In this document: one piece after another, positions 1 through 64,000 of the stretch
Numbering within the stretch: position 1 is the first letter of the stretch
Layout: each line of letters starts with the position of its first letter
Assembly (NCBI RefSeq): GCF_028293835.1
Contig: NZ_JAQGNX010000179.1
Coordinates: 49,169 to 113,168 of the forward strand
Direction: 5' to 3'
Source of the DNA: Pseudomonas sp.
GTDB lineage: Bacteria; Pseudomonadota; Gammaproteobacteria; Pseudomonadales; Pseudomonadaceae
Length of the DNA: 64,000 nt
Notes under the pieces: model-generated
The model's database searches: none
Told to the model about the DNA's origin: nothing
The model's input: only the letters and a program-made list of their open reading frames with translations
Program-made: the position numbers and the translations under genes

Positions 1-267
1 GAAGTTGACCGGCGCCAGGATGTAGCCGGCCCACTGGGTCGCCGCCATGATTTCGCCGAATTCGAGGGAGTTCATCGACAGGATCCCAACGCGATCCTGA
101 TGCTTCAGTCCCGCCCCGTGCAGCGCCGAGCCGATCTTTTTGGCGCTGTCGAGCAGTTGGCCATGGCTGATGCTGTTGTCGCCCAGGATGTAAGCGGGGT
201 CATCGTGATAGAACCGGGCACGTTGCTCCAGGTCGTCGGCGAAGGACAGTGGCAAATAATCACGCAT
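1..267 (-). CDS. Acyl-CoA synthetase / AMP-binding enzyme, N-terminal 89 codons (continues off the left edge)
   Basis: Manual translation from ATG 267: MRDYLPLSFADDLEQRARFYHDDPAYILGD...GLKHQDRVGILSMNSLEF...AGYILAPVNF, a typical FadD-like N-terminus; start overlaps the stop of the upstream dehydrogenase gene. Not in the ORF track. Confidence 0.8.
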   Translation of the reverse strand, partial: MRDYLPLSFADDLEQRARFYHDDPAYILGDNSISHGQLLDSAKKIGSALHGAGLKHQDRVGILSMNSLEFGEIMAATQWAGYILAPVNF

Positions 268-1429
268 GCAAGGCACCCCCAAGAGGCAATTCAAGGCTGG
301 CACCGATCCAGCTTTCACTGGCGCGGCTCAAATGGAAGTCGCTGTCGCCAAAGCGTTGCTCGAAGTACACGGCGGATTTGTAGTGATGACCCACTGCATA
401 TTCATCGGTGGTGCCAATACCGCCGTGTAACTGTATGCCTTGGCTGGCTACAAAGTAATGGGCGCGGGCAATGAACACTTTTGCTCCGGAAATAGCCACG
501 CGACGGCGTGCCGGGTCTGTTCCTTCGAAGGCGTTGATGGCGCTGAACAGCATGGCGCGGGCTTGATCCGTCTCGACGAACATCTCGGCCATTCGATGTT
601 GTAACGCCTGAAACTGAGCCAGTGATTTGCCGTATTGAACGCGGGTCTTGAGGTAATCGGCGGTCATGCTCATAACCGCTTCCATGGAACCGACACTGCC
701 GGCACACAAGGCAAGAATGGCGCGATCCAGCGCGGTTTCCAGGGCGTTCGCCACAGCCGCTCCGTGCATCAGCAGTGCCGTGTCGTCCAGCCGGACGTTG
801 TTTAGATGCAGATCGGCGGCCCGGCTACCATCGATCAACTCGTAGCCGTCCAGCGAAACCCCAATAGCAGTTCGCTCCACGAGAAAGAGGGCGGGTTCGC
901 GACTGCCTTCGAGTAACGCACTCACGAGCCACTGGTCTGCCCCGGCGCCATGGAACACTCGGTGTTTACGGCCATCAAGGATCCAGCCATCGGTGACCTT
1001 GTGGGCGAGGGTGCAAACGTCAACCTGGTATTCGTTGCGCGAGTGCTGTTCCTGATGAGCCAATGCCATCACGCTTTCGCCGCTGGCAATCAGTTCCAGC
1101 AGGCGCAAGCGTTTTTGCGTTTGGCCGACGCCGCTCAGGATACTGGCGCACAGCACAGCGGTATCGACCAAGGGTTCAACCACTAAACCATGACCCAGCG
1201 GCTCCATTAACAAGGCAAGATCGAGGCTGCTTCCACTCAATCCTCCGTTCTCTTCGGCAATATCCAGGGCCAACCAGCCCATTTCGGCGAATTGGCGCCA
1301 CTGTTTGCGCGAGAAACCATCGGCCCTTGCGGTGGCTTGCCGACGTTCCTCGAACGGGTAGCGTTCGCGGATATACCGCTCGGCGCTGTCCGCCAATTGT
1401 TTCTGTTCATCGGTGAGGTCGAAATTCAT
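260..1429 (-). CDS. Acyl-CoA dehydrogenase, PimD-like non-catalytic (beta) subunit
   Basis: MNFDLTDEQKQL start at ATG 1429; RVQYGKSLAQFQALQHRMAEM and GIQLHGGIGTTDEY motifs; lacks the FSEPxAGSD motif. Confidence 0.88.
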   Translation of the reverse strand: MNFDLTDEQKQLADSAERYIRERYPFEERRQATARADGFSRKQWRQFAEMGWLALDIAEENGGLSGSSLDLALLMEPLGHGLVVEPLVDTAVLCASILSGVGQTQKRLRLLELIASGESVMALAHQEQHSRNEYQVDVCTLAHKVTDGWILDGRKHRVFHGAGADQWLVSALLEGSREPALFLVERTAIGVSLDGYELIDGSRAADLHLNNVRLDDTALLMHGAAVANALETALDRAILALCAGSVGSMEAVMSMTADYLKTRVQYGKSLAQFQALQHRMAEMFVETDQARAMLFSAINAFEGTDPARRRVAISGAKVFIARAHYFVASQGIQLHGGIGTTDEYAVGHHYKSAVYFEQRFGDSDFHLSRASESWIGASLELPLGGALHA

Positions 1430-1431
1430 GG

Positions 1432-2634
1432 TCAAAACCCGAATGCCAGTTTGGCGATGATGTTCTTTTGCACTTCCATGGCACCGCCAAATATGGTGCA
1501 AGCACGCAAGTACATGAGGTCGGCGGTGACACCCGGCACATGGGCAGGCCAGAGCGGGTCATCGCTGGATGCGGCGTAGGCTTCGTCCCGGCTATAAACC
1601 CGCAGGCTGCGCTGGCCCATGGTGCTGACCATCAGTTCGGTGAGTTTTTGTTGCAGGCTTGAGCCGCGTACTTTCAATACCGAAGCGCAGGCCGCAATCG
1701 GGTGACGGCTGGGGGCTTCGTGAAGCACGCGCAACACTGACCATTCAAGCGCCTCCACTTCTAGCCGCAGCCCGGTGAAACGGCAAATGAAGGCCGGGTC
1801 ATCCAGCAGCGGTTTGCCGTGTTTGTATTCTTTGCTGGCGATGAGGCGGATACGCTCCAGATCGGCGCGGGCTTTATGAATGTCGGCGCTAGACGTGCGC
1901 TCGTTGGAGAGTAGGAATTTGGCCTGGGACCAAGCATTCCCGACTTCCCCTAAAATGTTGTCGCAAGGCACCCGAACGTTGTCGAGAAATACCTCGCAGG
2001 TCGAGCCGTCGCCATTGATCATCGGAATCTGGCGCACGGTAATGCCCGGCGACTTCATGTCGATGATCATCATCGAGATGCCTTTCTGCGGTCGATCACA
2101 ATTTTCGGTGCGCACCAGAAAGAAGCCTTGTTCGCAATATTGGCCTTCCGTGGTCCAGAGCTTCTGGCCATTGACCACGTAGTGATCGCCGTCCAGCACG
2201 GCCTTTGTTTTAAGCGCCGCCAAATCAGACCCAGCCCCAGGCTCAGAGAAGCCCTGTGCCCACATTTCATCGCCGCGCAGAATCGCCGGCAGATAGCGTT
2301 CCTTCTGTTGCGCGCTGCCATAGGTGTAGAGCACAGGCGCCAGCAGACGCAGCCCCTGCCAACGCAACTCGGGTGCGCCCGCCAGCTTGCATTCGTACTC
2401 GAAAATGTGGGTGTGTAAGTGACTCCATCCGGTGCCGCCGTACTCAATCGGCCAATGAGGCGCCGACCATCCTTTGTCAGCCAATACCCGGTTCCACCAG
2501 CGACGATCGTCTTCGTTCGGTGGGTGCATGCCAGTAAGGCTGCGGCGAATGACCTCAGCGTGCAGCGAACTTTTGAGAAATGCGCGGACCTCCTCGCGAA
2601 AGGCCAGGTCCGAAGGGGACAGGGTCAGGTGCAT
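1432..2634 (-). CDS. Acyl-CoA dehydrogenase, PimC-like catalytic (alpha) subunit
   Basis: ATG 2634 with AAGGA RBS; [28 protein letters not shown] (putative catalytic Glu), IFGGAMEVQKNII. Confidence 0.9.
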   Translation of the reverse strand: MHLTLSPSDLAFREEVRAFLKSSLHAEVIRRSLTGMHPPNEDDRRWWNRVLADKGWSAPHWPIEYGGTGWSHLHTHIFEYECKLAGAPELRWQGLRLLAPVLYTYGSAQQKERYLPAILRGDEMWAQGFSEPGAGSDLAALKTKAVLDGDHYVVNGQKLWTTEGQYCEQGFFLVRTENCDRPQKGISMMIIDMKSPGITVRQIPMINGDGSTCEVFLDNVRVPCDNILGEVGNAWSQAKFLLSNERTSSADIHKARADLERIRLIASKEYKHGKPLLDDPAFICRFTGLRLEVEALEWSVLRVLHEAPSRHPIAACASVLKVRGSSLQQKLTELMVSTMGQRSLRVYSRDEAYAASSDDPLWPAHVPGVTADLMYLRACTIFGGAMEVQKNIIAKLAFGF

Positions 2635-2684
2635 GATGTTTTCCTTTAGCAAATCCTGTTCAGTTAAAGCCGGTGTTGGCGTTA

Positions 2685-4703
2685 TCAGCACGCCAGCGGC
2701 TGTAAAGGCGTCTCGGTTGCACACAGCCCGAGCACCGCATGGTAAGCGTCATGCACCGCGTCGCCAATTCGACCACCCCGGCGCGCATCGCCAATAGTCG
2801 TGACCGGCAGGTGTGCCTCCAGCAGCTGGTTCAACAAGGTTTCGTCCGGACTTCTGCCTTGGGCAATCAGCACGCCCAGGGTCTGGAGTTCGGTACGTTC
2901 GCCGGCGGTGTGCTGAAGCTCCACTCGGCCATCTTCGTGAATTCGCACGATGCTGCTGTTATCCAGAATGCGGATAGACGTGTTGCTGAACAGGCGTTGC
3001 TTCAGCACTCCGCGATAAATCATTTCGGCGGAGCGGGCCAGTTGCGACCGGGGCGAGCGGCTGACCAGCACCACTAAGTAACCTAGGTCACTTAACAGCT
3101 CTGCGGTTTCGCAACCGGTTTCGCCGCCGCCGTACACCAGTATTGGCAAGTTCGGGTCGGGCGCCGGAAGGCTAGCGATGTCCCCCATCAATAGTTCGTA
3201 CGCATCCAGCACTGGTCGGGTATCGATGCCGTCAATGGCAAGGCGCAACGCCCGACCGCCGATGGCAAGCAAGACAATCGCTGGCTGAGCCGGTCCGCCC
3301 AGCGTTGCCAGATCGATATGACTATTGAGGTAGACCTCAACCGCACTCTTGTCGAGTTGACGTATCAGATAACTGAGGTACCAATTCAGTTTGTCTTTGA
3401 AAGGCGGCGCTGCTGAAGCAATCAAACCTCCACCGAGGTCGCTGCGACTTTCGTGCAACTCAGTGGCAAAACCGGCCTGCTGCAACATCAACGCTGCGGC
3501 CATACCGCCAGGGCCACCTCCCACGACCACTGCGCGCTGACCACGACGAGCACCCGCGTCCGGGAGGCGGTCCAGTTCATGACCACTGCGTGGATTCTCG
3601 GCACAGCCGATGGTGCCGTGGGGGCCGGAGCTGATGGCGACACAATAGTTACAGGACGTGCAGGGTCTGATGTCCAGTGCCGCGCCGCGTCGTGCCTTGT
3701 TTGCCCATTCGGGATCGGCCAGCAACGGCCTGCCCAGCGCGATCATGTCGGCATCACCTTCACGAATGGCGCGTTCGGCGGTTTCTGGCCAGCGAATCTG
3801 TCCGACACTGATCACCGGCACGTCCACCGCTTCACGGATCCGCCGCGAGTAGGGCAGGCGCCAGCCTTCAGGTGCAGACATAGGCTCGATGACTTTGTCA
3901 AAGCTGGTCCAGCCCAGTCCGATAGACACATGCAACGCGTCTACGCCCGCAGACACTAGTTTCGGTGCGATGCGTACCATGTCGTCAATGCTCAGCCCCT
4001 GAGGGGTAAATTCGTCGGCCGAGAGCCGGTAGATCAGCGGGCGATCACCGATACTTTGGCGCACCCGCTCAATGACCCGGCGCGGGAAGTTCAGGCGTTT
4101 TTCCTCGTCTCCTCCCCACGCGTCGTTACGATGATTGCTGTAGGGAGACAGGAAAGCGGTCAACAGATAGCCATGGGCGCCATGTAACTCGAATGCCTGA
4201 TAACCGGCCAGTACGCCCAGCTCTGCGCTTGCGCCAAAACATTCAATCAGGTACTCGATTTGCTCTGGCGTCATGGCGCTCGCCACCAGGCGGTCGGGGG
4301 AAGAGCGTGAACTGACATCGCTGGGTGCCCAAGGCATTCCATCCACAACCAGTTCGCGCTTGGCGCCCTGGCCGCCGTGCTGCAATTGCAGGCAGGCCAC
4401 GGCGCCCGTCGAGGTTATGGCTTCGACCAAACGCTGATGGCCAGCGATATGGGAGGGGGACTCAAGGGTCAGCTGGCGATGTTCGGACCGGCCGCTGGCA
4501 GAGTCAACGCAACAGAACTCCACGACAATCATGCCGGTTCCACCTTTGGCACGCTCTCTATAGAAGGCGATTTGTTCCGGTGTCACGCGTCCATCCAGTC
4601 CACCCAGATTTGTCGACATCGGCGCCATGACTGTCCGGTTAGGGATAATCAGATTACGCAATCGAATGGGTTCAAAGAGACGCGGGTAGGGGTTGTTAGG
4701 CAT
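2685..4703 (-). CDS. Old yellow enzyme family NADH:flavin oxidoreductase with Fe-S and FAD domains (FadH/BaiH/TMADH-like)
   Basis: NRTVMAPM, ELHGAHGYLL, CTSCNYC...C Fe-S cysteines, VVVGGGPGGMAAA Rossmann motif, second GGGETG motif. Confidence 0.88.
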   Translation of the reverse strand: MPNNPYPRLFEPIRLRNLIIPNRTVMAPMSTNLGGLDGRVTPEQIAFYRERAKGGTGMIVVEFCCVDSASGRSEHRQLTLESPSHIAGHQRLVEAITSTGAVACLQLQHGGQGAKRELVVDGMPWAPSDVSSRSSPDRLVASAMTPEQIEYLIECFGASAELGVLAGYQAFELHGAHGYLLTAFLSPYSNHRNDAWGGDEEKRLNFPRRVIERVRQSIGDRPLIYRLSADEFTPQGLSIDDMVRIAPKLVSAGVDALHVSIGLGWTSFDKVIEPMSAPEGWRLPYSRRIREAVDVPVISVGQIRWPETAERAIREGDADMIALGRPLLADPEWANKARRGAALDIRPCTSCNYCVAISSGPHGTIGCAENPRSGHELDRLPDAGARRGQRAVVVGGGPGGMAAALMLQQAGFATELHESRSDLGGGLIASAAPPFKDKLNWYLSYLIRQLDKSAVEVYLNSHIDLATLGGPAQPAIVLLAIGGRALRLAIDGIDTRPVLDAYELLMGDIASLPAPDPNLPILVYGGGETGCETAELLSDLGYLVVLVSRSPRSQLARSAEMIYRGVLKQRLFSNTSIRILDNSSIVRIHEDGRVELQHTAGERTELQTLGVLIAQGRSPDETLLNQLLEAHLPVTTIGDARRGGRIGDAVHDAYHAVLGLCATETPLQPLAC

Positions 4704-4797
4704 GGAGTGACTCCTGATTGTTCGCCCTCGTTGAGCACTGACCCGGCACTGAAGTACGGGGCAAAAACGGCAGCGTTGGATTTGTTGTGATGTTCTA

Positions 4798-4818
4798 TAG
4801 CTGACGATATATCAGTTA
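4798..4818. promoter_or_regulatory. Palindromic operator candidate TAGCTGAC-GATAT-ATCAGTTA
   Basis: Imperfect inverted repeat 95 nt upstream of the OYE start, in the divergent intergenic region; same motif recurs at 17435, 26299, 26423, 28049. Confidence 0.7.
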
Positions 4819-5275
4819 TTTAGGCATTGCCAGTGAAGAATGTGAATCTGCCTGACTGGGCCGGGGCTGACAGGCGTTTAGCCAGAAGGTTAGAGTGGCC
4901 TGTCGACGCATCGGCTAGCTTGAAAAGCATTGGTGGTTTGCGGCGCCATAGCTGGTCAAGGTTTAGCTGCTGGTTTTTGATACCTGAGGACGTAGTCCAA
5001 ATATTATTCTTAAGGACCGCATAACGTCTTGAATAGAAAGAAAATATGTACCCGACAAGAAAAACTTTTCAGAAAGCCTATTGCGAATAGCTGACGGTAT
5101 GTTAGCTTGGCGTCGGAGGTTCTGAAGGGCTGCTATCAACGGCTGAATGATCTGATGTTGTGGTTTAGGATCTTCCTTGCGATAGTGTTTTCTGTTCTTC
5201 ATGCCCAGCGTCTAGCCCCTGTTTTCAGGGGTGAGCCGAAAATAACAAACCGATTTGAATCGGAGAGGCAGGCCA

Positions 5276-6994
5276 GTGAAAACAACAACAATAAGTAACG
5301 CTAGCAGTCGATACGTCAGTTTTAAAAAGCCGTTATGTATGCCGTGCTCTGTTGCATTCCTACTGGGCGTGGTCGGCAGCAATTGTGTGCAGGCAATAGA
5401 AGTCGATACCGGTATTCCCGATGTCAGCGTGCGTTGGGACAACACCTTTCGCTACAACCTCGGAATGCGAATGGAAGGGCAGAACAGCGACTTTTCCAAA
5501 TCGCCGTTTTATGACGATACCGAGCATAAATTCGGGCGTGGCGATGTTGTCACCAACCGGGTCGATATCATCAGTGAGCTCGATGTGGCCTGGAAGCAAG
5601 CGAATGGCTTTCGATTGAGCGCGGCGGGATGGTATGACGACGCCTACAAAGGCAGCGACTCGCCGAATCCAGACCTGACCGGTAGCAGCAACTACATCAA
5701 TAACCACTACAACAGTTACGCCAGCCGTTACATCGCCGGTCCGTCGGGTGAGATTCTCGATGCGTTCGTTTTTACCGGCTTCCAACTGGGTAATGTGGGC
5801 GTCAATATCAAAGCGGGTCAGCACAATGTCTATTGGGGTGAATCGCTTTACTCCATCGGCAACAGTATCGCCTACTCCCAAGGTCCGGTTGACACCATCA
5901 AGGCAGCAACCAGTCCGGGCGCGGAGGCCAAGGAACTGTTCTTGCCGCTGAAGCAGATCTCGACAACGGTTCAGCTCACTGATGAATTGTCATTCGCTGC
6001 GCAATATCTGTTGGACTGGAAACCTTTCCGCCTGGTGCCTGGCGGTACGTACTTCTCGTCGGCCGATGGGGCCCGTTCGGATCTGGGCGCACCGGCAGAT
6101 ATTTTCCAGATTCCAAACGGTCGTGATATCGAACCGGATAGCCATGGTGACTATGGCTTGAACCTACGGTGGAGCCCTTGGTGGCTGGGCGGCACGGCGG
6201 GTGTCTATTACCGCAAGTTTGCTGAAAAACTGCCGTGGAGCTTTACCCAGGTCGGTGTTCAGCAAGTGGCGCCGGGTGTATTTGCCGGGATTCCAAACGC
6301 GATTCGCTTCAACTATGCCCGTGATACCGAGCTGTACGGCTTGAGCCTGACTAAAACCCTGGGCACCGTGAGCGTTGCGAGCGAAGTGTCTTATCGGCGT
6401 AATACAGCGCTGAACTCGGTGGCGGGCTTTACCGTGATCTCAAGCGGCGATGCCGGATATGCGCAAGCCGAAGGTGCCCGAGGTGACAGCCTTCATGCGC
6501 TGGTCAACGGTATCTATCTGTTGCCCAAAACGCCCATCTGGGACGGTGGTACATTTCAGGCGGAGTTGGCTTACAACAAGCTGGAAAACATTACTGAGAA
6601 CGCTGATCGATTCAATGGTCGCGGTCACGGTTGCGTGACGGCGTATAGCAAGAACTGTGCAGATGACCATTCATTAGGCATGCAGATGGGCTTCACTCCG
6701 CAGTGGCCGCAGGCCTTTCCGGGTTGGGACATGTCGATGCCGTTCTCTCTGGCATACGGTATAGATGGCAACAGCCCTACGTTGGGTGGTACTAACGAAG
6801 GCGCGTACAACTATTCGGTGGGCATCAATGGTGTCTGGAAGAACCAACACAACTTTACGTTGGCCTGGATAGACTCGCACGCCGATTATAAAGTCAACCC
6901 GGCCAGCGGCTATGTCACCAGCGATTATACAAATGGCTCGGCTGTACAGAATAACCATGGCTGGCTGTCGTTTACCTACAAGACCACTTATTAA
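5276..6994 (+). CDS. DUF1302 family outer-membrane beta-barrel protein
   Basis: Signal-like N-terminus then VSVRWDNTFRYNLGMR, EILDAFV, GQHNVYWGES, C-terminal WLSFTYKTTY; start GTG 5276 after GGAGAGG is my best guess. Confidence 0.8.
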   Translation: MKTTTISNASSRYVSFKKPLCMPCSVAFLLGVVGSNCVQAIEVDTGIPDVSVRWDNTFRYNLGMRMEGQNSDFSKSPFYDDTEHKFGRGDVVTNRVDIISELDVAWKQANGFRLSAAGWYDDAYKGSDSPNPDLTGSSNYINNHYNSYASRYIAGPSGEILDAFVFTGFQLGNVGVNIKAGQHNVYWGESLYSIGNSIAYSQGPVDTIKAATSPGAEAKELFLPLKQISTTVQLTDELSFAAQYLLDWKPFRLVPGGTYFSSADGARSDLGAPADIFQIPNGRDIEPDSHGDYGLNLRWSPWWLGGTAGVYYRKFAEKLPWSFTQVGVQQVAPGVFAGIPNAIRFNYARDTELYGLSLTKTLGTVSVASEVSYRRNTALNSVAGFTVISSGDAGYAQAEGARGDSLHALVNGIYLLPKTPIWDGGTFQAELAYNKLENITENADRFNGRGHGCVTAYSKNCADDHSLGMQMGFTPQWPQAFPGWDMSMPFSLAYGIDGNSPTLGGTNEGAYNYSVGINGVWKNQHNFTLAWIDSHADYKVNPASGYVTSDYTNGSAVQNNHGWLSFTYKTTY

Positions 6995-7033
6995 AGCTGC
7001 ACCCGTTAGCCTGCCAAACGTGAGGGTTAGTCC

Positions 7034-8413
7034 ATGAATAATAAAAACATCGTAATGTGGGGCGCTGTCAGCCTGCTGTTCGCAAGCCAGGTCATGGCGG
7101 CGCCTACGGACGAAGAGATTAAACAGCTAGGCACTACACTGACACCGCTGGGTGCCGTTAAAGCTGGTAACGCAGACGGCTCGATCCCGCCGTGGACCGG
7201 GGGCATGTGCACCATTCCGCCAGGCTACAAACCCATCATGGGCGACAAAGGTGGTTCGCCTTATGTCGATCCATTTGCCAATGAAAAACCCTTGTTTAGC
7301 ATCACAGCGGCCAACATGGCGCAGTACAAGGACAAGATCGACGATGGCACGCAAGAATTATTCAAGCGTTACCCTGAAAGCTTTCGCGTTGATGTTTACC
7401 CCTCCCATCGGACGGCTTGCTTCCCGCAGTGGGTCTATGACAATACGATTAGTCGAGTGAAAAACCCACAAGTGGTTGGTGCTGCGCCAAGTTTGGCCAA
7501 TGCCCACGCACAATATCCCTTCCCGATTCCCAAAACCGGGTATGAGGCGATGTGGAACTCGAACGTCAAGTATGAGCTGCCCTATAGCGAAGGCACTCAG
7601 GCAGCCTATTTGATTGATACCTCGGGCGGCGTCACGCTGACCGGTGTGCAGAAAATCGAAAACCGAAACTTGTTCTGGGATAACTCCATGGACAAAATCC
7701 CGGACAACCAACCGTATTGGGCATTGATTGCCAGTACCACTGCGCCTGCACAAGCTGTGGGCGTCAAGCAACTGCGCCATTCGTTTCTGGAAGCTCAGGA
7801 TCGCGAGAACATGGCATGGTCCTATATCCCGGGACAGCGCCGGGTCCGACTGGCGCCTGAGTTCAAATACGACACCGTCAGTACCACCAGCGGTGGTGTA
7901 TTACTGTTCGACGAGATCAACGGTTTTGACGGCAAGATGGACAAGTTCGACTTCAAACTCGTCGGTCGGCGCGAAATGTATGTGCCTTACAACGACTATA
8001 AGACCTGGGATGCCGATCCGGTCGCAATCAACACGCCCAAGCACCTGAACCCGGACTACCTCCGTTGGGAATTGCACCGGGTGTGGGTGGTGGAAGCGAC
8101 GCTCAAGCCAGGTGAACGGCATGTACAGAAGGTCAAGCGTTTCTATCTGGACGAGGACAGCTGGAGCATCCTGACCTACGTTTCGTTTGATCAGGCTGGC
8201 AAGGTCCACCATTTGATGTACCAGCCTTCGATCCAACAGTATGAAAAACCGGCTTACCGCAATGGGCAGTACGTGCTCTATGACTTGACCAAGGGTGTTT
8301 ACTCCAATGGCTCGCTCATGGCTGCGCCGAAAATGACCGGCTTCTACAAGGTCGATGCCTACCCGGGCAGCTACTTCTCGCCGGGCTCGCTGGCCGGTTC
8401 CGGAGTACGTTGA
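7034..8413 (+). CDS. DUF1329 family periplasmic protein
   Basis: Signal peptide; LGTTLTPLGAVKAGNADGSIPPWTGG, PFPIPKTGYEAMWN, YIPGQRRVRLAP, WELHRVWVVEATLKPGERH. Confidence 0.88.
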   Translation: MNNKNIVMWGAVSLLFASQVMAAPTDEEIKQLGTTLTPLGAVKAGNADGSIPPWTGGMCTIPPGYKPIMGDKGGSPYVDPFANEKPLFSITAANMAQYKDKIDDGTQELFKRYPESFRVDVYPSHRTACFPQWVYDNTISRVKNPQVVGAAPSLANAHAQYPFPIPKTGYEAMWNSNVKYELPYSEGTQAAYLIDTSGGVTLTGVQKIENRNLFWDNSMDKIPDNQPYWALIASTTAPAQAVGVKQLRHSFLEAQDRENMAWSYIPGQRRVRLAPEFKYDTVSTTSGGVLLFDEINGFDGKMDKFDFKLVGRREMYVPYNDYKTWDADPVAINTPKHLNPDYLRWELHRVWVVEATLKPGERHVQKVKRFYLDEDSWSILTYVSFDQAGKVHHLMYQPSIQQYEKPAYRNGQYVLYDLTKGVYSNGSLMAAPKMTGFYKVDAYPGSYFSPGSLAGSGVR

Positions 8414-8506
8414 CCCCTAAGTCATTGAGCATTTGGGGGGTGTGATGCCCCCTGTTTCACGCTCACTGCGTCGAACTCCCATGAACCGTACTGCTGAGAG
8501 GATGAA

Positions 8507-9574
8507 ATGACGACTGTGGGTTGTAGGTTACTGTTGGCCGCGCTCTGTGCCATGGCCCTGTCGGCTCGGGCTGATGCGCAAACGGGTTTCATGGACCCTC
8601 TGGATCGCCCCGCATCGTCTATCAGTCAGTTGACGAGGGCGCACCTGAACAGTGTGACCACGGCAGGCAAGCGGCTGGTCGCAGTGGGTGCCAGAGGCTT
8701 GATCATGTTCTCCGATGATGCGGGGGCCAACTGGTCCCAGGCGCCTTCTCCCGTTTCGTCGGACTTGCTCGGCGTAAATTTTCCGACACCGGAACAAGGT
8801 TGGGCTGTGGGTCACGAAGGCGTGATCCTGCACACCGCCGATGGCGGCCTAAGCTGGAGCAAACAACTGGATGGTCACGCCGCGAGCGCGTTGCTGACCG
8901 AACATTTTGACGCATTGGCGGCGGCCGGTGATCCCACCGCCGCAGTGTTCCAGGAGGCGGTCAAGCTCAATTATCAAGACGGCCCTGAACAAGCCCTGAT
9001 GGATGTCTGGTTCTCCGATGAGAACAATGGGGTGGCGGTGGGCACCTTCGGTACGCTGTTCGCGACCCACGATGGCGGCCGGCATTGGGAGTCCTGGATG
9101 GAGCGGGCGGACAACCCGGATCTTCTGCATTACATGGCAATTTCCGGCAGCGGCAGTGAGATGTACATCGCCGCAGAGCGCGGTGTGGTGTTCAAACTTG
9201 ATCCCCGCACCCAGCGCTTCATACGACTGGAAACTGGCTACCTGGGTAGTTTTTTCAGCATCAAGGCCACTTCACGGATGATTGTTGCCGCTGGCTTGCG
9301 GGGCAGCGCCTACAAATCCTCGGATGGGGGCGTCACTTGGCAAACCTTGCCTACCGGCATCAACGTCGCGATCAGTGATGTCCAGAGCTTGCCCGATGGT
9401 CGGTTTTTACTGGCGGGCGTCGATGGCAAGGTGGTGATCAGCGATGCCGCTGTACGCGGCTTCTCCCCCATGGCGGTTTCTCGCTTTGGACGATTTACCA
9501 GTCTGGTATGGCTCAATGACGGCAAAGCCGTCAGCGTCGGATTCTCCGGGGTGCGAGAAGTCTCTGCGCAATAG
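8507..9574 (+). CDS. YCF48/BNR-repeat beta-propeller protein
   Basis: Signal peptide; repeated S/T-x-D-x-G-x-x-W boxes (SDDAGANW, TADGGLSW, THDGGRHW, SSDGGVTW). Confidence 0.85.
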   Translation: MTTVGCRLLLAALCAMALSARADAQTGFMDPLDRPASSISQLTRAHLNSVTTAGKRLVAVGARGLIMFSDDAGANWSQAPSPVSSDLLGVNFPTPEQGWAVGHEGVILHTADGGLSWSKQLDGHAASALLTEHFDALAAAGDPTAAVFQEAVKLNYQDGPEQALMDVWFSDENNGVAVGTFGTLFATHDGGRHWESWMERADNPDLLHYMAISGSGSEMYIAAERGVVFKLDPRTQRFIRLETGYLGSFFSIKATSRMIVAAGLRGSAYKSSDGGVTWQTLPTGINVAISDVQSLPDGRFLLAGVDGKVVISDAAVRGFSPMAVSRFGRFTSLVWLNDGKAVSVGFSGVREVSAQ

Positions 9575-9608
9575 CTACCGGACGCTCCCGTCATTTTCAG
9601 AGGCAACT

Positions 9609-12110
9609 ATGGTTTTATTGAAAGCGCTCGACATGCCGGTCATTGCGGACCCTGCCGACTTTGACAAAAACAGCGGCAACTGGCTCGAAAGGCTAGTGTT
9701 CAATCACCGCATCAGTGTGATCTTGCTCTGTGGGGTGTTGACGTTATTCTTCGGCTGGAACGCACTGAAGTTACCGGTCAATACCAGCTTCGAGAAAATG
9801 ATTCCGCAGTCCCATCCCTATATAAAAAATTACCTCGAACACCGTGATGCGCTCCGTGGCATGGGTAACGCAACGCGAGTCGTGGTGGAAAATACTAAGG
9901 GTGACATCTTCGATAAAGACTATTTGCTGACGCTGCAAAAGGTCAACGACGCCGTTTACCTGCTACCCGGCATAGACCAGGGTTGGATGCGCGGGCTGTG
10001 GACCAGCAGCTTGCGTTGGACCGAAGTCACCGAGGAAGGTTATCGGGGCGGCCCCGTCATCCCGGATCGCTGGGACGGTAGCCCAACCTCCATGGACCGC
10101 CTGCGTGAAAACATCAATCGAGCAGGCATCGTTGGCAGTTACGTGGCCAACAATCTGAAGTCGTCGATGATTTTTGTGCCATTGCTCGATCTTAATCCTG
10201 AGACCAGGAAGCCACTGGATTACGCGGTTTTTTCGAGGCAATTAGAGGACAAGGTGCGGTCGCTGGAGACCGACACCATCAAGATCCACATCATTGGGTT
10301 TGCCAAGATCGTTGGCGATTTGATTGATGGCATGTATTCGGTGATGGCGTATTTCGGTTTCTCGGTGCTAATCGCCACTGCGCTGGTGCTGGCCTACACC
10401 CGCTGCCTGCGCAGTACGCTATTGCTGGTGTTCTGCGCCTTACTCGGCGTGGTCTGGTTGCTGGGCTTGCTCAGTGTGCTCGGCTACGTGCTTGATCCGT
10501 ATTCAATCCTGGTACCTTTTCTGATTTTCGCCATCGGTCTGTCCCACGGTGCGCAGAAGATGAACGGGATCATGCAAGACGTGGGGCGAGGCACCCATAA
10601 ATACGTGGCTGCTCGCTACACCTTCCGCCGATTGTTCATGGCGGGGCTGACTGCGCTGCTGGTGAATATCGTTGGTTTTGCAGTGCTGATGATCATTGAT
10701 ATCCCTGTGATTCGCGACATGGCCCTGACCACCAGCCTGGGCGTCGCTATCCTGATTTTCACCAAGCTGTTTTTGATACCGGTGCTGCTGTCCTATTTCG
10801 GCGTGAGCGCTGACGCGGCGCGGCGCAGTGTGCAAACGACGAATCAGATAACGGCCGGACGGAGTCCGATGCAGGCCATCCGCAGTGGCCTGATCCGACT
10901 TACTGAACGGCGTCGTGCCACGATTACCGTTGCGCTCGCCGCCGTGCTGGCCTGCGCAGGGCTTCTGATCGGTCACCACGTGCAGTTTGGGGACCTTAAT
11001 CCGGGCGCGCCGGAGTTGCGGCCGGAATCGCGCTATAACCGCGACGTAGCCTTCGTGACCCAGAATTACGGGCTGTCAACGGACCAGTTTGTGGTCATGC
11101 TCAAAACACCGGCTGGGGAATGCACCCAGTTCTCATCGCTGACCGAAGCGGACCGTTTGAGTGCCCGCCTGCGCGAATTGCCCGGTGTACAGACCACCTT
11201 TTCGCCCGCGGACGGCATTCGTCTAGCCACATCGGGGATGTTTGAGGGCAACCCCAAATGGATGACAATCCCGGTCAATACCAGCACCCGCACCCAAGCC
11301 TTCAACATGTTCGCCACGGACCGGCCGGAACTGGTCGATAGGTTCTGCGTCATCACACCGGTGATTGCTTATCTGGCAGACCACAAGGCGGCGACGCTGG
11401 ACCGCGTAGTGAAAGAGGTCGAAGCCTATGGTGCGGAGTTCAACACCGAATCACGCACGTTCCTGTTGGCCGCCGGCAGCGCTGGTATTGAAGCGACCAC
11501 CAATATTGTGGTCAAACGCAGCTTCTGGACCTTGCATCTGGTGCTCTATGGCGCAGTGGCGTTGCTGTGTTTCATTACCTTCCGCAGCTGGCGTGCGGTG
11601 GTGGTAGCGATTATTCCGTTAATCATCACCTCGATCCTGTGTGAGGCGCTAATGGTGATGCTGAACATCGGGATTAAGGTCGCCACGTTGCCAGTCATCG
11701 CGGTGGGTGTTGGTGTCGGTGTCGATTACGCGCTGTATTTGCTCAGCGTGCAGTTAGGCATGCAGCGGCACGGCATGACCCTGGCCAAGTCTTATGAAGG
11801 CTCGCTTGATTTTGTCGGCCGAATCGTCGGTCTGGTCGGATTGACCATGGCCGCAGGGGTTATTCCGTGGATATGGTCACCCATCAAATTCCAGGCGGAC
11901 ATGGGCATTCTGCTGAGCTTCATGTTCCTGTGGAACATGGTCGGTGCGTTGGTACTAATCCCTGCGCTGTCTTACTTTCTGCTGCGTACACCGGCCGATG
12001 ATGCACCGCCTGAGCAGCGGGACATGGACGCAACCTCAGCGACGAGCCCATCTGAGGAGCCGTTGGGCGAACCTGGCAAAGAAACCATCAAGCAACGAAT
12101 TACTGCCTGA
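9609..12110 (+). CDS. RND superfamily (MMPL-like) transporter
   Basis: Two repeats of TM plus large loop plus TM bundle; GVGVGVDYALY motif; ATG 9609 with GAGG RBS. Confidence 0.88.
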   Translation: MVLLKALDMPVIADPADFDKNSGNWLERLVFNHRISVILLCGVLTLFFGWNALKLPVNTSFEKMIPQSHPYIKNYLEHRDALRGMGNATRVVVENTKGDIFDKDYLLTLQKVNDAVYLLPGIDQGWMRGLWTSSLRWTEVTEEGYRGGPVIPDRWDGSPTSMDRLRENINRAGIVGSYVANNLKSSMIFVPLLDLNPETRKPLDYAVFSRQLEDKVRSLETDTIKIHIIGFAKIVGDLIDGMYSVMAYFGFSVLIATALVLAYTRCLRSTLLLVFCALLGVVWLLGLLSVLGYVLDPYSILVPFLIFAIGLSHGAQKMNGIMQDVGRGTHKYVAARYTFRRLFMAGLTALLVNIVGFAVLMIIDIPVIRDMALTTSLGVAILIFTKLFLIPVLLSYFGVSADAARRSVQTTNQITAGRSPMQAIRSGLIRLTERRRATITVALAAVLACAGLLIGHHVQFGDLNPGAPELRPESRYNRDVAFVTQNYGLSTDQFVVMLKTPAGECTQFSSLTEADRLSARLRELPGVQTTFSPADGIRLATSGMFEGNPKWMTIPVNTSTRTQAFNMFATDRPELVDRFCVITPVIAYLADHKAATLDRVVKEVEAYGAEFNTESRTFLLAAGSAGIEATTNIVVKRSFWTLHLVLYGAVALLCFITFRSWRAVVVAIIPLIITSILCEALMVMLNIGIKVATLPVIAVGVGVGVDYALYLLSVQLGMQRHGMTLAKSYEGSLDFVGRIVGLVGLTMAAGVIPWIWSPIKFQADMGILLSFMFLWNMVGALVLIPALSYFLLRTPADDAPPEQRDMDATSATSPSEEPLGEPGKETIKQRITA

Positions 12111-12189
12111 GGTCCTTGACGCCCGAGACAGAGAATTCTGTCTTGTGGCTTTCTGCACTCGTTTATTAACCTGACGCCGGAGACATCGT

Positions 12190-14409
12190 GTGGATAAGCG
12201 TGGAATTCTGGACGGACTGACGATCATTGACTTGGGCACCGGACACGCCGGTTGCGTAGCCGCACTGCTGCTTGCTGAGGCCGGTGCCGATGTGCTGCGT
12301 ATTCAACCTCGGCAATGGCAGTGCCCTTTACAACCCGGCCAAGCGGCGCTGTGGAATCGTTCGAAGCGTTTGCTGGAATTGGATCTGGACCAGATTGAAG
12401 GGCGCGATCAGCTGAATAAACAGCTGGACAATGCACACCTGCTGATCAGCGATCTGTTACCCCTTCAAGCCAGCCAGCTTGGCCTGAGCAACGAATACCT
12501 GCGTCGGGGCCGCGAGCAGTTGGTGCTAGTAAACATCTGCGGAGCACCCGGATCGGACCTGCCGGTGGATGATCTTTTAGTGATGGCCCACGCCGGCATC
12601 CTTGATGAGCAAGCGGCCGTGGGCCGCGAGGGGCCGGTGTATTTACGTTTCCCACTGGGCAGTTGGCACGCGGCATTTCTCGCCGCCATAGGTGGGTTGT
12701 TGCGCCTGCGCCAGGGTCACGGCGGGGTGGTCCAGACCAGCTTGTTACAGGGGGCGTTGATCCCGCTGATGATGCATTGGCACGAGACTGAAAACACCTC
12801 GCCTGCCTTGCAACTGGGGATGCCAAAATCCGTGCCTCCAACCTTGTTTCAATGCGCTGACGGAAAATGGCTGCACGTCATGCCTGACCCTAATCGGGCT
12901 CCGGAAGTTCGCCAGGCACTGGATGCCCTTGACCCCCAACAGCGCAGTGCTGCAAACGCTGAATTTGCCCATCAGCCCATTACCTGGTTTAAGGATCGCG
13001 GCGCGATGGCGCTGGTATTTCGCACACGGCCACGGGATGAATGGTTGGCGTTGTTGCAAGTCGCCGACGTACCGGCGGACAAAGTGGCGGCCATGGGTGA
13101 GTTGTACCTGGATGAACAGGCCTGTGCCAATGGCTACGTAAAGGAAATCGATACTGCCCATGGTTTGACCTTGCAGCCAGCGATTCCGTTAGTGGCTGAA
13201 GCGTTGGACGCCATCTCGCGGTGGCATCCGCCAGCGAGGAGTGCACACCAGGACTTCTCGAAGCCGTTGCTCGGATTGAACGTGGTGGATTTAGGGGCGT
13301 TTGTTGCCGGACCACTGGCGCCAATGTTGCTGGCTGATCTTGGCGCTGAGGTCATTAAGGTTGAACCGCTCAATGGCGATCCGATGCGAGTGGCGGAGTG
13401 GCCGTTTAATGCCTGCCAGCGCGGTAAGCGCTCATTGGCATTGAACCTCAAGTCTCCCTCTGCACAGGTCATCACGCAGCGTTTGGTGGAATGGGCAGAT
13501 GTCATTCATCACAATCAACGCATGCCGGCTATAGAACGCCTGGGCTTGGGGGGCGAGGCACTTCTGGCCTGCAAGCCGGACCTGATTTACTGCCATGTCA
13601 GTGCGTACGGCGCCAAAGGGCCACGGCGTGATTGGCCAGGTTACGATCAGCTGTTCCAGGCCGCCTCCGGTTGGGAAAGCGAGAGCGCAGGGCAGGGCAA
13701 CGAACCGACCTGGCTGCGTTTTGGCATGATGGATCACCTGGCGGGGCTCGCTTCTGTTCTCGCAGTGACGCTGGCGCTGTTTGAACGCGACCGTTGCGGC
13801 AAGGGCCAAGCCGTGTCCAGCTCACTGCTTGCGGCCAGTCTGTTTACCATGGAAAGTCCCGCCGACCCCGAGGGGCGTTTGCAGGACTTCGCTCATCTGG
13901 ACTCGGGTCAGTTAGGTGTGGCGCCCTTGCGTCGACTCTACCCGTGTCGGCACGGTTGGATTGCGGTGGCCCAGCGGCCTGGCGATGAACACGGATTGGC
14001 AAGGGTATTGACCCTCGCGGGTGTGAGCAACGTCCAGCAATTGACCGCCACAATGGCCGGCTTATCAGTACCTGAGGCCCTGTTGCTGTTCGACGATGCC
14101 GACGTTCCAGCGGTAGAAGCGCGGACCGATCAGAAGCAAGCGTTTCTCGATAATCCGGGCAATCGCCGAAGCGGTCTGGTGGTGGACTTCCCACACTCAC
14201 GCTATGGCCGACTGACCCTGCCAGGGGGCTTCTGGCATTTCGATGACCAACCGTCGACCGTCGGGCCATTGCCACCGCCTCTTTTGGGGGAGCACTCACG
14301 GATTATTTTGGAAGAACTAGGGTTTGACGAATTGCAGATAAATCAGTGGGTCGCGCAAGCGTTAGTTTACGACCCCGGCTCGTTAGGTTCAGCGGAGTTA
14401 AACCGATGA
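12190..14409 (+). CDS. Family III (CaiB/BaiF) CoA-transferase with two fused domains
   Basis: N-domain LDGLTIIDLG...AEAGADVLRI...NRSKR; C-domain LLGLNVVDLGAFVAGP...ADLGAEVIKVEP...QRGKRS...GYDQLFQA; 739 aa. Confidence 0.85.
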   Translation: MDKRGILDGLTIIDLGTGHAGCVAALLLAEAGADVLRIQPRQWQCPLQPGQAALWNRSKRLLELDLDQIEGRDQLNKQLDNAHLLISDLLPLQASQLGLSNEYLRRGREQLVLVNICGAPGSDLPVDDLLVMAHAGILDEQAAVGREGPVYLRFPLGSWHAAFLAAIGGLLRLRQGHGGVVQTSLLQGALIPLMMHWHETENTSPALQLGMPKSVPPTLFQCADGKWLHVMPDPNRAPEVRQALDALDPQQRSAANAEFAHQPITWFKDRGAMALVFRTRPRDEWLALLQVADVPADKVAAMGELYLDEQACANGYVKEIDTAHGLTLQPAIPLVAEALDAISRWHPPARSAHQDFSKPLLGLNVVDLGAFVAGPLAPMLLADLGAEVIKVEPLNGDPMRVAEWPFNACQRGKRSLALNLKSPSAQVITQRLVEWADVIHHNQRMPAIERLGLGGEALLACKPDLIYCHVSAYGAKGPRRDWPGYDQLFQAASGWESESAGQGNEPTWLRFGMMDHLAGLASVLAVTLALFERDRCGKGQAVSSSLLAASLFTMESPADPEGRLQDFAHLDSGQLGVAPLRRLYPCRHGWIAVAQRPGDEHGLARVLTLAGVSNVQQLTATMAGLSVPEALLLFDDADVPAVEARTDQKQAFLDNPGNRRSGLVVDFPHSRYGRLTLPGGFWHFDDQPSTVGPLPPPLLGEHSRIILEELGFDELQINQWVAQALVYDPGSLGSAELNR

Positions 14410-15200
14410 ATCTGGGATTGACTGGCAAAGTCGCCTTGGTCTCAGGTGGCAGTAAAGGTATCGGTCGTAGCTGTTGCGAATTACTGGCCGATGAAGGCTG
14501 CAAGGTCATGGTAGTTGCGCGCGGGGCCGATGCCGTAGAGCAGACCGTGGCCGAGCTGCGTGCGGCGGGCGGCATTGCCAGCGGTGTGTGTGCCGACCTG
14601 ACTCAGCCTGCCGAGGTGCAACGCGCCGTTTCAGCGACCTGCCAGCTTTATGGATCGCCCGACATCGTGATCACCAATGTCCACGGCGGTGAGCCCAGTG
14701 ACTTTTTCACAGGCGATACCGACGTGTTTTTACATGCATTCCAGGCGCAGGTGATGAGTGTGGTGCACTTGGCCAGAGCGACGGTGCCGCACATGCGCGA
14801 ACGGCGTTGGGGGCGCCTGCTGACCATCGGCACTGCGGCGGCGAAGGAGCCAGTTTCTGGCCTGAAGTTGATGGCCGCAACCACCGCCCGCGCGGCAGTG
14901 GTGACCTTGAACAAGTCACTGGCGGATGAGTTTGCCAGCGACGGAATCACCGTCAACACCTTGGCGACGGGCTGGATAGCCACGGCAACCATGCTTGAAG
15001 AAGTAGCGCGCATGGGCGCTGCCCGTGGCCTGTCTGCTGAGGCAATGATGCAGCGATTGACTAAGGCAATTCCCGTGGGACATGCGGGCGATCCGCAGCA
15101 AATCGCATCAATGGCGGTCTACCTATGCTCTGATTTAGCCGGGTATATCACGGGCTGCTTGATTCCGGTCGATGGCGGCGCCCATCGCAGTGCCTGGTAA
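14406..15200 (+). CDS. Short-chain dehydrogenase/reductase, atypical active site
   Basis: ATGA overlap with upstream gene; GGSKGIG cofactor motif; no YxxxK (LMAATTARAA at that position). Confidence 0.82.
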   Translation: MNLGLTGKVALVSGGSKGIGRSCCELLADEGCKVMVVARGADAVEQTVAELRAAGGIASGVCADLTQPAEVQRAVSATCQLYGSPDIVITNVHGGEPSDFFTGDTDVFLHAFQAQVMSVVHLARATVPHMRERRWGRLLTIGTAAAKEPVSGLKLMAATTARAAVVTLNKSLADEFASDGITVNTLATGWIATATMLEEVARMGAARGLSAEAMMQRLTKAIPVGHAGDPQQIASMAVYLCSDLAGYITGCLIPVDGGAHRSAW

Positions 15201-15215
15201 TCGCCTGGGGTGGAA

Positions 15216-16757
15216 ATGACGCACGCACTGATAAAAGCGACGACGCTCTGGCAACTGTTGTTACGTCGGGCTCTCCTGACGCCGACCGCGATCATGGTGA
15301 TAGAAGGCCGAACACAGATGCGGATAACCTTTGCCCAGGCGCTGGACATCGCCGAACGCTTGGCTGCCGGATTCTACGAGCGTGGTATCAGGTCCGGAAC
15401 GACGGTGACCTGGATGTTGCCCACCGGCTTGCGGGCTGTCATTACGTCGCTGGCCCTGGCGCGCCTCGGCGCACTGCAGAATCCGATTATCTCCTTGTAT
15501 GGCGAGCGTGAAGTTCGGGCCATTCTGGAACGCAACCGGTCTGCTTATCTATTGATCGCCGACAATGACGGCCGTGATTATTCGGGCATGGCGAGGCTTC
15601 TCTGTGAGCAGTTGGCGCATCCCCCCCACGTGATCGTCATGGGCGAGGACCTGCCTCAGGGTCGGCCTTCCAGCTTGCCGCCGCCGCCCGTTGAAGGACA
15701 ATCAGTGCGTTGGGTCTATTACACCTCCGGCACTACCTCGGAACCCAAGGGCGCGTGTCATACCGATGAAACCTTAATGATCGGTGGACGTAATCTCGCA
15801 CGGGCCATGGGCGGCTGCGCTGCAGATATTGGCAGCATCGCGTTCCCTATCGCGCACATTGGCGGGGCCATGTACACCTGCATGGTGTTGGCCTCTGGCA
15901 TGAGTATGGTCTTGCTTGATCGTTTTCAAGCCCAGGAGGCTGCCACGGTCTTTCGCCGTTATAACGTCACTTTGACCGGCGGAAGCACTGCGCACTATCA
16001 GGCACTGTTGGCCGAGCAACGCCGTTGCCCGCATAAGTCTCTGTTGCCAGCGCTACGCCTGCTTAGCGGCGGGGGGGCGCCAAAACCCCCAGAGCTCTAT
16101 TACCAGATCCGTCGCGAAATGGGCTGCAGCCTGACCCACAATTACGGGATGACCGAGGTGCCGCTGATTTGTGCCGGGGTAGTTACTGACACCGACGAGC
16201 AGTTAGCGAACACCGAAGGCGTCCCCGTCGATGACGTCGAGTTGCGTATTGTGGGCGCTGATGGCCGTCTGGCCGGGGACGACGAATCGGGTGAGGTGCG
16301 CCTACGTGGCAAGGGCGTCTTCAAGGGCTATACCGACCCGGCCCTGACGACCGCCGCGTTCGATAACGAAGGATTTTTTCGCACCGGGGATTTGGCGTTG
16401 CGTCGCCCGGATGGCCGCATCGTGATCACCGGACGGCTCAAAGATGTGATTATTCGCAAAGGAGAGAATATTTCTGCAAAGGAAATAGAAGACCTGCTGT
16501 TCACCCATCCCAAAGTGGCCGGTGTTGCGGTCATCGGCTTGCCCGATGAGTTTCGCGGCGAACGCGTCTGTGCGGTGATTGAACTCAAGCGCGGGGTGTC
16601 TGCATTGCCGTTCGAAGAAATGGTTGCCTTCTTCGAGACAGCGCAGGTCATGCGACAAAAAATTCCGGAGCAACTGGAGATTGTCGAACAACTGCCGCGT
16701 AACGACACCCTGAACAAAGTTCTCAAACATGTGCTGCGTGAACGTTTCAGTCGTTGA
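15216..16757 (+). CDS. Acyl-CoA ligase (AMP-binding; resembles cyclohexanecarboxylate-CoA ligase type)
   Basis: YYTSGTTSEPKG, YGMTE, FRTGDL, GRLKDVIIRKGENIS, NKVLK. Confidence 0.85.
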   Translation: MTHALIKATTLWQLLLRRALLTPTAIMVIEGRTQMRITFAQALDIAERLAAGFYERGIRSGTTVTWMLPTGLRAVITSLALARLGALQNPIISLYGEREVRAILERNRSAYLLIADNDGRDYSGMARLLCEQLAHPPHVIVMGEDLPQGRPSSLPPPPVEGQSVRWVYYTSGTTSEPKGACHTDETLMIGGRNLARAMGGCAADIGSIAFPIAHIGGAMYTCMVLASGMSMVLLDRFQAQEAATVFRRYNVTLTGGSTAHYQALLAEQRRCPHKSLLPALRLLSGGGAPKPPELYYQIRREMGCSLTHNYGMTEVPLICAGVVTDTDEQLANTEGVPVDDVELRIVGADGRLAGDDESGEVRLRGKGVFKGYTDPALTTAAFDNEGFFRTGDLALRRPDGRIVITGRLKDVIIRKGENISAKEIEDLLFTHPKVAGVAVIGLPDEFRGERVCAVIELKRGVSALPFEEMVAFFETAQVMRQKIPEQLEIVEQLPRNDTLNKVLKHVLRERFSR

Positions 16758-17361
16758 GTGCTGCGATCACTGAGTCGCTGTCGCTCAACGTGCTGTAGAG
16801 CGGCAGCAGGTTAGTCACGATGAAGTCATGACTTTGCGCGGTAGCGCCAGCGATGCAGTCTTCGGGCACCACCACCTGATAGCCAAGGTCGGAGCCGCAC
16901 AACGCCAGACCAGAAATTGCCACGTTGGTCGAGACGCCGACGGGCACGAGCGTATGGACGCCCATATGACGCAATAGCGTATCCAGGTCAGTGCCATGAA
17001 AACCCACCAGACTAAAGGTGCGGGCATGCACGATGTCCTGGCCCTGTGGCGCTACTTCAGGCACCGACAGAACCTCGTCAGAACCGGCAATCATTCGGTT
17101 TTCTTTGGTCGAGCGGGCAATGATTACGCTGGTCCGAGGCAGGTCGACATAACCGGGTCTATGTGCGACGTGCAGGTGCAACACCGGCAATCCAGCCTGG
17201 CGAAAGGCCGTTGCCAGACGGGCAATGCGTACCAGGATGTCCCGTCGGCCCACCTGCTCCGCGAGACCTGGAAAGCCCGATAACTCGGGATCGATCACGC
17301 CCCGTTGGCACTCACTGATCAGCAGTGCCGGACGTTGTCCCTTTTCGAATCCTCTCAGCAT
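16747..17361 (-). CDS. Isochorismatase-like (cysteine hydrolase fold) protein
   Basis: ALLISECQRGVI, LLRHMGVHTLVPVGVSTNVAI, YQVVVPEDCIAG; converges on and overlaps the ligase by 11 nt. Confidence 0.82.
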   Translation of the reverse strand: MLRGFEKGQRPALLISECQRGVIDPELSGFPGLAEQVGRRDILVRIARLATAFRQAGLPVLHLHVAHRPGYVDLPRTSVIIARSTKENRMIAGSDEVLSVPEVAPQGQDIVHARTFSLVGFHGTDLDTLLRHMGVHTLVPVGVSTNVAISGLALCGSDLGYQVVVPEDCIAGATAQSHDFIVTNLLPLYSTLSDSDSVIAALND

Positions 17362-17434
17362 AAATCCTCCCGCATAGGTTCGCCGTGATACGGCATCGTT
17401 TAAATAGAGGTTGACGGGCGGCAGTATAAATTGA

Positions 17435-17455
17435 AAACTGACATATAGTTAGTTA
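17435..17455. promoter_or_regulatory. Palindromic operator candidate AAACTGAC-ATATA-GTTAGTTA
   Basis: In AT-rich divergent region, 28 nt before the fused dehydrogenase ATG. Confidence 0.72.
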
Positions 17456-17483
17456 ATTTAATAAAAACTGCCTGGAGGGTTCG

Positions 17484-19811
17484 ATGGGGGAAAATGCTGA
17501 TGAGTCGCTATCGGTCATGCTTCGCAAGTCAGTCAATGATTTTCTGACAGGAACACACAGTCCCTCTCGATTGCGCGGTTGGATCGGTCAACCCCGTCCA
17601 GTGGATGCCTCTTTGTGGCGCGATATTGCTGCGCTGGGCTGGACAGGGTTGCTGCTCCCCGAGTCATTGGGAGGCAGCGGGCTGACGTTGGGCGAGGCCA
17701 CGGTAATCTGCGAGGTTATGGGCGAACGTTTGTTTAGCGAACCCTTTGTGGCGTGTTGTGTCATGCCCTCCGTGTTGCTGGCCGCCGCTGAAAATAGCCC
17801 TGCCGTCGAACAGTTGGCCAACTGGCTCAGCAGCGGTGAGCGGCTACTGGCCGTGGCTTCTCAGGAACACGCAGGACAGTTGGAGCCGGGCATATACGGT
17901 TGCACCGTGGTGAATGGTCGGCTCAGCGGGCGCAAGGTCTTCGTGGTCGGTTGCGAAAGCCGTTCAGTGTTGCTGGTGTCAGCACTGGAGCATGGTCAGC
18001 CGGTTATTGTAGCCGTTGAGGCAACTGCCCGGGGTGTACACGTTGAGTCGTTCAGCGCTGGCAATGGTGCTCAATACCATGTCGATTTTGACCAGGCACC
18101 GTTGCTGTTTGCCGAACCCATCCTGAGGGGCTCAGCCGCGCTGGACGCCCTGCATCGAAGCGTGGCGGCTGGCCGTATTGCCTTGGCGGCCGAGTTGGCA
18201 GGCCAGGCTGCCGGTTGCTTGCAACAGACCCTCGACTTTGTGACCCAGCGCATTCAGTTCGAACGGCCACTGGGTTCATTTCAAACTGTCCAGCATCGCT
18301 GTGTCGACCTCAGTATCGAGCAAACGCTGGCCCAGGCGAGTTGGCAACACGCCTTGGCCTGCTACGAGCAGCAACCGCTGGCGCAAGTCAGTCTGGCTGC
18401 GATCAGTGCGTCCAAAGCCCGGTGCGCCCAAGCAGCAGTCACTACAGCAAGGCAGGCGGTGCAGTTGCATGGGGCGATGGGTTTCGCCGAGGAAGTCGAC
18501 ATTGGGCTGTATTTGCGTGCGGCGATGTTTGGTGCTGCCTGGCTCGGATCGATCTGGGACCATCGTCGGCACTTCGCTGCGCTCGACACTGGCGATCGAG
18601 ACAGCCGAGTAAGTGTGGCTATCGAAGGACTGGAATCGAGCGATCCGCGTGACTGGACGGATGAAGTCTTCAGAACACGTTTGCGCGAATGGTTGACCGA
18701 GCATTATCCCGCCGAGCTTCGCCAGAATGACCGGCGGCCATTTCTGAGGCTGCGCGGCAGTGATCTGACCCATTGGCTTAGATTGCTTAATGACCATGGT
18801 TGGCGAGCGCCTGCCTGGCCCCGCGAACACGGGGGCATGGGCGTATCGTTTCGCAAGCAATTGATCTACCAGGAGGAGATGGAGCGCGCCGGCGTAGGCC
18901 GAATCATTGATAACGGCGAAACCCAACTGGGCCCGACCCTGATCAAGTGGGGCAGTGACGAGCAACGCGCTCGATATCTCCCGAGAATACTTTCCTGTGA
19001 GGACCTGTGGTGTCAGGGCTATTCCGAGCCCGGCGCCGGTTCCGACCTTGCCAGCCTGCGTACCCGCGCCGATCTGGACGCAGATGTGTTTATCGTCAAC
19101 GGTCAAAAAATATGGACCACCCATGCCGCCGAATGCACGCATATCTACGCACTGGTGCGCACCGGAAAATTTGACAAAAAACAGCAGGGCATCAGTTTTT
19201 TGCTCATTGACCTGAGCTTGCCGGGCGTAAGCATCCGCCCCATTGCCAACATCGCGGGGGAGGACGAGTTCTGCGAAGTGTTTTTTGAGAACGTGCGGGT
19301 GCCTGTCGAGAATCTGCTCGGCGAGCTGCATCAGGGCTGGACCCTGGCCAAGGCGTTGTTGGGGCATGAGCGTATCTGGCTCGGCAACGCAGCCATGGCT
19401 GGCAGCGCATTGGCGTTGGCCAAAAAACTGGTCGCTGAGCTGGAATTGACTGATGACCGTGGCGTGCTGGATCGGCTGGCGGTCCTGCAAGCGGACCTGC
19501 ACGACTATCGATTGTTCTATGCGCAGATTTGCGACCGGATTGCTAAAGGCGATGGAGAGCCCGGTCCGCAGGTATCGATGCTGAAAGTCTACGTTTCTGA
19601 GTTGCTGCAACGGATCACTGAGTTCTGTACCGACATCGCGGGCGATCATGCCGGAGTGGTGGGCGATGTGCGTATTGGCGAGCTGCTTACCGACTTGCAT
19701 TGGCCTTTGATGATGGCGCGGCCGGTGTCGATTTATGCCGGTGCCAACGAAGTTCAGCGCGACATCCTGGCGAAAGCTGTCCTGAAACTTCCCGGTGCAC
19801 CACGCACCTGA
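17484..19811 (+). CDS. Two-domain fused acyl-CoA dehydrogenase (beta-type plus alpha-type domain)
   Basis: 775 aa without internal stop; N-half [17 protein letters not shown]...[10 protein letters not shown]; C-half [33 protein letters not shown]. Confidence 0.88.
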
Positions 19812-19846
19812 CGAGTGAACAAGTCTATGAACATCCGGAGAATCCT

Positions 19847-21034
19847 ATGAGAGAAGCGGTCATCGTTTCCACCGCTCGCACCCCGATCGGGAAAGCCCAT
19901 CGCGGCGCTCTGAACGCGATCAAGTCACCCACGCTCACCGCTCATGCGCTGTTGCATAGTGTGTTGCGCGCCGGCATTGAACCGGCCGAGGTCGAAGACG
20001 TGATTATTGGCGCCGCGATGGGCGCCGGAACTGCAGGACGAAACCTTGCGCGGGCAGCCGCCTTGCGAGCGGGCTTTGGCGTTGGGGTGGCGGGCTCTAC
20101 CGTAGATCGACAATGTGCTTCCGGCCTGATGGCGATTTCTATTGCGGCCAAACAAATCATTGTCGACGGCATGGACATTGTGATTGGCGGTGGGTCGGAA
20201 AACGTCAGTGCGTTGGCACCCGGTTATCTTGAATGGGCGGTCCGTGACAAGGACCCGGCGCTGGTCGAGCGCGTACCTGGCGCTTATATGCCGATGATCG
20301 AAACGGCGGAGTACGTCGCCAGGCACTACGGGATCTCTCGCCAGGCTCAGGATGACTACGCATTGTTGGCCATGCAGCGAGCGGTCGCGGCGCAGTCTCG
20401 AGGCGTGTTCGCTGAGGAAATAGCGCCGTTGGATGTGTCACAGAAAATCGTCGACAAACACACTGACAAGATCAGTTACAAGAACTACCTGTTTTCTGAA
20501 GACGAATGTTTGCGCGCCGGCACCACCGCCGAGGGGTTGGCTGCGCTCAAGCCCGTTATGGAGGGCGGTAGTATTACGGCGGGTAACGCCAGCCAGTTAT
20601 CCGACGGAGCTTCGGCGTGCGTACTGATGGAGGCCAGGGCTGCAGAGCGACGCGGATTACAACCCTTGGGCGTATACCGGGGGTTTATTACCACGGGATG
20701 TGCCCCTGAGGAGATGGGCATAGGTCCGCTGTCAGCCGTACCGAAATTACTCGGTAAACACGGGCTGACCATTGATGATGTTGGCCTCTGGGAGCTGAAT
20801 GAAGCCTTTGCCTGTCAGGCATTGTATTGTCGCGATCAGTTGGGCATTGACCCTGATCGATTCAACGTCAACGGTGGCGGCATTGGACTTGGCCACCCTT
20901 TTGGAATGACCGGCTCACGACTGGTAGGCAGTGCCTTGCTGGAAGGGAAGAGGCGCGGTGTACGGTACGTCGTGGTCACCATGTGTATTGGTGGCGGGAT
21001 GGGCGCGGCGGGGTTGTTCGAGGTTTACGTGTGA
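19847..21034 (+). CDS. Acetyl-CoA C-acyltransferase (thiolase, PimB-like)
   Basis: [17 protein letters not shown]; [28 protein letters not shown] catalytic motifs intact; GGAG RBS. Confidence 0.92.
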
Positions 21035-21050
21035 AACTTCTTTGAGCAGC

Positions 21051-21072
21051 GAGCCCGGCAAAGACCGGGCTC
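21051..21072. terminator. Hairpin between convergent operons
   Basis: GAGCCCGG-CAAAGA-CCGGGCTC, 8-bp perfect stem; U-tracts weak. Confidence 0.5.
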
Positions 21073-21091
21073 AATCCTTTAACGCTGGCGG

Positions 21092-22228
21092 TTATGCAGC
21101 TCTTTCCGCGGCCGCCAGTTGTTCGTAGTGATGCATGCTGCTGCCTAATGCGACGTTGATCAATGTCATGCGTTTGAAGTAATGACCTATAACGTACTCC
21201 TCAGTGACGCCAATCCCGCCGTGCAACTGAATGGCTTGCCCGCAGACAAACTGTCCGCTTCTGCCGATATGCGCTTTGACCGCAGACAGCGCATGGTCAC
21301 GCTCAGCCTCTCCCAGTTCAAGACTGGCCAGCCCCAGATGCAACAGGCTGCGGGACAGTTCCAGTTCAATCAACATTTCGCTCATGCGGTGTTGCAAACT
21401 CTGAAAGCTGCCCAGAACCTGACCAAATTGTTTACGAATCTTGAGGTAGTCCCGGGTAATCCACAGTGATTGCTCCATGATGCCGACCGCCTCTGCCACC
21501 AATCCCACAAGCGCGTGGGCATTGCCTTGGCTAAGGGCTGCAAACCCGTTGCCTACCACGCCCAAAACGTGCGTTGCGGTCACTTCAACATTGCACAGGG
21601 TCAAGTGGCTGCCCCAACGATTGTCGATCAGACGAACGTTACGCTTGCCGACTCCGTGGGTCTTGGCGTCGATAAGAAACAGCGTAATACCTTCGCGATC
21701 ACTGGCCTCGCCAGAGGTACGTGCCGAAACGATGAATAACTCGGCGACGTTGCCGCCGACCACGGCGATTTTTTCCCCATTCAACCGCCAGCGGTTTTCT
21801 CCTGTCGACACGGCTGAAGTGCGGACCGACGCCAGATCTCCTCGGGCAGTGGCTTCGTCGTGGGCGAGTATGGGCAGTAACAAGCCTTCACCCAGCGATT
21901 GCAAAACCGTGCGCGCTTTGGGGTCATTGATAGCCAGTAGCGTTTGTGCTGCCAGCACCGCAACGGCCCAGTACGGCTCGACGCACAACACGCGGCCTAT
22001 CTCTTCCATCACCAAAGCGCTCTCGACAGCCGAGCAATTCATTCCGCCCAGTTCTTCGGGTAACCCCAAGGCGAGCAACCCCAGTTCTGCCATGTGTTGC
22101 CAGTGGCCTGTGTCGAACGCGCCGTTATCAACGGTGGCGCCGCGCCGCTCGAAGGGACAGGTCTCTTGCATAAACCGACGGACACTGTCTTTGAGCATGG
22201 TTTGCTCTTCGTTTAATTGAAAATCCAT
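21092..22228 (-). CDS. Acyl-CoA dehydrogenase, PimD-like beta subunit
   Basis: MDFQLNEEQTML; RKQFGQVLGSFQSLQHRMSEM; AIQLHGGIGVTEEY. Confidence 0.88.
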   Translation of the reverse strand: MDFQLNEEQTMLKDSVRRFMQETCPFERRGATVDNGAFDTGHWQHMAELGLLALGLPEELGGMNCSAVESALVMEEIGRVLCVEPYWAVAVLAAQTLLAINDPKARTVLQSLGEGLLLPILAHDEATARGDLASVRTSAVSTGENRWRLNGEKIAVVGGNVAELFIVSARTSGEASDREGITLFLIDAKTHGVGKRNVRLIDNRWGSHLTLCNVEVTATHVLGVVGNGFAALSQGNAHALVGLVAEAVGIMEQSLWITRDYLKIRKQFGQVLGSFQSLQHRMSEMLIELELSRSLLHLGLASLELGEAERDHALSAVKAHIGRSGQFVCGQAIQLHGGIGVTEEYVIGHYFKRMTLINVALGSSMHHYEQLAAAERAA

Positions 22229-22230
22229 GC

Positions 22231-23430
22231 TCAAAGCTCCAGAAACGAACGGGCAATAATGGTGCGTTGTACTTCGTTGGCTCCGCCGTAAATTGTCGTG
22301 GCCCGACGGTAGAAATAATCGGCCATGATCCCAGGTGCGGTGGCGGGGCCTGGCGGCCAATCCTGTTGCCGCCGAACGTTTCCCAGGGGATCGGTGAAGA
22401 CGTAACAGGCATGGCTGCCAAGTGCTTCGACTTGTAATTCGCCTATTTTTTGTAATAACTCGGAACCACGGATCTTCAGCACGGACCCCACCGGCAGGCG
22501 CGATTGGCCGCCGGCTTTTTCATGCAAAGCGCGCAGGCTTAGCCAGCGCAAGGCCAGTAAATCGGTATCCAGTGTCGCGAGGCGGCTCGCAAAACCCGGT
22601 TGGTCAATCAGTCGTCGGCCATCGCTCTGCACTTTATTGAGCAATGTGCGCAGACGTGAAAGATGAGCGTTGTTACGCGGCCATTCGGCACTGAAGGCGC
22701 GCTCGTTTTCCAACAAGAATTTAGCGTAGGTCCAGCCCATGCCTTCCTCGCCAACCAGGTTAGAGACCGGCACCCGTACATTGTCGAAAAACACCTCATT
22801 GAGGCTGTGGCTTTCGCCAATGTCATAAATCGGGCGGATGGTGACGCCTGGTGCCTGACGGTCCACCAGAATCATCGATATACCGCGCTGGCGCGCTTGT
22901 GGGTCGGTTTTGGCGAGGATAAAAATCATGTCCGCGGTTTCGACGAATGAGGTCCATATCTTCTGCCCGTTGATTACATAGTCATCACCGTCGCGCTCGG
23001 CACGGGTGCTCAGTGAACCCAGGTCCGAGCCCGCATTTGGTTCGGAAAAACCCTGCCCCCAGAAAACGTCACCGCTGAGAATCCGCGGGCCGTACTGACG
23101 CTTCATGGTTTCACTGGCGAACGTCATGATCACCGGGCCGATCATCTTGAAACCCGCCGTGTCCACTGCTGGAGCACCCGCCAGAAATGTCTCTTCGTCG
23201 AAAATAAACTGGCGCACCGGCGACCATCCAGTACCGCCCCAGGACGCAGGCCAATTGGCGCCCGACCAGCCTTGGCTGTGAAGTATTTTGGTCCATTGAC
23301 GGGTGTCTTCGCGCAAGGGATGGTAGCCGCGCCGGTTACGCTCAGCCAAGTCTTGTGGAAGTTTCGCCTTGAGAAAAGCACGGACTTCCTCACGGAAGTG
23401 CTCGTCCTCCTGATCGGGTTTGAAATGCAT
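22231..23430 (-). CDS. Acyl-CoA dehydrogenase, PimC-like alpha subunit
   Basis: WGQGFSEPNAGSDL, LLENER, IYGGANEVQRTII. Confidence 0.9.
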   Translation of the reverse strand: MHFKPDQEDEHFREEVRAFLKAKLPQDLAERNRRGYHPLREDTRQWTKILHSQGWSGANWPASWGGTGWSPVRQFIFDEETFLAGAPAVDTAGFKMIGPVIMTFASETMKRQYGPRILSGDVFWGQGFSEPNAGSDLGSLSTRAERDGDDYVINGQKIWTSFVETADMIFILAKTDPQARQRGISMILVDRQAPGVTIRPIYDIGESHSLNEVFFDNVRVPVSNLVGEEGMGWTYAKFLLENERAFSAEWPRNNAHLSRLRTLLNKVQSDGRRLIDQPGFASRLATLDTDLLALRWLSLRALHEKAGGQSRLPVGSVLKIRGSELLQKIGELQVEALGSHACYVFTDPLGNVRRQQDWPPGPATAPGIMADYFYRRATTIYGGANEVQRTIIARSFLEL

Positions 23431-23480
23431 GAACGAGGTCCTTCGGTGATAAGTGGAGTCGGGCAGGGCCGCAGGGTTGA

Positions 23481-24683
23481 TTAATTAGGTGGCGTATTGA
23501 AAGGTTGGCCCTTGTCCGGTCGATAGTCCTGAGGCAGCCCCAACACCCTCTCAGCCAGTGTGTTGAGAAGTAGCTCATCGGTGCCCCCCGCAATGCGCAA
23601 ACTGGGGTCCAGCCACGCGCTGGCGAAGTCGCTTCTGGGGTGGGCGTCCGGCCCCAGGATTGCACCGCTGGCCCCCAACAAATTCAGAGCAGTCCGACTC
23701 AAGGACTGGCGCGTCCGGCCCAATAACAGTTTCCGAATCGCGCCCTCCGGGCCTGGCGCCTGGCCGTTGGCAAAGGCATCCAGCGCACGACGGTGTATCG
23801 CCCGAAGGCCTTGGCGTTCCACGAAAATATCGGCGATGGTGGCGCGAATTTCGCCGTCCTCCAGGGCCGAATGACCGTTAATGTTGGTGTGGGCTGCCAG
23901 CTCGACGAAACGCTCCAGCGTGGGTCCATAGCCTGATTCATCGGTTACCGCGTAACGCTCGATCATCAGCGTCTCAACGGCAACCTTGAAACCGCCGTTG
24001 ACTTGCCCAAGGCGCTGGTCATCGGGGACAAAGACATCATCAAAAAAGACTTCATTGAGGTCTTTTTCCCCACCCAGTCGGCGGATCGGCACGACCGAAA
24101 CGCCCGGCGACTTCATGTCGAGGAAGAAATAGGTCAAGCCGGCATGCTTGGGCAGGTTGGGATCGGTTCGCGCGACAATCACGCCCCAGTCGGCAATTTG
24201 CGCCCAACTGGTCCAGACTTTTTGTCCGCTCAGGCGCCAGCCGCCTTCAGTCGGAACAGCCTTTAGGCGCAACGACGCCAGGTCAGAACCCGCCGACGGC
24301 TCCGAGAACAATTGGCACCAGATCAACTCACCGCGAACGGTGGGACGGGCCAGACGCTCTGTCCAAAGCGGCGAGGCGTAGCGCAGAAAAATTGGCAATG
24401 GGTTGTTCAGGCTGATACTGAAATAGGCCAGCGGCAGGTCGTAGTGCATCTCCTCTTCACTGAAGACCACTTTTTCCAATTCACTGCCTCCGGCGCCTCC
24501 GACTTCGGTGGGCAAAGTAATGCAGGCATAGCCGTGATCGGCCTTAAGGGCTTGCCAGGCGCGGCCAAGGGCCAAATCGGCTTCCAAGCTCAACTGCTGC
24601 CGTGCTGTACCCGAGTACGGCGGTGCGTTTTCAGCCAGCCAGCATCTGGCGCACTCACGGTATTCTTTGAGAGCGTCGTTCAT
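23481..24683 (-). CDS. Acyl-CoA dehydrogenase, alpha-type subunit
   Basis: WCQLFSEPSAGSDL, GQKVWTS, LMIER, IAGGTDELLLN. Confidence 0.88.
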   Translation of the reverse strand: MNDALKEYRECARCWLAENAPPYSGTARQQLSLEADLALGRAWQALKADHGYACITLPTEVGGAGGSELEKVVFSEEEMHYDLPLAYFSISLNNPLPIFLRYASPLWTERLARPTVRGELIWCQLFSEPSAGSDLASLRLKAVPTEGGWRLSGQKVWTSWAQIADWGVIVARTDPNLPKHAGLTYFFLDMKSPGVSVVPIRRLGGEKDLNEVFFDDVFVPDDQRLGQVNGGFKVAVETLMIERYAVTDESGYGPTLERFVELAAHTNINGHSALEDGEIRATIADIFVERQGLRAIHRRALDAFANGQAPGPEGAIRKLLLGRTRQSLSRTALNLLGASGAILGPDAHPRSDFASAWLDPSLRIAGGTDELLLNTLAERVLGLPQDYRPDKGQPFNTPPN

Positions 24684-24696
24684 TATTGATCCGCCA

Positions 24697-25797
24697 TTAT
24701 TGTGAGTGTGCCGTTTTCAATCCGATGTCGCTTAACAGGCGCTCGCGCCAATAGGGAAGGCTGCCCAATTCCAGGGCCAGCGTCCGCGAGCGACGGTAAT
24801 GGTGGTGAGGCATGGCCTCCCAGGTCACACCCATCCCGCCATGGATGTGCAGGCATTCTTGTGCGGCGTAGTCATAGGCTTTGGTTGCCGCGATCCGCGC
24901 TGCGGATGCCAGTTGTCGTTTTTCCGGCAGGTCTTGGTCCCAGGCATCCAAGGCATCGCTGACGCAACCTCGGGCAACCTCAAGCAGGCAATAGATCTCC
25001 GCGAGTTTGTGCTTGATCCCCTGGAAGCTGCCGATCAACTGGCCGAACGCGCGGCGTTCGCGAGCGTATTTGCACGCCAGATCAAGACTGGCCTGGGCGC
25101 CGCCGACCTGTTCGCAGGCGCATGCCAGGGCGGCGAGGCTGGTGACATTCAAGACCTCATTGACGCTGCCAAGCAGCCTCCCGGGGACGTGTTTAAAGCA
25201 CAGCACTGCTGCCGCCCGGGCGTTATCGAAACTGTTGTGCGGCATACGCTGAACCCCCGGTTGGTGCAGATCGACCAGAAAGAGGGCAATACCCTGTTCG
25301 CTGTGAGCTTGAACCAGTGCCACATCAGCAACGTCGGCAAACGCCGCCAATGCTTTTTCGCCGTCTAGAAACCCGTGGGTACTGACCAGCGATGGGCTGG
25401 TGGACAGGCCTGAGTCAGTAGGGTCAGCAAGCGCCAGGCAGGCAATCTTGCTGCCAAGGGTGAGCGCTTCTATCAGCGGCAGCCATTGTTCTGTGGCGCT
25501 CTGTTGCAACGCATCCGCGACCACCGCGTTAGCCATCAGCGGCAAGGAAGCGGTGACACGCCCGGTTTCTTCGCAGAGCACCCCGAGGCCGCTCCACCCC
25601 AGACCCAAACCGCCGGCCTGTTCAGTCATGCCCACGCTGGGCCAGCCCTGCTCGACGGCATGTCCCCATAAAACATGATCAAAGCTGGCGGGCGCTTCAA
25701 GCAACGACTTCAGGTGCTCAGGCGTGGCTTGATCGTTAAGCAGGCGTTTGGCCTGATCACGAATCGAAGCAAGGATTTCGGCATGCTCTTCTTGCAT
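24697..25797 (-). CDS. Acyl-CoA dehydrogenase, beta-type subunit
   Basis: RRAFGQLIGSFQGIKHKLAE, LHIHGGMGVTWE, HHHYRR. Confidence 0.86.
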   Translation of the reverse strand: MQEEHAEILASIRDQAKRLLNDQATPEHLKSLLEAPASFDHVLWGHAVEQGWPSVGMTEQAGGLGLGWSGLGVLCEETGRVTASLPLMANAVVADALQQSATEQWLPLIEALTLGSKIACLALADPTDSGLSTSPSLVSTHGFLDGEKALAAFADVADVALVQAHSEQGIALFLVDLHQPGVQRMPHNSFDNARAAAVLCFKHVPGRLLGSVNEVLNVTSLAALACACEQVGGAQASLDLACKYARERRAFGQLIGSFQGIKHKLAEIYCLLEVARGCVSDALDAWDQDLPEKRQLASAARIAATKAYDYAAQECLHIHGGMGVTWEAMPHHHYRRSRTLALELGSLPYWRERLLSDIGLKTAHSQ

Positions 25798-25807
25798 TCA
25801 GGAGTTC

Positions 25808-26215
25808 TCAGGCAGGCGTGAATAGGGGGAGGTAGATCTCTTCAATCGCTTCGAACACCACACGAACTCGCTGTCCGATGTGAGTTGAATCGATCGGACA
25901 ACCAACGATATTGGTGGTCAGGTGTAGGCCTTGTTGTTCATCGAGCGACACGACGGCAATGGCGTAAGGCACGGGCTGACCTGGCGCCCATGGCTGGTGA
26001 TTAATGGTCAGTGCTTCGATGGTGCCCCGGCCCGAAACCACCTGTGGTGCAATATTTCGGCTCAGGCATTTCGGGCAAATGATCCCCGGCGGATGCAACC
26101 AGTGCTGGCAATCGGAGCACTGCAAAATCCGCAGTTGTCCGTCATGGCCACTGGTCCAGAAAAATGTGTTGAGGTCGTCCAGTGCAGGTAAAGCGCGTTG
26201 AAAATCGGTGCTCAT
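25808..26215 (-). CDS. DUF35 Zn-ribbon/OB-fold acyl-CoA-binding protein
   Basis: CSDC...HPP...CPKC Zn ribbon; PYAIAVVSLDEQ, LTTNIV, IGQRVRVVF. Confidence 0.88.
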   Translation of the reverse strand: MSTDFQRALPALDDLNTFFWTSGHDGQLRILQCSDCQHWLHPPGIICPKCLSRNIAPQVVSGRGTIEALTINHQPWAPGQPVPYAIAVVSLDEQQGLHLTTNIVGCPIDSTHIGQRVRVVFEAIEEIYLPLFTPA

Positions 26216-26298
26216 AGGGGTCTCCAGCGATGACGGGCGTAACGAGCATGATGCTTCAGCTCATGAAGTGTGTTCCATCATTGTTCGTGCTCGGCAAA

Positions 26299-26319
26299 TA
26301 ACTAACATGTTGTTATTTT
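26299..26319. promoter_or_regulatory. Weaker operator candidate TAACTAAC-ATGTT-GTTATTTT
   Basis: One strong half-site; 84 nt upstream of the DUF35 start on the minus strand. Confidence 0.5.
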
Positions 26320-26422
26320 TAGAGCATCCTTGAGCAAGATGCAATACCCCTGTGTCGAGTTGACGTGAGGATTAACTTCAGCCAGTCATGGACGGTTGTC
26401 GATGTAGGTCATTTTGCTGTAT

Positions 26423-26443
26423 AAGCTGACACAAGGTCAGTTA
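26423..26443. promoter_or_regulatory. Palindromic operator candidate AAGCTGAC-ACAAG-GTCAGTTA
   Basis: 19 nt before the SDR ATG. Confidence 0.72.
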
Positions 26444-26462
26444 TTAACCGCTATACAGGAGA

Positions 26463-27167
26463 ATGTCGATGTCGAACTCACTGGTCGTTGTCACGGGGGC
26501 CGCTGGCGCGCTGGGTCGTGTCGTTGCTCAGGCTTTCTTGCAGCAGGGGCGCCCGGTTTTGTTAATCGATTGCAGTGAGCAGGCCCTGCATTCGGTTTAT
26601 GAGGGGATTGCAGGCGATACGCATTTTCTGGCTGTCGATTTGACGGACGCGGCGGCGACGCAGGCTTCGCTGGCCAACGTATTTCAGGTTAAAGGGCCGG
26701 CAGGTGTGCTGTGCAACATCGCCGGTGGCTTTGCCATGGGCAGCGAGGTGCACGACCCCGATGGTTCGGTCTGGCAGCAAATGATGGACCTGAACGTGGC
26801 GACGGTCCTAAACACCTGCCGCGCCACGGTGCCGGGGATGTTGGCTGCGGGCACCGGTAAAATTATCAATGTTTCGGCCGCCTCGGCTATCAGTGGCAAG
26901 GGGACCATGGGCGCCTATTGCGCTTCGAAAAGTGCTGTGGCGCGACTCACTGAATCCATGGCTCAGGAGTTGCGAGGCCGCGGCATCAATGTCAATGCAG
27001 TAGCCCCTAGCATTATCGACAGCCCGGCAAATCGGGCAGCCATGCCTGAGGTGGATCCGGCACTCTGGGTCTCGCCTCAGCAACTGGCCGACGTCATCGG
27101 CTTCCTGGCCAGCGATGCGGCCAGCGCGTTGCAGGGTGCAGTTATTCCGGTGGTGGGGTTGTCCTGA
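26463..27167 (+). CDS. Classical short-chain dehydrogenase/reductase
   Basis: TGAAGALG, NIAG, YCASK, NAVAPSII; ACAGGAG RBS. Confidence 0.9.
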   Translation: MSMSNSLVVVTGAAGALGRVVAQAFLQQGRPVLLIDCSEQALHSVYEGIAGDTHFLAVDLTDAAATQASLANVFQVKGPAGVLCNIAGGFAMGSEVHDPDGSVWQQMMDLNVATVLNTCRATVPGMLAAGTGKIINVSAASAISGKGTMGAYCASKSAVARLTESMAQELRGRGINVNAVAPSIIDSPANRAAMPEVDPALWVSPQQLADVIGFLASDAASALQGAVIPVVGLS

Positions 27168-27182
27168 CATAGGTCCAGTCCC

Positions 27183-27210
27183 GTCAGGGCGCTTGGTAAA
27201 GCGCCCTGAC
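27183..27210. terminator. Hairpin between convergent SDR and crotonase genes
   Basis: GTCAGGGCGCTT-GGTA-AAGCGCCCTGAC, 12-bp perfect stem. Confidence 0.6.
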
Positions 27211-27245
27211 CTCGGCGTTGAGCTTTCAATGTGGACCTGGAGCGA

Positions 27246-28022
27246 TTATCGTCCTTTCCACTCCGGGGTACGCTTTTCTTGAAAGGCCCGTAGCCCAATG
27301 ATTATGTCTTCTGAGGTCGCAAGGCGCTGACAGGCGACGTCTGTGGCCATGCGTAAATCATCCTCTCCCAACGCCAATGCCTGGCGGGCGATCAACAGGG
27401 TTTCCTGGACGGCAAGCGGTGCGTTAGCGGCGATCTGTCTGGCCAGTTGCAGCGCTGACGCCAGCACTTCGTCATCCTCTACTTGCCGATTGATCAGCCC
27501 CAGCGCCGCTGCACGTTCCGCATCTAGTCCGTTGCCAGTCAACAACAACTCCATGGCCAGGGCCGGAGATATCCGGCGCATCAGCCGATAGACACCGCCT
27601 GCACCGGCGATCAGCCCCCGCTTCACCTCGGGCAAGGTGAAGCGGGCGTTCTTCCCTGCGATGATCATGTCGCAGGCGAGCGCCAATTCGGTACCCCCTC
27701 CATGCGCAGCTCCACGTACCGCTGCGATCCAGGGTTTACGACGGCGGGCATGGATCAGCCCACCCATGCCAGCGCCATTGACCATGAGTTGTTCGCCGGC
27801 ACCGGCCGCGATGTCATCCAAATCAGCCCCGGCACAGAAGGCTACCGGGCCTTCCCCCGTCAAAATCACGACGCGTATGTCGCGAGTCGCCTCGGTGCGT
27901 TCGACCAGCATGGCCAGCGTTCGTGACGCGCTCACATTGATGGCATTGCGTTTATCCGGCCGGTTCAAGGTAATCACGGCGATGCCGGGCTCTGGTTCCT
28001 GGTAAAGCACATCCTCGGTCAT
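27246..28022 (-). CDS. Enoyl-CoA hydratase/isomerase (crotonase)
   Basis: ITLNRPDKRNA, FCAGADL, AHGGGTELALACD, LPEVKRG (both catalytic Glu present). Confidence 0.9.
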   Translation of the reverse strand: MTEDVLYQEPEPGIAVITLNRPDKRNAINVSASRTLAMLVERTEATRDIRVVILTGEGPVAFCAGADLDDIAAGAGEQLMVNGAGMGGLIHARRRKPWIAAVRGAAHGGGTELALACDMIIAGKNARFTLPEVKRGLIAGAGGVYRLMRRISPALAMELLLTGNGLDAERAAALGLINRQVEDDEVLASALQLARQIAANAPLAVQETLLIARQALALGEDDLRMATDVACQRLATSEDIIIGLRAFQEKRTPEWKGR

Positions 28023-28048
28023 ATCTACCTTCCGCGTTCAAGTCTGAA

Positions 28049-28069
28049 TAACTGATGCTATGACAGTTA
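28049..28069. promoter_or_regulatory. Palindromic operator candidate TAACTGAT-GCTAT-GACAGTTA
   Basis: 26 nt upstream of the crotonase ATG, between it and a divergent pseudogene. Confidence 0.68.
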
Positions 28070-28115
28070 CTGCATCCTTGGACAGCGATAGCTCGCCCGC
28101 TCCGACAGAGTAACA

Positions 28116-28488
28116 ATGAATTTCAGGAAGGCTCTGCTCTGTAAAGCTTTGGCATCACCGACAGTCGGGTATTGGCGGACGTCACGAGCCCGTTGTTAAA
28201 AAGCGACGAGGTTTTGCTGGATGTACATGCGGCAGGCGCAGGCATGTCAGAAAGGGTAATTGGGTCATGGTCCTGACGGACTGGGGCGGTTTGCCGGCCG
28301 GGACTCTCAACGCGCTGAGAGTTGATGGTGCTCAAACCATCAGCAGAAGTTTGCCCGTGGTCGCCCGACTCTCCAAATCCGAATGCATGGAGCATTTGCC
28401 GATCCGATTTCCGGTGGTCGCGGACGTGTTCGCGAATGAAGCGATGCGGTACCCAGACAAACCGCAAATGAGTGGCAAAGAAGGTTGA
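28116..28488 (+). pseudogene. Eroded MDR-family NADPH:quinone oxidoreductase remnant
   Basis: Successive frames give KALLCK / FGITDSRVLADVTSPLLKSDEVLLDVHAAG / KGNWVMVLTDWGG / EAMRYPDKPQMSGK, colinear with the MDR pattern MKAxLCKxFG...DEVLLDVHAAG...GDRVMALTGWG...GK; frameshifts and large deletions. Confidence 0.7.
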
Positions 28489-28552
28489 GTCGTAGTTCTT
28501 AAACGCTACTGTTGACTCGCTCGGTCGCGACACGCTCTGGATGTTTTGCAAG

Positions 28553-29710
28553 TCACCTTTTCGGCGTCAGCCGAATAAGCCGTGCCTTACCCGCGTCTTC
28601 AATGAGCCAAAGGGCTCCATCCGGCGCGAGAGCGACATCGCGGATACGCTGCCCCATGTCCCAGCGATCTGCTTCACGTGCGTTTCCATTGGCGTCGATA
28701 ACCACACGCACAAGTGCTTGTGATCGTAAGCTGCCGATAAACGCTGAACCTTTCCAGTCGGGAAAGAGTTTCCCGGTATAAAAGGTCAAACCTGCAGGTG
28801 CTATCACAGGTGTCCAATAAAGGACCGGAGGTTCAAATTCAGGGTGCGTGTCGTGGCGTGGGATTGGCGTGCCGTCATAGTTGTCGCCATTTGATACGAC
28901 TGGCCAACCATAATTACGGCCAGGCTTCAGAAGATTGAGTTCATCTCCTCCCATTGGTCCCATTTCATCCAACCAAAGCTTTCCGTCCGGGGCGAACGCC
29001 AGTCCATAGGGATTGCGGTGTCCTGTCGTCCATGTTTGGGCTCTTACTCCGCCTTGACTCGCCATCGGATTGTCGTTGGGCGTCGTGCCATCGAGATTAA
29101 GCCGAAGTACCTTGCCGAGAGCCTGATCAGGATCCTGTGCGGTCTCGGGGCGCATTCTGTCTCCTGAGGTGAGAAACAGATGCTTACCGTCTGGCGAAAA
29201 AGCAACAATGCCCCCCGGTTGGCCACCGTGGCCTTTGGGCATCTGCCGCCAAATGACGTGCAGATTGCCAAGCGTCAGGTGGTTTTCAGTTCCGCTCAGT
29301 TGAGCGCGTGCCAATGCCAGACTGCTGCCGTTTGGACCGGGTTCGGAGTAGGTCAGGTAGATCGAATGATCACGGTCAAAGTGAGGCGAGATGGCGACGT
29401 CAAGCAAACCGTTTTGTCCGCTGTATTCGACTTTAGGCACACCGCCGATCTGCTGTTTGTTGCCGTCCTGAGTCACCAGAAACAGGCGGCCGGCCTTTTC
29501 GGTAACCAGCATTCTGCCGTCCTGGAAAAAAGCGAGCGCCCACGGAACGTCGAACGTGGTTACTGTGGTTTCCTGAAATGGCTTTGAGGGATTTGGTGTA
29601 TTTAAACCTGCATTCACCTGCGCAGTTGCAGGCAGCACGATGCCGAGGCTCAGGAAAACGGCTAGAGCCAGTGCAGATATTCGGCGACTAAGAAAAAAGG
29701 GCGAACGCAT
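28553..29710 (-). CDS. PQQ-dependent sugar dehydrogenase (YliI/sorbosone dehydrogenase-like)
   Basis: Signal peptide; PWALAF, GLLDVAISPHF, GKVLRLNLDG, TGHRNPYGLAF, GDELN, NYGWP. Confidence 0.88.
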   Translation of the reverse strand: MRSPFFLSRRISALALAVFLSLGIVLPATAQVNAGLNTPNPSKPFQETTVTTFDVPWALAFFQDGRMLVTEKAGRLFLVTQDGNKQQIGGVPKVEYSGQNGLLDVAISPHFDRDHSIYLTYSEPGPNGSSLALARAQLSGTENHLTLGNLHVIWRQMPKGHGGQPGGIVAFSPDGKHLFLTSGDRMRPETAQDPDQALGKVLRLNLDGTTPNDNPMASQGGVRAQTWTTGHRNPYGLAFAPDGKLWLDEMGPMGGDELNLLKPGRNYGWPVVSNGDNYDGTPIPRHDTHPEFEPPVLYWTPVIAPAGLTFYTGKLFPDWKGSAFIGSLRSQALVRVVIDANGNAREADRWDMGQRIRDVALAPDGALWLIEDAGKARLIRLTPKR

Positions 29711-29975
29711 GGTAATCCCCACGCTATTTAGGTTTTCCTATCATGCTGTCCATGCCCTTACATTGGCCAGCGCAAAATTACTGTACAGCCCGTACGTCAT
29801 AAATCCTGTAGCACTCCAGCCAGGTGTTCCGATTCTCACTCCTGAAATTGCTCCGGGTAAGGAATACCTCGGTTTTTTTATCGACGTGGAGTTGCGGGAT
29901 ACGTCACCTCGGGAGCCTATTGCCCCTCCGGTAGTGCTGCATCGCAACCAGCCACTTGAGGGAGAAAATTCGAAC

Positions 29976-31112
29976 TCAAGGGATTTTCATTGACCTGCTC
30001 ATCCAGGGCTTGCTCCTGCCGCAGCTTGAGTCAGCCGTATGCTGGCCCAGTTCTGGCGTGGTGAAGTCAGGCCGGCTGGGGTCACGCAGGAAGCGGATCG
30101 GGCTGTGCAGGTGCTTGCCGCCTTCGGTATCGGTGCCAATCAGGCCGCGACTGGCAGTATGTGGATGGGCCAGGGCTTCAGCGTAGTTGAGCACGGGGGC
30201 GACGCCGCCTGCCAGTCCCAACCGATGCATCCAATCGGCCAGCGACGCCTCGGCAAAAATCGACGTCAGCGTGGCGGATAACGCAGCCTGTGCTGGTGGA
30301 TCGGCGTCGAGCGCGCCAGGTAGCAGGTCCGGCCGCGACAAGGCTTCCAGTAATGTTGTGGCGGCGCGACGGTCGCGAGCATCCACACGCAGCCAGCGAC
30401 CTTCAGCGGTACGGTAGCTGGCGTTCAATGCATAAACGGCTGGGCCGGCGAAGTGGCTCGGCGTTTCCAGCGTGGCCAGCGCCGCTGCGGTAGCGCCGCC
30501 GCGCACGGCCAGTGCGGCATCATGCATGGAGATGTCGATATGATCGCCGCCCTGGCCGGCGCGTGCCGCGAGCAGCGCCATAAGGGTCGCCGACAGCGCG
30601 AAGTGTGCGGCAGCAACGCCGGCCAGGGACACGGTTGGTTCCACCGGCCGCCCATCGGCGTCGATCGCGAGCGCGCCGGCCAGTGCTTGCACCATCGTGT
30701 CGTGGGCGGCGACGTCTTTCAGCAGGCCGATTTGCCCGAATGCCGAAATCGAGCAGTAGACAATGTTCGGGTTGAGGGCGTTGGCATCGGCGTAGCCAAT
30801 GCCCAGCCGGTCGGCCACGCCGGGACGGAAGGATTCAAGCACCACATCGGCATCGCGGATCAAGGCGCGTGCGGTTTCTAGATGGGTGGGTTCTTTGAGA
30901 TCGAGGACGAGGCTGTGCTTGCCTCGATTGAGCACGCGAAAAGTGTCACCGTCGTTTTGGCCGGCAAGGCTACGTGGGCCCTGTCGAGTGGGGTCGCCTT
31001 GGGGGGGCTCGACTTTGATGACGTTGGCGCCGTGGTCGGCCATGATCGCCGAGACCATCGGTCCGGTCATGAACTGAGTAAAATCCAGGACAGTGATGCC
31101 GGTGAGTTTCAT
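29976..31112 (-). CDS. Family III (CaiB/BaiF) CoA-transferase
   Basis: VLDFTQFMTGP, VIKVEPPQGD, NRGKHSLVLDLK, SFRPGV, AHD (putative catalytic Asp). Confidence 0.85.
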   Translation of the reverse strand: MKLTGITVLDFTQFMTGPMVSAIMADHGANVIKVEPPQGDPTRQGPRSLAGQNDGDTFRVLNRGKHSLVLDLKEPTHLETARALIRDADVVLESFRPGVADRLGIGYADANALNPNIVYCSISAFGQIGLLKDVAAHDTMVQALAGALAIDADGRPVEPTVSLAGVAAAHFALSATLMALLAARAGQGGDHIDISMHDAALAVRGGATAAALATLETPSHFAGPAVYALNASYRTAEGRWLRVDARDRRAATTLLEALSRPDLLPGALDADPPAQAALSATLTSIFAEASLADWMHRLGLAGGVAPVLNYAEALAHPHTASRGLIGTDTEGGKHLHSPIRFLRDPSRPDFTTPELGQHTADSSCGRSKPWMSRSMKIP

Positions 31113-31211
31113 GGGGAAGACCTGCGAATAAGAAATCTGGAATTAGAAAGAAGAAAGGAGAGCTTAGAAACAAGAGCGGCGGGCCGCTGAAGCCTGAGAC
31201 GTGGCGCTCAT

Positions 31212-31247
31212 AAAAAAAGCCTCCCTGACAGGTCTGTCGGGGAGGGC
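31212..31247 (-). terminator. Intrinsic terminator-like hairpin after the crotonase gene
   Basis: Minus strand GCCCTCCCCGACAGACCTGTCAGGGAGGC followed by T7. Confidence 0.65.
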
Positions 31248-31258
31248 GTCGGTCGGTA

Positions 31259-32107
31259 TTAATGCCCGGTGAAGTTTGGCTTGCGCTTCTCTAAAAACGA
31301 TTTCACACCTTCGGTAGAATCGCTTGAGCCAACGAGCGAGGACTGAGCCAGACGCTCGAACACGCGTCCGGTTTCGGTGTCCATGTTCTGGCAGGCATTG
31401 GTGACGTGCTTGCCGATACCCACTGCCAGCGGCGCTCCCTTCATCAGCAGGCGCGCGTAGTCCATTACGTCGTTCATCAACTGGTCAGGCTCGCTGACTT
31501 TGCGCACGAAGCGCATGTCGCGGATTTCCTGGGCATCGACGGTGCGCCCGGTCATTACTAGATCCTTGACGTTCTCGATGCCGATCATCTGAATCATGCG
31601 CGAGCAGGCACCGGATGCCGGGATTACGCCGATGAAGATTTCCGGCAGCAGGAAGGTGGCGGTGCTAGAGGCGAAGCGGAAGTCGCAGGACGCTGCCAGC
31701 TCGATGCCACCGCCAGCGCAGATCCCGTTGACCGCAGCGATGACCGGCTTTTCGATGGACTCCAAGTCATTGAGCATGTCGTGGTTGGCGCGCACATAAG
31801 CGCGGTACTGTGGCAGCGGCATGCCGCGCTCGCCACGCAGTTCCTCGACGTCGCGACCGGCACAGAAGCCACGGCCAGTACCGGTGATCACGATCACTCG
31901 CACGCTGTCGTCGAAGCTCATTCGCCACATCGCGGCACGGATCTCACCGATCATTTCGGTGTTGAACGCGTTGAGCTTCTGTGGCCGATTCAGCGTAATG
32001 AGCGCCACGCCGTCTTCGGGCATGGTGATGTCCAGGGTCTTGAATCCATCAGGCTCAACCATGTATCCACGTGGCCCTTTCTTGTTATCGGGTATCCACT
32101 GCTGCAT
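31259..32107 (-). CDS. Enoyl-CoA hydratase/isomerase
   Basis: ITLNRPQKLNA, FCAGRD, CAGGGIELAASCD, LPEIFIG. Confidence 0.9.
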   Translation of the reverse strand: MQQWIPDNKKGPRGYMVEPDGFKTLDITMPEDGVALITLNRPQKLNAFNTEMIGEIRAAMWRMSFDDSVRVIVITGTGRGFCAGRDVEELRGERGMPLPQYRAYVRANHDMLNDLESIEKPVIAAVNGICAGGGIELAASCDFRFASSTATFLLPEIFIGVIPASGACSRMIQMIGIENVKDLVMTGRTVDAQEIRDMRFVRKVSEPDQLMNDVMDYARLLMKGAPLAVGIGKHVTNACQNMDTETGRVFERLAQSSLVGSSDSTEGVKSFLEKRKPNFTGH

Positions 32108-32173
32108 AAGTAACCTCTTTCCTGGCGTTTTTATCGAATGCTTCGTTTTATTCGAGCAATAAGGCGACAGCGA

Positions 32174-33760
32174 TCAGGCCGTAGCCGGGGCGAAGCGTTT
32201 GCGCAGTTCGCGCTTGAGAATCTTGCCTGCGGCGTTCATCGGGAAGCTGTCGATGAACTTGATCGCTTTAGGTGTTTTGTAGCTGGCCAGGCGTAGGCGT
32301 GCGAAGCCGATCAGTTCAGCCTCGGCGACGGTGGCGCCGTCGCGCAGGACCACGGCGGCGGTAACCGCTTCACCCCAATCGTCGTCGGGCAGGCCGAAGA
32401 CAGCGGCGAACTCAACTGCGGGGTGTTCTATCAGCACTGATTCCACTTCAGCGGAGGAGACGTTCATTCCCCCCGTGATCACCATGTCCTTGACCCGGTC
32501 GATCACGTGCAACAGGCCTTCCTCATCGATAAAACCGACGTCGCCGGTGTAGACCCACTCCCCGCGCAAGGTGTGTGCGGTTTCTTCTGGCAGGTTGTGA
32601 TAACCGGCAAAATTGCTGGGCGAACGCACGCTGATTTCACCCGCCTCGCCGGTCGGTAGCGGGGTGCCGTCTTGCAGGCTACGGATGACCAGTTCGGCGT
32701 ACTTGGCCGGTCGACCTGCAGTGCGCAGCCGTTCGTCAAGGCCATCGCCGGCGGTACTGCCACGGGGATGGTCTTCGGGTTTCAGATACGACACCAACCC
32801 GCCCATCTCGCCGCCGCCGAAGCCCTGATAGAAATCCCACGGCAGCAATGCCAACGCTTTGCGGATCATCGCTGCCGGCATTGGCGAGCCGGTGTAACCG
32901 AACAGCTTCAGCGAACTTATGTCGTATTTGGCTGGATCGTATTCCTCGCACATCCTGCTGAGCATGGTCGGCACGCCACACGCATGACCCACACCGTGTT
33001 CTGCAATAGCCTGCAAGGCATCGGCGGGCTTGAACGTTTCCGGTACGACATTGGCCACGCCATGATAGGCGGCGGCAAACGCCATCCAGATGCCAGCACC
33101 GGAAAAGAGCGGCAGCAGTTGCAGAAACGGAGCGTCAGTGGGTACGTCGAGTTCGCGGAAAAAGTTCTCGATACTCGACAGAATCTGTCGATGTGTTCCC
33201 AGGCAGCCTTTCGGTGCGGCGGTGGTGCCGCTGGTGTAGCGGATGGTGCGGATATCGTCGGGCGAGACTGCTGCCTCATCGAACGCTACGGCGGCAGTCT
33301 TGATTGCATCGTAATCATGCCAGCCGCTGTTCAACGTCGCGCCGCCATGCACGACAACGATGGCACCGGCCTGTTCGATCTGGGCACGGAAGGGCTCGAC
33401 GAAATCGGCATCGGTCAGGATTGCCTTCGGTTCGGAGTCCTGAAAGATCACCTCAACCTCTGCAGCGGTCAGGCCGTAGTTGATTGGCACGCCTACAAAC
33501 CCCGCACGGGCAAGGGCAAACAGCGCTTCGATTGCGTCTGGGCCGTTGCGCACGATGGTTGCGATGCGGTCGCCTCGTGTCAGGCCAAGGCTGGTCAATC
33601 CACCGGCCAGCGCGAGGGTGTGGGTGTCCAGTTCAGCCCAGGTATGGGTGAGTCCCTGTGGTCCGATCAAGGCCGGTGCAAGCGGTCTGGAGGCGACGTT
33701 GTGGGCCAACAGGTCACCTATCCGCAGCCTGCGGTTGTTATTGCTGGGATCAATAGACAT
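32174..33760 (-). CDS. Acyl-CoA synthetase (AMP-binding)
   Basis: YTSGTTAAPKG, GFGGGE, YTGDVG, DRVKDMVITGGMNV, AGKILKR. Confidence 0.9.
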   Translation of the reverse strand: MSIDPSNNNRRLRIGDLLAHNVASRPLAPALIGPQGLTHTWAELDTHTLALAGGLTSLGLTRGDRIATIVRNGPDAIEALFALARAGFVGVPINYGLTAAEVEVIFQDSEPKAILTDADFVEPFRAQIEQAGAIVVVHGGATLNSGWHDYDAIKTAAVAFDEAAVSPDDIRTIRYTSGTTAAPKGCLGTHRQILSSIENFFRELDVPTDAPFLQLLPLFSGAGIWMAFAAAYHGVANVVPETFKPADALQAIAEHGVGHACGVPTMLSRMCEEYDPAKYDISSLKLFGYTGSPMPAAMIRKALALLPWDFYQGFGGGEMGGLVSYLKPEDHPRGSTAGDGLDERLRTAGRPAKYAELVIRSLQDGTPLPTGEAGEISVRSPSNFAGYHNLPEETAHTLRGEWVYTGDVGFIDEEGLLHVIDRVKDMVITGGMNVSSAEVESVLIEHPAVEFAAVFGLPDDDWGEAVTAAVVLRDGATVAEAELIGFARLRLASYKTPKAIKFIDSFPMNAAGKILKRELRKRFAPATA

Positions 33761-33908
33761 CTGCGCTCTCTCCTGTTTTCTTGTTGTTGGGCGGTGCCGG
33801 AGCGGCAGACCGCATTGATTTCTCTTGCATCATGACGTAGATGCCTGGAGGCAGACCCTTGCCGGCGCGGTTCGGTTATGGGATCCGAACACGCTGGCAA
33901 GAGGATCA

Positions 33909-35108
33909 TCAGTCCAGTAGCAGTCCCTTGCGGCGACTCCAGTCGATCACGGTGTCGATACAACGCGCCAGCAGTTCCGGCTGGCCCAAATAGTAATGGG
34001 TGGCGCCATGCAGGCTGACGAATTCCTTATCCGGCGTGGCCAATGCGGCATGGATCAACGGATTGTGCGTAGCCGGTACGGCATCGTCGGCCTGGTTTTC
34101 GATTTGCAGCACCGGTGTGGTGTGGATGCGCGCGGCGTTGGCCGGACCCTTGGCGTTGGACAGGTCATAGGACCATTGCGACAGCCACGAGCGCAGCGTA
34201 GAGAAGCGCGCGAGTCCTACTGGACCGACGTTTACCGTGCGCGGATTCCCCATGTAACACCAGTCCGGCTTACGTCCGCTCGGGTCGATACTCGGGTCCA
34301 GCCAACGTACATCGCACATGGTGCGGTGGGTGACGAAAGCCCGCTCGACTTCACCGTCGCTGCGGGTGCGCAGTTTTTCCAGCAGTTCCTGGGCCCATGC
34401 GGTGATACGACGGTTGCGCGCGCGCTGTTCCTCACGGAAGGCCAGCACGAAGTCGGCGGAGAACGGCGCCTGGTTGGGGCAGCGCGGATCGTAAATATCA
34501 AATTCGCGGTTGCGCTGGTCCGGGTCCAGTTCGTTGACGACTGATGGGTCCAGCCATTCAGTCAACGTTTCGGCGCGGCTTAGGTGAGCGGCAATGAACA
34601 CCACGCCATCGGCGCGACTGAGTTTGGCTGCGGTCAGGTCGTAAGGGTCGCCGGCCGGAGTATGGGTGATCGTCGGGTTCTCGGCCTGAGCCTGATAGAA
34701 GAGCGACAGCGAACCACCGCCGGACCATCCCACCAGAACCACCTTTTCATAACCCAGCACTTCACGGGCGTGACGGATATAGGCACCCAGGTCGTAGACG
34801 ACCTTCTCCATGATCAGCGCGCTGTCGTTACGCGCATAACGGCTGCCGGCGCATAACACGTGCATGCCGGCTTCGGCCATTGCCGCAGGCATTGGCAGCA
34901 GTTGCAGCGTCGAGGTCGGGTGCATGAACAGGAACACCGTGTTCGACGGTCGCCCGCGAGGCACCAGGCGTTGGCCTTCCAGGGACGTGATGCCCTGGCT
35001 GCCGTTGAAGCCATAGGTTTCGGTCAGCGCCAGGGATTCGGAAAACTGCAGCACGACCGGGATACGGTCCCATTCGGCTTTGGTAAAAGTAGTCAATGTG
35101 GTTTCCAT
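33909..35108 (-). CDS. Alpha/beta hydrolase of an uncharacterised family
   Basis: GWSGGG nucleophile elbow, ADDAV and ATHYY candidate Asp/His; ATG 35108 overlaps the VOC stop. Confidence 0.8.
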   Translation of the reverse strand: METTLTTFTKAEWDRIPVVLQFSESLALTETYGFNGSQGITSLEGQRLVPRGRPSNTVFLFMHPTSTLQLLPMPAAMAEAGMHVLCAGSRYARNDSALIMEKVVYDLGAYIRHAREVLGYEKVVLVGWSGGGSLSLFYQAQAENPTITHTPAGDPYDLTAAKLSRADGVVFIAAHLSRAETLTEWLDPSVVNELDPDQRNREFDIYDPRCPNQAPFSADFVLAFREEQRARNRRITAWAQELLEKLRTRSDGEVERAFVTHRTMCDVRWLDPSIDPSGRKPDWCYMGNPRTVNVGPVGLARFSTLRSWLSQWSYDLSNAKGPANAARIHTTPVLQIENQADDAVPATHNPLIHAALATPDKEFVSLHGATHYYLGQPELLARCIDTVIDWSRRKGLLLD

Positions 35109-35632
35109 CAAACGGTGACTCCGGTCAGTTGGTGCTTGCGCCGCGTCCACTCGGCCAAGGCGGCGTGCGCCTCGCGTTCGGCCTCCTCAATGAAACCGGG
35201 CGCTTCGGTGCGTGTGGTGATCTCCAGGCGCAGGCCGTTGGGATCGAAAAAATAAATTGATTTGATGAAGTCATGGTCGACGATACCGCGCACTTCCACG
35301 CCAGCGGCCTCCAGGCGCGCTTTGTGTGCAAGGACCTGGTCGATACTCCCCACCTCCATTGCGAAGTGCTGGACCCAGTCGGGGGTGTTGGGCGAGGGCA
35401 ATGGTGCTTCGTTATTACCCAAATCGAAAAAGGCGATGTAGGAGTTGTCGCCCATGCGAAAGAACACATGGGCATACGGGCCTTTGCTGCCAGAGCTGGG
35501 CACCGCGTCGGCGGTCATGCAATGCACCAGCGGCAGACCCAGCAGATCTTCGTAAAACGCGCGAGTTTGCTCGGCGTCCCGGCAGGGGAAGGCGAAATGG
35601 TAGAGACCATTCACAGCGGATGGAACGGGCAT
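35108..35632 (-). CDS. VOC/glyoxalase superfamily protein
   Basis: LYHFAFPCRD...FYEDLLGL, QHFAMEV, SIYFFDPNGLRLEI. Confidence 0.88.
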   Translation of the reverse strand: MPVPSAVNGLYHFAFPCRDAEQTRAFYEDLLGLPLVHCMTADAVPSSGSKGPYAHVFFRMGDNSYIAFFDLGNNEAPLPSPNTPDWVQHFAMEVGSIDQVLAHKARLEAAGVEVRGIVDHDFIKSIYFFDPNGLRLEITTRTEAPGFIEEAEREAHAALAEWTRRKHQLTGVTV

Positions 35633-35718
35633 CTTTGCGCTCCTTCAGGTGAGGGATAACACGGGAAGTGACGGTGCGACAGGCGCCCGACTGTTTGAGA
35701 ATTCAATAAGGCAACGGT

Positions 35719-36933
35719 TCATGTCAGCTCTGCCTCTAGCGGAACGCGTGTGGCGTCGTAGCGGAACAACCAGTCGTAGCGCTCTTCGACACGACGCTCC
35801 TGCCACTCGGTCGTTACGTAGATTTCAGCTTCTTCGGCGTTGGAAAGCACGTTGCTGTGGAAGCGTCGGCCGTTCTCCGCCGAGCCATGCACTACGCGGC
35901 TGGTGCGTTCTATGCGGGCGGCTTCATAGCGTCTGAGCGCGGTGGGCACGTTATCGGCGTAGGTTTCCAGGCAGCGCGCAAGCACGTAGCCGTCCTCGAT
36001 TGCCATGCCCGCCCCCTGAGCCAGGAACGGCAGGGTCGGATGGCAGGCGTCGCCCAATAGAGTGGCGCGTCCGATCGACCAACGCTGCATGGGTTCACGG
36101 CCCAGCAGTGCCCATTTGTATGGCGAATCCAGTTTGCTGATCATGCTTTGCACGTCTTCGTGCCAGCCAGCGAAGTCAGCGGCGCATTCTTTTGCCGAAC
36201 CGCGCTCGGTCCACGATTCCACTTTCCAGTCACTGCGCTCGACGACTGCCACAAAGTTAAAAATCTCTCCGCGACGCAGGAAATAGTGAACGATATGGCC
36301 ACCGGGGCCGACCCAGTTAGTCCCGACCGGATTGAGCAGATGCTCGGGCAGCTCTCGTGCCGGAACCAGTCCACGCCACGCCACGCAGCCGGTAAAGACC
36401 GGGACACTGGCGCCAAATAGGGCCTGACGCAATGCTGAATGCACGCCATCCGCGCCGACCAGCGCATCGCCCTGGGCGCTACTGCCGTCGGCGAAGCGCA
36501 GCGTCGCGCAATGCTCGTCCTGTTCGCAGCCTACCGCGCGTTTGCCCAAATGGATTGCATCGGGCTTCAGCGCGCGTATTGCGTCAACCAGAATCTGATG
36601 GATGTCGGCGCGATGGATCATGAAATAAGGAAAGCCGTAGCGCTCGACTGAGGTTTCGCCCAAGTCAAACAGTTTCCAGGTCTGTCCGGTGTTCCACAGC
36701 CGTACTTCCTTACCCGACGGAATCGAGTAGACCTCACGCAGTTTTGGCTCCAGGCCCAACGCGAACAATACCCGCGCACCATTGGCGCCGATCTGGAAGC
36801 CTGCGCCGATCTCGCCCAGTTCGGTGGATTGTTCGTAAACGTCCACATCAATTCCGCGCTGGAGAAGGCTGAGCGCAGCAGTCAGGCCGCCGATGCCGCC
36901 GCCGGCGATGAGTACGTGCAAGGGTTTCGCCAT
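35719..36933 (-). CDS. Group A FAD-dependent monooxygenase (salicylate / 3-hydroxybenzoate hydroxylase-like)
   Basis: IAGGGIGG, EIGAGFQ, VGADGVHS, LLGDACHPTLPFLAQGAGMAIEDG. Confidence 0.9.
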   Translation of the reverse strand: MAKPLHVLIAGGGIGGLTAALSLLQRGIDVDVYEQSTELGEIGAGFQIGANGARVLFALGLEPKLREVYSIPSGKEVRLWNTGQTWKLFDLGETSVERYGFPYFMIHRADIHQILVDAIRALKPDAIHLGKRAVGCEQDEHCATLRFADGSSAQGDALVGADGVHSALRQALFGASVPVFTGCVAWRGLVPARELPEHLLNPVGTNWVGPGGHIVHYFLRRGEIFNFVAVVERSDWKVESWTERGSAKECAADFAGWHEDVQSMISKLDSPYKWALLGREPMQRWSIGRATLLGDACHPTLPFLAQGAGMAIEDGYVLARCLETYADNVPTALRRYEAARIERTSRVVHGSAENGRRFHSNVLSNAEEAEIYVTTEWQERRVEERYDWLFRYDATRVPLEAELT

Positions 36934-37016
36934 GAGTTGGTCGCTCCTCTGGGGTGATGCTTATGGTCGTACGTCTTGCCCGTGGCAACCGTCGGCCGTT
37001 TGTGTTTATGGTGTTA

Positions 37017-37045
37017 TTTCTAAATAGTTGACTTAAGTTTGTCAA
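37017..37045 (-). promoter_or_regulatory. Sigma70-like promoter for the monooxygenase operon
   Basis: Minus strand TTGACA (37045-37040), 17 nt, TAGAAA (37022-37017); overlaps a TTGAC-N8-GTCAA inverted repeat at 37028-37045. Confidence 0.5.
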
Positions 37046-37169
37046 TAACGAATTTGATTTTACGAAAATAAGACGGTTTTAGCGTCTGCTTGTTGTGTTG
37101 GATTTGCTTATTTCCGCTGACGAGGTATAGGTTTCGCTATTCAGAGCGCATCACCGGAAAGGAAAAACC

Positions 37170-38003
37170 ATGGCAAGAAAAATAAGTGCCCAGGACATTG
37201 TTCAGGAAGAAGAGGGCACACCGGCACGCGAGGATTCGCAACGGTCGATACAATCAGTGGAACTCGGCTTTCGTCTGATCCGTTGCCTGGAAGAGGCGTC
37301 GGGCCCGTTAACGCTGAAGGAGCTCTCGGCGCGCGCGAGCATGACTGCGAGCAAGGCGCACCTCTATCTGGTCAGTTTTCGTCGCGTCGGGCTGGTGCAG
37401 CAGGAGGCTGACTCTGGCCGCTACACGCTAGGGACGTATGCGTTACTCCTGGGTCTGTCGGCTCTGCGCAAGCTTGACGTAGCGCGACTGGCCCGCGAGC
37501 CGCTGCGGCAGTTGAGCGAGGAGACCGGTGAGAGTGCGTACCTGGCGGTCTGGGGCAATCGCGGCCCGTGCATTGTTTTGTGCGTCAACGGTCCACGACC
37601 GATGCCGATGTCGCTGCAGGTCGGTTACGTCCTACCGACGATCACCTCGGCAACCGGGCGTATCTTTTTTTCCTACCTGCCCCGCGCGGATACCGCCGAG
37701 ATCGTCAAGCTGGAGCAAGTCGAGTACCTGGCACGAGATGCCGATTACGGCGAGCCGGCACTGTTGCGTATTGCGGAGGAAACTCGCGCACGTTCGCTGT
37801 CGCGTACCGATAGTCTGCTCAACATTGGCTTCACTGCATTGTCGGCGCCGGTGTTCGCTTACGACGGCTCGCTGGCGGCCGCAATCACGGTGATCGGTCC
37901 AAGCTCAGGTATCGACGCTTCGCTGAGCGGGCGCGCGGCCAAGCGCCTGCTGGCCATTGCCCGGGGACTCAGCACGCAGATGGGTTGGAGTACCCCGGAG
38001 TGA
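37170..38003 (+). CDS. IclR family transcriptional regulator
   Basis: IQSVELGFRLI...TLKELS...SKAHLYL HTH; C-terminal SAPVFAYDGSLAAAITVIGP. Confidence 0.92.
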   Translation: MARKISAQDIVQEEEGTPAREDSQRSIQSVELGFRLIRCLEEASGPLTLKELSARASMTASKAHLYLVSFRRVGLVQQEADSGRYTLGTYALLLGLSALRKLDVARLAREPLRQLSEETGESAYLAVWGNRGPCIVLCVNGPRPMPMSLQVGYVLPTITSATGRIFFSYLPRADTAEIVKLEQVEYLARDADYGEPALLRIAEETRARSLSRTDSLLNIGFTALSAPVFAYDGSLAAAITVIGPSSGIDASLSGRAAKRLLAIARGLSTQMGWSTPE

Positions 38004-38021
38004 ATGTCAGCCCTAAGTCCA

Positions 38022-38065
38022 TTGACAAGGTTAAAAAATGAGGCTAAAAATTAAATCGAATTTAA
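38022..38065 (+). promoter_or_regulatory. Sigma70-like promoter with adjoining palindrome
   Basis: TTGACA (38022-27), 17 nt, TAAAAA (38045-50), then TTAAATCGAATTTAA (38051-65). Confidence 0.6.
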
Positions 38066-38112
38066 CAATAACAAAATAAGGCCGCCAAGCGGCCAGTTCC
38101 CTGGAGGAAGTA

Positions 38113-39654
38113 ATGGTCGCAGTTAGTGCTGCCCATGCGTGCAATGTCGAAGCCTACCGGCTTGGGCATTTCATTGATTCATTGGGTCCGGATGAGGTTG
38201 AAATCGTCGAGGAGCCGGTTGACCTGGCCGATATCGCGGCACGTCTGGAGGGTAATCCACGGGCCGTGCTGTTTCGCCAGGTCGGACCTGAGCGTGTGCC
38301 TCTGGTGGGTAACCTCACTGGCAGTCGGGCACGTCTGGCACGGGCATTCGATGTAGACCCGGCGCAGTTGCTGCCTGAGCTACTGAAGCGGCTGTCACGG
38401 CCGCCGCGGAGTGTCGAGCTGAGCCGCGAGGCAGCGCCCGTACAACAAGTGGTGCTGACAGGTGAAGACGCAGACTTCACTGCACTGCCAGTGCATTTGC
38501 AACACGGTCTGGATGGCGGTCCCTATCTTTCAGCTTCTATCGATTATGTACGGGATGCGCGTACCGGCCATACCAACGTGGGTGTGCGCCGGTTGATGCT
38601 GCGTGGTCGTCGCGAGGCGGGGATCGACCTGATTTCGCCCAGTGACCTGCGGGCCATTTATGAAGGTGCGTTGGCGCGCGGCGAACGCTTGCCGGTGAGT
38701 TTCGTGGTCGGTTGCCATCCGCTTGATCATGTTGCTGCGACGATGAGGCTGCCGGTCGATGAGCTTGGTCTGGTCGCTTCGCTGCGTAACGAGCCGCTGC
38801 CAGTTGTCAAGTGCATCACCAATGACATCATGGTGCCGGCCGACGCCGAATACGTGCTTGAAGGCTATCTGGACGAGCGTGGTTACAGCGAGGCAGAAGG
38901 TCCATACGGCGAGTTTCTTGGCTATTACGGCGGGGTCAAGCGCAACCCGGTATTTCATTTGACGGCCGTCACCCATCGCCGCGACCCGATATTCCAGACC
39001 ATGACTATCAGTGGTCCGACAATGGGCTACACGGACAGCTCGCCGCTGATCGCGTTGCGTACCGAGGCGATGCTGTGGCGCGCGCTGCAAGGGGCGGTGC
39101 GTGAGCCGGTCGCGGTCTATGCGACGGGGGCCAGCGGCGGCATGTTCAACGTGCGTATCGCGATTCGTCAGCGTGTGCCGGGCGAGGCACGCAATGCAAT
39201 TGCTGCGGCCTTCGCCAGCCTGGCCAACGTGAAGAACGTGTTCGTTGTCGATCCGGATGTGGATATCTTCTCCGATCAACAGATGGACTGGGCGCTGGCA
39301 ACGCGCTTCCAGGCCGCGCGTGATCTGGTGATTGCCGAGGGGATGCGCGCATTGCCGCTGGATCCTTCGTTGGGGCCGGATCGACTGGGATCCAAGGCAG
39401 GTTTCGACTTGACCTGGCCATTTGGTACCGGCAACGCATTTGATCGTCAGGTGCCGGCACCGCCGCGACATGACGGCGCGCGCTTCGATTCGGTCGAGGC
39501 GGCGCTTGAGCATGGGCCGAAATACTTCGTTGAGCTGATGGATGCTGTCGGTAGCCGCGACGGCCGGGAAATTGTCCGCACGCTTGAAGCGCTGCGCGCT
39601 AACCCGGGGCTGGAACGCGATAACGACGGTCGCTATCTGTTTTCAGATCGCTGA
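38113..39654 (+). CDS. UbiD family prFMN-dependent (de)carboxylase
   Basis: VLFRQV...LVGNL, DGGPYLS, NVGVRRLM, EGPYGEFLGYY, VFVVDPDVDIF, WALATRFQ; about 55-aa C-terminal extension; GGAGG RBS. Confidence 0.92.
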   Translation: MVAVSAAHACNVEAYRLGHFIDSLGPDEVEIVEEPVDLADIAARLEGNPRAVLFRQVGPERVPLVGNLTGSRARLARAFDVDPAQLLPELLKRLSRPPRSVELSREAAPVQQVVLTGEDADFTALPVHLQHGLDGGPYLSASIDYVRDARTGHTNVGVRRLMLRGRREAGIDLISPSDLRAIYEGALARGERLPVSFVVGCHPLDHVAATMRLPVDELGLVASLRNEPLPVVKCITNDIMVPADAEYVLEGYLDERGYSEAEGPYGEFLGYYGGVKRNPVFHLTAVTHRRDPIFQTMTISGPTMGYTDSSPLIALRTEAMLWRALQGAVREPVAVYATGASGGMFNVRIAIRQRVPGEARNAIAAAFASLANVKNVFVVDPDVDIFSDQQMDWALATRFQAARDLVIAEGMRALPLDPSLGPDRLGSKAGFDLTWPFGTGNAFDRQVPAPPRHDGARFDSVEAALEHGPKYFVELMDAVGSRDGREIVRTLEALRANPGLERDNDGRYLFSDR

Positions 39655-39793
39655 CGCCAGCCAGCAATGCCCGCCCAACAGCCATAGGCGCCTGTTGCAG
39701 GTTTTTAAAGGTGATCGAGCGACGGAATGAGTCCGTCTGTTCGTTCGTCCGCGGCGCGGTGCGCCGCTTTCAGTTAAACGGGATACTCATTTC

Positions 39794-40525
39794 ATGAAAG
39801 GTGAATTCATCGATCTGACCATGATCGACGGGCAAACCCTCCACGCCTATCGCGCGTTGCCCCCGTCGGGCCACGGTCCTGCGGTTGTGGTGTTGCAGGA
39901 GATTTTCGGGGTCAACGAGGCGATGCGCTCGGTGGCGGATGATCTGGCCGAGCAGGGCTATGTTGCGCTGGTACCGGATGTGTTCTGGCGTTTGCAACCA
40001 GGCGTGGAGCTTGGTTACGGCGAAGAAGACAGTCGCACGGCGTTCGGGTTGTGGCAGCGTTTCGACCTGGCCCAGGGTGTGGATGATGTGGTGAAAGTGA
40101 TTCAAGCCGTGCGCGCACGCGATGAGGTCCAAGGTGGGGTCGGGCTGCTCGGCTTTTGTTTGGGGGGCCAACTGACGGTCAAAGTCGCAGCGAAGGTCAA
40201 GGTGGACGCCGCGGTTTGTTTCTACGGCACCCGACTTGGGGATTCGCTGGAGGAGATTGCCGCCATTGATGCGCCGACGCTGTTCCATTTCGGCAGTGCC
40301 GATCCTCACGTACCGGCAGAAGTGCGTGAAGCTGTCTCCCGTGTCGCGCAGACACAGCCGCATATGCGGGTAAACGTATACCCGCAAGCGGTGCATGGTT
40401 TCTTCAATGCGTTCCGCGAATCTTCGTTCCATGTGGAAGCGCACCGGCAGGCATGGCTGGATAGTTTGAACTTGCTGCGCGAAGCGCTGTTCGATTTTCC
40501 GCAGACATCTGCTGTCGGCCACTAG
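39794..40525 (+). CDS. Dienelactone hydrolase family protein
   Basis: VLQEIFGVN, GFCLGG (Cys nucleophile), YPQAVHGF. Confidence 0.9.
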   Translation: MKGEFIDLTMIDGQTLHAYRALPPSGHGPAVVVLQEIFGVNEAMRSVADDLAEQGYVALVPDVFWRLQPGVELGYGEEDSRTAFGLWQRFDLAQGVDDVVKVIQAVRARDEVQGGVGLLGFCLGGQLTVKVAAKVKVDAAVCFYGTRLGDSLEEIAAIDAPTLFHFGSADPHVPAEVREAVSRVAQTQPHMRVNVYPQAVHGFFNAFRESSFHVEAHRQAWLDSLNLLREALFDFPQTSAVGH

Positions 40526-40590
40526 CCGGCTCCGTTTTCGCATACCTGACGACGAGCCTGTAAGGGCTGAATCAACAAAGGGTGAACGTC

Positions 40591-42030
40591 ATGCATACCA
40601 AGAACAAGAAAGTGCTGGATGTGACGAAATTGATTGAAGATCCGCGCATGGGAGCAAGGCGCTGGGGGTTGGTTGTTTTGTGTCTGATTGTCGTCATCTT
40701 TGACGGCTTTGATGCACAAGTCATCGGCTATGCCGCACCAGCGTTGATCCGTAGCTGGCATGTGGGCCGTGACGTGCTTGGGCCGGTTATCAGTGCCGGG
40801 CTGTTTGGCTTGATGCTGGGTGCGCTGGTATTGGGGACGTTAGGTGATCGCATCGGGCGCAAGTCGATCATATTGATTTCGGTAACGGTGTTTGGGATTG
40901 GCTCGTTGCTGACCGTGTTCGCCGAGAACGCCCAACAGATGATGATACTGCGCTTCCTTACAGGCATTGGCCTGGGTGGAGCAATGCCAGGTGCAATTGC
41001 GCTGGTGTCCGAATACGTACCCACTCGGCTACGTGTCAGCCTGGTGACAATAACCGTGTGTGGCTTTGCCATCGGCCCGGCGCTCGGCGGATTCGTTGCC
41101 GGGCCTCTGATTAATCTCTACGGGTGGCCGTCGCTCTTCGTGCTGGGCAGTGTCCTGCCATTGCTGCTGTTGCCGGTCTTGTGGCGGATGCTGCCGGAAT
41201 CCTCGCGTTTTCTGATTGCTCGTGGGGATTCGCCGGAAAAGATTACTCGTAACCTCCAGCGGCTGTTCCCGGAGCATCGGTTGTCTGCAGACGAGGAATA
41301 TGGACAGCCCGAAGGACGAGTGCCAAGGGCGTCGGTGCGTGAGGTTTTTGCCGAGGGCAGGGGGTTGGGCACGGTACTTCTTTGGAGCGCTATTTTCTTC
41401 AATCTGATTGGCATCAACCTGCAAACCAGCTGGCTGCCGACGATGATCAGTGAGCTTGGCTATCCCATCGAGCAGGCCGTCACCGCGACCGCAATGCTGC
41501 ATGTCGGCGGTGCGCTCGGTGGGCTGGTATTGAGTCGACTGCTTGACCGCGTCGATCCTTTGCGTGCGGTGGCAGTCATTGGCATGATTTCGGGCCTGTT
41601 TGTGATATTGATTGGCTTCAGCGGCGGGTCATTAATGATGCTGCGCTTTTCGATATTCTTCGCCGGCTTGTTCGTGGTGGGGGGGCAGTCGGCACTGAAT
41701 GCAATGAGCGGCATGTTCTACCCGAGCCACATTCGTTCGACCGGTGCCGGCTGGGCGCTGGGTATAGGGCGTCTGGGAGCCGCGGCAGGACCTATAGTCG
41801 GCTCTGCGCTTGCCGCCTTGCACATGGATATCCGCATGCTCTATTACGTGGAAGCTGTGCCGTTCTTTCTGATGGGCGCTGCGGTCTTCGGTATCGGCCT
41901 TACCCGTCGTCGGGGTCTGCGTTCCCAGGCCGTTGACACTGAAGAGGTCGGGTCAGCGTTACCGATGACGGCAATGGGAGGCTTTGCCGGGCGACCCGAT
42001 GCCGGCAGCGCAGCGGAAGAGCAGCGATGA
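40591..42030 (+). CDS. MFS aromatic acid:H+ symporter family transporter
   Basis: DGFDAQVIGYAAPAL, LGDRIGRK, RFLTGIGLGG, LPES, GRLGAAAGP. Confidence 0.9.
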   Translation: MHTKNKKVLDVTKLIEDPRMGARRWGLVVLCLIVVIFDGFDAQVIGYAAPALIRSWHVGRDVLGPVISAGLFGLMLGALVLGTLGDRIGRKSIILISVTVFGIGSLLTVFAENAQQMMILRFLTGIGLGGAMPGAIALVSEYVPTRLRVSLVTITVCGFAIGPALGGFVAGPLINLYGWPSLFVLGSVLPLLLLPVLWRMLPESSRFLIARGDSPEKITRNLQRLFPEHRLSADEEYGQPEGRVPRASVREVFAEGRGLGTVLLWSAIFFNLIGINLQTSWLPTMISELGYPIEQAVTATAMLHVGGALGGLVLSRLLDRVDPLRAVAVIGMISGLFVILIGFSGGSLMMLRFSIFFAGLFVVGGQSALNAMSGMFYPSHIRSTGAGWALGIGRLGAAAGPIVGSALAALHMDIRMLYYVEAVPFFLMGAAVFGIGLTRRRGLRSQAVDTEEVGSALPMTAMGGFAGRPDAGSAAEEQR

Positions 42031-42599
42031 GCGTTGCGCGACGTATGGTGGTCGGCATCTCCGGTGCCTCCGGGGCCATATACGGTGTGCGGGCACTGAT
42101 ATTGCTGCGCTATGCGGGGGTGGAAACACATCTGGTGATGAGTCGGGCTGCCAAGCTTACCCTGACCTATGAGACTGACATGAAGGTTGCCGAGGTGGAG
42201 GCGCTTGCTGATGTTGTGCATCGCGCCGACAACATCGGCGCTTCAATCTCCAGCGGCTCGTTCTCTAATCTGGGCATGCTGATTGCGCCTTGTTCGATCC
42301 GTACCTTGTCCGAGATCGCCAGTGGTGTAACCAGCAGCTTGATGTCGCGTGCCGCCGACGTCGCACTGAAGGAGCGTCGACGTGTGGTGCTGATGGTGCG
42401 TGAGGCGCCATTACATGCCGGACATCTGCGCAGCATGCTGGCGGTCACCGAGATGGGGGCGATAGTTTCGCCGCCGGTCCCGGCATTCTATGCACGTCCG
42501 ACTTCCATCGAAGCGTTGGTCGATCACAGCGTCGGGCGGGCACTGGACCTGTTTGGCCTGGACGTAGGTGTCGAGCAGCGTTGGGACGGGATCGGCTGA
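42027..42599 (+). CDS. ubiX: Flavin prenyltransferase UbiX
   Basis: VVGISGASG, APCSIRTL, RAADVALKERR, RE, PPVPAFY. Confidence 0.93.
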   Translation: MSVARRMVVGISGASGAIYGVRALILLRYAGVETHLVMSRAAKLTLTYETDMKVAEVEALADVVHRADNIGASISSGSFSNLGMLIAPCSIRTLSEIASGVTSSLMSRAADVALKERRRVVLMVREAPLHAGHLRSMLAVTEMGAIVSPPVPAFYARPTSIEALVDHSVGRALDLFGLDVGVEQRWDGIG

Positions 42600-42650
42600 T
42601 ACGGTCTTCGTCTTGCCGATCCCTCATGTTCTGCGCGCTCAGAAGACGAG

Positions 42651-42685
42651 AACACCAAACCCGCCTCCGAGGCGGGTTTGGTGTT
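42651..42685. terminator. Strong terminator hairpin after ubiX
   Basis: AACACCAAACCCGCC-TCCGA-GGCGGGTTTGGTGTT, 15-bp perfect stem. Confidence 0.8.
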
Positions 42686-42776
42686 TGTTAACGCGCGGTG
42701 ATGATTGCCGGAATTTGCCGGACGCGGGGCTAAAACAACACCCCGTAGCGCGACATGCGTACCACGGGGTGGTTGC

Positions 42777-44126
42777 TTAGTTACGTCCCGGTAGTTCGGA
42801 CGGCAATCCGAACATGTCGCCCAGATTGAGCGACAGGCGTAAGCCAACTATCCATGAGTCATCCGGAGCGAAAGTGGCATCGGGGCGCTGGCTGGTATCA
42901 GGATGAATGATGTATTCAATATTCGGTGAGAGCGTGACGCCCGGCCACAATTGATAACCATAGTTTGCCTCGATCATGTCGCTGCGGTTGTCTACAAAGG
43001 AGGTACTGCCATTCTTGGCCAGTAACTGATTCATGTAACTGGTTTGTTTCTGACTGAACACTGCGTGGGTCTCCATCAGGCCAACGCTGTCGTTCGGCCG
43101 ACTGGCAAACGGGCCGCTGAAGACTACGCCCAGCGTGCTCTGGGAATCGAAAATCTGGTTGTCGTCGTGCGGCGCTGCCCAGGACGCAAACACGGCGAGA
43201 TTGCGCTTTGTCTCATCGGGCCGATACACCACTTGGTCGAATAGGGCGTAGACACCGGTGTGGTTGCCGTCATGGCTCAGTGGAGGGCCTGGAACCAGCG
43301 CGCGTGACTGACCGTTGGCATTGAGTTGAGGATCAATTTGGGGGGCGTCGTTGCGCCACCAGCCGATTTTATAGTGTCTCGGATATTTGTCATTGCTGAA
43401 GTTGGTTTCATATCCTGCTTCGACGGGGACCACATTGCCGGTACTTTCATGGAAGCTCATATTGAGGCCGTGGTTCAAACGCCGGTTTGGGTCGACCTGA
43501 TAGATACCTGCTTGCATATAGAGTTTTGGGGTGGGATTGACCTTGATACGGCCTCCCCAGGTGACGTACGGGAAACCGCTGAAGCCGCCAGTAAACAGGG
43601 GCAGATAGTACGGACACTGCGAGCCGCTGATGAACTTGCAACCATAGGTCGGTCTTGCAAATGCCGCCGTTGCGTTGGTGCGTCCGGCGTAGATATTGAC
43701 CTTGCCGTCAGCCAGCACCTGCTCCCAGGCAAATTGCGCCAGCTGGGTGGTCTGGTAAGGGTAGTACCAGCCCTGTGACTTGATGTAGTTACCAACCTTG
43801 TTCTGCACCGTTTCGCCATAGTTCTTGGCAAACAGTACATGCAGCTGTCCGCCTGGTACCCCGAGTAGCTTTTCGAAATTGAAATCGGCTCCCAGCGTCG
43901 TGGTGCCAGCATTTGCGCTGCCCCGTTCGAGGCCGCCGCTGACATTGCTTTGAAAGTCATTGTTCAGCGTTGCCCGTACCAGAACCCCCTCGTCATATAG
44001 CTGTTGAAGCACATTTTTCAATGCAGGGTCTACGGTTTGCTCCGCCTTGGCTGAGTTCAGCCAAGACATGCCGGTCAGCAAGGTCAATCCGGCTACGATC
44101 GTCGCACTCGAATAGAGTCGTGCCAT
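42777..44126 (-). CDS. OprB family porin
   Basis: Signal peptide; QLAQFAWEQ, FPYVTWGGR, YPRHYKIGWW, YALFDQVV, IEANYGYQ, SPNIEYIIHP. Confidence 0.85.
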   Translation of the reverse strand: MARLYSSATIVAGLTLLTGMSWLNSAKAEQTVDPALKNVLQQLYDEGVLVRATLNNDFQSNVSGGLERGSANAGTTTLGADFNFEKLLGVPGGQLHVLFAKNYGETVQNKVGNYIKSQGWYYPYQTTQLAQFAWEQVLADGKVNIYAGRTNATAAFARPTYGCKFISGSQCPYYLPLFTGGFSGFPYVTWGGRIKVNPTPKLYMQAGIYQVDPNRRLNHGLNMSFHESTGNVVPVEAGYETNFSNDKYPRHYKIGWWRNDAPQIDPQLNANGQSRALVPGPPLSHDGNHTGVYALFDQVVYRPDETKRNLAVFASWAAPHDDNQIFDSQSTLGVVFSGPFASRPNDSVGLMETHAVFSQKQTSYMNQLLAKNGSTSFVDNRSDMIEANYGYQLWPGVTLSPNIEYIIHPDTSQRPDATFAPDDSWIVGLRLSLNLGDMFGLPSELPGRN

Positions 44127-44372
44127 ATCCTTCTCCTCTCTTATTGTTGACGGCAACAGATGCGCCATCTTTATTGTTTGACACTATACAATAGCATTTT
44201 ACATTGATGGTCAATCCCAAGGTTCGAATCTATAGCAACATTCATGAAATCGTTCTTGGCGAGAGGGGACGGGGCAGGGCAGGACCGGACCGGAACACCG
44301 CAATGGGCGCCAGCGATGGGGTTGTCTTGGAGACGTGTCTGGGTTGCGTCGATATGGTTTTTACAGTGGAAG

Positions 44373-44468
44373 CCGCTGCTATTCGCCCTGACCGGCGGGG
44401 TATGGTTCCTCTGGCTGCCGGGATTCAACCTCTCGGTCGCTACCGGAGTAGGCTTTATGGCACTGGCT
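44373..44468 (+). pseudogene. Fragment of a CusA/CzcA heavy-metal RND pump gene
   Basis: PLLFALTGGVWFLWLPGFNLSVATGVGFMALA matches the remembered CusA segment PFALxGGIWxL...G(Y/F)NLSVATGVGFIALA; no start or remainder of gene. Confidence 0.7.
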
Positions 44469-44496
44469 GACCCTACCAACCGTAAAGGAAAGTCGT

Positions 44497-44628
44497 ATGA
44501 AAATGACCTCTATTGCAGTTGCTCCCACCGCTCCTGCGTTGGGCCTTTCTGTCCGCGCAAAGGCGGGCGCAGCAGCAATGGTAGAGTGCAACCCTTCAGG
44601 TTTTGAGGAATACCCATGCCCCTTATAA
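44497..44628 (+). pseudogene. Short ORF with eroded signal peptide, possibly a CusF-like remnant
   Basis: AAAGGAAA RBS then MKMTSIAVAPTAPALGLSVRAKA; 43 codons; position just after the cusA fragment. Confidence 0.4.
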
Positions 44629-45632
44629 AACTACCGTGTCTGGCGCTTGCCTTTGCCCTACCGTTTATGGCCTTGGTCGCGCCTTTCGCGCAGGCCGCGA
44701 GTTATGGCCAAGAGCTTCAAGGCTTCCGATACCCTTACCCCGTGCAGCTGTTCGAACTCGAATCCCAAGGGCAGACCTTGAAGATGGGCTATATGGACGT
44801 CGCACCCACAGGTGTCGCCAACGGTCGCACCGCCGTGCTGATGCACGGCAAGAATTTTTGCGGCGCGACGTGGGAGGACAGTATCAAGGCCCTCAGCGCT
44901 TCCGGTTATCGGGTTGTAGTACCGGACCAGATCGGTTTTTGCACCTCGACCAAGCCTGAGCACTACCAATACAGCTTTCAGCAATTATCGGCCAACACCC
45001 ACGCACTGTTGGCCAGTCTCGATGTAACCAAAGCCACCGTCATTGGCCACTCCACGGGCGGCATGCTGGGTACTCGGTATGCTTTGTTGTATCCGGAGCA
45101 AACCGAGCAGTTGGTGCTGGTCAATCCGATTGGCCTGGAAGACTGGAAAGCCTTGGGCGTGCCGTGGCGCAGTGTCGATCAATGGTATGAACGAGAGCTT
45201 AAGCTAAGCGCGGAAGGCACTCGCCAGTACGAGCAAAGCACTTATTACGCTGGGCACTGGAAGCCCGAGTACGATCGTTGGGTGGACATGTTGGCCGGCC
45301 TGAACAGCGGACCAGGGCACAAGGTGGTGGCTTGGAACTCAGCATTGATTTACGACATGATTTTCACCCAGCCGGTATTTTACGAACTACCGAATCTCAA
45401 GGTGCCGACCTTGTTGATGATCGGTGACGCCGACACCACGGCCATCGGCAGTGACATTGCATCGCCGCAGGTGAAGGCCAGGATCGGCCATTACGATGTC
45501 CTCGGCAAGCAGGCCGCCAAGCTGATTCCGGGGGCCAGGCTGATCGAATTTCCCGGCAAAGGCCATGCGCCGCAGATGGAAGACCCTGCCGGGTTCAATA
45601 AGATACTGGTTGAAGCGTTGAGCCGGGGCTGA
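44616..45632 (+). CDS. Exported alpha/beta hydrolase
   Basis: Signal peptide; LMHGKNF, PDQIGF, GHSTGG, GHAPQ. Confidence 0.85.
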   Translation: MPLIKLPCLALAFALPFMALVAPFAQAASYGQELQGFRYPYPVQLFELESQGQTLKMGYMDVAPTGVANGRTAVLMHGKNFCGATWEDSIKALSASGYRVVVPDQIGFCTSTKPEHYQYSFQQLSANTHALLASLDVTKATVIGHSTGGMLGTRYALLYPEQTEQLVLVNPIGLEDWKALGVPWRSVDQWYERELKLSAEGTRQYEQSTYYAGHWKPEYDRWVDMLAGLNSGPGHKVVAWNSALIYDMIFTQPVFYELPNLKVPTLLMIGDADTTAIGSDIASPQVKARIGHYDVLGKQAAKLIPGARLIEFPGKGHAPQMEDPAGFNKILVEALSRG

Positions 45633-45645
45633 ACGACCTGGCCAT

Positions 45646-46473
45646 TTAATCGCCGTCTTTGGCAACGCCAGCACCAATGATGTGATGGCGTGCCAGAGAT
45701 GCCGCGACGAACCCCGAGGTTTTCATCTCTTCCACAAAGCTCGACAGGTAGGCCGCAACCGCCTCGCCTTTGGCCTTCGGAACGCCCATTGCTTGGCGGA
45801 TAACCATGAAGTGCGGCTCCACAATCCTCAGGCCGCCGACCCTTGTGGCGTCTTTTTCAAGTTGCTGGCGGATTCCGGAAGCCACGTCCAGGTGCTGATC
45901 CAGAAAGCCCTGAACGACCCCCTGAGAGGTGGCCACGCGCACGATCGTCGCGTTGTGCAGTTCACGGGTCAGGAACAAATCATAAGCACTGCCTTTGCTT
46001 GTTGCCACGGTAATGCCGGGCTGGTCGACCTGTTCCAGGGTGTTGATCGGTGAATCGGCCCGTACCGCATAAACACCTTCAATCAACACGTAGGGTTTGG
46101 TGAACTGGATGGCCTGTCCACGTTTGGGGTCGATAGCAAAAAACCCGACGTCGGCCTTGTCCTGCTCAACATTTTCGACTGATAGATTGGCAGAGGGGAC
46201 CACCACCAGTTGTAAACCAACGCCGAGCCGTTTTGCCAATTCTGTCGCAAGGTCAATGGAGACACCCACTGGCTTGCCGGTTTCCGGGTCCTGATTGGCC
46301 AGAATAGCGTTACCCAGATTGATTGATACGCGGAGCGTCCCGCTCGGGGCGAAGGTTGATGCGAGGGCGGGCGACAGCTGATTAGACGCCGAGCCAGCCC
46401 CATGACTGGCATCGGCTGCAATGAACGTTGCGGCAGTGAGGAACACGCGGAGTAACCGGTTGCGGTTGAGCAT
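45646..46473 (-). CDS. Orphan periplasmic substrate-binding protein (polar amino-acid type)
   Basis: MLNRNRLL signal peptide; GTLRVSINLGN, DVGFFAIDPKR, KGSAYDLFL; no permease or ATPase next to it. Confidence 0.8.
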   Translation of the reverse strand: MLNRNRLLRVFLTAATFIAADASHGAGSASNQLSPALASTFAPSGTLRVSINLGNAILANQDPETGKPVGVSIDLATELAKRLGVGLQLVVVPSANLSVENVEQDKADVGFFAIDPKRGQAIQFTKPYVLIEGVYAVRADSPINTLEQVDQPGITVATSKGSAYDLFLTRELHNATIVRVATSQGVVQGFLDQHLDVASGIRQQLEKDATRVGGLRIVEPHFMVIRQAMGVPKAKGEAVAAYLSSFVEEMKTSGFVAASLARHHIIGAGVAKDGD

Positions 46474-46630
46474 GTGATGGGCCTTTTGCTGGGACGTAGA
46501 CGGGGTTTCGCAGCATAACCGCGAAACACCGCGTTGCGGCACCGGATCGATTCCGTAAATCGCACAACCCACTGCGTAGAGCCGGCCCCAAGCGTGACTG
46601 ATTATGCCAGACATATCTTGAGGCATTTCA

Positions 46631-46692
46631 TCACATGTGAGCGATTGCGTCGTCCAGCACTCAAGCGTAGGGTGCTGACTTGTCACATGTGA
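46631..46692. promoter_or_regulatory. Two perfect TCACATGTGA palindromes upstream of yjfI
   Basis: Sites at 46631-46640 and 46683-46692, 52 bp apart, enclosing CAGCAC-N11-GTGCTG. Confidence 0.7.
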
Positions 46693-46710
46693 TGTCTCGG
46701 AGGGCACTCA

Positions 46711-47331
46711 ATGGCTCGCAAAACTTCAACCGACTATATGCGTGAAATGCGCGCACGGCTGACGGCTGCGGGGTACGTCAAAAGGGAGCTTTACGTGCTT
46801 CCTGAAAACGCTGAGGCCTTGAGAAGTATCGAAAAATGTTTACGCCAGCCCTACTTGGGTAACCGAATAAAACTGGAGGAATTCATGACCGAAAATATCA
46901 ATTGGACGATCGATTCGCTGCACTCGGCGTTGGTGGAACTGGACGCGGTGAAAAGCAGTGAAATCGAGTTGAGCCTTGTCCAGGGTACCGAGCAGAGCTT
47001 GAGTCTGGTGATGAATAACTTCGGCGGCTTGCCGATCATCATCGCTATTGCCGGTGACCAGATTTTGGTGGATTCCGTGCTGGTCTATGCGTCTCAGGTA
47101 AAGGACGTCGCAGGGTTCAACGATACGGTTCTGCGCAGCCGGGACATTTTCCCGCTGTCATCGATCGGTATCGAAACGTTGCCTAACGGCGAAACCGTTT
47201 ACAACATGTTCGGCGCACTGAGCGCTGCCTCTTCGCTGACGGTCATCGTCCATGAAGTATTGACCTTGGCAGATAACGTGATTCGCGCCGCTGATGCCTA
47301 CGAAGACTTTCTAACCGCTGATCCACAGTAA
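46711..47331 (+). CDS. yjfI: YjfI/DUF2170 family protein with N-terminal basic extension
   Basis: C-terminal 148 aa with LPIIIAI, IFPLSSIGI, YNMFGALS; N-terminal MARKTSTDYMREMRARLTAAGYVKRELYV; position directly before pspA. Confidence 0.75.
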   Translation: MARKTSTDYMREMRARLTAAGYVKRELYVLPENAEALRSIEKCLRQPYLGNRIKLEEFMTENINWTIDSLHSALVELDAVKSSEIELSLVQGTEQSLSLVMNNFGGLPIIIAIAGDQILVDSVLVYASQVKDVAGFNDTVLRSRDIFPLSSIGIETLPNGETVYNMFGALSAASSLTVIVHEVLTLADNVIRAADAYEDFLTADPQ

Positions 47332-47346
47332 CCGGGAGACACATTA

Positions 47347-48054
47347 ATGAGCCTTTGGAAGAAAATGGTGACCGCTCTACGTGGTGGTGCCTCCGAGGTT
47401 GGCGAAGCAATCGTCGACGCTCAAGCATTACGAATTCTGGATCAGGAAATCCGTGACGCCGATGCCTCGATGCTCGCCGCGCGTAACCAGCTGATACAAA
47501 TCAAGGCCAAGCACAAGTTGTCCGTTCAGCGTGTGGACGAGCACAACAAGAACATCGCCAACTGGGAACAAAAAGCAGTCGCCGCGATGAATAAAGGTGA
47601 GGAAGGCCTTGCGCTGGAATGTGCTGAAAAGGTTTCAGAACTCACAGCGTTGCGCGATCAGGAGAAGGCCGCTGCGGACCAGTTCGGCGCTCAGGTCACC
47701 AAGTTGACGGCTCAGGTTACTAAAGCCGAAAGTCAGATCAAAGGCCTGCGCCAGCAAGCGGACATGGCCAAAGCCCGTGACAGCGTGCAGCGAGCGCAGA
47801 TCAACGCTGCTGCAGCGACTGGCGGCGCCAATGGTCGTCTGGAAACCGCTGTGGGTTCATTGGCGCGTATCAAGCAGCGTCAGGATGAGCAGGACGCCAA
47901 GCTTGAAGCCGCCGAAGAATTAGCCGATGCAGCCAACGGCGGCGATCTTGAACGTCGCCTGCAAGACGCGGGCATTGGTGCTAAAACCGGCGGGGCCGCT
48001 GACGTTCTTGCCAGATTGAAAGCGCAAAGCCAAGCGGGCAACTCGGGTCAATAA
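47347..48054 (+). CDS. yjfJ: PspA/IM30 (bacterial ESCRT-III) family protein, YjfJ-like
   Basis: MSLWKKMVTALRG, ILDQEIRDA, long coiled coil, LERRLQDAGI. Confidence 0.88.
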   Translation: MSLWKKMVTALRGGASEVGEAIVDAQALRILDQEIRDADASMLAARNQLIQIKAKHKLSVQRVDEHNKNIANWEQKAVAAMNKGEEGLALECAEKVSELTALRDQEKAAADQFGAQVTKLTAQVTKAESQIKGLRQQADMAKARDSVQRAQINAAAATGGANGRLETAVGSLARIKQRQDEQDAKLEAAEELADAANGGDLERRLQDAGIGAKTGGAADVLARLKAQSQAGNSGQ

Positions 48055-48064
48055 GCTGCGTCAG

Positions 48065-48101
48065 AAAGCGGCAGACGAGTTGCTCGTTCGCCGCTTTTTT
48101 T
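48065..48101 (+). terminator. Intrinsic terminator between pspA-like gene and rhomboid gene
   Basis: AAAGCGGC-AG-ACGAG-TTG-CTCGT-TC-GCCGCTTT followed by further T residues (T7 run). Confidence 0.75.
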
Positions 48102-48123
48102 GCCCGGCTTCGATGGTGCAGAC

Positions 48124-48684
48124 ATGATCGCCGGAAATGGACTACGAATAATCCTTGGGCTGGCTGGGTTGATGGTCGTGGCACAGGTAATTAACTCGCT
48201 GACTGCCAACAGCCTGCTGCACTTGGGGTTGGTCCCCAGGACGTTGTACGGGCTGCAAGGCATTGTGTTTGCACCCTTCCTGCACGGCTCTGTCCGGCAT
48301 TTGTTGGCCAACCTGCTGCCTTTTATCGTGTTGAGCTGGTTAGTGGCAACCGAAGGTGTTCAGCGTTACGCCCGGGTTGCGACGTTGGTGGCTTTGCTGG
48401 GTGGGCTGATGGTCTGGGTCATCGGTCGGCCTGTGATACACGTGGGAGCGAGCGGGGTAATCTTTGGTCTGTGGGCTTATCTTCTGGCCCGCGCCTGGTA
48501 TCAACGCAGTCTGCCAAGTTTTGCAATCGCCTTGATCACGTTGCTGGGCTACAGCGGATTGATCTTCGGTTTCATTCCGGTGCCCGGGGTCTCGATTGAG
48601 TCACACCTCAGTGGCGCGCTTGCCGGTATCGTTGTGGCCTGGCTGATGCACTCCAGGCGGCTGGTGGAAAAAAGCAGTGGTTAG
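48124..48684 (+). CDS. Rhomboid family intramembrane serine protease
   Basis: PFLHGSVRHLLAN, GASGVIFG (Ser), SHLSGALAG (His). Confidence 0.9.
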   Translation: MIAGNGLRIILGLAGLMVVAQVINSLTANSLLHLGLVPRTLYGLQGIVFAPFLHGSVRHLLANLLPFIVLSWLVATEGVQRYARVATLVALLGGLMVWVIGRPVIHVGASGVIFGLWAYLLARAWYQRSLPSFAIALITLLGYSGLIFGFIPVPGVSIESHLSGALAGIVVAWLMHSRRLVEKSSG

Positions 48685-48689
48685 GCATT

Positions 48690-49003
48690 TGTCAGCGCAG
48701 CCTTTTCGAAAGGTTCGGCTGGAGAGGTATCGGCATGTTGTTGTGCGTACACTTTGCCCTGTCGTACGCAATGCTTGAGCTGGTAAAGGCGCCACGCAAT
48801 ACCGACATACCCTGCATCACGATTTAAATACAACCTGCGGCGAGCTGTATGTACGGTTACGACAAGCGTTCAGCGCAACCCTCATTGGATATTGCATTCC
48901 AGGTGCCGTCGGTTTTGAAATAAATCTGGCTAACACCACGCCGGTGAAGGGCGGCGATATTTTCTACATTGCTTCGGCACGGCTTGAAGGAACAGCATTA
49001 TGA
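48690..49003 (+). pseudogene. Internally deleted ion (K+, RCK-type) channel gene
   Basis: One frame gives QRSLFERFGWRGIGMLLCVHFALSYAMLELV (TM1-like); another, from 48788, gives GATQY...TCGELYVRLRQAFSATLIGY...PVKGGDIFYIASARL-stop, whose TGA overlaps the yjfK ATG (ATGA). Confidence 0.62.
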
Positions 49004-49668
49004 GTTGGATCAAACGGGCTTTAGGCCTGGCGCCGCCGAAGCCAGCGCCAGGGTCAACAGCGATCAATGCAGCGGGGTTGCCGGGGCCTTTTGGTTTAGC
49101 AACCGGCCGAATGATGGACCTTGATGACTCGCTCACGCTGTTGCTGGAGGGTCATTCTGAATTGATCGTCCCCAACGAAGAGGTGGTGTGGTCAGTGGGC
49201 CGGATCGACCTGGGGCAATCCATGCGGCTGGTGCGTTTTTACTTCGAAGACGAAGACTACTGGATGCAGGCCACCATGAACGGCCCGGCGGCGGAAGATG
49301 TTCAGGACATCATTCTGTTCGGCTACAGCAGTGTGGTGACCATTAACAGTGAAGCGGAATTGAAGCGCTTGGTGGGTCCCGACTCGAAAATCGGTTTGCC
49401 GGTGTTCGAACATGACGGCTGGGAATATGAGCGTCAATGGGGTACGGAACAAGGCCAGACCGAGCTGACGCCGATGACCGAACAGATCGCTAATCCCGAC
49501 GGGGCCTACCGCATCGAGCACTTGAGCATGTTATACGCCCGGGATACCGGCTTGATAGACCGCCGCGAATTCCTGCTTCTTTCCGTCGAGGAAGACGAGC
49601 AGGGCGTTGTTTCCCTGAGTACCTCTCTCGGCGTAACGCTGCAATCCACTGACTTCACGGTCATCTAA
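49000..49668 (+). CDS. yjfK: YjfK/DUF2491 family protein
   Basis: PGPFGLATG, VGRIDLGQSMRLVRFY, YERQWG, EFLLLSVEE, SLGVTL; synteny. Confidence 0.78.
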   Translation: MSWIKRALGLAPPKPAPGSTAINAAGLPGPFGLATGRMMDLDDSLTLLLEGHSELIVPNEEVVWSVGRIDLGQSMRLVRFYFEDEDYWMQATMNGPAAEDVQDIILFGYSSVVTINSEAELKRLVGPDSKIGLPVFEHDGWEYERQWGTEQGQTELTPMTEQIANPDGAYRIEHLSMLYARDTGLIDRREFLLLSVEEDEQGVVSLSTSLGVTLQSTDFTVI

Positions 49669-49679
49669 AAGGAATTAAA

Positions 49680-50105
49680 ATGCTCGACGCCCTAAGCACG
49701 TCCCTCAACGGTCAGTCGGTACTGGGTTTTCTGATCTACATCGCGGTGGCCGCAATCTTGTTCGGCCTGTTTCAGTTGGCCTACACGCGTCTGACGCCGC
49801 ATAAGGAGTTTGCCCTCATCCGCGACGGTAACGTCGCCGCTGCTGTCGCACTGGGCGGTGCACTGATCGGTTTTGCATTGCCTGCCAGTAACGTCATCGC
49901 CTACAGCGTGAACGTGCTGGATGCCGTGGTCTGGGCCGTGATCGCCGCAGCCGTGCAATTGCTCGCGTTTACCGTGACCAGTCTGGTCTTGAAAGATTTG
50001 TCCGCACGCATCAGCCGAGGCGAGCTCGCCGCTGCCATCTACGCCGCCAGTGTCTCCATCAGTGTCGGTTTTCTTAACTCGGCCTGCATGACGCCCTCGA
50101 CCTGA
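49680..50105 (+). CDS. yjfL: YjfL/DUF350 family membrane protein
   Basis: YTRLTPHKEFALIRDGNVAAA, GELAAAI, GFLNSACMT. Confidence 0.88.
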   Translation: MLDALSTSLNGQSVLGFLIYIAVAAILFGLFQLAYTRLTPHKEFALIRDGNVAAAVALGGALIGFALPASNVIAYSVNVLDAVVWAVIAAAVQLLAFTVTSLVLKDLSARISRGELAAAIYAASVSISVGFLNSACMTPST

Positions 50106-50131
50106 TTGGCCTGTCTCGAAAGGAGTATTCG

Positions 50132-50854
50132 ATGAGACGTAGTTCCCTGAAACTGGTCCTGGCCAGCACGCTTCCTCTTGCCATCAGCGCGTGCAGCAAA
50201 ACCGAGGAAGTCACGGCGCGGCAGACTTACCCTACGGTCCAGGCCTGTGTCGATCAAAAGGTCCCGGTAGATGTTTGCTCGGACGCCTACATCAAAGCGT
50301 TGGCTGATTATCGCCGGACCGCGCCTACCTACGATAATGCGGCTGCTTGCGAAGCGGATTTCGTGCCCGATTATTGCCAGCAGAATTCCGATGGCAAGTT
50401 CATGCCCAAGCTGGGCGGTTTCGAACTAGCGCTTTCAGGTAACGTGCCCACGTCTCAGCTCGAGGCTGCCAAAGCCCAGGCGACTCAGTCTGGCGGCGAT
50501 AGTGCCGGAGGCTTTAATGGCAGTGGGCTGCTCATGGGGATGCTGATCGGCAATATGCTGAGCGGCAACGGTGGGGGCGGTCGCTATTATTCGCAGCCGG
50601 TTTACCAGTCCCGTGATTCCCGTGGTGCTTATCAAACCTCGACGCTGTCCAGGCAAATTGAGCAGGGCAAGACCTTCGGTAATTCTACCCAGGCCCGTTC
50701 CAGTTCCACCGGCAGCTACACCCAAAGTACGTTGGGCCGCAGCCTGGGTAATTCCTCAGTCTCGTCTTCTGTGTCCCGTGGTGGTTTTGGTAGCCAGGCG
50801 ACCGCGCGAAGCGGTTGGGGTGGGAAAAGCAGCGGTTCGAGCTTTGGCGGTTAA
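50132..50854 (+). CDS. yjfM: YjfM/YgiB (DUF1190) family lipoprotein
   Basis: Lipobox ISAC; two Cys pairs; CEADF motif; Ser/Gly-rich tail with SRGGFG. Confidence 0.8.
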   Translation: MRRSSLKLVLASTLPLAISACSKTEEVTARQTYPTVQACVDQKVPVDVCSDAYIKALADYRRTAPTYDNAAACEADFVPDYCQQNSDGKFMPKLGGFELALSGNVPTSQLEAAKAQATQSGGDSAGGFNGSGLLMGMLIGNMLSGNGGGGRYYSQPVYQSRDSRGAYQTSTLSRQIEQGKTFGNSTQARSSSTGSYTQSTLGRSLGNSSVSSSVSRGGFGSQATARSGWGGKSSGSSFGG

Positions 50855-50868
50855 CCGGGACGGTATCC

Positions 50869-52026
50869 ATGAAAAAAATCAGTATCGACGAACGTCCTGA
50901 TTGGCGCCAAACGGCCGAGCGCGAGGGTTTCGACTTTCACACCATTGACGGCGAGCGCTACTGGGACGAGCGCGCCTACTACCAATTCACCGAAGAACAG
51001 ATCACCCGCGACATCGAAGCGCCGACCCAGGAGCTTCATGCAATGTGTCTGGATGTTGTGGAGCGGGTCGTGGAAAGCGAAGAACTGTTGACCCGGCTCG
51101 CCATCCCTCCACCATTTTTTGATCTGGTCCGCACCTCTTGGAAAGAAGGCCATCCGCATCTGTATGGACGCTTTGACTTCAGCTACGACGGCGTCAATCC
51201 GGCTAAATTGCTGGAAGGCAACATGGACACGCCGACCTCGGCTTACGAGGCTGGCGCTTTTCAACTGATCTGGCTGGAAGAGCAAGTCGCCTGCGGCGTC
51301 CTGCCAAGGCAGGCCAGCCAGTTCAATTCCCTGGCCGAGGACCTGGTTCGAGCGTTTACCGCCATCAAGCAAGGCGGGCCGTTTTACTTCTCCGCCATGT
51401 CGGGCTCCAGCGAAGACCGCGGTACCACCGACTTCCTCCGAAAAATGGCCGAGCACGCCGGCATCGAAACCCGGCACATCGACATCGAAGACATTGGACT
51501 TGATTCTCACGGAAGATTCGTCGACCTGGAGGGACGCTGGATTGAACGAATTTTCAAGCTGCATGCCTGGGAACATGTATTCCATGAGCCCCACGGGCAG
51601 GCGATTCCGGCGTGCGATACCCAGTTCATCGAACCGGCCTGGAAATCGATTATCTCCAACAAAGGTATTCTGCCGCTGTTATGGGAATACCACCAAGGCC
51701 ACCCAAACCTACTGCCATCCTTCGTCGATCAAGACCCGCGAGCGCCGGTGCCCAAGGGCTGGGTGCGCAAACCCTACTTCTCCCGGGAAGGCGCCAACAT
51801 AGAAATTCGGACCCCTGGCGATCAAGTCATTTTCGAAGATGGCCCCTACAACGACGCCCCCTACATCCTGCAAAAGTTCGCCCCACTGCCTCGATTTGGT
51901 GACAGCTACACCCTGATTGGTTCATGGGTAGTGGGGGACACCGCCTCAGGCATTGGCATTCGTGAAGATGACAGTTTGATCACCAAGGACAGCAGCCGGT
52001 TTTTGCCGCATGTGGTGATCGATTAA
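50869..52026 (+). CDS. yjfC: Glutathionylspermidine synthase-like ATP-grasp protein (YjfC/YgiC)
   Basis: YWDERAYY, LYGRFDF, LLEGNMDTPTS, SNKGILPLLW, KPYFSREGANI, IGIRED; no amidase domain. Confidence 0.9.
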   Translation: MKKISIDERPDWRQTAEREGFDFHTIDGERYWDERAYYQFTEEQITRDIEAPTQELHAMCLDVVERVVESEELLTRLAIPPPFFDLVRTSWKEGHPHLYGRFDFSYDGVNPAKLLEGNMDTPTSAYEAGAFQLIWLEEQVACGVLPRQASQFNSLAEDLVRAFTAIKQGGPFYFSAMSGSSEDRGTTDFLRKMAEHAGIETRHIDIEDIGLDSHGRFVDLEGRWIERIFKLHAWEHVFHEPHGQAIPACDTQFIEPAWKSIISNKGILPLLWEYHQGHPNLLPSFVDQDPRAPVPKGWVRKPYFSREGANIEIRTPGDQVIFEDGPYNDAPYILQKFAPLPRFGDSYTLIGSWVVGDTASGIGIREDDSLITKDSSRFLPHVVID

Positions 52027-52291
52027 GGTTTACCCACACATGCCCATCGGGGGCAAAAAACCATTTGATAACAGCGCGATCAGTCCGCTAAAAGTTAGAT
52101 GTATCAAGAAGTTACGATGCGGGACATTACAATCTACCTCGTTTATTCTCAGCGCCCGATAATTTCACCCGATAAGTGTCACCCAAGCAGCTGAAGCCAA
52201 TGACTAACAAAAAGTCAGCGCAGGAGGGACATACATGTGAGGCCGATGACGTTAGTTGGCTTTGTATGGCATCTACCCAGGTATTAACTGC

Positions 52292-53941
52292 ATGTTGAAG
52301 AAAGCAAATACGGCCCTGTTGGGCCTGGCCCTGTCCTTGGGGCTTATGACTGTCCAGACGGCTGAAGCAAAAACGGTTGATGTGCTGCTCATCGGTGGCG
52401 GCATCATGAGTGCAACCTTGGGCGTTTGGCTCAACGAACTTGAACCCGACTGGTCCATGGAGATGGTCGAGCGCCTTGACGGTGTCGCCGAAGAAAGCTC
52501 AAACGGCTGGAATAACGCCGGTACCGGTCACTCGGCTTTGGCGGAGTTGAACTACACGCCAGAAGACAAATATGGCAAGGTCGAGATCCCCAAGGCCATC
52601 GAGATCAATGAGGCGTTCCAGATCTCGCGTCAGTTCTGGTCGTGGCAGGTCAAAAATGGTGTCTTGAACAATCCTCGCTCCTTTATCAACTCCACGCCGC
52701 ACATGAGTTTTGTGTGGGGCGATGACAACATCAAGTTCTTGAAGAAGCGCTACGAAGCGCTGCAGGCAAGCCCGCTGTTCAGTGGCATGCAGTACTCGGA
52801 AGACCCGGTACAGATCAAGAAATGGGTTCCATTGATGATGGAAGGACGTGATCCGAATCAAAAGATCGCGGCCACTTGGACGCCACTGGGTACCGACGTC
52901 AACTTTGGCGAGATCACCCGCCAGTTCGTCAGCAATCTACAAACCAAGCCCAATTTCGACCTGAAGCTGTCGAGCGAAGTGCGGGACATCGCGCGCAATG
53001 CGGATGGCACGTGGCGTGTTTCTTACAAGAATTTGAAAGACGGCACTGAAACTCAGACCGACGCCAAGTTCGTATTTATCGGCGCGGGCGGTGGTGCTTT
53101 ACGCCTGCTACAGAAGTCCGGTATTCCAGAAGCCAAGGAATATGCAGGCTTCCCGGTGGGTGGCTCGTTCCTGGTGACCGAAAACCCGGCGATCACCGAA
53201 CAGCATCTGGCCAAGGCCTATGGCAAAGCATCGGTCGGCGCACCACCGATGTCGGTTCCGCACCTGGATACCCGTGTGCTGGATGGCAAGCGCGTAATCC
53301 TGTTCGGTCCGTTCGCGACCTTCTCGACGAAGTTCCTGAAGCAAGGTTCTTACTTCGACCTGCTCAGCAGCACCACCACACACAACGTCTGGCCGATGGC
53401 CAAAGTCGGTGTCGAGCAGTACCCGCTGGTTGAATACCTGGCTGGTCAGTTGATGCTGTCAGACGATGACCGCATGAATGCGCTGAAAGAATACTTTCCT
53501 AACGCCAGGAAAGAAGACTGGCGCCTGTGGCAAGCCGGTCAGCGAGTACAAATCATCAAGCGCGATGACGAGAAGGGCGGCGTTCTGAAATTGGGCACCG
53601 AAGTCGTCAGCTCCAAAGACAACAGCATTGCCGGGCTGCTCGGCGCATCGCCTGGCGCCTCCACTGCCGCGCCGATCATGCTCAGCGTGCTTGAGAAGGT
53701 TTTCAAAGACAAAGTCGCGACCCCGGCCTGGCAAAAAAAGCTGCACCAGATTGTTCCGAGCTACGGCACCAAACTCAACGATGACCCGGCGCGGGCGTAT
53801 CAAGAATGGACGTATACCGCGGGCGTGCTTCAGCTGGATACGCCGCCAGTGATTGACCAGGCCGTAACTCCACAAAGCACGGCTCCGACGCAAGCAAAGC
53901 CAGGGAAAAAGAGCAATCCTGAGGCCGATATAGCGCTGTAG
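52292..53941 (+). CDS. mqo: Malate:quinone oxidoreductase
   Basis: [52 protein letters not shown]. Confidence 0.95.
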
Positions 53942-54309
53942 AGCGACACAGCTTTCGCCAGGCAGTGGGTTCAGATTTGGGCCTGACCCTGACCCGGCCC
54001 TGGCTATGTGGCAATCGGGAATTCAGCAGGAACGAAGTTAATCCCGAAGAAAGCAGGCGCGGTGTTCCAGTAGACCGCGCCGACCGCTCCTTGAACACGT
54101 TCGCTTCCACAAGACCCTCGGCAAAGCGTCGAATTTGAATCAGCACAGCGGATTTCTATCCACGCCCGTCGCCCCCCAAGCTTTTTTGCAGGTTTCTCGT
54201 CGATCCCCCGTGCCGCTATCAAACGGCGCAGGCGCACGGCCAGCGGGTTGGTGCAAGGGTAAAAGCGCTTTATGATGGCGAACTTCGCGGTCTGGATTTA
54301 GGCAACTAC

Positions 54310-55209
54310 ATGAAGTGCGTGGTAACCGTTTTATCCGTACTCGCTATGGCAGTCGGGCTCAGTGGCTGTATCAGCGCTCCGATCGAAATGACCCCACAAA
54401 CCGCACAGCGCTTGCAATCGCTGCCTCCGATTCGTTTTCTGCTGACCTTTGACGACGGCCCAAACGCCTCGAGCTTTTTTAACCCATCGCTGCAGGTCCT
54501 TGACGCTCTTGCCGTCAACCCGATTGAACCGGGCATCAAGGCAGTATTTTTCGTACAAACCCGCGCTCCGCGGGCGGGGGGCAGTGAGGTTGGCAAAACG
54601 GTGATGCGCCGTGAACATGCCGAAGGCCATATTTTGGGGTTCCATACCGCGACGCCTTGGCATAGCAACCATCGTTCGCTGAACGCGCAGGAATTGGAGC
54701 AGACGCTCGCCAACGGCAGTGCGGACATCGCTGCGATCACCGGAACCCCGCCGAATCTGGTTCGTCCGCCGTTCTGGAATTACGACAAGCGCACCTTCGC
54801 CGCGTATCAGCAGCACGGCATGCATGTAGTGCTGACCGACCTCAGCGCCAATGACGGCAAGATCTGGGGCTACAACCTCAGCCTGCGTCGACGTTCGCAT
54901 ATGGTCAGGGAATTATCAGTGCTGCGCGAGAAGATCGCCGCCGGTGAACTGCCAGCCGTTGAGGGCGCGATTCCGGTGGTGGTGACCTTTCATGACATCA
55001 ACCGTTACACCGCTCGGCATGCTCAGGAATACCTGCAGATCCTGATCGACAGCGCACGCGAGACGGGCATGACCACTGCCGCCAAGCCGTTTTACGACGA
55101 TCAGGCCGAGTTGCAGCGCGCGGTAATGGCTCGCACCGTCACCACTAGTTCGGAACCGGTGAATTTGCCAGGCTTCTGGAATTGGTGGTGGGACGGAGAT
55201 TCACATTGA
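54310..55209 (+). CDS. Polysaccharide deacetylase (CE4) lipoprotein
   Basis: Lipobox LSGC; LTFDDGP, VRPPFW, TFHD motifs. Confidence 0.85.
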   Translation: MKCVVTVLSVLAMAVGLSGCISAPIEMTPQTAQRLQSLPPIRFLLTFDDGPNASSFFNPSLQVLDALAVNPIEPGIKAVFFVQTRAPRAGGSEVGKTVMRREHAEGHILGFHTATPWHSNHRSLNAQELEQTLANGSADIAAITGTPPNLVRPPFWNYDKRTFAAYQQHGMHVVLTDLSANDGKIWGYNLSLRRRSHMVRELSVLREKIAAGELPAVEGAIPVVVTFHDINRYTARHAQEYLQILIDSARETGMTTAAKPFYDDQAELQRAVMARTVTTSSEPVNLPGFWNWWWDGDSH

Positions 55210-55288
55210 TCTGGTGCGGCTACCGACAACCCGCTCCTGCTCTGATAAGCAATTTCAAGTGAGCGCCATACCAACGCAGTAGCACCAC

Positions 55289-56359
55289 TCACTTGCCCAT
55301 CACCGCCAAATGAATCTCCTGCAATGGCAGAATCCGCTTGGCGGCGCCGAGCTTGATCGCCTCCTTGGGCATGCCAAACACCACGCAGCTGGCTTCGTCC
55401 TGAGCCACGGTGGCAGCACCCGCGTCGAGCATCTCCTTCAGGCCACGGGCGCCATCGTCGCCCATGCCGGTCATGATAATCCCGCTGGCGTTCTTGCCAG
55501 CGAACTTGGCCACCGAGCGGAACAACACGTCCACCGACGGTCGATGCCGGTTGACCTGCGGTCCATCGACCACCTGAACGTGGTAATACGCACCGCTGCG
55601 GGTCAATAACATGTGCCTGCCGCCGGGGGCAATCAGCGCAAGGCCTGGCAATACGCGGTCGTTGTGGCGGGCTTCACGTACTTCAATCTGCGAGATGCTG
55701 TTGAGGCGCTCGGCAAATGCCGCGGTGAACTTTTCCGGCATGTGCTGGACGATGACAATGCCGGGGCAGACACGGGGCAAGGCGGTCAGAACGGCTTCCA
55801 GCGCTTGAGTGCCGCCGGTGGAGGTGCCTATTGCAACGATGCGCTCGGTGGTCTGCGGCATAGCGTGACCGTTGGCGGCAGGCAGGATCGCGTCGGCGTT
55901 TAGTTTGCCGGGCGGCTCAATACGTGGCGCAGCGACGCGTTTGCCAAGGTTCTTCACGTTAGCATTGGCCGCAGCGCGAATCGCTCCAATCAATTCAGCG
56001 GAGGACTCAAGCAAAAAGTTCTTTAGCCCGATTTTCGGTTTGGTGATGATCTCAACCGCGCCTGCCGCAAGGGCCTGCAAGGTGGTTTCGGCGCCTTTTT
56101 CGGTCAGCGATGAACAGATAACTACCGGCGTAGGCCGTTCAGCCATTATTTTTTTCAGAAACGTGATGCCGTCCATACGTGGCATTTCCACGTCCAGCAC
56201 GATGACGTCGGGCCATTCCCGGGCGAGCTTGTCCATGGCAAAAATCGGGTCCGAAGCAGCGGCCATCAGTTGAATGTCTGGCGTGCTCTCAAGAATGGCC
56301 TGCAACACCTGCCGCACCACGGCAGAGTCATCAACGACCAGTACCCTTATCTTTCTCAT
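55289..56359 (-). CDS. cheB: Chemotaxis methylesterase
   Basis: Receiver VVDDS...LDVEMP; GTSTGG, VQHMP, GMGDDG. Confidence 0.95.
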
Positions 56360-56858
56360 CGTTGGTTTCAGCCGTTTTCAAAGAAGTGTGCCTAACCCAG
56401 ACGTGACCGCTCCAGGTGTCGAAAATGATGTTGCGATGGCCGCTGCCGCCCACGTCCTGGCCGCTGACGACTAACCGCGACTGCACGGCAAATTGTTGCG
56501 CGGCGACGACGTTCATGCGCGCTACGTTGCCTCCCATGAGGTCGCGGCGTTGCTCGGTAAACATCGAACCACCGCCGAACAGTTTGAGCTGATACCCGTC
56601 AATGGAGCTATGGCGAGCCGATGCTTGCTGTTTGAACAGCGCCAACGCCTCGTCGATGTATCGACCGTCGGGCGCGGTGCCTCGGCGCTCCCTAGTTGGC
56701 AGCATGCAATGACACATGCCGCCCATCTTGCGCGTAGGGTGCCACAGCACAATCGCAATGCAGGAACCGAGCAACGTGCGCATCCGCGTTGGCTGGTCGC
56801 TGAAGTGAAATTCGCCTGGGGCCAGATACAGGTCAACGGCGTTGGCTGGCGCTTTCAT
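56331..56858 (-). CDS. cheD: Chemoreceptor glutamine deamidase
   Basis: [33 protein letters not shown]. Confidence 0.9.
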
Positions 56859-57664
56859 GGTTTCCGATAAATAGACGGTGCGACCATCTTCAACGCATCG
56901 CTGACACCGTTGAGGCTTTCCGAGTGACTGATAATGAAATGCCCGCCGGGTTTAAGCAGTGGCAGCAGTCGGGCGACCACTTTGCGCTTAGTCTCTTGAT
57001 CAAAATAAATCATTACGTTGCGCAAGAAGATCACATCGAACTCGCCCAGCGGCGGCAACGTGTCGTTGAGATTGACCTGAATGAAAGTAACCCGGCTGCG
57101 CAGGGCTTTTTCGATCAGGAACGTACCGGCCTGATTGCCGGTGCCTTTCAGGCAATATTTCACCAGCAGTGGCTGGGGCAGGGTGCGGGCACGCTCCATT
57201 GGATAGTGGCCGGTACGCGCCTTGGTCAATACCTGAGTGCTGATGTCAGAGCCAATGATTTCCCACGGTGTGGTACTTAGACCTTCGGCCAGGACCATGG
57301 CCAAGCTGTACGGTTCTTCGCCGGATGAACTGGCGGCGCTCCACACCCGAAAAAGTTTTCCGGGCAGTGCCTGGGGCAGCACCTGTTGCCGCAGAAAATC
57401 GAAATGCTTGGGCTCACGAAAGAAATACGTTTCGTTGGTGGTCAACAAGTCCAGAGCGAGTTGCAGTTCTCCAGCGCTTTCGTGGCCCATGATCAGCTTG
57501 AAATATTCGCCGTAGCTGTCCAGTTGGTAATGCTTGAGACGTTTGAACAACCGGCCCGCCACCAGCGCTTTTTTTGCCGGCGACAGGTTGATGCCCGCCG
57601 TGCGGTAGAGCCAGGATTGAAACTGATCGAACTCGCGATCATTCAGGTTAGCGGTGGTCAGCAT
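56855..57664 (-). CDS. cheR: Chemotaxis methyltransferase
   Basis: TTNETYFFRE, WSAASSSGEEPYS, IFLRNVMIYF. Confidence 0.95.
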   Translation of the reverse strand: MLTTANLNDREFDQFQSWLYRTAGINLSPAKKALVAGRLFKRLKHYQLDSYGEYFKLIMGHESAGELQLALDLLTTNETYFFREPKHFDFLRQQVLPQALPGKLFRVWSAASSSGEEPYSLAMVLAEGLSTTPWEIIGSDISTQVLTKARTGHYPMERARTLPQPLLVKYCLKGTGNQAGTFLIEKALRSRVTFIQVNLNDTLPPLGEFDVIFLRNVMIYFDQETKRKVVARLLPLLKPGGHFIISHSESLNGVSDALKMVAPSIYRKP

Positions 57665-57683
57665 GACAATCCTTGTCGGGCGC

Positions 57684-58217
57684 TCATTGGACGTCGCTGT
57701 ACAGGCCGGTGCCTTCACCCGCGAGCCTGGACATCTCGTCGATGGACAGCACGTTATCCACCTCAAGCACGATCACAAACTTGCCCTCAACCTTGGCCAT
57801 GCCGCTAATGAAGTCCGCACGTACTCGCGCGCCGAAGTCCGGTGGCGGTTCGATCTCAGACGCAGGAATCTCCAGCACTGCGCATACCGTGTCCACCAGC
57901 AGGCCGATATCCTGGGCATGGCCGTCGTCGGTGTTCGCTTCAATAATTACCACGCAACTGCGCCGAGTGGTGCCTGAGTTCTGCCGTCCGAAACGCGCCG
58001 AGAGATCGACCACCGGCACCACCGCGCCGCGCAGATTGATCACCCCGCGTACAAAGGCTGGCATCATCGGCACGACGGTGAGGTTGCCGTATTCGATGAT
58101 TTCCTTGATGCCGAGAATGCCGATGGCAAACATCTCACCACCGAGCATGAAGGTCAGATACTGCGCCTCCTCTGCAAGGACAGCGGAGGATTGCCGAGTG
58201 GTTACGATTGAGCCCAT
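57684..58217 (-). CDS. cheW: Chemotaxis coupling protein
   Basis: QYLTFML, GVINLRGAVVPVVDL, GLLVD. Confidence 0.95.
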   Translation of the reverse strand: MGSIVTTRQSSAVLAEEAQYLTFMLGGEMFAIGILGIKEIIEYGNLTVVPMMPAFVRGVINLRGAVVPVVDLSARFGRQNSGTTRRSCVVIIEANTDDGHAQDIGLLVDTVCAVLEIPASEIEPPPDFGARVRADFISGMAKVEGKFVIVLEVDNVLSIDEMSRLAGEGTGLYSDVQ

Positions 58218-58243
58218 GCCTTATCTCCAAAAAATCGAACCCG

Positions 58244-59902
58244 TCAGAACCGGGTGAATTCGGTTTCGTCAGGGCCGGCGGTTTGCTGGGCAAACGAGCG
58301 GCTGAGCTGGGCGGGACGAGGCTGTTTGCGGCTCGCGTTGGGATTGTTGTGGGCGGGCTTGCTGATCCCGTGAACCGGTTTGGCTGCATGGGTTGCGGCA
58401 TCAAGAGTGAAAAAACTCATCGCTTGTTGCAGTTGCTCGGCCTGACTACTCATTTCTTCGGCGGTGGCCGCCAATTCTTCACTGCTTGAGGCATTTTGCT
58501 GGGTGACTTGATTGAGTTGAGTCATGGCAGTATTGATCTGCGCCACACCAGCAGCCTGTTCTTCTGAAGCCGCACTGATCTCTTGAACCAGGTCCGAAGT
58601 CTTGTTGATCGACGGGACCATTTCGTCCAACAGCTTGCCCGCGCGCTCCGCCAACTCGACACTGCTGCCGGATAACTCGCCAATTTCCTGTGCCGCCACT
58701 TGGCTACGCTCGGCCAGTTTTCGCACTTCTGCCGCCACTACCGCGAAGCCTTTGCCATGCTCGCCAGCCCGTGCCGCTTCGATAGCAGCGTTCAGCGCCA
58801 ACAAGTTGGTTTGATAGGCAATGTCATCAATAATGCTGATGCGCTGAGCGATTTTTTTCATCGCTACAACGGTCTGTTGAACCGATTGCCCGCCGTCCGT
58901 AGCTTCCTTGGCCGCCTTGCTGGCCATGCCGTCAGTGACCTTGGCGTTTTCGGTGTTCTGATTGATGCTCGCGCTCATCTGTTCGATGGATGCACTGGTT
59001 TCTTCGACACTGGCGGCTTGTTCGCTGGTGGCCTGGCTCATGGATTGGGCCGTTGCGCTGACCTGCTCCGACGCGCTGGCCAGATTGTCGGCGGCGTTGC
59101 GTACTTCGCCGATAATGTGCGACAGCTTGCCAACCATGGTGTGCATGGCATTGAGCACCATGCCGGTTTCATCTTTCGAGCCGGGCTCAATGTGCACGCT
59201 GAGATTGCCGTCGGCCAATTGGTTGGCAATGGTAGCGGCCAGTTTCAATGGGCGGGAGATGATGCGTGAGATGAGCAGGGCGAGCAACAAGCCAACCACC
59301 AGCGCGGCAATCAATGCGGCGATGATGGACAGCCTCGAGCTGATATACAGATCACCGCCGCGCTGGCTGGCAGCCGCCGCGCCGGTATCATTCAAGGCCA
59401 CCAGCTTTTCGAGGTCAACTATGACTTGGTCGAAAGCACGTTTGGACTCGCCGTTGAATAATGCTTTTGCATCGCCATCGACCGTTTCCCGTGAGGCGTG
59501 CAGCAGTTTTTTACTGATTTCGAGATAAGTCGCCCAGTCCGCAACAAATACGTCGAACAAACCACGCTCTTCCGGGTTTGAAATCAGCGGCTCATAGCTG
59601 GATTTGCGCGATTCCACCTCTTTTCTTGAATCCGCAGCTTCTTGCTCCAACTGAGCTTTCTCGGCGGCAGAATCGGCCAGAATGTATCGCGTCTCCTTGA
59701 TCCGGTGGTTGGCAACGAAGAAACTCATGCTCGAGGCCGCTCGGATTGACGGCATCCAGTCATCACGCATCTCGACCGAGCTGCTGTTGACCTCGCCCAG
59801 CTGGAGGATTGAAAACACACCGATCAATGCAGTAAGCGCGAGCACTACGAGGAACGAGGCGATTAATTTGGTCGCTATCCTGAGATCGTAAAACCATGTC
59901 AT
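58244..59902 (-). CDS. Methyl-accepting chemotaxis protein with four-helix periplasmic sensor
   Basis: TM-sensor-TM-HAMP; [27 protein letters not shown]; C-terminal EFTRF. Confidence 0.95.
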
Positions 59903-61995
59903 TGGATGATTCCTCCATGCGCAGTGCGGGTGCCTGCTTGGCGAGTAAGGGCAAGATGTTGTGGGGGTGTTGAGGTCTGTCGGGTTTCAAGCTGGACGAT
60001 GTGCGCCAGCAGCGCGGGCACGTCTAGAATCAATGCGACGGCTCCGCTGCCGAGAATGGTCGAGCCGCTGATACCCCGCAGTGCGCTGAAGAGTTTGCCG
60101 AGGGGCTTGATGACCGTCTGGAATTCACCCAGCAAGTCATCCACTACCAGTCCAGCCTTGTGTTCGGCACAGCGGACCACCACGACGTTTTCGCGGCGCA
60201 CCGGTTGGCCGTCGTGGTTGAAATGATCGCGCAAATAAACCAGCGGCAGCACTTCACCGCGCAGGTCCAGGTAACTGCTTTCTCGGGCCTGCTGGCGTTT
60301 GTCTTCGCTGAGTTCTATGCATTCCTGGACCATGTCCAGCGGGATCACATAGCTTGCCGGACCGATACCGACCAAAAAGCCGTTGATGATTGCCAGGGTC
60401 AACGGCAGGCGAATTCTGATCAGCGTGCCTTGACCCGGCTGGCTGTCCAGGTCAACCGTGCCCCGCAGCAGGGTGATGTTACGCTTGACCACGTCCATGC
60501 CAACGCCGCGCCCCGACAGGTTGGTCACGGCCTCTGCGGTGGAAAATCCCGGCTCGAAAATCAGGTTGTAGATTTCATTATCTGTAGGCGTTGCCGAGGC
60601 CGCTACCAGGCCCCGCTCCTGAGCCTTTTGTAAGATCCGGTCGCGATTAAGCCCGGCGCCGTCGTCGGCAATTTCCAAAACAATGCTGCCCGAGTCGTGA
60701 TAAGCATTCAGGTGCAGACGACCCTTGGCCGGCTTGCCCGCTGTCAGCCGCACCTCAGGTGATTCTATGCCGTGGTCCATGGCGTTACGCAGCAAGTGCA
60801 TCAACGGGTCGCCGATTTTCTCAACCACGGTTTTATCCAATTCAGTGTCCGCACCGCTGATAACCAGATCGATGTCCTTGCCTAATTCCTGGCTGACATC
60901 ACGTACCACCCGTCGAAACCGGTTGAAGGTGTCACCGATGGGAATCATCCGCAGGCGTAGCGCGCCATCGAGAATTTCTTCGACCAGTCCCGAGACCACC
61001 GAAGTGGATTCCTGCAACGGACTGCTATGGCTGCTGCGCGCAAGCAGGCTCGCCCCGGCGCTGGCAATGACCAGCTCACCGACCAGATTGATCAGTTCGT
61101 CGAGCTTGTCGGCGTTGACCCGGACGAAGTTACCTTCCTTGCCCTTGGTCTCTTGCAGCGCCGTTTGTTTGTCCGCAGGTGGCTGCACGATGACGGGCTC
61201 GACCGCGCAAGGTTCGCTGGAAATCTCAGATGGCGGCAACACGGTGTCGTGGGGGTGCGGGGCAAGGATATGGATCACACAATCGTCACGCACGAAGTCG
61301 AAAGCTTCGGTAATGGTGGTCAGGGTGGCGTCGGAGCGGAAGTCAATTTCGAAGCCCAGGTAGCAGCTCTCGGGGTCGAACGCTTCCAGGCTGGGAAACG
61401 TGTCAGTCAGGGTGCTGATGTAGACGATTTCACCCAAAGTATTGAGGTAGCGCAGGAACGACAGCGGGTCCATGCCGTTACGGAAAACGTCGTTGCCGAA
61501 GCGCAGGGAAATGTGCCAGAGCGCTGACCCGCCCGTGGCTTGGGTTTGGTCAGCCGATGTATCGACCGCAACTGCGCTCGATGCGCTGATTTGCGGGGAT
61601 GCCTGGTACGCCTGCAGGCCCCCGCGTAGGAGGGCTTCACGGTCATTTGCAGCCTGGCTTAACGTGCCGCCTTGTCCTGCGACCACCTCAACCAACTCCA
61701 GCATATGGTCGGCACTTTTCAACATCAGAGCGATTAGCGTTGCGTCGGCAGTCACCGCGCCATCGCGCAGGCGGTCCAGCACGTCTTCGACGATATGGGT
61801 AAACCCGACAATTGGCATCAGGCCGAATAAACCGGCCGAGCCCTTAATGGTATGCGCCGCGCGGAAAATCGCGCCCAGGGTGTCGCTGTCGTCAGGCTGG
61901 TTTTCAAGACGCAGTAATGACGTTTCCATGTCCTGAAGCAGTTCGCGGGCTTCAACGATGAACGTTTGCTGCGCTTGATCGAGGTTAATCGTCAC
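59899..61995 (-). CDS. cheA: Chemotaxis histidine kinase
   Basis: GTG 61995 with AAGGA RBS; [29 protein letters not shown]-terminal CheW-like domain. Confidence 0.95.
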
Positions 61996-62050
61996 GATGA
62001 AGTCCTTTTTACTCCGAGCTTTCGGATTTACTGCTGAGGTGCCAAGCCGT

Positions 62051-62374
62051 TCAGTGACTGGTGGTAGACCGCACCGGTAGATCACCGAAATAACCTGATA
62101 GGTCACACAACTCAAAGGTTTCAAGCACGGCCTGACTGTGCTCGACCAAGCGCATGGGGCAGCCCGACTGCTGGGCTTCGCGCTTGGCGAGCATCAGCAG
62201 TTGCACGCCAGAACTGTCTATTTCAGTCACTTGCGACAGGTCGATTTCCAACTCGCTGGACGGTGCCAGGAACGGCATTAATTGGGTGGCCAGTTCGGCG
62301 GCGGTGTAGATGGTCATCTCACCTTCAATACGCAAATGCGCAATGCCAGCGTAGATGTCGCAAATGATCGGCAT
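62051..62374 (-). CDS. STAS domain protein
   Basis: IEGEMTIYTA, LEIDLSQVTEIDSSGVQLL. Confidence 0.88.
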   Translation of the reverse strand: MPIICDIYAGIAHLRIEGEMTIYTAAELATQLMPFLAPSSELEIDLSQVTEIDSSGVQLLMLAKREAQQSGCPMRLVEHSQAVLETFELCDLSGYFGDLPVRSTTSH

Positions 62375-62386
62375 GGCCACTATTCC

Positions 62387-62755
62387 TTAGGGCATGATCA
62401 GTTTGGCGACAGCCGCCAGCATCTGCGCGGGCTGGAAAGGCTTGACCACCCAGGCACGTGCACCAGCGGCCTGGCCTTCGGCTTTCTTAGATTCCTGGGA
62501 TTCGGTAGTCAGCATGATGATCGGCGTAAATTTATAGTGGGCCAGCTTCTTCACTTCTTTGACGAAGGTGATGCCGTCCATGTTTGGCATGTTCACGTCG
62601 CTGATAATCAAGTGAACTTTTTGTCCGGTGAGTTTGCTCAATGCATCCTTACCGTCGCTGGCCTCAGTCACGTCGTAGCCCGCGCTTTTCAACGTGATGC
62701 TGACGACTTGGCGGACGCTGCTGGAGTCGTCCACGACCATTATGTTTTTAGCCAC
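62387..62755 (-). CDS. cheY: Chemotaxis response regulator
   Basis: GTG 62755; VVDDS, ISDVNMP, LTTES, VVKPF. Confidence 0.92.
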   Translation of the reverse strand: MAKNIMVVDDSSSVRQVVSITLKSAGYDVTEASDGKDALSKLTGQKVHLIISDVNMPNMDGITFVKEVKKLAHYKFTPIIMLTTESQESKKAEGQAAGARAWVVKPFQPAQMLAAVAKLIMP

Positions 62756-62765
62756 GATTGAGTTC

Positions 62766-64000
62766 CTAGAAAAAAGTGATTTCAGCGCTCGCCGAAGCGT
62801 GCGTACCGATCGACGTATTACTGCCACGGTGGTTCTGGCGCTGTTCGTCGGTAGCGTAAGTGAGTTCCATCTCGGCCAACCAGGCGTCGGCGTCGATCTC
62901 CATCGGTTGGCCGGGATTCCTGCGTGAAGCCTGGAGCCGACCGTGCAGCGCCTGCATGTTATTGCGCACATGAGCCAGGATCTGACTGACCCGGTCCTGG
63001 AATTGCAAGCTGACCAGAACCTCAGTCACCTCGTTGTGGATACCGACGCTTTCCTGCTGGAGCAAAGCTGCCGAGTCTGACAGGCGCCCGGTGATGTTTT
63101 TGAAGCGTTCAAGCACCCGCTGGATGCTGACTTGGGAACTGGCGACAGAGTCGTTGTCATCGTCAGAGCTGCTGGAGGCGGCCTGCACCAGTTGGGTAAT
63201 CGCGCCATTGATGATGTCGACCTTGGCCGACATTTTTTGCCCGGTCTCGCTGGACTGGCTCGACAGCGTACGGACCGCATCAGCTACCACCGCGAAGCCA
63301 CGTCCCGCTTCCCCGGCACGCGCCGCCTCGATGGCGGCGTTCAGTGCCAGCAAGTTGGTTTGTTGCGCGATTGCCGCAACTTCAGCGGCCATGGTCCGCA
63401 ATTCGCCAGTGTAGGCGGTGAGGTTGTGGACCTGAGCCAGCATTTGATCGCGGCTATATTGGCTGGCTTTCAGGGAATCGATAACCTTCACCAGTTCGCT
63501 GTCGCTCTGCGCCAACACTTCAAGGGCGCTGCCCTCGGATTTGCCAGACAAATTACCGGCCGCCGACTGCGAGGCGTTGACGGTTTCCTGCAACCGATTG
63601 GAAATAGCGTAGAAGCGGCTGCTTAACTCGACAATCGCGGTCTCGGTTTGCTGGCGTGAGCTTTCAACTTGCTTGGCCCAGATCGGCACCGCTTCCAGGC
63701 ATACCGCTTCAAGGCCGCCGACCGCAGCAGTGGAATGCTGCAACTGCAAGGCGGCATGGTCAGCCCTCAATGCGTGAGCCACCGCTCGGGAAAGAAGCAG
63801 GCTTTGGCGATTGGCGCTCCAGAAACCTGCGATGATTCCAACCAGTAGCAGTCCAGCAGTCCATAGCAATGCCGACATCTGCAGGCCCGCCAGGGTTAAC
63901 AGTCCCCCGCAGCCGATAATCGAGATCACTGAAGGCAGCCAGAAAAAGGCCGCGGAGCGGGGAGGGGTGGAATCGGACTCGCCGTACGATGGATGAGTGG
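62766..64000 (-). CDS. MCP-like chemoreceptor with short N-terminal membrane segment (5' end beyond window)
   Basis: [39 protein letters not shown]; frame stays open from 63929 to the right edge. Confidence 0.88.

Follow-up and report, generated by a model that had tools for sequence, protein, structure and literature searches.

A conserved palindrome maps a putative TetR-family regulon on an accessory acyl-CoA catabolism island of Pseudomonas sp.

A 25-base palindrome, ATAACTGACA-N3-TGTCAGTTAT in its extended form, recurs upstream of nearly all operons of an accessory breakdown island of a Pseudomonas sp. genome and, judging from sequence comparison, is likely to be the operator of a TetR-family repressor encoded in the same island. 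Genome-wide, ~21 sites in 16 intergenic regions were identified, all on this one island of ~80 kb and ~66 genes, which starts at a tRNA-Gly/pgsA/uvrC flank located on a separate contig, takes in the 49 kb preceding the DNA analyzed here (a stretch of 64,000 nucleotides, hereafter the window) and stops at window position 28071. A first-pass annotation of the window had described a regulon of five sites; these sites are real, but the regulon they belong to continues 49 kb further left and onto a second contig.

Palindromic sites and putatively regulated operons in the window

Searching the window for TAACTGAC-N5-GTCAGTTA with up to three mismatches returned four matches (4798, 17435, 26423 and 28049), against an expectation of 0.08 based on shuffled sequence; four matches were not reached in any of 100 shuffles. 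The fifth site of the first-pass annotation, at 26299, has four mismatches to the idealized consensus and yet reaches 26.2 bits with a position weight matrix (PWM); sites resembling it are found at a similar distance upstream of the TetR gene in two relatives (L019 and L021). A sixth, weak site at 5086-5110 was absent from that annotation. All six sites are intergenic and, as previously noted, no intergenic region with an operon start lacks one within 1-28.5 kb.

The left-most predicted operator, TATAGCTGACGATATATCAGTTATT (4796..4820, like all others unstranded; 31.1 bits), is located 92 nt upstream of a minus-strand OYE-type reductase gene, in the divergent region common to this gene and a DUF1302 operon. 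The reductase gene opens the right part of a putatively regulated operon (260..4703, minus strand) encoding an OYE/2,4-dienoyl-CoA-reductase-type flavoprotein and two acyl-CoA dehydrogenases, which runs leftwards past the window edge with an acyl-CoA ligase, a KshA-like Rieske oxygenase and a fused acyl-CoA dehydrogenase. The weak predicted operator, AATAGCTGACGGTATGTTAGCTTGG (5086..5110; 17.9 bits), is nearer the DUF1302 (AmeA-like) operon, ~145-167 nt upstream of it. This putatively regulated operon (5255..16757, plus strand) encodes an AmeABCD-like cassette (DUF1302, DUF1329, BNR and HAE3-type RND proteins), a two-domain family III CoA-transferase, a short-chain dehydrogenase (SDR) and an acyl-CoA ligase. 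The predicted operator GAAAACTGACATATAGTTAGTTAAT (17433..17457; 30.6 bits) starts 71 nt from the putatively regulated gene of an isochorismatase-family hydrolase (16747..17361, minus strand) and ends 26 nt before the ATG of a fused two-module acyl-CoA dehydrogenase gene, which together with a thiolase gene forms a putatively regulated operon (17484..21034, plus strand).

Further right, the predicted operator AATAACTAACATGTTGTTATTTTTA (26297..26321, the 26.2-bit site above) lies 81 nt upstream of a putatively regulated minus-strand operon (21092..26215) in which the gene for a ChsH2-type zinc-ribbon/OB-fold protein is followed by four acyl-CoA dehydrogenase genes, and whose counterpart has a site in Pandoraea, Fulvimonas, a Spongiibacter-like contig and Azospirillum. 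The predicted operator ATAAGCTGACACAAGGTCAGTTATT (26421..26445; 28.8 bits) ends 17 nt before the ATG of a putatively regulated SDR gene (26463..27167, plus strand), and the right-most one, AATAACTGATGCTATGACAGTTACT (28047..28071; 26.5 bits), is 24 nt upstream of a putatively regulated enoyl-CoA hydratase gene (27246..28022, minus strand), the last gene of the island on this side. Distances are those to the nearest start codon.

The site at 28047..28071 marks the right end of the putative regulon. A PWM scan of the window to the right of 28071 gave no match above 15 bits, in agreement with the first-pass annotation, which had seen no sites in the 30-44 kb module and had taken the motif to mark the right boundary of the island. 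The IclR/UbiD module next door (30-44 kb) is hence not part of the regulon.

The geometry of the sites is that of a symmetric palindrome with a variable center, positioned at operon 5' ends in either orientation and never at 3' ends. At three genes the sites end 17-26 nt before the start codon, leaving no room for an activator position. The putative repressor geometry is read from start-codon distance only, because a strict sigma-70 consensus scan of four window regions placed no promoter over the sites, and hand-picked -35/-10 candidates, which reached only ~8/12 matches, were set aside.

Genome-wide distribution and conservation of the motif

The top 18 PWM matches (at least 25 bits) in the 5.7-Mb genome all map to C27:1851-77215 or C80:219/2623 and are all intergenic, their scores being circular to a degree, as the PWM was derived from these same sites. 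The consensus of the first-pass annotation, built solely from window sites, recovered 12 more matches outside the window and inside the island. Matches with up to three mismatches are likewise concentrated, with 16 of the 24 found genome-wide falling within the island, which makes up 1.4% of the genome. The remaining 5.6 Mb of the host genome contains a single match of at least 20 bits (C160:55879, 20.8 bits); this one is within a coding frame and was put down to chance, and apart from it the matches of the genome scan do not fall in coding sequence. The shorter pattern AACTGAC-N5-GTCAGTT, with at most one mismatch, occurs nine times in the host genome, and none of 400 genomes sampled across the class exceeds three matches, a sample that contains no other island-bearing genome and serves as background only.

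The island, present in one of 36 sampled genomes of the genus, encodes acyl-CoA ligases, ~15 acyl-CoA dehydrogenases, hydratases, SDRs, SCP2-type thiolases and CoA-transferases, as well as a KshA-like oxygenase and its reductase, the AmeABCD-like envelope transporter, MFS transporters and a chemoreceptor. Ring-cleavage genes, whether KstD, HsaC/TesB-type or others, were not seen on the island, whose substrate need not, therefore, be a steroid.

The motif is kept in orthologous and in remote clusters, as the first-pass annotation would lead one to expect. These comprise clusters of other Pseudomonas, Halopseudomonas, Pandoraea, Paraburkholderia and Fulvimonas, a Spongiibacter-like contig and the Azospirillum plasmid pAB510b. 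Site density is 19-20 per 100 kb in the orthologous islands of Pseudomonas sp. TH41 and P. silvicola, whose genes show only 70-76% DNA identity. Across 15 Pseudomonas-type loci we counted 67 sites of at least 20 bits in 307 kb, and across eight remote loci, 28 such sites in 146 kb. Furthermore, BLAST alignments between islands break at intergenic regions: sites are kept before orthologous operons and the flanking intergenic DNA is not.

A TetR-family protein as the likely island-wide repressor

No regulator gene lies within 1-28.5 kb, as the first-pass annotation had stated when it proposed that a single dimeric repressor, of TetR or MarR type, controls the island and is to be sought to the left of the window. 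Both types are in fact present there, and they are the only two regulator genes of the island: a TetR-family gene (C27:3953-4711), ~45.2 kb left of window position 1, and a MarR-like gene (C27:20496-21044), 28 kb left of the window. A 341-aa open reading frame without Pfam matches (C27:24103-25128, minus strand) is the shadow of two plus-strand SDR genes.

Comparison of the two favors the TetR-family protein as the likely island-wide repressor, since its gene occurs in every motif-bearing cluster examined, whereas the MarR-like gene is missing from several of them and has a palindrome of its own. At every locus examined, the TetR orthologue has a cluster of the same kind around it. The best site of the host genome (36.4 bits) is in the divergent promoter region of the TetR gene, and 19 of 25 homologous loci have a site of at least 12.7 bits within ~560 bp upstream of the orthologue (at least 15 bits in 18 loci). 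At the other six, no site was scored just upstream of the gene, which in at least one case is an internal gene of an operon with a site before its first gene.

The candidate binder is a TetR-family member, with a helix-turn-helix (HTH) and an all-helical C-terminal ligand-binding/dimerization domain. It matches the Pfam family TetR_C_38 (PF19352; E 2.6e-6), and its HTH falls below the threshold of PF00440 (TetR_N), which many orthologues at 45-83% identity do carry. A genome scan with PF00440, which returned 37 TetR genes and none on the island contigs, was therefore misleading: the island protein is too divergent at the HTH, and its gene was found only via TetR_C_38. The AF2 model (pLDDT 85.5, and above 90 for 183 residues) has nine helices in its folded core, and Foldseek retrieved EthR as the best match (E 2e-6; TM 0.84 normalized to EthR; 21-23% identity), in a superposition that includes the HTH. 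Foldseek probabilities were 1.0 for EthR, PhlH, CecR, BkaR, DesT and FadR. In addition, the aligned region has the invariant residues T55, V57, S66, A68, F70, Y71, Y73 and F74, and the recognition helix TSSASFYMYF is nearly invariant among 30 homologues at 41-81% identity, which fits a conserved operator. The homologues also have a conserved N-terminal NKQGQxLGRKG arm and a Lys/Ala/Pro-rich C-terminal tail.

According to this proposal, the TetR-family protein would bind, as a dimer or a pair of dimers, at the ~21 operators in 16 intergenic regions. Most of these precede a start codon by 17-95 nt, a position at which bound protein would obstruct RNA polymerase, and the ~66 genes would be kept silent until a ligand frees the repressor. 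This ligand may be a CoA-thioester intermediate or the substrate itself; the acyl-CoA responsiveness suggested in the first-pass annotation is a guess.

The MarR-like protein and its own palindrome

That the MarR-like protein binds the island-wide palindrome, with the TetR-like protein binding something else, is an unlikely reading that nevertheless has several observations in its favor. The motif core, CTGAC-N5-GTCAG, is a 5-N5-5 inverted repeat, an architecture of MarR-family operators such as that of MexR (GTTGA-N5-TCAAC). The second-best site of the genome (35.3 bits) precedes the operon containing marR, and marR itself has a site directly upstream in Halopseudomonas, Pseudomonas sp. WN033 and Pandoraea. 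The MarR gene moreover accompanies both the motif and the TetR gene in 16 of 20 related genomes (18 of 20 counting weak paralogues in the Porticoccaceae genome G080). Such co-occurrence in close relatives is not discriminating, and the assignment thus rests on a few MarR-lacking genomes, some of them incomplete MAGs; it was the remote loci and the marR-proximal palindrome that decided between the two proteins.

Five motif-bearing clusters are without a MarR orthologue. Genome G076 and Fulvimonas (G081) have none, and Paraburkholderia (G082) and the Porticoccaceae genome have MarR paralogues at 32-36% only; in all four, stringent motif matches are still present on the TetR contig. The fifth is a 30-kb Azospirillum locus. 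In P. silvicola and UBA5706, furthermore, no island-type site was detected within 2 kb upstream of marR, whereas the one at the TetR gene is kept. Finally, a different palindrome, TGACAAC-N2-GTTGTCA, is conserved directly upstream of marR, ~25 bp from its start in 17 of 17 loci. It occurs once in the host genome at zero mismatches, is absent from MarR-less loci and, in Pandoraea, travels with the ACAD-APH operon. The MarR-like protein is thus probably a local second tier, acting through this single operator on the marR-APH-ACAD sub-operon, upstream of which there is also a TetR-type site.

A still less probable alternative is that both regulators recognize the island-wide site, either competitively or cooperatively. 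The two palindromes do have TGACA/TGTCA arms in common, separated by N3 in the island-wide motif and by N6 in the marR-proximal one, and the PWM gives the marR-proximal palindrome of locus L039 13.4 bits. With 3 bp more between its arms, however, the marR-proximal palindrome has its half-sites on another helical face; this type is found only once per genome, and the island-wide motif is present where MarR is not.

Least probable of all is a chromosomal regulator from outside the island, or a repeated promoter element or mobile repeat that is no transcription-factor site: the sites are AT-rich like promoters, but the island is accessory and its motif travels with it across alpha-, beta- and gammaproteobacteria, so that the binder must travel too, and a symmetric palindrome confined to 5' ends is not GC-rich like REP elements.

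Implications of the operator map

With the TetR-family protein as the likely island-wide repressor, we tentatively propose a broader reading, which is somewhat less probable than its negation: that this protein is the master switch of a widespread, uncharacterized proteobacterial pathway (~80 kb, 66 genes) that would break down a bulky lipid acid, branched or polycyclic (such as a terpenoid, a naphthenic-type acid or a steroid-like compound), as a functional counterpart of the actinobacterial KstR regulon with a two-tier TetR-to-MarR cascade and its own chemoreceptor and AmeABCD-type envelope transporter. If so, the operator map would outline the pathway in full, and its substrate would be identified by means of a TetR/operator reporter. 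The map sets the island edges (tRNA-Gly/pgsA/uvrC on the left, window position 28071 on the right) independently of annotation, and would tie the ~66 genes, including those for transport and chemotaxis, to one signal. Since the regulator/operator pair recurs in alpha-, beta- and gammaproteobacteria, the motif offers a means of locating this unassigned pathway, and its limits, elsewhere. A reporter consisting of the TetR gene and an operator-bearing promoter in a host lacking the island, such as P. putida KT2440, would offer a direct route to the substrate, and could serve as a biosensor. In size, the putative regulon would rank among the larger TetR regulons, comparable with that of KstR.

Comparison with known systems

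EthR of Mycobacterium tuberculosis provides the closest solved structure to the TetR-like model and is also among the best PDB sequence matches. EthR controls a single divergent gene pair (ethA/ethR) and binds one long operator cooperatively as several dimers; in contrast, the island system has many discrete 25-bp palindromes over 80 kb, and its TetR-like family differs in its N-terminal arm and C-terminal tail.

In organization, the island recalls the KstR/KstR2 cholesterol regulon of mycobacteria and Rhodococcus, in which one TetR-type repressor acts at a short palindromic operator before many catabolic operons and the regulator gene itself carries a site. The gene content is similar as well, with FadD-type ligases, paired acyl-CoA dehydrogenases, ChsH2-type OB-fold proteins, SCP2-type thiolases, hydratases and a KshA-type oxygenase. 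The operator sequences differ, the KstR motif being ~14 bp long compared to 23-25 bp here, and the host here is proteobacterial. No sequence relationship between the two regulators was detected: with the TetR-like protein as query, KstR chains were absent from a PDB sequence search at E up to 1 and from the best 50 fold matches. The island system is an analogue of the KstR regulon and not a member of it. CoA thioesters of pathway intermediates are the signals to which KstR and KstR2 respond (PMC8700777).

EdcR of Caenibius tardaugens and AtuR of Pseudomonas are likewise TetR repressors encoded in the cluster they control, with palindromic operators at several operons including their own gene. 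Their operators overlap the promoters of several operons, with a weaker one at the regulator gene (PMC8700777; bioRxiv 10.1101/2025.09.24.678253). Both the EdcR operator, TnnCnnTACnAnTnGTAnnGnnA, and the AtuR operator, TACAAACCAAGCGCTTGCTTGGTA, differ from that of the island, and these regulons span 2-4 promoters, as opposed to ~16 regulatory regions here. A literature search with the motif words returned only microRNA-223 sequences, and the literature on naphthenic-acid and steroid regulators yielded AtuR, a MarR and EdcR, all with different operators. The regulon, of which we found no description in the literature searched, is very probably governed by an ordinary kind of switch, one TetR-type repressor, and is unusual in its size (~21 sites, 66 genes).

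Results

A palindromic motif recurs in the window and across a genomic island

When three mismatches or fewer are allowed, four of the window sites described in the first-pass annotation (4798, 17435, 26423 and 28049) match the idealised pattern TAACTGAC-N5-GTCAGTTA, against a mean of 0.08 such matches in shuffled windows, with none of 100 shuffles reaching four. The fifth, at 26299, is more degenerate, but it scores 26.2 bits with a position weight matrix (PWM) and resembles sites lying at a comparable distance upstream of the TetR-like regulator gene in related genomes. Pfam annotation upheld the associated claims that these sites are intergenic, that each region of 1-28.5 kb holding an operon start has one, and that this segment contains no regulator genes; the 30-44 kb module indeed has no site, and carries its own IclR gene. 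Directly to the right of the last operator, a 142-aa ORF with no Pfam matches (window 28123-28551, minus strand) lies in a G+C dip (0.54) at 28-30 kb, and may be spurious or represent junction DNA of the island's right boundary.

In the whole genome (5.7 Mb, 187 contigs), where the window corresponds to C27:49169-113168, the original consensus yields 24 matches with up to three mismatches, 14 of them between positions 1853 and 77217 of the window's contig (C27) and two at the start of a second contig, C80. We trained a symmetrised PWM on these 16 sites (consensus ATAACTGACA-N3-TGTCAGTTAT), and its 18 top genomic matches (25-36 bits, scores that are partly circular because the training sites stem from the same genome) all map to C27:1851-77215, C80:219 or C80:2623. 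They are clearly separated from the next matches, namely C160:55879 (20.8 bits), within a coding frame; C27:19580 (20.7 bits); and C27:54254 (17.9 bits), a weak sixth window site (5086-5110) that was recognized on reading the intergenic regions and lies nearer the DUF1302 operon. Two lines of evidence are independent of this circularity: the 12 further off-window sites that a consensus from the five window sites locates in the same island, and the conservation of the motif in other genomes. In total, some 21 sites occupy 16 intergenic regions; each of the 11 divergent promoter regions in the island has one or more, and five regions hold two sites 72-290 bp apart. The motif almost certainly defines a real operator regulon, as initially proposed, but one that reaches far beyond the five sites of the window.

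The regulon comprises an accessory catabolic island

The island portion of C80, followed by C27:1-77.2 kb, brings together ~66 genes. C80 forms the left flank, with the inward order uvrC, pgsA, tRNA-Gly(GCC), an MFS gene, a ferredoxin reductase and an enoyl-CoA hydratase. The ferredoxin-reductase-type flavoprotein gene (C80:1258-2547, minus strand) has a site and is a regulon member, and the enoyl-CoA hydratase gene at the contig end also has one. The tRNA-Gly(GCC), pgsA and uvrC genes (C80:4887-4962 and 5027-7461) adjoin the left end of the island; in Pseudomonas, this arrangement is classically a hot spot of genomic-island integration. The island is accessory: a regulator orthologue is present in only one of 36 sampled Pseudomonas genomes.

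Its genes encode at least five acyl-CoA ligases, ~15 acyl-CoA dehydrogenases (including two fused two-module forms), nine enoyl-CoA hydratases, several MaoC/MFE-2 hydratases, more than 10 SDRs, SCP2-type thiolases with a ChsH2-type OB-fold protein, family III CoA-transferases, thioesterases, two Amidohydro_2 proteins, an epoxide hydrolase, alpha/beta hydrolases, one Fe-alcohol dehydrogenase, two MFS transporters and one methyl-accepting chemotaxis protein. A KshA-like Rieske oxygenase gene (Rieske and KshA_C domains; C27:46849-47883, minus strand), ~1.3 kb to the left of the window, is also a regulon member, so the island does include an oxygenase. The unit behind sites C27:14355 and 14427 consists of MFS_3 transporter and methyl-accepting chemotaxis protein genes (C27:14516-18167, plus strand), suggesting that chemotaxis towards the substrate is co-regulated with its breakdown. 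Furthermore, the island contains a DUF1302/DUF1329/BNR/RND cassette (window 5255-12110) with the same composition as AmeABCD of Castellaniella defragrans, a four-part HAE3 RND system from a monoterpene-metabolism island with a proposed exporter role (PMC6394551).

The motif is conserved in orthologous clusters

Searches of GTDB species representatives with the TetR-like protein returned 21 loci, from several Pseudomonas species, Stutzerimonas, Metapseudomonas, Aquipseudomonas, Halopseudomonas, Rhodocyclaceae and Porticoccaceae MAGs, Ferrovibrio and unclassified Pseudomonadota, nearly all presenting 4-6 PWM matches per 20 kb. In Pseudomonas sp. TH41 and P. silvicola (100 kb analysed), island genes share 70-76% DNA identity with those studied here, the alignments are interrupted at intergenic regions, and each island holds 19-20 sites of at least 18 bits. 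Remote homologues (45-60% identity), found through a protein database and a plasmid collection, come from Pandoraea, a Spongiibacter-like contig, Fulvimonas soli, Paraburkholderia phymatum and plasmid pAB510b of Azospirillum sp. B510. In these loci the regulator gene lies within a similar cluster (ACAD, ChsH2, thiolase and ECH, with a KshA-like gene in some), and every one of them has intergenic regions with sites. The PWM check proposed at the outset thus found the motif retained in orthologous clusters: at 20 bits or more there are 67 sites in 307 kb of Pseudomonas-type loci and 28 in 146 kb of remote loci, against one in the 5.6 Mb of our genome outside the island. With up to one mismatch, AACTGAC-N5-GTCAGTT occurs nine times in our genome, and at most three times per genome in 400 genomes across the class.

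The TetR-like gene is present twice, or accompanied by a paralogue, in some genomes (L023 and L024 in MAG G076; L006 and L007 in G017). Within 15 kb, L023 has no PWM site and L024 has five; the G017 paralogue is 35% identical.

Two candidate regulators and their predicted operators

The first-pass annotation had postulated a single TetR- or MarR-type repressor encoded outside the window. The search to the left of the window located two candidates in the island, one TetR-like and one MarR-like; the off-window location thus holds, and comparative evidence favours the TetR type. Each gene has a strong site upstream of it, and 16 of 20 related genomes possess both (18 when the weak paralogues of the Porticoccaceae MAG G080 are counted); simple co-occurrence is therefore not decisive.

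The MarR-like protein (182 aa, C27:20496-21044, MarR_2 match) is preceded by a perfect palindrome, TGACAACATGTTGTCA, distinct from the island motif and located ~25 bp upstream of the marR start (C27:20489-20504), ~28.7 kb to the left of window position 1. This palindrome occurs once without mismatches in our genome and is kept in 17 of 17 aligned orthologous loci (L029-L044 and our own), without conservation of the DNA around it. The Pandoraea copy stands before the ACAD-APH operon, genes that in Pseudomonas come after marR, and the palindrome was not found in loci lacking marR. These observations argue that TGACAACATGTTGTCA is probably MarR's own operator, giving this protein a private site and a local target.

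Moreover, the island motif persists without MarR. No MarR orthologue was found in F. soli (G081) or G076, and only 32-36% identical paralogues, elsewhere in the genome, in Paraburkholderia (G082) and G080; yet each of the four has 2-7 stringent motif matches, clustered on the TetR contig in the first three and scattered among a number of small contigs in G080, a fragmented MAG. The 30-kb Azospirillum locus likewise yielded no marR gene. Conversely, the TetR-like gene has sites of its own: the top-scoring site of our genome falls within its divergent promoter region, a weaker conserved site lies ~100-130 bp upstream of it, and its orthologues have a site within ~560 bp upstream in 19 of 25 loci. 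On this comparative sequence evidence, the TetR-like protein is very likely the binder of the island-wide motif.

The TetR-like protein (~252 aa, C27:3953-4711) has a TetR_C_38 match. It is a genuine TetR-family member, since its orthologues match Pfam TetR_N and its AlphaFold2 model (pLDDT 85.5) most closely resembles EthR (TM 0.84 to target), followed by PhlH, CecR, BkaR, DesT and FadR. The recognition helix is near-invariant among 30 homologues (41-81% identity), which fits the conserved operator core. An alignment of the protein with 29 homologues also reveals a nearly invariant N-terminal arm, NKQGQxLGRKG, ahead of the HTH, and a low-confidence C-terminal tail, variable and rich in Lys, Ala and Pro, that extends over 20-90 residues and recalls histone-H1-like DNA-binding tails. 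Such an arm and tail are unusual among TetR proteins, and could extend DNA contacts.

Predicted mode of repression

At three of the window sites, only 17-26 nt separate the end of the site from a start codon with a good ribosome-binding site, which would leave no room for an activator bound with its centre at -41 or beyond. From this position, the bound repressor would act as a roadblock or occlude the promoter, as is usual for TetR proteins; a strict consensus scan found no sigma-70 promoter over the sites. Conserved half-site centres are 12 bp apart and conservation spans 23-25 bp, so the operator might be occupied by two dimers, or by one dimer aided by the N-terminal arm. A CoA thioester is a possible ligand, by analogy with KstR, KstR2, FadR and DesT, but EdcR and AtuR are responsive to free substrates (PMC8700777; bioRxiv 10.1101/2025.09.24.678253).

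Comparison with known systems

Taken together, these analyses confirm and extend the initial observation and support its interpretation with amendments, yielding a solid, conventional operator-repressor prediction. Its interest lies in the size of the regulon, in its spread over three proteobacterial classes, and in the handle that the motif provides on a large pathway. In the open-access literature we found no paper describing the island motif or its TetR-like regulator, and the published operators of EdcR and AtuR, proteobacterial TetR repressors of catabolic clusters, differ from the island motif. Judged by analogy, the closest functional counterpart is the actinobacterial KstR regulon: KstR has no detectable relationship to the island protein and its operators are unlike those described here, but there too one TetR repressor governs many operons, with very similar enzyme families.

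Follow-up and report, generated by a model that had tools for sequence, protein, structure and literature searches.

Does a run of four envelope-protein genes beside catabolic genes carry their substrate into the cell, or does it carry something out? The question is raised by a 64,000-nucleotide stretch of Pseudomonas sp. DNA (the window), in which one forward-strand run, positions 5276-12110, encodes a DUF1302 barrel (A), a DUF1329 protein (B), a Ycf48-like propeller (C) and an RND protein (D). A preliminary description had delimited these four co-oriented genes and proposed that they form an import machine; the run lies exactly where it had been placed, to the base. The cassette is not new, in that its type has already been named (AmeABCD) and already been proposed as a transport system. 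What is new here is a conserved operator-like repeat that links the cassette operon with other promoters of its island, the presence of three cassettes in one genome, the excess of DUF1329 over RND copies, and a CoA-transferase insertion. A cassette type known in other bacteria is here tied to the control sites of enzymes that degrade a bulky fatty-acid-like compound.

Table 1. Genes and operator-like repeats of the locus, in window coordinates
Feature	Position	Strand	Remarks
OYE-type Fe-S flavoenzyme (BaiCD / 2,4-dienoyl-CoA-reductase-like)	2685..4703	-	PF00724, PF07992
Operator-like box 1 (AGCTGACGATATATCAGTT)	4799..4817	.	OYE side of divergent promoter region
Operator-like box 2 (AGCTGACGGTATGTTAGCT)	5089..5107	.	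~170 nt upstream of DUF1302 start
A: DUF1302 outer-membrane beta-barrel, signal peptide	5276..6994	+	572 aa; PF06980 E 1.4e-106
B: DUF1329 soluble periplasmic protein	7034..8413	+	459 aa; PF07044 E 2.1e-118
C: Ycf48-like BNR beta-propeller, periplasmic	8507..9574	+	355 aa; PF14870 PSII_BNR/Ycf48 E 1e-23, BNR repeat
D: MMPL/HAE3-like RND inner-membrane protein	9609..12110	+	833 aa (likely start); PF03176 MMPL E 1.3e-11
Double family-III CoA-transferase	12190..14409	+	739 aa; PF02515, two matched stretches
SDR oxidoreductase	14406..15200	+	PF13561/PF00106; start refined via homology
AMP-binding acyl-CoA ligase, last gene of apparent operon	15210..16757	+	PF00501, PF13193
Operator-like box 3	17436..17454	.	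upstream of fused acyl-CoA dehydrogenase gene 17484-19811
Operator-like box 4	26424..26442	.	between ACAD gene 24697-25797 (-) and SDR gene 26463-27167 (+)

Identity of the four proteins

Domain matches, signal peptides, topology, fold and the recurring A-B-C-D order identify the cassette, with high confidence, as an AmeABCD-type four-part envelope transporter. Gene A has a GTG start with GGAGAGG upstream. A, B and C carry Sec-type signal peptides that have no lipobox, cut between VMA and AP in B and between ARA and DA in C. The longest frame of D begins at 9444, which gives a 130-nt overlap with C; the ATG at 9609, 34 nt past C, is the likely start. Intergenic gaps measure 34-93 nt inside the cassette, 79 nt before the CoA-transferase gene and 9 nt before the ligase gene, and the gaps of this cassette-to-ligase run hold no convincing terminator.

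The AF2 model of A (pLDDT 81.4) is matched best in Foldseek by OccAB/OccD/chitoporin/AlgE-type barrels (TMq 0.35-0.43), and TolC-type structures are absent from its matches. For B, the model (pLDDT 86.6, pTM 0.88) predicts an N-terminal domain of ~150 aa followed by a C-terminal LolA-like half-barrel of ~290 residues. Its top Foldseek match is LolA3 (9tp6; E 2e-17, TMt 0.85), followed by 4z48 (TMt 0.79) and, lower, by LolA, LolB and RseB, while no PDB chain matches B by sequence. The model therefore bears out the LolA-like fold that had been expected of DUF1329, and we predict with high confidence that B works as a soluble carrier, its LolA-like fold being one that binds hydrophobic ligands. 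C matches Ycf48 structures (E ~3e-16).

D has ~12 TMS and two periplasmic loops of ~185 aa, spanning roughly residues 56-243 and 456-638. In NCBIfam it matches TIGR00921 HAE3 best (E 2.9e-44), with a score of 151 bits that falls short of the model's 352-bit cut-off, and HpnN chains are its sole relatives among PDB sequences (E 8.7e-5 over ~150 residues). Two residue pairs are invariant across 35 homologues: D706-Y707, which belongs to the TM10 motif GVGVDY, and S312-H313, which follows TM4. We assign D with high confidence as a proton-coupled MMPL/HAE3-like RND protein. In keeping with the earlier remark that no TolC or membrane-fusion protein accompanies the cassette, neither TolC/OEP (PF02321) nor FadL (PF03349) has a match on the cassette's contig, and HlyD/MFP has none among the flanking genes scanned. 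Structure searches returned neither a DUF1302 barrel nor any complex among these proteins, and the literature found does not establish a direction, which agrees with the preliminary statement that no mechanism has been resolved.

A common operator-like repeat in the catabolic island

The cassette had been described as co-oriented with a CoA-transferase, an SDR and a CoA ligase. All three genes are present on the same strand, but none of the 11 orthologous loci in other species has the CoA-transferase gene, the SDR gene there coming directly 3' of D, and DNA homology to these loci ends near 12004 and restarts at 14402. By this comparison the CoA-transferase gene is a recent lineage-specific insertion between D and the SDR gene and not a conserved partner; a paralogue (41%) lies at C90:41894-44080. 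In the 11 species the cassette is followed by the SDR and ligase genes in conserved order and faces a syntenic divergent OYE-ACAD operon, at 60-89% protein identity, the ligase gene and the OYE gene that heads the opposite operon each being found in 11 of 11 loci. In NCBIfam, the OYE protein scores 379 bits with NF041087 BaiCD, under the cut-off, and the best models for the ligase, cyclohexanecarboxylate-CoA and long-chain fatty-acid-CoA ligases, likewise all fall under theirs. The island also encodes an MFS permease, whose gene adjoins that of another CoA ligase. We assign to the ~56-kb island, with high confidence and close to what its sequence shows, a CoA-dependent, beta-oxidation-like breakdown of a bulky alicyclic/isoprenoid carboxylate.

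The inverted repeat AGCTGAC-N5-RTYAGYT has four distinct sites across the window, where 0.07 matches would be expected, and all four lie in promoter regions (Table 1). Box 2 is a near-palindrome, since the pattern matches both of its strands. All 11 orthologous loci retain boxes 1 and 2, on the cassette side, and 10 of the 11 have an equivalent of box 3. Genome-wide, 8 of the 24 motif sites, including all three perfect ones, fall inside C27:19456-75592, and the repeat of the cassette operon is common to at least five other promoter regions of the island. Because its promoter carries the operator-like repeat of the enzyme operons, the cassette can, on the DNA evidence, be placed within the island's regulon. 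A MarR gene lies in an operon with two boxes in its promoter, and the MarR-family repressor is the likely reader of the repeat and a candidate regulator.

Related cassettes in the genome and in Pseudomonadaceae

Full cassettes occur three times in the genome, each time in a different catabolic island, and are joined by one set that is split and one orphan pair of barrel and carrier. The second full cassette (C175) is flanked by alkyl-sulfatase, GMC-oxidoreductase and aldehyde-dehydrogenase genes, the third sits inside an acyl-CoA cluster, and the orphan AB pair adjoins GMC-oxidoreductase and aldehyde-dehydrogenase genes. These two further full cassettes, along with the literature, uphold the earlier claim that the arrangement recurs beside hydrophobic-substrate catabolic clusters. 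The split AB + CD set, at C181 and C17, lies outside any catabolic cluster examined, repeats the layout seen in P. putida and P. stutzeri, and is read as a housekeeping set. Chemoreceptor genes are located near two of the cassette-bearing islands, which leans toward uptake. A FadL-type channel is encoded on none of the three cassette-bearing contigs and only twice in the whole genome. Between paralogues, identity is 35-43% for A, B and C and 60% for D (56-57% in its periplasmic loops); the higher conservation of D may reflect only the slower evolution of polytopic membrane proteins.

The A-B-C-D order is found at 20 of 33 distant loci, and AB and CD lie near each other at three more. In a copy-number survey of 101 genomes, all from Pseudomonadaceae, DUF1329 (77 genomes) and the D-type RND (75 genomes) co-occur. 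DUF1329 copies number 443 versus at least 187 for the RND (one genome being counted as at least nine RND copies); 72 genomes have more copies of B than of D, five have the two in equal number, and none has fewer copies of B.

Comparison with known systems

The closest known system, AmeABCD of Castellaniella defragrans 65Phen, is a DUF1302/DUF1329/propeller/RND set in a monoterpene catabolic island (PMC6394551). The likeness covers the four families (DUF1302, LolA-like DUF1329, COG4447/Ycf48-like and COG1033/HAE3-like 12-TMS RND), gene order and size (605/451/316/787 aa in AmeABCD and 572/459/355/833 aa in the window). It extends to the lack of a membrane-fusion protein or TolC and to the setting within a hydrophobic-substrate catabolic island, AmeABCD being induced with its substrate. 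AmeABCD differs in its betaproteobacterial host and monoterpene hydrocarbon substrate, and its study describes no shared operator or regulator. Genes of the same four families are co-fit in Shewanella amazonensis (Sama_1588-1591), P. stutzeri and P. putida (PP_0765/0766 and PP_2018/2019) (bioRxiv 10.1101/072470; 10.1101/2020.07.04.188060; PMC10866462). For P. putida, AlphaFold co-folding led to the proposal of a 'substrate transport system', with strong C-D contact predicted and weaker B-A and B-D contacts (PMC10866462); we assume this architecture for the window proteins. These co-fit sets are housekeeping-type copies, 31-46% identical to the window proteins and with phenotypes that are pleiotropic or specific to ester substrates, whereas the window cassette is a catabolic-island paralogue.

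Other systems resemble the cassette in part. HpnN (hopanoid; PDB 5khn/5khs/6wu0) and BstABC (sterol; PMC10942540) pair an MMPL/HAE3-like RND protein having small periplasmic domains with a polycyclic lipid. In Bst the RND protein is also partnered with soluble periplasmic carriers, although of different folds. Both act outward in biosynthetic contexts, have no DUF1302 barrel, DUF1329 or propeller, and are only remotely similar. The Lol pathway (LolCDE-LolA-LolB) likewise links an engine in the inner membrane to an acceptor in the outer membrane through a soluble carrier, and the C-terminal ~290 residues of B form a LolA-type open beta-barrel in the model; here, however, the engine is an RND rather than an ABC protein, the acceptor is an integral barrel rather than a lipoprotein, and B has its extra N-terminal domain. 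The HAE1 pumps (AcrAB-TolC, TtgABC, MexAB-OprM) are also proton-driven RND proteins with envelope-spanning partners and a link to solvent tolerance. In contrast to them, the cassette has no membrane-fusion protein, TolC-family duct or ACR_tran-type RND; the periplasmic loops of D are ~185 aa rather than ~300 aa, and the outer-membrane part is a monomeric porin-like barrel.

Direction of transport

We tentatively favor inward transport of the island's substrate, the direction proposed in the preliminary description, as the leading reading ahead of efflux, although we hold it with less than even confidence. Barrel A would let the substrate, a hydrophobic or amphiphilic compound, pass the lipopolysaccharide layer, and B would pick it up and ferry it across the periplasm. 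A C-D complex using the proton gradient could then empty B into the inner membrane, at its outer leaflet. Flip-flop or transport by the island's MFS permease would come next, and with the CoA ligation that follows uptake would become irreversible. Specificity would be set by A and B, with D as a shared engine that barrel/carrier pairs encoded elsewhere might also use. The model for the unloading step is NPC2, a soluble lipid carrier that passes cholesterol to the RND-superfamily protein NPC1, which inserts its ligand in the membrane; whether NPC1 is coupled to energy is debated. To our knowledge, an 'inward' RND step has no precedent other than this pair. The carrier folds differ from that of B, and the two systems are likened by logic, not by sequence, NPC1 having an RND domain (PMC10942540).

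We lean to uptake because the operator is common to catabolic operons, barrel/carrier modules are more numerous than RND engines, and FadL is absent from the cassette contigs. The DUF1329 excess suggests many receptors served by few engines, as is typical of uptake, whereas efflux systems elsewhere show the opposite, several pumps sharing one exit duct. The orphan AB pair, the split set and the divergence of A, B and C relative to D point the same way. Pooled mutant assays show that P. putida requires its homologues for growth on Tween 20 and butyl stearate, which makes their function cell-private. Butyl stearate is insoluble and non-toxic, which argues against a tolerance function, but the reported fitness defects concern the fatty esters and not the free fatty acids. 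Against uptake, all characterized bacterial RND transporters known to us act outward, including HpnN, the nearest solved relative. Pathway-specific LolA-like carriers known so far are biosynthetic and outward as well (Lol, the flexirubin-locus LolA2/LolB2 and the Bst sterol system), and the DUF1329 protein ORF61 of Comamonas testosteroni is reported to be dispensable for steroid degradation. The MFS permease gene beside a CoA ligase gene also counts against uptake, and its presence means that the RND protein has a competitor for the inner-membrane step.

A valve for efflux or tolerance, induced by the substrate as has been proposed for AmeABCD, is a serious contender that we consider possible but not probable. 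D would pull a membrane-active substrate or intermediate out of the inner membrane's outer leaflet and pass it via B and A to the outside, holding the membrane load under toxic levels while the island enzymes consume it. RND polarity, the precedent of HpnN/MmpL-type lipid export from inner to outer membrane, and the invariant intramembrane Asp-Tyr pair of D, which fits proton antiport, are all consistent with this path, and actual import could be left to the MFS permease. MFS import and RND export within one regulon would, however, form a futile cycle unless tightly balanced. Comparative genomics of betaproteobacterial aromatic regulons has classed the four genes as solvent-stress genes, and cassette-linked substrates are often membrane-active (monoterpenes, phenols and p-cresol in the literature); the alkyl-sulfatase cluster of the C175 cassette points to alkyl sulfates. 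Deletion of ameABCD, the sole knockout and transport study of a catabolic-island cassette, lowered limonene tolerance above 5 mM and increased Nile Red accumulation, and its authors concluded export (PMC6394551). In our analysis these phenotypes are ambiguous. The mutant grows normally on acetate with up to 5 mM limonene, thus tolerating 3-5 mM, yet fails to grow on 3 mM limonene alone; the Nile Red difference is small and confined to cells treated with CCCP, a condition under which a proton-driven pump should idle (PMC6394551).

It is unlikely that the cargo is instead a cell-bound envelope component, such as an outer-membrane lipid, lipoprotein or surface-active molecule needed at the surface to contact or tolerate hydrophobic substrates, which would correspond to the 'export of a cell wall component' of Price et al. 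The pleiotropy of the four genes in Shewanella amazonensis and Pseudomonas stutzeri fits such a role, as do the occurrence of DUF1302 and DUF1329 proteins in Delftia nanopods and outer-membrane vesicles, the lipoprotein/lipid-carrier fold of B and the housekeeping reading of the split set, with its PP_0765/0766 and PP_2018/2019 layout. Nonetheless, it leaves unexplained the three diverged full cassettes, each in a different catabolic island, and the operator common to the cassette and acyl-CoA enzymes in 11 species, and A and B differ strongly from island to island, which suggests substrate-specific ligands.

Finally, the flanks of distant cassettes are heterogeneous (their 129 ORFs yield 133 Pfam families, each in five at most) and the CoA-transferase gene is a recent insertion, but an accident of island assembly with no functional link is very improbable given the short, terminator-poor gaps, the clustering of motif sites in the island, and the synteny and box positions kept across 11 species.

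A further member of the AmeABCD-type family

The cassette studied here is a further member of the known and widespread AmeABCD-type system, described as a four-gene set in Castellaniella defragrans 65Phen. Its genes encode a DUF1302 barrel (A), a DUF1329 carrier (B), a Ycf48-like propeller (C) and an MMPL/HAE3-like RND protein (D), and they open a tight plus-strand gene run (5255-16757) within a catabolic island of about 56 kb on contig C27 of a 5.7-Mb draft Pseudomonas sp. genome; the window spans C27:49169-113168. ORF and Pfam evidence agrees with the preliminary description of this four-part run, end coordinates included, and with its statement that TolC and membrane-fusion genes are absent nearby. 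Specifically, a Pfam scan finds no HlyD-family membrane-fusion protein (MFP) in the cassette or the scanned flanking genes, none appears among the 25 commonest families listed beside 33 distant cassettes, and a genome-wide search yields 35 TolC/OEP (PF02321) domain matches with none on C27, C175 or C90, the contigs of this genome that carry complete cassettes.

Coordinates of the cassette, its downstream genes and the operator-like boxes (window positions unless prefixed with the contig)
Feature	Position	Strand	Product or location	Pfam match
A	5276-6994	+	barrel	DUF1302 (PF06980), E 1.4e-106
B	7034-8413	+	carrier	DUF1329 (PF07044), E 2.1e-118
C	8507-9574	+	propeller	PSII_BNR/Ycf48 (PF14870), E 1e-23
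D	9609 (likely start)-12110	+	RND protein	MMPL (PF03176), E 1.3e-11, above cut-off
CoA-transferase	12190-14409	+	double family-III CoA-transferase, 739 aa
SDR	ends 15200	+	follows CoA-transferase
CoA ligase	15210-16757	+	AMP-binding; follows SDR
Box	4799		between OYE gene and A
Box	5089		between OYE gene and A
Box	17436		before fused ACAD
Box	26424		before an SDR
Box	C27:19456
Box	C27:19583
Box	C27:36435
Box	C27:41871

Sec-type signal peptides are present at the N-termini of A, B and C, and inspection of all three reveals no lipobox. The longest reading frame for D begins at 9444, 130 nt inside C. A plausible start is the ATG 34 nt past the C stop codon, which gives a protein of 833 amino acids; the 55 codons upstream of it (9444-9608), which are non-hydrophobic and of low complexity, are probably not translated. 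The resulting protein has 12 transmembrane segments (TMS), arranged as one TMS, a loop of ~185 aa, five TMS, one TMS, a second loop of ~185 aa, and five TMS. Among NCBIfam models it scores highest with TIGR00921 for HAE3 (151 bits; cut-off 352 bits), followed by the MMPL and HpnN models, and its PDB sequence matches are HpnN chains only (E 8.7e-5, ~150 residues).

Across 35 aligned homologues, TM10 keeps the motif GVGVDY (D706-Y707) without change, and S312-H313 after TM4, K690 and N776 are invariant too. The proton relay of HpnN/MmpL-type proteins presumably consists of paired Asp-Tyr in TM4 and TM10; D has the TM10 Asp-Tyr and carries S312-H313 at the end of TM4 instead, a presumed correspondence with MmpL3/HpnN residues, drawn from their motifs rather than from an alignment. 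The invariant residues would be compatible with a working proton relay, and they are silent on its direction.

Neither A nor B matches any PDB sequence, even at lenient thresholds; only fold comparison is informative for these two proteins. The LolA-like character anticipated for B emerges from structure prediction (Foldseek probability 1.0): in a model built from 43 sequences (pLDDT 86.6, pTM 0.88), the C-terminal ~290 residues superpose on Porphyromonas gingivalis LolA3 (E 2e-17, TMt 0.85) and on the structural-genomics entries 4z48, 3bk5 and 3buu, with LolA, LolB and RseB as poorer matches. The first ~150 residues are modelled as an additional domain. For A, the model (38 sequences, pLDDT 81.4) shows a large beta-barrel. 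Among solved folds, Foldseek places it nearest to Occ/OprD-type channels, chitoporins, general porins and AlgE, with modest TM-scores of 0.35-0.43 relative to the query. This limited likeness to porins agrees with a 2026 study that describes the DUF1302 family as a non-prototypical barrel lacking a solved structure and counts 18 strands; a strand-counting preprint is divided, with 18 strands in the results section but 16 in the discussion. Sequence comparison does reach C, which matches Ycf48 chains in the PDB at E ~3e-16. In the literature and the PDB we found no solved structure for a DUF1302 barrel, and none for the four proteins in any complex.

Comparison with known systems

The literature already contains both this gene arrangement and the proposal of a transporter that spans the envelope. 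In C. defragrans, AmeA is a DUF1302 protein, AmeB belongs to the DUF1329/LolA superfamily, AmeC to COG4447, and AmeD to a separate lineage within the HAE3 RND proteins; the genes lie in a monoterpene island and are induced by alpha-phellandrene (PMC6394551). The cassette described here has the same barrel, LolA-superfamily carrier and propeller, the same A-B-C-D order on one strand and the same absence of MFP and OMF genes. D has the two-loop, 12-TMS topology and may belong to the HAE3 lineage, with a TIGR00921 score below the cut-off. The cassette is likewise embedded in a catabolic island, with whose operons it shares an operator-like motif.

Recurrence of the module beside hydrophobic-substrate clusters, as stated in the preliminary description, is documented for the monoterpene island (PMC6394551) and for phenanthrene, p-cresol and steroid clusters (bioRxiv 10.1101/072470). 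In the latter study, Price et al. reported cofitness of the four genes, with pleiotropic phenotypes, in Shewanella, Kangiella and Pseudomonas, and proposed export of an envelope component. The P. putida set is split between PP_0765/0766 and PP_2018/2019, and growth on Tween 20 requires all four genes (PMC10866462; bioRxiv 10.1101/2020.07.04.188060); RB-TnSeq revealed fitness defects on the fatty esters Tween 20 and butyl stearate (bioRxiv 10.1101/2020.07.04.188060). AlphaFold co-folding of this set, published as a 'novel hypothesized substrate transport system', predicted that the propeller contacts the RND protein strongly and that DUF1329 contacts both the barrel and the RND protein less strongly (PMC10866462). 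A second study obtained an ipTM of 0.84 for a DUF1302-DUF1329 pair; between them, the published co-folding results cover P. putida and P. aeruginosa homologues.

The cassette differs from better-known envelope machines in several respects. Unlike an HAE1 tripartite pump, it includes neither an HlyD-family MFP nor a TolC/OEP duct, and A is a porin-like barrel. Compared with the Lol pathway, the engine is an RND protein rather than the LolCDE ABC transporter and A is an integral barrel rather than the lipoprotein LolB; the modelled LolA-like fold of B is the sole common feature. The similarity of D to HpnN/MmpL exporters is confined to the short match noted above and the TM10 Asp-Tyr, with S312-H313 at the end of TM4. 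Finally, A has no match to PF03349, the family of the 14-strand, lateral-opening FadL/TodX channels, and the two FadL genes of this genome lie on contigs other than C27, C175 and C90.

Two supposed relatives were discarded. The alkane-uptake proteins AupA/AupB of Marinobacter had been considered as possible DUF1302/DUF1329 proteins; in the paper on them AupA is called FadL-like, and neither domain is mentioned. Cycloclasticus PahS/PahP are unrelated, being a TonB-dependent receptor and a classic binding protein.

Gene order and an inserted CoA-transferase

The same block occurs in 11 other species, including Metapseudomonas resinovorans, Stutzerimonas stutzeri and P. taiwanensis, at 60-89% protein identity. 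In these loci two acyl-CoA dehydrogenase (ACAD) genes and the gene for a BaiCD-like Fe-S flavoenzyme (OYE) lie on one strand and A-B-C-D-SDR-ligase on the other, followed by isochorismatase, fused ACAD and thiolase genes. The preliminary description had placed a CoA-transferase, an SDR and a CoA ligase in the same orientation as the cassette. All three are indeed downstream on the plus strand, but the CoA-transferase is missing from all 11 orthologous loci, and DNA homology ends near 12004 and restarts at 14402, which makes this gene an insertion in the present lineage and not a conserved partner. A paralogue with 41% identity is encoded at C90:41894-44080, just upstream of the C90 cassette island.

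The A-B-C-D order is kept in the 11 orthologous loci and in 20 of the 33 distant ones; in 10 of the latter, A-B occurs with no C-D within 10 kb. A Pfam tally around the distant cassettes lists 133 families in 129 flanking ORFs, with the top families in 5 ORFs each and neither TolC nor MFP families among the 25 listed. The crude ORF calling adds noise to this tally, which indicates varied catabolic and regulatory neighbours and from which a single theme is not provable. Proteins with DUF1254 and DUF1214 adjoin distant cassettes in 5 of the 129 ORFs, joint commonest with AraC-type regulators (5).

A predicted regulon

When the 573 nt that separate the OYE gene from A were aligned for the twelve loci, two conserved stretches stood out: operator-like inverted repeats, or boxes, with the near-palindromic 19-bp pattern AGCTGAC-N5-RTYAGYT. 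With one mismatch allowed, the 64-kb window contains four distinct sites against 0.07 matches expected (six matches when two near-palindromic sites are scored on each strand), and all four lie in promoter regions. Genome-wide there are 24 sites, of which 8, including all three perfect matches, fall inside C27:19456-75592. The boxes mark at least six promoter regions of the island and are rare elsewhere in the genome. Both cassette-side boxes are kept in 11 of 11 orthologous loci and the ACAD box in 10 of 11; in paralogous and distant loci boxes are absent except for single matches within coding sequence. Scans of 4500-17600 for sigma-70 promoters and intrinsic terminators gave counts no higher than in shuffled sequence and carry no information.

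The shared boxes and their conserved positions place the cassette in the same predicted regulon as the island enzymes. Two boxes also precede an SDR-MarR operon (C27:19591-21044), which makes the MarR protein (gene at C27:20496-21044) the obvious candidate for the regulator that reads them.

Island content, paralogous cassettes and copy numbers

The island encodes at least five heteromeric or fused ACAD sets, four AMP-binding ligases, SCP-x-type and ordinary thiolases, a MaoC-type hydratase, several crotonase-type hydratases, SDRs, thioesterases, a KshA-like Rieske oxygenase and the BaiCD-like flavoenzyme; NCBIfam equivalog matches of these enzymes are all below cut-off. It looks like a region for CoA-dependent degradation of a bulky alicyclic or isoprenoid acid, and the KshA-like, SCP-x, MaoC, ACAD and BaiCD-like genes point to a steroid-, bile-acid- or terpenoid-like acid. 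Within the island, C27:26004-30448 holds in a row a CoA ligase, an MFS_1 permease (C27:27778-29109) and two thioesterases. This permease is a candidate for bringing the acid substrate across the inner membrane, and its presence led us to drop the idea that the cassette is the island's sole transporter.

The genome carries three complete cassettes (on C27, at C175:39672-46521 and at C90:56754-63617), one orphan A-B pair (C175:47659-50745) and one split set with A-B on contig C181 and C-D on contig C17. The second cassette and the orphan pair lie in a region (C175:29254-53903) with an SdsA1-like alkyl sulfatase, a second, arylsulfatase-type sulfatase, two GMC oxidoreductases, two aldehyde dehydrogenases, an AraC regulator, a bestrophin-like protein and a chemoreceptor, and this region looks like a cluster for utilisation of alkyl sulfates or long-chain alcohols (detergents). 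The C90 cassette lies within another acyl-CoA cluster. Methyl-accepting chemotaxis genes edge two of the three cassette islands (C27:14516-18167, where the gene adjoins an MFS_3 transporter, and C175:54983-57013), which hints that the substrates are attractants.

Comparison of the three full cassettes gives 35-43% identity for A, B and C and 60-61% for D, whose membrane segments (67-71%) are more alike than its loops (56-57%). The orphan A-B pair matches the C90 pair (C90:56754-59801) at 70% for A and 78% for B, compared with about 40% for other paralogue pairs; judged by these identities, it is a recent duplication of the outer two components only. Among 101 Pseudomonadaceae genomes, DUF1329 occurs in 77 and D-type RND proteins in 75, nearly always together, so that the module is present in about three quarters of the sample. 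Copies number 443 for DUF1329 (up to 17 per genome) versus at least 187 for the RND protein (at least 9 in one genome). B outnumbers D in 72 genomes, the two are level in 5, and D outnumbers B in none; the two counts are correlated (Spearman 0.82).

Direction of transport

Uptake of the substrate by the cassette, as put forward in the preliminary description, is reasonable, unproven and partly anticipated in the literature, and we give it not quite an even chance. The presence of many carriers per engine leans inward. In uptake systems one TonB complex serves many receptors, whereas in efflux many pumps share one TolC; carriers that outnumber engines follow the former logic and reverse the latter. 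We also count for uptake the absence of a FadL channel from the three cassette-bearing contigs and the predicted operator common to the cassette and the catabolic operons. Butyl stearate is an insoluble ester not known to be toxic, and the need for the P. putida genes on it in pooled assays argues against a secreted, shared function and for uptake.

The mutant data from C. defragrans are read in both directions. The ame deletion mutant grows poorly on hydrocarbon monoterpenes and normally on oxygenated derivatives, grows like wild type with acetate up to 5 mM limonene and worse above, and accumulates slightly more Nile Red in CCCP-treated cells, from which the authors concluded efflux (PMC6394551). 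Failure on limonene alone, with growth on acetate at the same limonene concentration, we count for uptake. The tolerance and dye results point outward, and efflux or tolerance is a serious alternative, if one we hold to be distinctly short of even. To our knowledge, all characterised bacterial RND proteins transport outward, with HpnN and the Bst sterol system as precedents. Pathway-specific LolA-like carriers are found in biosynthetic loci, and the MFS permease beside the ligase could do the importing. No single point is decisive, and several are mutually correlated. A different envelope cargo, in keeping with the proposal of Price et al., is unlikely, and a cassette with no functional link to the island, with which it appears to be co-regulated, is very improbable.

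Returning to uptake, we tentatively hypothesize, at somewhat less than even confidence, that AmeABCD-type cassettes in general drive energised uptake of hydrophobic nutrients, which would make them the first known bacterial RND systems with inward transport. Specific A-B pairs would capture different substrates at the outer membrane, and fewer, proton-driven C-D engines would unload them into the inner membrane. Such a scheme would be a formal bacterial counterpart of NPC2/NPC1 and, by analogy, a proteobacterial answer to the actinobacterial Mce systems.

The four-gene module is very common and adjoins pathways for terpenes, aromatics, detergents, lipids and steroid-like compounds. If import is true, it would overturn the rule that bacterial RND proteins export and would account for the uptake of insoluble substrates by Gram-negative degraders, a question of importance to bioremediation and strain engineering. 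If export is true, the module is a widespread, substrate-specific tolerance valve. Our additions are modest: the conserved predicted operator and candidate MarR regulon, the status of the CoA-transferase as an insertion, three island-specific paralogues in one genome, and the copy asymmetry between carrier and engine. With its conserved operon, recognisable operator-like box, candidate MarR protein and three diverged paralogous cassettes in one genome, the locus is a test bed, and the pattern of many carriers per engine predicts that orphan A-B pairs depend on a C-D pair encoded elsewhere.

In Thalassolituus oleivorans, an obligate hydrocarbon degrader, TOL_3187/TOL_3188 comprise an MMPL-LolA-like fusion and an adjacent porin-like protein and are induced 42-fold on the n-C28 alkane (PMC6304351); they may represent the same way of transport in a related, fused form.

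Follow-up and report, generated by a model that had tools for sequence, protein, structure and literature searches.

A conserved twelve-gene cluster of Pseudomonas sp. that probably degrades an aromatic acid by non-cupin ring opening

Gene content of the locus

The window, the whole 64,000-nucleotide stretch of Pseudomonas sp. DNA that was analysed, contains two operons flanking a gene for an IclR-family regulator. Gene families were assigned by Pfam and NCBIfam profile scans, which recovered every gene listed in the initial annotation. The coordinates given there were correct except for the start of an orphan alpha/beta hydrolase, which homologue lengths now place at 35108 (399 aa). The features are as follows.

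29976-31112, minus strand: family III CoA-transferase (PF02515, 282 bits), last gene of the left operon
31259-32107, minus strand: crotonase-type enoyl-CoA hydratase (PF00378, 191 bits)
32174-33760, minus strand: AMP-forming acyl-CoA ligase (PF00501 and PF13193)
33909-35108, minus strand: orphan alpha/beta hydrolase, 399 aa (predicted fold; no family match)
35108-35632, minus strand: one-domain VOC protein, 174 aa (PF00903)
35719-36933, minus strand: group A FAD monooxygenase (PF01494), first gene of the left operon
37038-37052, plus strand: candidate operator TTTGTCAATAACGAA in the divergent promoter region
37170-38003, plus strand: IclR-family regulator (PF09339 and PF01614)
38022-38075, plus strand: promoter-like site TTGACA-18-AAAAAT, then a second copy of the 15-mer (sequence pattern)
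38113-39654, plus strand: UbiD-family prFMN decarboxylase (TIGR00148, 285 bits, cut-off 245)
39794-40525, plus strand: dienelactone-hydrolase-family Cys hydrolase (PF01738, 168 bits)
40582-42030, plus strand: aromatic-acid/H+ symporter-type MFS transporter (TIGR00895, 390 bits, cut-off 419; PF07690)
42027-42599, plus strand: UbiX flavin prenyltransferase (NF004685, 254 bits, cut-off 188; TIGR00421)
42777-44168, minus strand: OprB-family porin (PF04966, 234 bits), convergent with the right operon

The initial ORF of the orphan hydrolase spanned 33909-35150 on the minus strand (413 aa). Its homologues are 389-403 aa long, which indicates that the real start is the ATG at 35108. This ATG overlaps the stop codon of the VOC gene (TGATG), and the two genes are, on this arrangement, apparently translationally coupled. 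The UbiX start similarly overlaps the stop of the MFS gene, whose product scored 351 bits against the PcaK model of NCBIfam. A 257-aa antisense ORF at 39770-40543 had no family match and is probably spurious.

The 15-mer at 37038-37052 overlaps a minus-strand TTGACA, and its second copy lies at 38061-38075. The pattern TTTNNCAATAACNAA, chosen after the sites had been seen, occurs twice in the 64 kb, once per promoter region, and in none of 100 shuffles. Alignment showed conservation of the first copy in metagenome contig L009, and the core of the second is also kept in a Luteibacter locus. The shared 15-mer is a candidate operator. IclR orthologues (62-94 %) occupy the same position in L009, L012, L013 and L014.

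Conservation of the gene set

The two operons co-occur elsewhere, in agreement with the reading given in the initial annotation. The same 10-12 genes are present in the same order on two metagenome contigs (L009 and L063) and in a Luteibacter MAG (L012). Caulobacter sp. S45 and Burkholderia perseverans (L062) have the same families in a different arrangement. The 12 genes are a real set that recurs jointly in distant soil bacteria. DNA similarity to L009 stops at 30035, within the 3' end of the CoA-transferase gene. The OprB gene has the same position in L063, and a JGI contig carries an OprB-MFS pair beside VOC and hydrolase genes. In L014, L062 and L063 a UbiX orthologue is the last gene of the operon, and dienelactone hydrolase orthologues keep their position in L009, L012, L063 and L014.

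The B. perseverans locus, with proteins 51-80 % identical to those of the window, consists of ligase, crotonase and transferase genes, a LysR gene, and then genes for UbiD, a PcaD-like hydrolase, fumarylacetoacetase, VOC protein, monooxygenase and UbiX; the PcaD-like protein (259 aa), between the fumarylacetoacetase and UbiD genes, stands there instead of the dienelactone hydrolase. Caulobacter sp. S45 has UbiD, UbiX, monooxygenase, VOC, hydrolase, dienelactone hydrolase and IclR genes at one locus and the ligase-crotonase-transferase trio at a second, 200 kb away. CoA-transferase orthologues adjoin the same ligase and crotonase genes in L061 and L062, where the gene order is kept and the ligases are 60-69 % identical. 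Of all proteins in the set the crotonase shows the strongest conservation, with identities of 80-85 % in Luteibacter, Caulobacter S45 and B. perseverans. Homologues of the orphan hydrolase with 74-77 % identity were found in Alpha- and Betaproteobacteria, and a VOC gene adjoins the hydrolase gene in 12 of 15 further loci, the exceptions being L052, L059 and L062.

The orphan hydrolase (at least 60 % identity) was present in 9 of 26 genomes of the UbiD clade and in 1 of 400 genomes drawn at random from the phylum, and the crotonase (E≤1e-70) in 9 of 26 and 0 of 400, respectively, in a comparison in which genomes are not phylogenetically independent and 4-6 candidates per random genome were scored. 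The hydrolase was absent from 15 of the 26 UbiD-clade genomes (17 at the threshold of at least 60 % identity), and all six randomly sampled hydrolase carriers lacked UbiD. This indicates that the modules are separable. They co-occur across phyla. Conserved order, enrichment and the shared 15-mer together show that the gene set is not a chance neighbourhood.

Enzymes and the predicted ring cleavage

Family scans detected no dioxygenase of the intradiol, LigB, cupin or Rieske type within the cluster, so the absence of a recognisable intradiol, cupin or Rieske enzyme noted in the initial annotation stands. The 'missing' ring-cleavage enzyme is predicted to be the 174-aa VOC protein, acting as a para-diol dioxygenase. 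Its closest solved relative is PDB 9U42 (E 5e-33, 38 % identity over 163 aa), a VOC-type protein whose function is taken from the PDB title alone, 'Homogentisate 1,2-dioxygenase from Acinetobacter'. Given this homology, the ring cleaved is probably a para-diol rather than a catechol. Conservation extends to the metal and catalytic residues, with H12, H55, H89, Y127 and E137 kept in 13 of 13 aligned homologues. Fumarylacetoacetase genes above the TIGR01266 cut-off directly adjoin the VOC gene in L062 and lie near it in L014, separated by no more than a single uncertain ORF. A true fumarylacetoacetase thus accompanies the VOC gene in the cluster versions of Burkholderia and Caulobacter. The window cluster contains neither a fumarylacetoacetase nor a maleylacetoacetate isomerase.

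At aa 118-137 the VOC protein matches the extradiol-dioxygenase signature. The C-domains of BphC and HsaC come after 9U42 among its structural neighbours. This signature is equally compatible with catechol cleavage.

The best NCBIfam match of the monooxygenase was 3-hydroxybenzoate 6-monooxygenase (318 bits, cut-off 459), and its best PDB matches were TrlE (2e-79), NicC (1e-69), vanillate 1-hydroxylase (5e-67), the decarboxylating 4-hydroxybenzoate enzyme (3e-66) and 3HB6H (5e-60). By these matches it is a member of the TrlE/NicC/3-hydroxybenzoate 6-hydroxylase group. It has the GGH211-IVH-Y215 pair, the counterpart of the H213/Y217 site known from TrlE, 3HB6H and NicC, and most of its nearest characterized relatives form para-diols or carry out ipso-decarboxylative hydroxylation on carboxylated rings (PMC11110157).

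UbiD had PtHmfF (6H6V, 9e-65) as its best PDB match, far ahead of AnInD, VdcC and AroY, and its EGPYGE motif and NVGVRR Arg are intact. It belongs to the HmfF-like branch, yet lacks His296, the residue with a furan-specific role in HmfF (PMC7976604); in its place the whole clade carries an insertion of five residues together with the conserved motif TD(S/T). Many clade members are annotated by JGI as 2,5-furandicarboxylate decarboxylase. In many genomes, L014, L044, L058 and L059 among them, the UbiD gene shares an operon with genes for a three-subunit molybdenum hydroxylase, and in these four it is followed by a xanthine-dehydrogenase-family hydroxylase; this linkage would point to N-heterocycles over carbocycles. 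In L060, a gene for a xanthine-dehydrogenase-type large subunit follows the monooxygenase gene and an Amidohydro_2-family protein replaces UbiD, a replacement that lends support to decarboxylation upstream of the module. TctC/TRAP carboxylate transporters adjoin the module in L043, L044 and L060 and, with the HmfF-like UbiD, suggest a di-acid substrate.

The ligase was nearest to fatty-acyl, FadD3 and MenE-type NCBIfam models rather than aryl-CoA ligases, and the best matches of the CoA-transferase, with its putative catalytic Asp within AHDTMVQA, were di-acid transferases (oxalate, succinate-glutarate and mesaconate); all were under cut-off. Such a pair would fit action on a ring-cleavage fragment. 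Both catalytic hydratase Glu residues are kept in the crotonase (GGGIE136 and PE156), and these canonical residues agree with the ligase and transferase models in fitting CoA action on an aliphatic di-acid. A literature search found no report of CoA-dependent maleate hydration.

The orphan hydrolase had no matches in Pfam, NCBIfam or PDB sequences. Its AlphaFold model has an alpha/beta hydrolase fold (pLDDT 93.9), for which all Foldseek matches were esterase/lipase folds of a generic kind (TM about 0.48, 10-16 % identity), with HsaD 29th in the list. Asp341 and His371 are invariant among homologues and the nucleophile Ser (GWSGGG) nearly so. With esterases and lipases as the nearest folds, a C-C hydrolase role is a guess. 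The dienelactone hydrolase has its Cys123 elbow as GFCLGG.

Proposed pathway and alternatives

The cluster probably degrades an aromatic acid by decarboxylation, hydroxylation, non-cupin ring opening, hydrolysis and CoA-dependent processing. More specifically, we give about even weight to a single IclR-controlled pathway that acts on a polar aromatic acid, with a hydroxylated aromatic di-acid as the likeliest candidate, and proceeds via para-diol cleavage. The substrate would enter through the OprB porin and the MFS symporter in the outer and inner membranes, respectively. UbiD, with prFMN from UbiX, would remove one carboxyl group, and the monooxygenase would place a hydroxyl either para to one already present or, with release of CO2, on the carbon that bears the carboxyl group, giving a hydroquinone-type (2,5-dihydroxy) ring. 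The VOC dioxygenase would open this ring beside its substituent, in the manner of homogentisate dioxygenase, and the orphan hydrolase would split the resulting maleyl-beta-diketo acid into a small keto acid and a maleate-type unsaturated di-acid. Fumarylacetoacetase may act in addition to the hydrolase in Caulobacter S45 and substitute for it in B. perseverans. The dienelactone hydrolase might act on a lactone form. The unsaturated acid would be converted to its CoA ester by the ligase or the family III CoA-transferase and hydrated by the crotonase, the transferase handing CoA to the next molecule. The initial proposal, in which uptake leads to decarboxylation and hydroxylation, the VOC/hydrolase pair opens the ring and CoA funnelling follows, agrees with the findings; we infer the substrate, the order of decarboxylase and hydroxylase, the fragment hydrolysis and the CoA steps.

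The same architecture could serve an N-heteroaromatic acid, such as a pyridine dicarboxylate or a hydroxylated one, a possible but rather unlikely reading. UbiD would then yield a hydroxynicotinate- or hydroxypicolinate-type acid, a NicC-like monooxygenase would form 2,5-dihydroxypyridine, the VOC protein would replace NicX, and the two hydrolases would be N-formylmaleamate deformylase and maleamate amidase, with maleate passing to the CoA module. The NicC match, the presence of exactly two hydrolases and the kinship of UbiD to a heteroaromatic decarboxylase are consistent with this, as are the polar TD(S/T) where HmfF has His and HudA Asn (PMC7976604) and the molybdenum hydroxylases after UbiD or, in L060, after the monooxygenase, which are typical of N-heterocycle pathways. 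However, such hydroxylases are absent from the clusters of the window, L009, L012, L063 and L062, there is no NicX and no amidase- or isochorismatase-type NicF in the cluster, and contig C86 of the genome seems to hold its own NicC-like and NicB-like genes. Fumarylacetoacetase, a C-C hydrolase, would have no role in a maleamate route. Its presence in related clusters implies a beta-diketone product, which also argues against a classical catechol meta-cleavage set of the Hbp/Mhp/Hsa type, with a catechol-forming monooxygenase, extradiol cleavage by the VOC protein, the alpha/beta hydrolase acting on the meta-cleavage product, and ligase activation of the released acid before beta-oxidation. That improbable scheme draws on the extradiol signature, the BphC and HsaC neighbours, the FadD3-type ligase matches and the classic VOC-hydrolase gene pair, but the closest VOC relative is a homogentisate dioxygenase, the hydrolase falls outside the meta-cleavage family (no Abhydrolase_1 match, and HsaD far down the Foldseek list), and hydratase, aldolase and dehydrogenase genes for 2-hydroxypentadienoate are missing.

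We consider very improbable an hmf-like pathway in which the ligase activates the 2-furoate formed by decarboxylation of furan-2,5-dicarboxylate, the flavin monooxygenase oxidizes the furoyl-CoA ring instead of HmfABC, the dienelactone hydrolase opens the lactone and the crotonase is HmfE-like. HmfF as the best solved relative of UbiD, the JGI annotations, the joint presence of ligase, crotonase and lactone hydrolase, and the pairing of UbiD with a molybdenum hydroxylase and a crotonase-family gene in other genomes are in its favour. Yet the entire clade lacks His296, HmfABC is absent from the window cluster, identity between the crotonase of the window and crotonase-family proteins from the molybdenum-hydroxylase clusters is only 24-32 %, and the conserved VOC dioxygenase, hydrolase and fumarylacetoacetase would be left without a role. 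The least probable reading denies a common pathway and takes the operons to be unrelated neighbours or a mosaic built from independent modules. The monooxygenase-VOC-hydrolase trio in Pigmentiphaga (L043) and a monooxygenase-hydrolase pair in L052 do occur without UbiD, UbiD occurs without these genes within 10 kb in 22 of 29 compared loci, and the CoA trio of Caulobacter S45 lies apart; these cases are set against linkage that recurs, independently arranged, in Gamma-, Beta- and Alphaproteobacteria, strong genome-level enrichment and the motif common to both promoters.

A literature search found no published pathway of the same synteny, as the initial annotation had anticipated, and no paper describing the combination of decarboxylation, hydroxylation, VOC cleavage, hydrolysis and CoA steps. 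The VOC protein is akin to VOC-type homogentisate dioxygenase, and the genome encodes elsewhere a cupin hmgA with an adjoining fumarylacetoacetase gene, which indicates that the dioxygenase of the cluster is not the housekeeping one.

Gene content and conservation of the cluster

Open reading frame listing and family scans bore out the genes that the initial annotation had assigned to both operons, together with the IclR regulator and the OprB porin.

Genes of the cluster (positions in the window)
29976-31112, minus strand: family III CoA-transferase, left operon
31259-32107, minus strand: crotonase, left operon
32174-33760, minus strand: acyl-CoA ligase, left operon
33909-35150 as listed, start corrected to 35108, minus strand: alpha/beta hydrolase ORF with no family hit, left operon
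35108-35632, minus strand: VOC protein of 174 aa, left operon
35719-36933, minus strand: FAD monooxygenase, left operon
37170-38003, plus strand: IclR regulator
38113-39654, plus strand: UbiD, right operon
39794-40525, plus strand: dienelactone hydrolase, right operon
40582-42030, plus strand: MFS transporter of aromatic-acid type, right operon
42027-42599, plus strand: UbiX, right operon, start overlapping the MFS stop
42777-44168, minus strand: OprB porin, convergent with the right operon

An ORF of 257 aa antisense to the dienelactone hydrolase gene (39770-40543, minus strand) matched no family and is unlikely to be a gene. Both promoter regions contained TTTNNCAATAACNAA, at 37038 and 38061, the only two copies in 64 kb; both are kept in the metagenome contig L009 and the right-hand copy also in a Luteibacter MAG. 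The pattern was picked after the sites had been seen, and as support for a meaningful gene grouping it is suggestive only.

Co-occurrence of the two operons, which had been proposed as a check on their belonging together, was found elsewhere. The same genes in the same order were present in L009 (85 % DNA identity over 11.7 kb), and the order was also kept in a second metagenome contig, L063 (UbiX and OprB included, proteins at least 90 % identical), and in the Luteibacter MAG (L012; 68-89 % protein identity). The families were rearranged in two further genomes. Caulobacter sp. S45 (locus L014) has monooxygenase-fumarylacetoacetase-VOC-hydrolase, IclR and UbiD, followed at intervals by dienelactone hydrolase and UbiX, with ligase-crotonase-transferase in a separate operon 200 kb away. 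The order in Burkholderia perseverans is ligase-crotonase-transferase, LysR, UbiD, PcaD-like hydrolase, fumarylacetoacetase, VOC, monooxygenase and UbiX, with proteins 51-80 % identical to those of the window. At the genome level, the alpha/beta hydrolase (at least 60 % identity) was found in 9 of 26 genomes carrying the UbiD clade and in 1 of 400 random genomes of the phylum; the corresponding counts for the crotonase (E<=1e-70) were 9 of 26 and 0 of 400. The Fisher P value of about 1e-11 is a rough figure, as the genomes are mutually related and few candidates per genome were scored in the random screen. Gene order elsewhere, the rearranged families, genome-level co-occurrence and the promoter motif together indicate that the grouping is meaningful.

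The modules are nevertheless separable. Pigmentiphaga sp. H8 has the monooxygenase-VOC-hydrolase trio on its own, the VOC-hydrolase pair turns up in unrelated contexts down to 50 % identity, and 22 of the 29 loci compared have UbiD but no trio inside 10 kb. The distant VOC-hydrolase pairs of L053-L057 (about 50 % identity) lie among unrelated genes (LysE, beta-lactamase, penicillin amidase, Sir2) and gave no clue to the substrate.

The left flank is a glucose/sorbosone dehydrogenase gene in the window, leuCD in L063 and, in L009, a gene for a 636-aa protein whose orthologue lies on another contig of the present genome; similarity to L009 ends within the 3' end of the CoA-transferase gene (29976-30035). 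No close UbiD orthologue was detected in 24 genomes of the same genus (best 38 % identity), and hydrolase and crotonase were absent from six further ones. Given the differing left flanks and this absence from same-genus genomes, the cluster behaves as an accessory island. In L063 (1-1877), the CoA-transferase gene is followed on its own strand, 31 bp further on, by leuC- and leuD-type genes, and the best LeuC of the present genome matches this LeuC at only 61 % identity. Either a distant host acquired the island next to its own leuCD, or these genes are an accessory LeuCD-like hydratase pair of the pathway. They were not counted in favour of maleate hydration, since both score as true LeuC/LeuD and neither is present in the window.

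Predicted functions of the enzymes

HmfF, the furan-dicarboxylate decarboxylase, was by far the closest solved relative of the window UbiD (9e-65), with phthaloyl-CoA decarboxylase a weak match (4e-21). Domains PF20695, PF01977 and PF20696 were present, TIGR00148 scored above its cut-off, and the catalytic motifs EGPYGE and the Arg of NVGVRR (E-R-E network) were intact; UbiX models likewise scored above cut-off for the window UbiX. Furan specificity of HmfF is conferred by a His (H296/297 of PtHmfF) (PMC7976604). In the window UbiD and in 30 of 30 aligned clade members, an insertion of five residues and a TD(S/T) motif stand in place of this His. The clade has thousands of homologues, is abundant in soil metagenomes and is labelled '2,5-furandicarboxylate decarboxylase' by automated annotation, a label that is probably wrong because the furan-specific His is replaced throughout. 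A single UbiD-family match was reported in the present genome, whereas a housekeeping UbiD, about 30 % identical, turned up in every same-genus relative; its counterpart here may fall within the ~5 % that the assembly is missing.

The substrate of HmfF is a di-acid, the monooxygenase family needs a carboxylated substrate, and TctC and TRAP transporters accompany the trio in other loci; these observations suggest that the substrate of the cluster is a hydroxy-aromatic di-acid. At one comparison locus (L060), a protein of the Amidohydro_2 family, which includes non-oxidative hydroxyaryl-acid decarboxylases, takes the place of UbiD beside the trio, which supports a decarboxylation step upstream of the trio. 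The layout there (8020-14892) is VOC-hydrolase-monooxygenase-molybdenum hydroxylase large subunit, with a divergent Amidohydro_2-family gene and MarR and TctC genes. Decarboxylases of the reversible prFMN type that accept aromatic di-acids are also wanted as catalysts for carboxylation.

The nearest solved relatives of the monooxygenase were TrlE, NicC, vanillate 1-hydroxylase, a decarboxylating 4-hydroxybenzoate enzyme and 3-hydroxybenzoate 6-hydroxylase. Substrates of these enzymes are carboxylated, hydroxylated rings, and all except TrlE yield para-diols, either hydroxylating the para position or replacing the carboxyl group by ipso-substitution. The top NCBIfam model was 3-hydroxybenzoate 6-monooxygenase, with a score under the cut-off. 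NicC structures matched at 1e-69 and TrlE scored better; the H211/Y215 pair of the window enzyme is the counterpart of H213/Y217 in TrlE. TrlE forms tropolone by ipso-substitution, with H213/Y217 at the site (PMC11110157). A tropolone link was rejected as anything beyond family resemblance.

The initial annotation had seen no recognisable dioxygenase. This held for the classical types, none of which was found, but the 174-aa VOC protein fills the gap as the predicted ring-cleavage enzyme. Its sole strong match to a solved structure was 9U42 (phmmer, E 5e-33; 38 % identity over 163 of 174 aa), titled 'Homogentisate 1,2-dioxygenase from Acinetobacter' by Foldseek. Residues H12, H55, H89, Y127 and E137 were kept in all 13 aligned homologues and in 9U42. 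What we take to be the extradiol dioxygenase signature was matched in the window protein, as VDHDFIKSIYFFDPNGLRLE, and in 8 of 12 homologues, and 9U42, a homogentisate dioxygenase, also contains it. Acinetobacter baumannii is reported to lack the cupin hmgA and to have, between hmgC and hmgR, a gene for a type I ring-cleaving dioxygenase that adjoins the fumarylacetoacetase gene (PMC7646211). In Burkholderia perseverans (L062) the gene directly next to VOC encodes a protein that exceeds the equivalog cut-off for fumarylacetoacetase; in Caulobacter sp. S45 such a gene is separated from VOC by at most one uncertain ORF. The present genome has a separate cupin hmgA adjoining a fumarylacetoacetase gene (contig C186, about 56107-57875), and this suggests that the cluster VOC enzyme acts on a para-diol other than homogentisate.

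Homologues of the alpha/beta hydrolase are 389-403 aa long, which places its start at the ATG at 35108, overlapping the VOC stop, and gives a protein of 399 aa. In an alignment of 35 sequences the Asp and His were invariant and the Ser of GWSGGG nearly so. The AlphaFold prediction was a confident alpha/beta-hydrolase model (pLDDT 93.9), for which Foldseek returned only generic esterase and lipase folds (TM about 0.48, 10-16 % identity). No Pfam match was obtained, and the earlier description of this protein as an orphan is fair; its family comprises 224 clusters at E<=1e-30.

The ligase-crotonase-transferase order was kept in four lineages. Both hydratase glutamates are present in the crotonase, the transferase resembles di-acid transferases, and the ligase resembles fatty-acyl/FadD3 types, not aryl-CoA ligases. 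We infer that these enzymes process an unsaturated di-acid released by ring cleavage, which would be of the maleate type if cleavage follows the gentisate/homogentisate pattern with no isomerase. A literature search for such a CoA-dependent route returned no report, and this step is therefore the weakest of the model.

Proposed route and alternative readings

All parts of the cluster belong to known enzyme superfamilies, and the best reading is that it works like a para-diol pathway of the gentisate, homogentisate or nicotinate type into which a prFMN decarboxylase feeds. The fuller proposal, an undescribed aerobic route joining a prFMN decarboxylase, VOC-type para-diol cleavage, a new C-C hydrolase family and a CoA-dependent hydration cycle, is considered unlikely to be right in all its parts. 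Under it, the decarboxylase would feed a non-cupin VOC-type dioxygenase acting on gentisate or a related hydroquinone acid, and the 399-aa hydrolase would be the first of a new C-C hydrolase family in place of fumarylacetoacetase-type enzymes. With a maleate-type product, the ligase would prime, the crotonase would hydrate the enedioyl-CoA and the family III transferase would recycle CoA, a cycle that would stand in for maleate isomerase or maleate hydratase. If the para-diol model holds, it would give the soil-abundant, probably mislabelled UbiD clade a role, the recently solved VOC-type homogentisate dioxygenase fold a second physiological context and a highly conserved orphan hydrolase family a definition; it also suggests CoA-dependent handling of the cis-unsaturated di-acid left by para-diol cleavage. 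If it fails, the cluster is an ordinary aromatic catabolic island.

A serious rival is a version for pyridine carboxylates that ends in maleamate and maleate. Across many Alphaproteobacteria and other soil bacteria, the operon that holds UbiD also encodes a three-subunit xanthine-dehydrogenase-family hydroxylase, an MFS transporter and another crotonase-family protein (24-32 % identical to the window crotonase), and the monooxygenase-VOC-hydrolase genes are often found alongside such operons. This version stays in contention because hydroxylases of that family, in those genomes linked to UbiD, are typical of N-heterocycle catabolism. The window variant lacks the hydroxylase. Alternatively, one lower module may serve several upper pathways.

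Related neighbourhoods were also observed. Between UbiD and UbiX, Caulobacter sp. S45 (11561-17830) encodes the large, 2Fe-2S and FAD subunits of a molybdenum hydroxylase, a second extradiol dioxygenase, which is BphC/HsaC-like and has two domains in 342 aa, and a divergent member of the crotonase family. This is an enlarged form of the pathway, possibly serving a bicyclic or N-heterocyclic compound. Contig C86 of the present genome (about 1957-29261) may hold a nicotinate cluster: it has a LeuC-like gene, a paralogue of the monooxygenase (37 % identity) and a molybdenum hydroxylase of 1234 aa. In a Caulobacteraceae MAG (L010/L015, 10001-17620), the gene after a UbiD of 80 % identity encodes an 866-aa protein in which an AMP-ligase is fused to an alpha/beta hydrolase or thioesterase; next come PqqD, a ScmC-like gene, a 46-aa ORF and an asparagine-synthase-like gene. 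This neighbourhood looks like a lasso-peptide type, and the fusion is reminiscent of the ligase and hydrolase that the window encodes as separate genes.

Comparison with known catabolic systems

Among the papers searched for a matching pathway none describes the cluster, and none was found for the Pigmentiphaga odc pathway, considered as a further candidate. The view that the cluster matches none of hmf, nic or vdc/bsd withstood examination of the defining features of each. The hmf cluster of Cupriavidus basilensis HMF14 comprises the HmfFG decarboxylase, HmfD ligase, HmfABC furoyl-CoA dehydrogenase and HmfE hydrolase (PMC8091172). At the level of enzyme families the window cluster resembles it in an HmfF-branch UbiD with UbiX, an acyl-CoA ligase, a crotonase-family enzyme and a dedicated regulator and transporter, but it lacks the furan-specific His, HmfABC and HmfH and instead has a flavin monooxygenase, VOC dioxygenase and hydrolases. 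No HmfABC-type genes (MoCoBD, Fer2_2, FAD_binding_5) lie between 29976 and 44168, the six in the genome all being on other contigs; given the missing His and HmfABC, hmf membership was rejected.

The VdcC model scored 253 bits on UbiD against a cut-off of 650, and no VdcD-type subunit family was found between UbiD and UbiX among ORFs of at least 100 aa. Anaerobic phthalate and isophthalate pathways likewise act on an aromatic di-acid with UbiD/UbiX, a ligase and a family III CoA-transferase; similarity of the window UbiD to phthaloyl-CoA decarboxylase is weak, however (4e-21 versus 9e-65 for HmfF), and the window pathway is aerobic, since oxygenases are present. The extradiol signature of the VOC protein recalls the meta-cleavage trios (Hbp/Mhp/Hsa), but the cluster has no Abhydrolase_1 hydrolase of the BphD/MhpC family, hydratase or aldolase genes and is not a member of the classical meta-cleavage systems. 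The lumazine/xanthine-8-carboxylate pathway was dismissed: it has other genes, and its UbiD is reported to lie far from every known clade (PMC12391406).

Closer likenesses are found among para-diol pathways. The nic cluster of Pseudomonas putida KT2440 consists of NicAB, NicC, NicX, NicD, NicF and NicE, the NicD-type enzymes being Abhydrolase_1 proteins. The window cluster resembles it in a flavin monooxygenase with NicC among its nearest solved relatives, predicted para-diol-type ring cleavage, hydrolases and maleate as the expected end product. The NicAB hydroxylase, NicX dioxygenase, NicF amidase and NicE isomerase families are absent from the cluster, whose hydrolase is unrelated to the NicD type and which adds UbiD/UbiX and CoA enzymes.

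In the gentisate variant of Pseudomonas alcaligenes NCIMB 9867, HbzF hydrolyses maleylpyruvate directly and HbzIJ hydrates maleate. The predicted window route resembles it in 3-hydroxybenzoate-6-hydroxylase-type hydroxylation, para-diol cleavage, isomerase-independent hydrolysis to maleate and maleate hydration. It differs in that cleavage is by a VOC protein, not a cupin, the hydrolase is of the alpha/beta type, not the FAH family, and hydration is predicted to be CoA-dependent, not via an aconitase-type hydratase.

With the homogentisate pathway that uses 9U42, the cluster shares a one-domain VOC dioxygenase of the same subfamily with the same metal-binding and catalytic residues, an upstream para-diol-forming hydroxylase and, in the Burkholderia and Caulobacter versions, a fumarylacetoacetase beside VOC. 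The Acinetobacter locus is arranged hmgB-hmgC-(type I ring-cleaving dioxygenase)-hmgR (PMC7646211). By family scans, fumarylacetoacetase and maleylacetoacetate isomerase are absent from the window cluster, which adds to the homogentisate scheme UbiD/UbiX, the orphan alpha/beta hydrolase, the dienelactone hydrolase and the ligase-crotonase-transferase trio.
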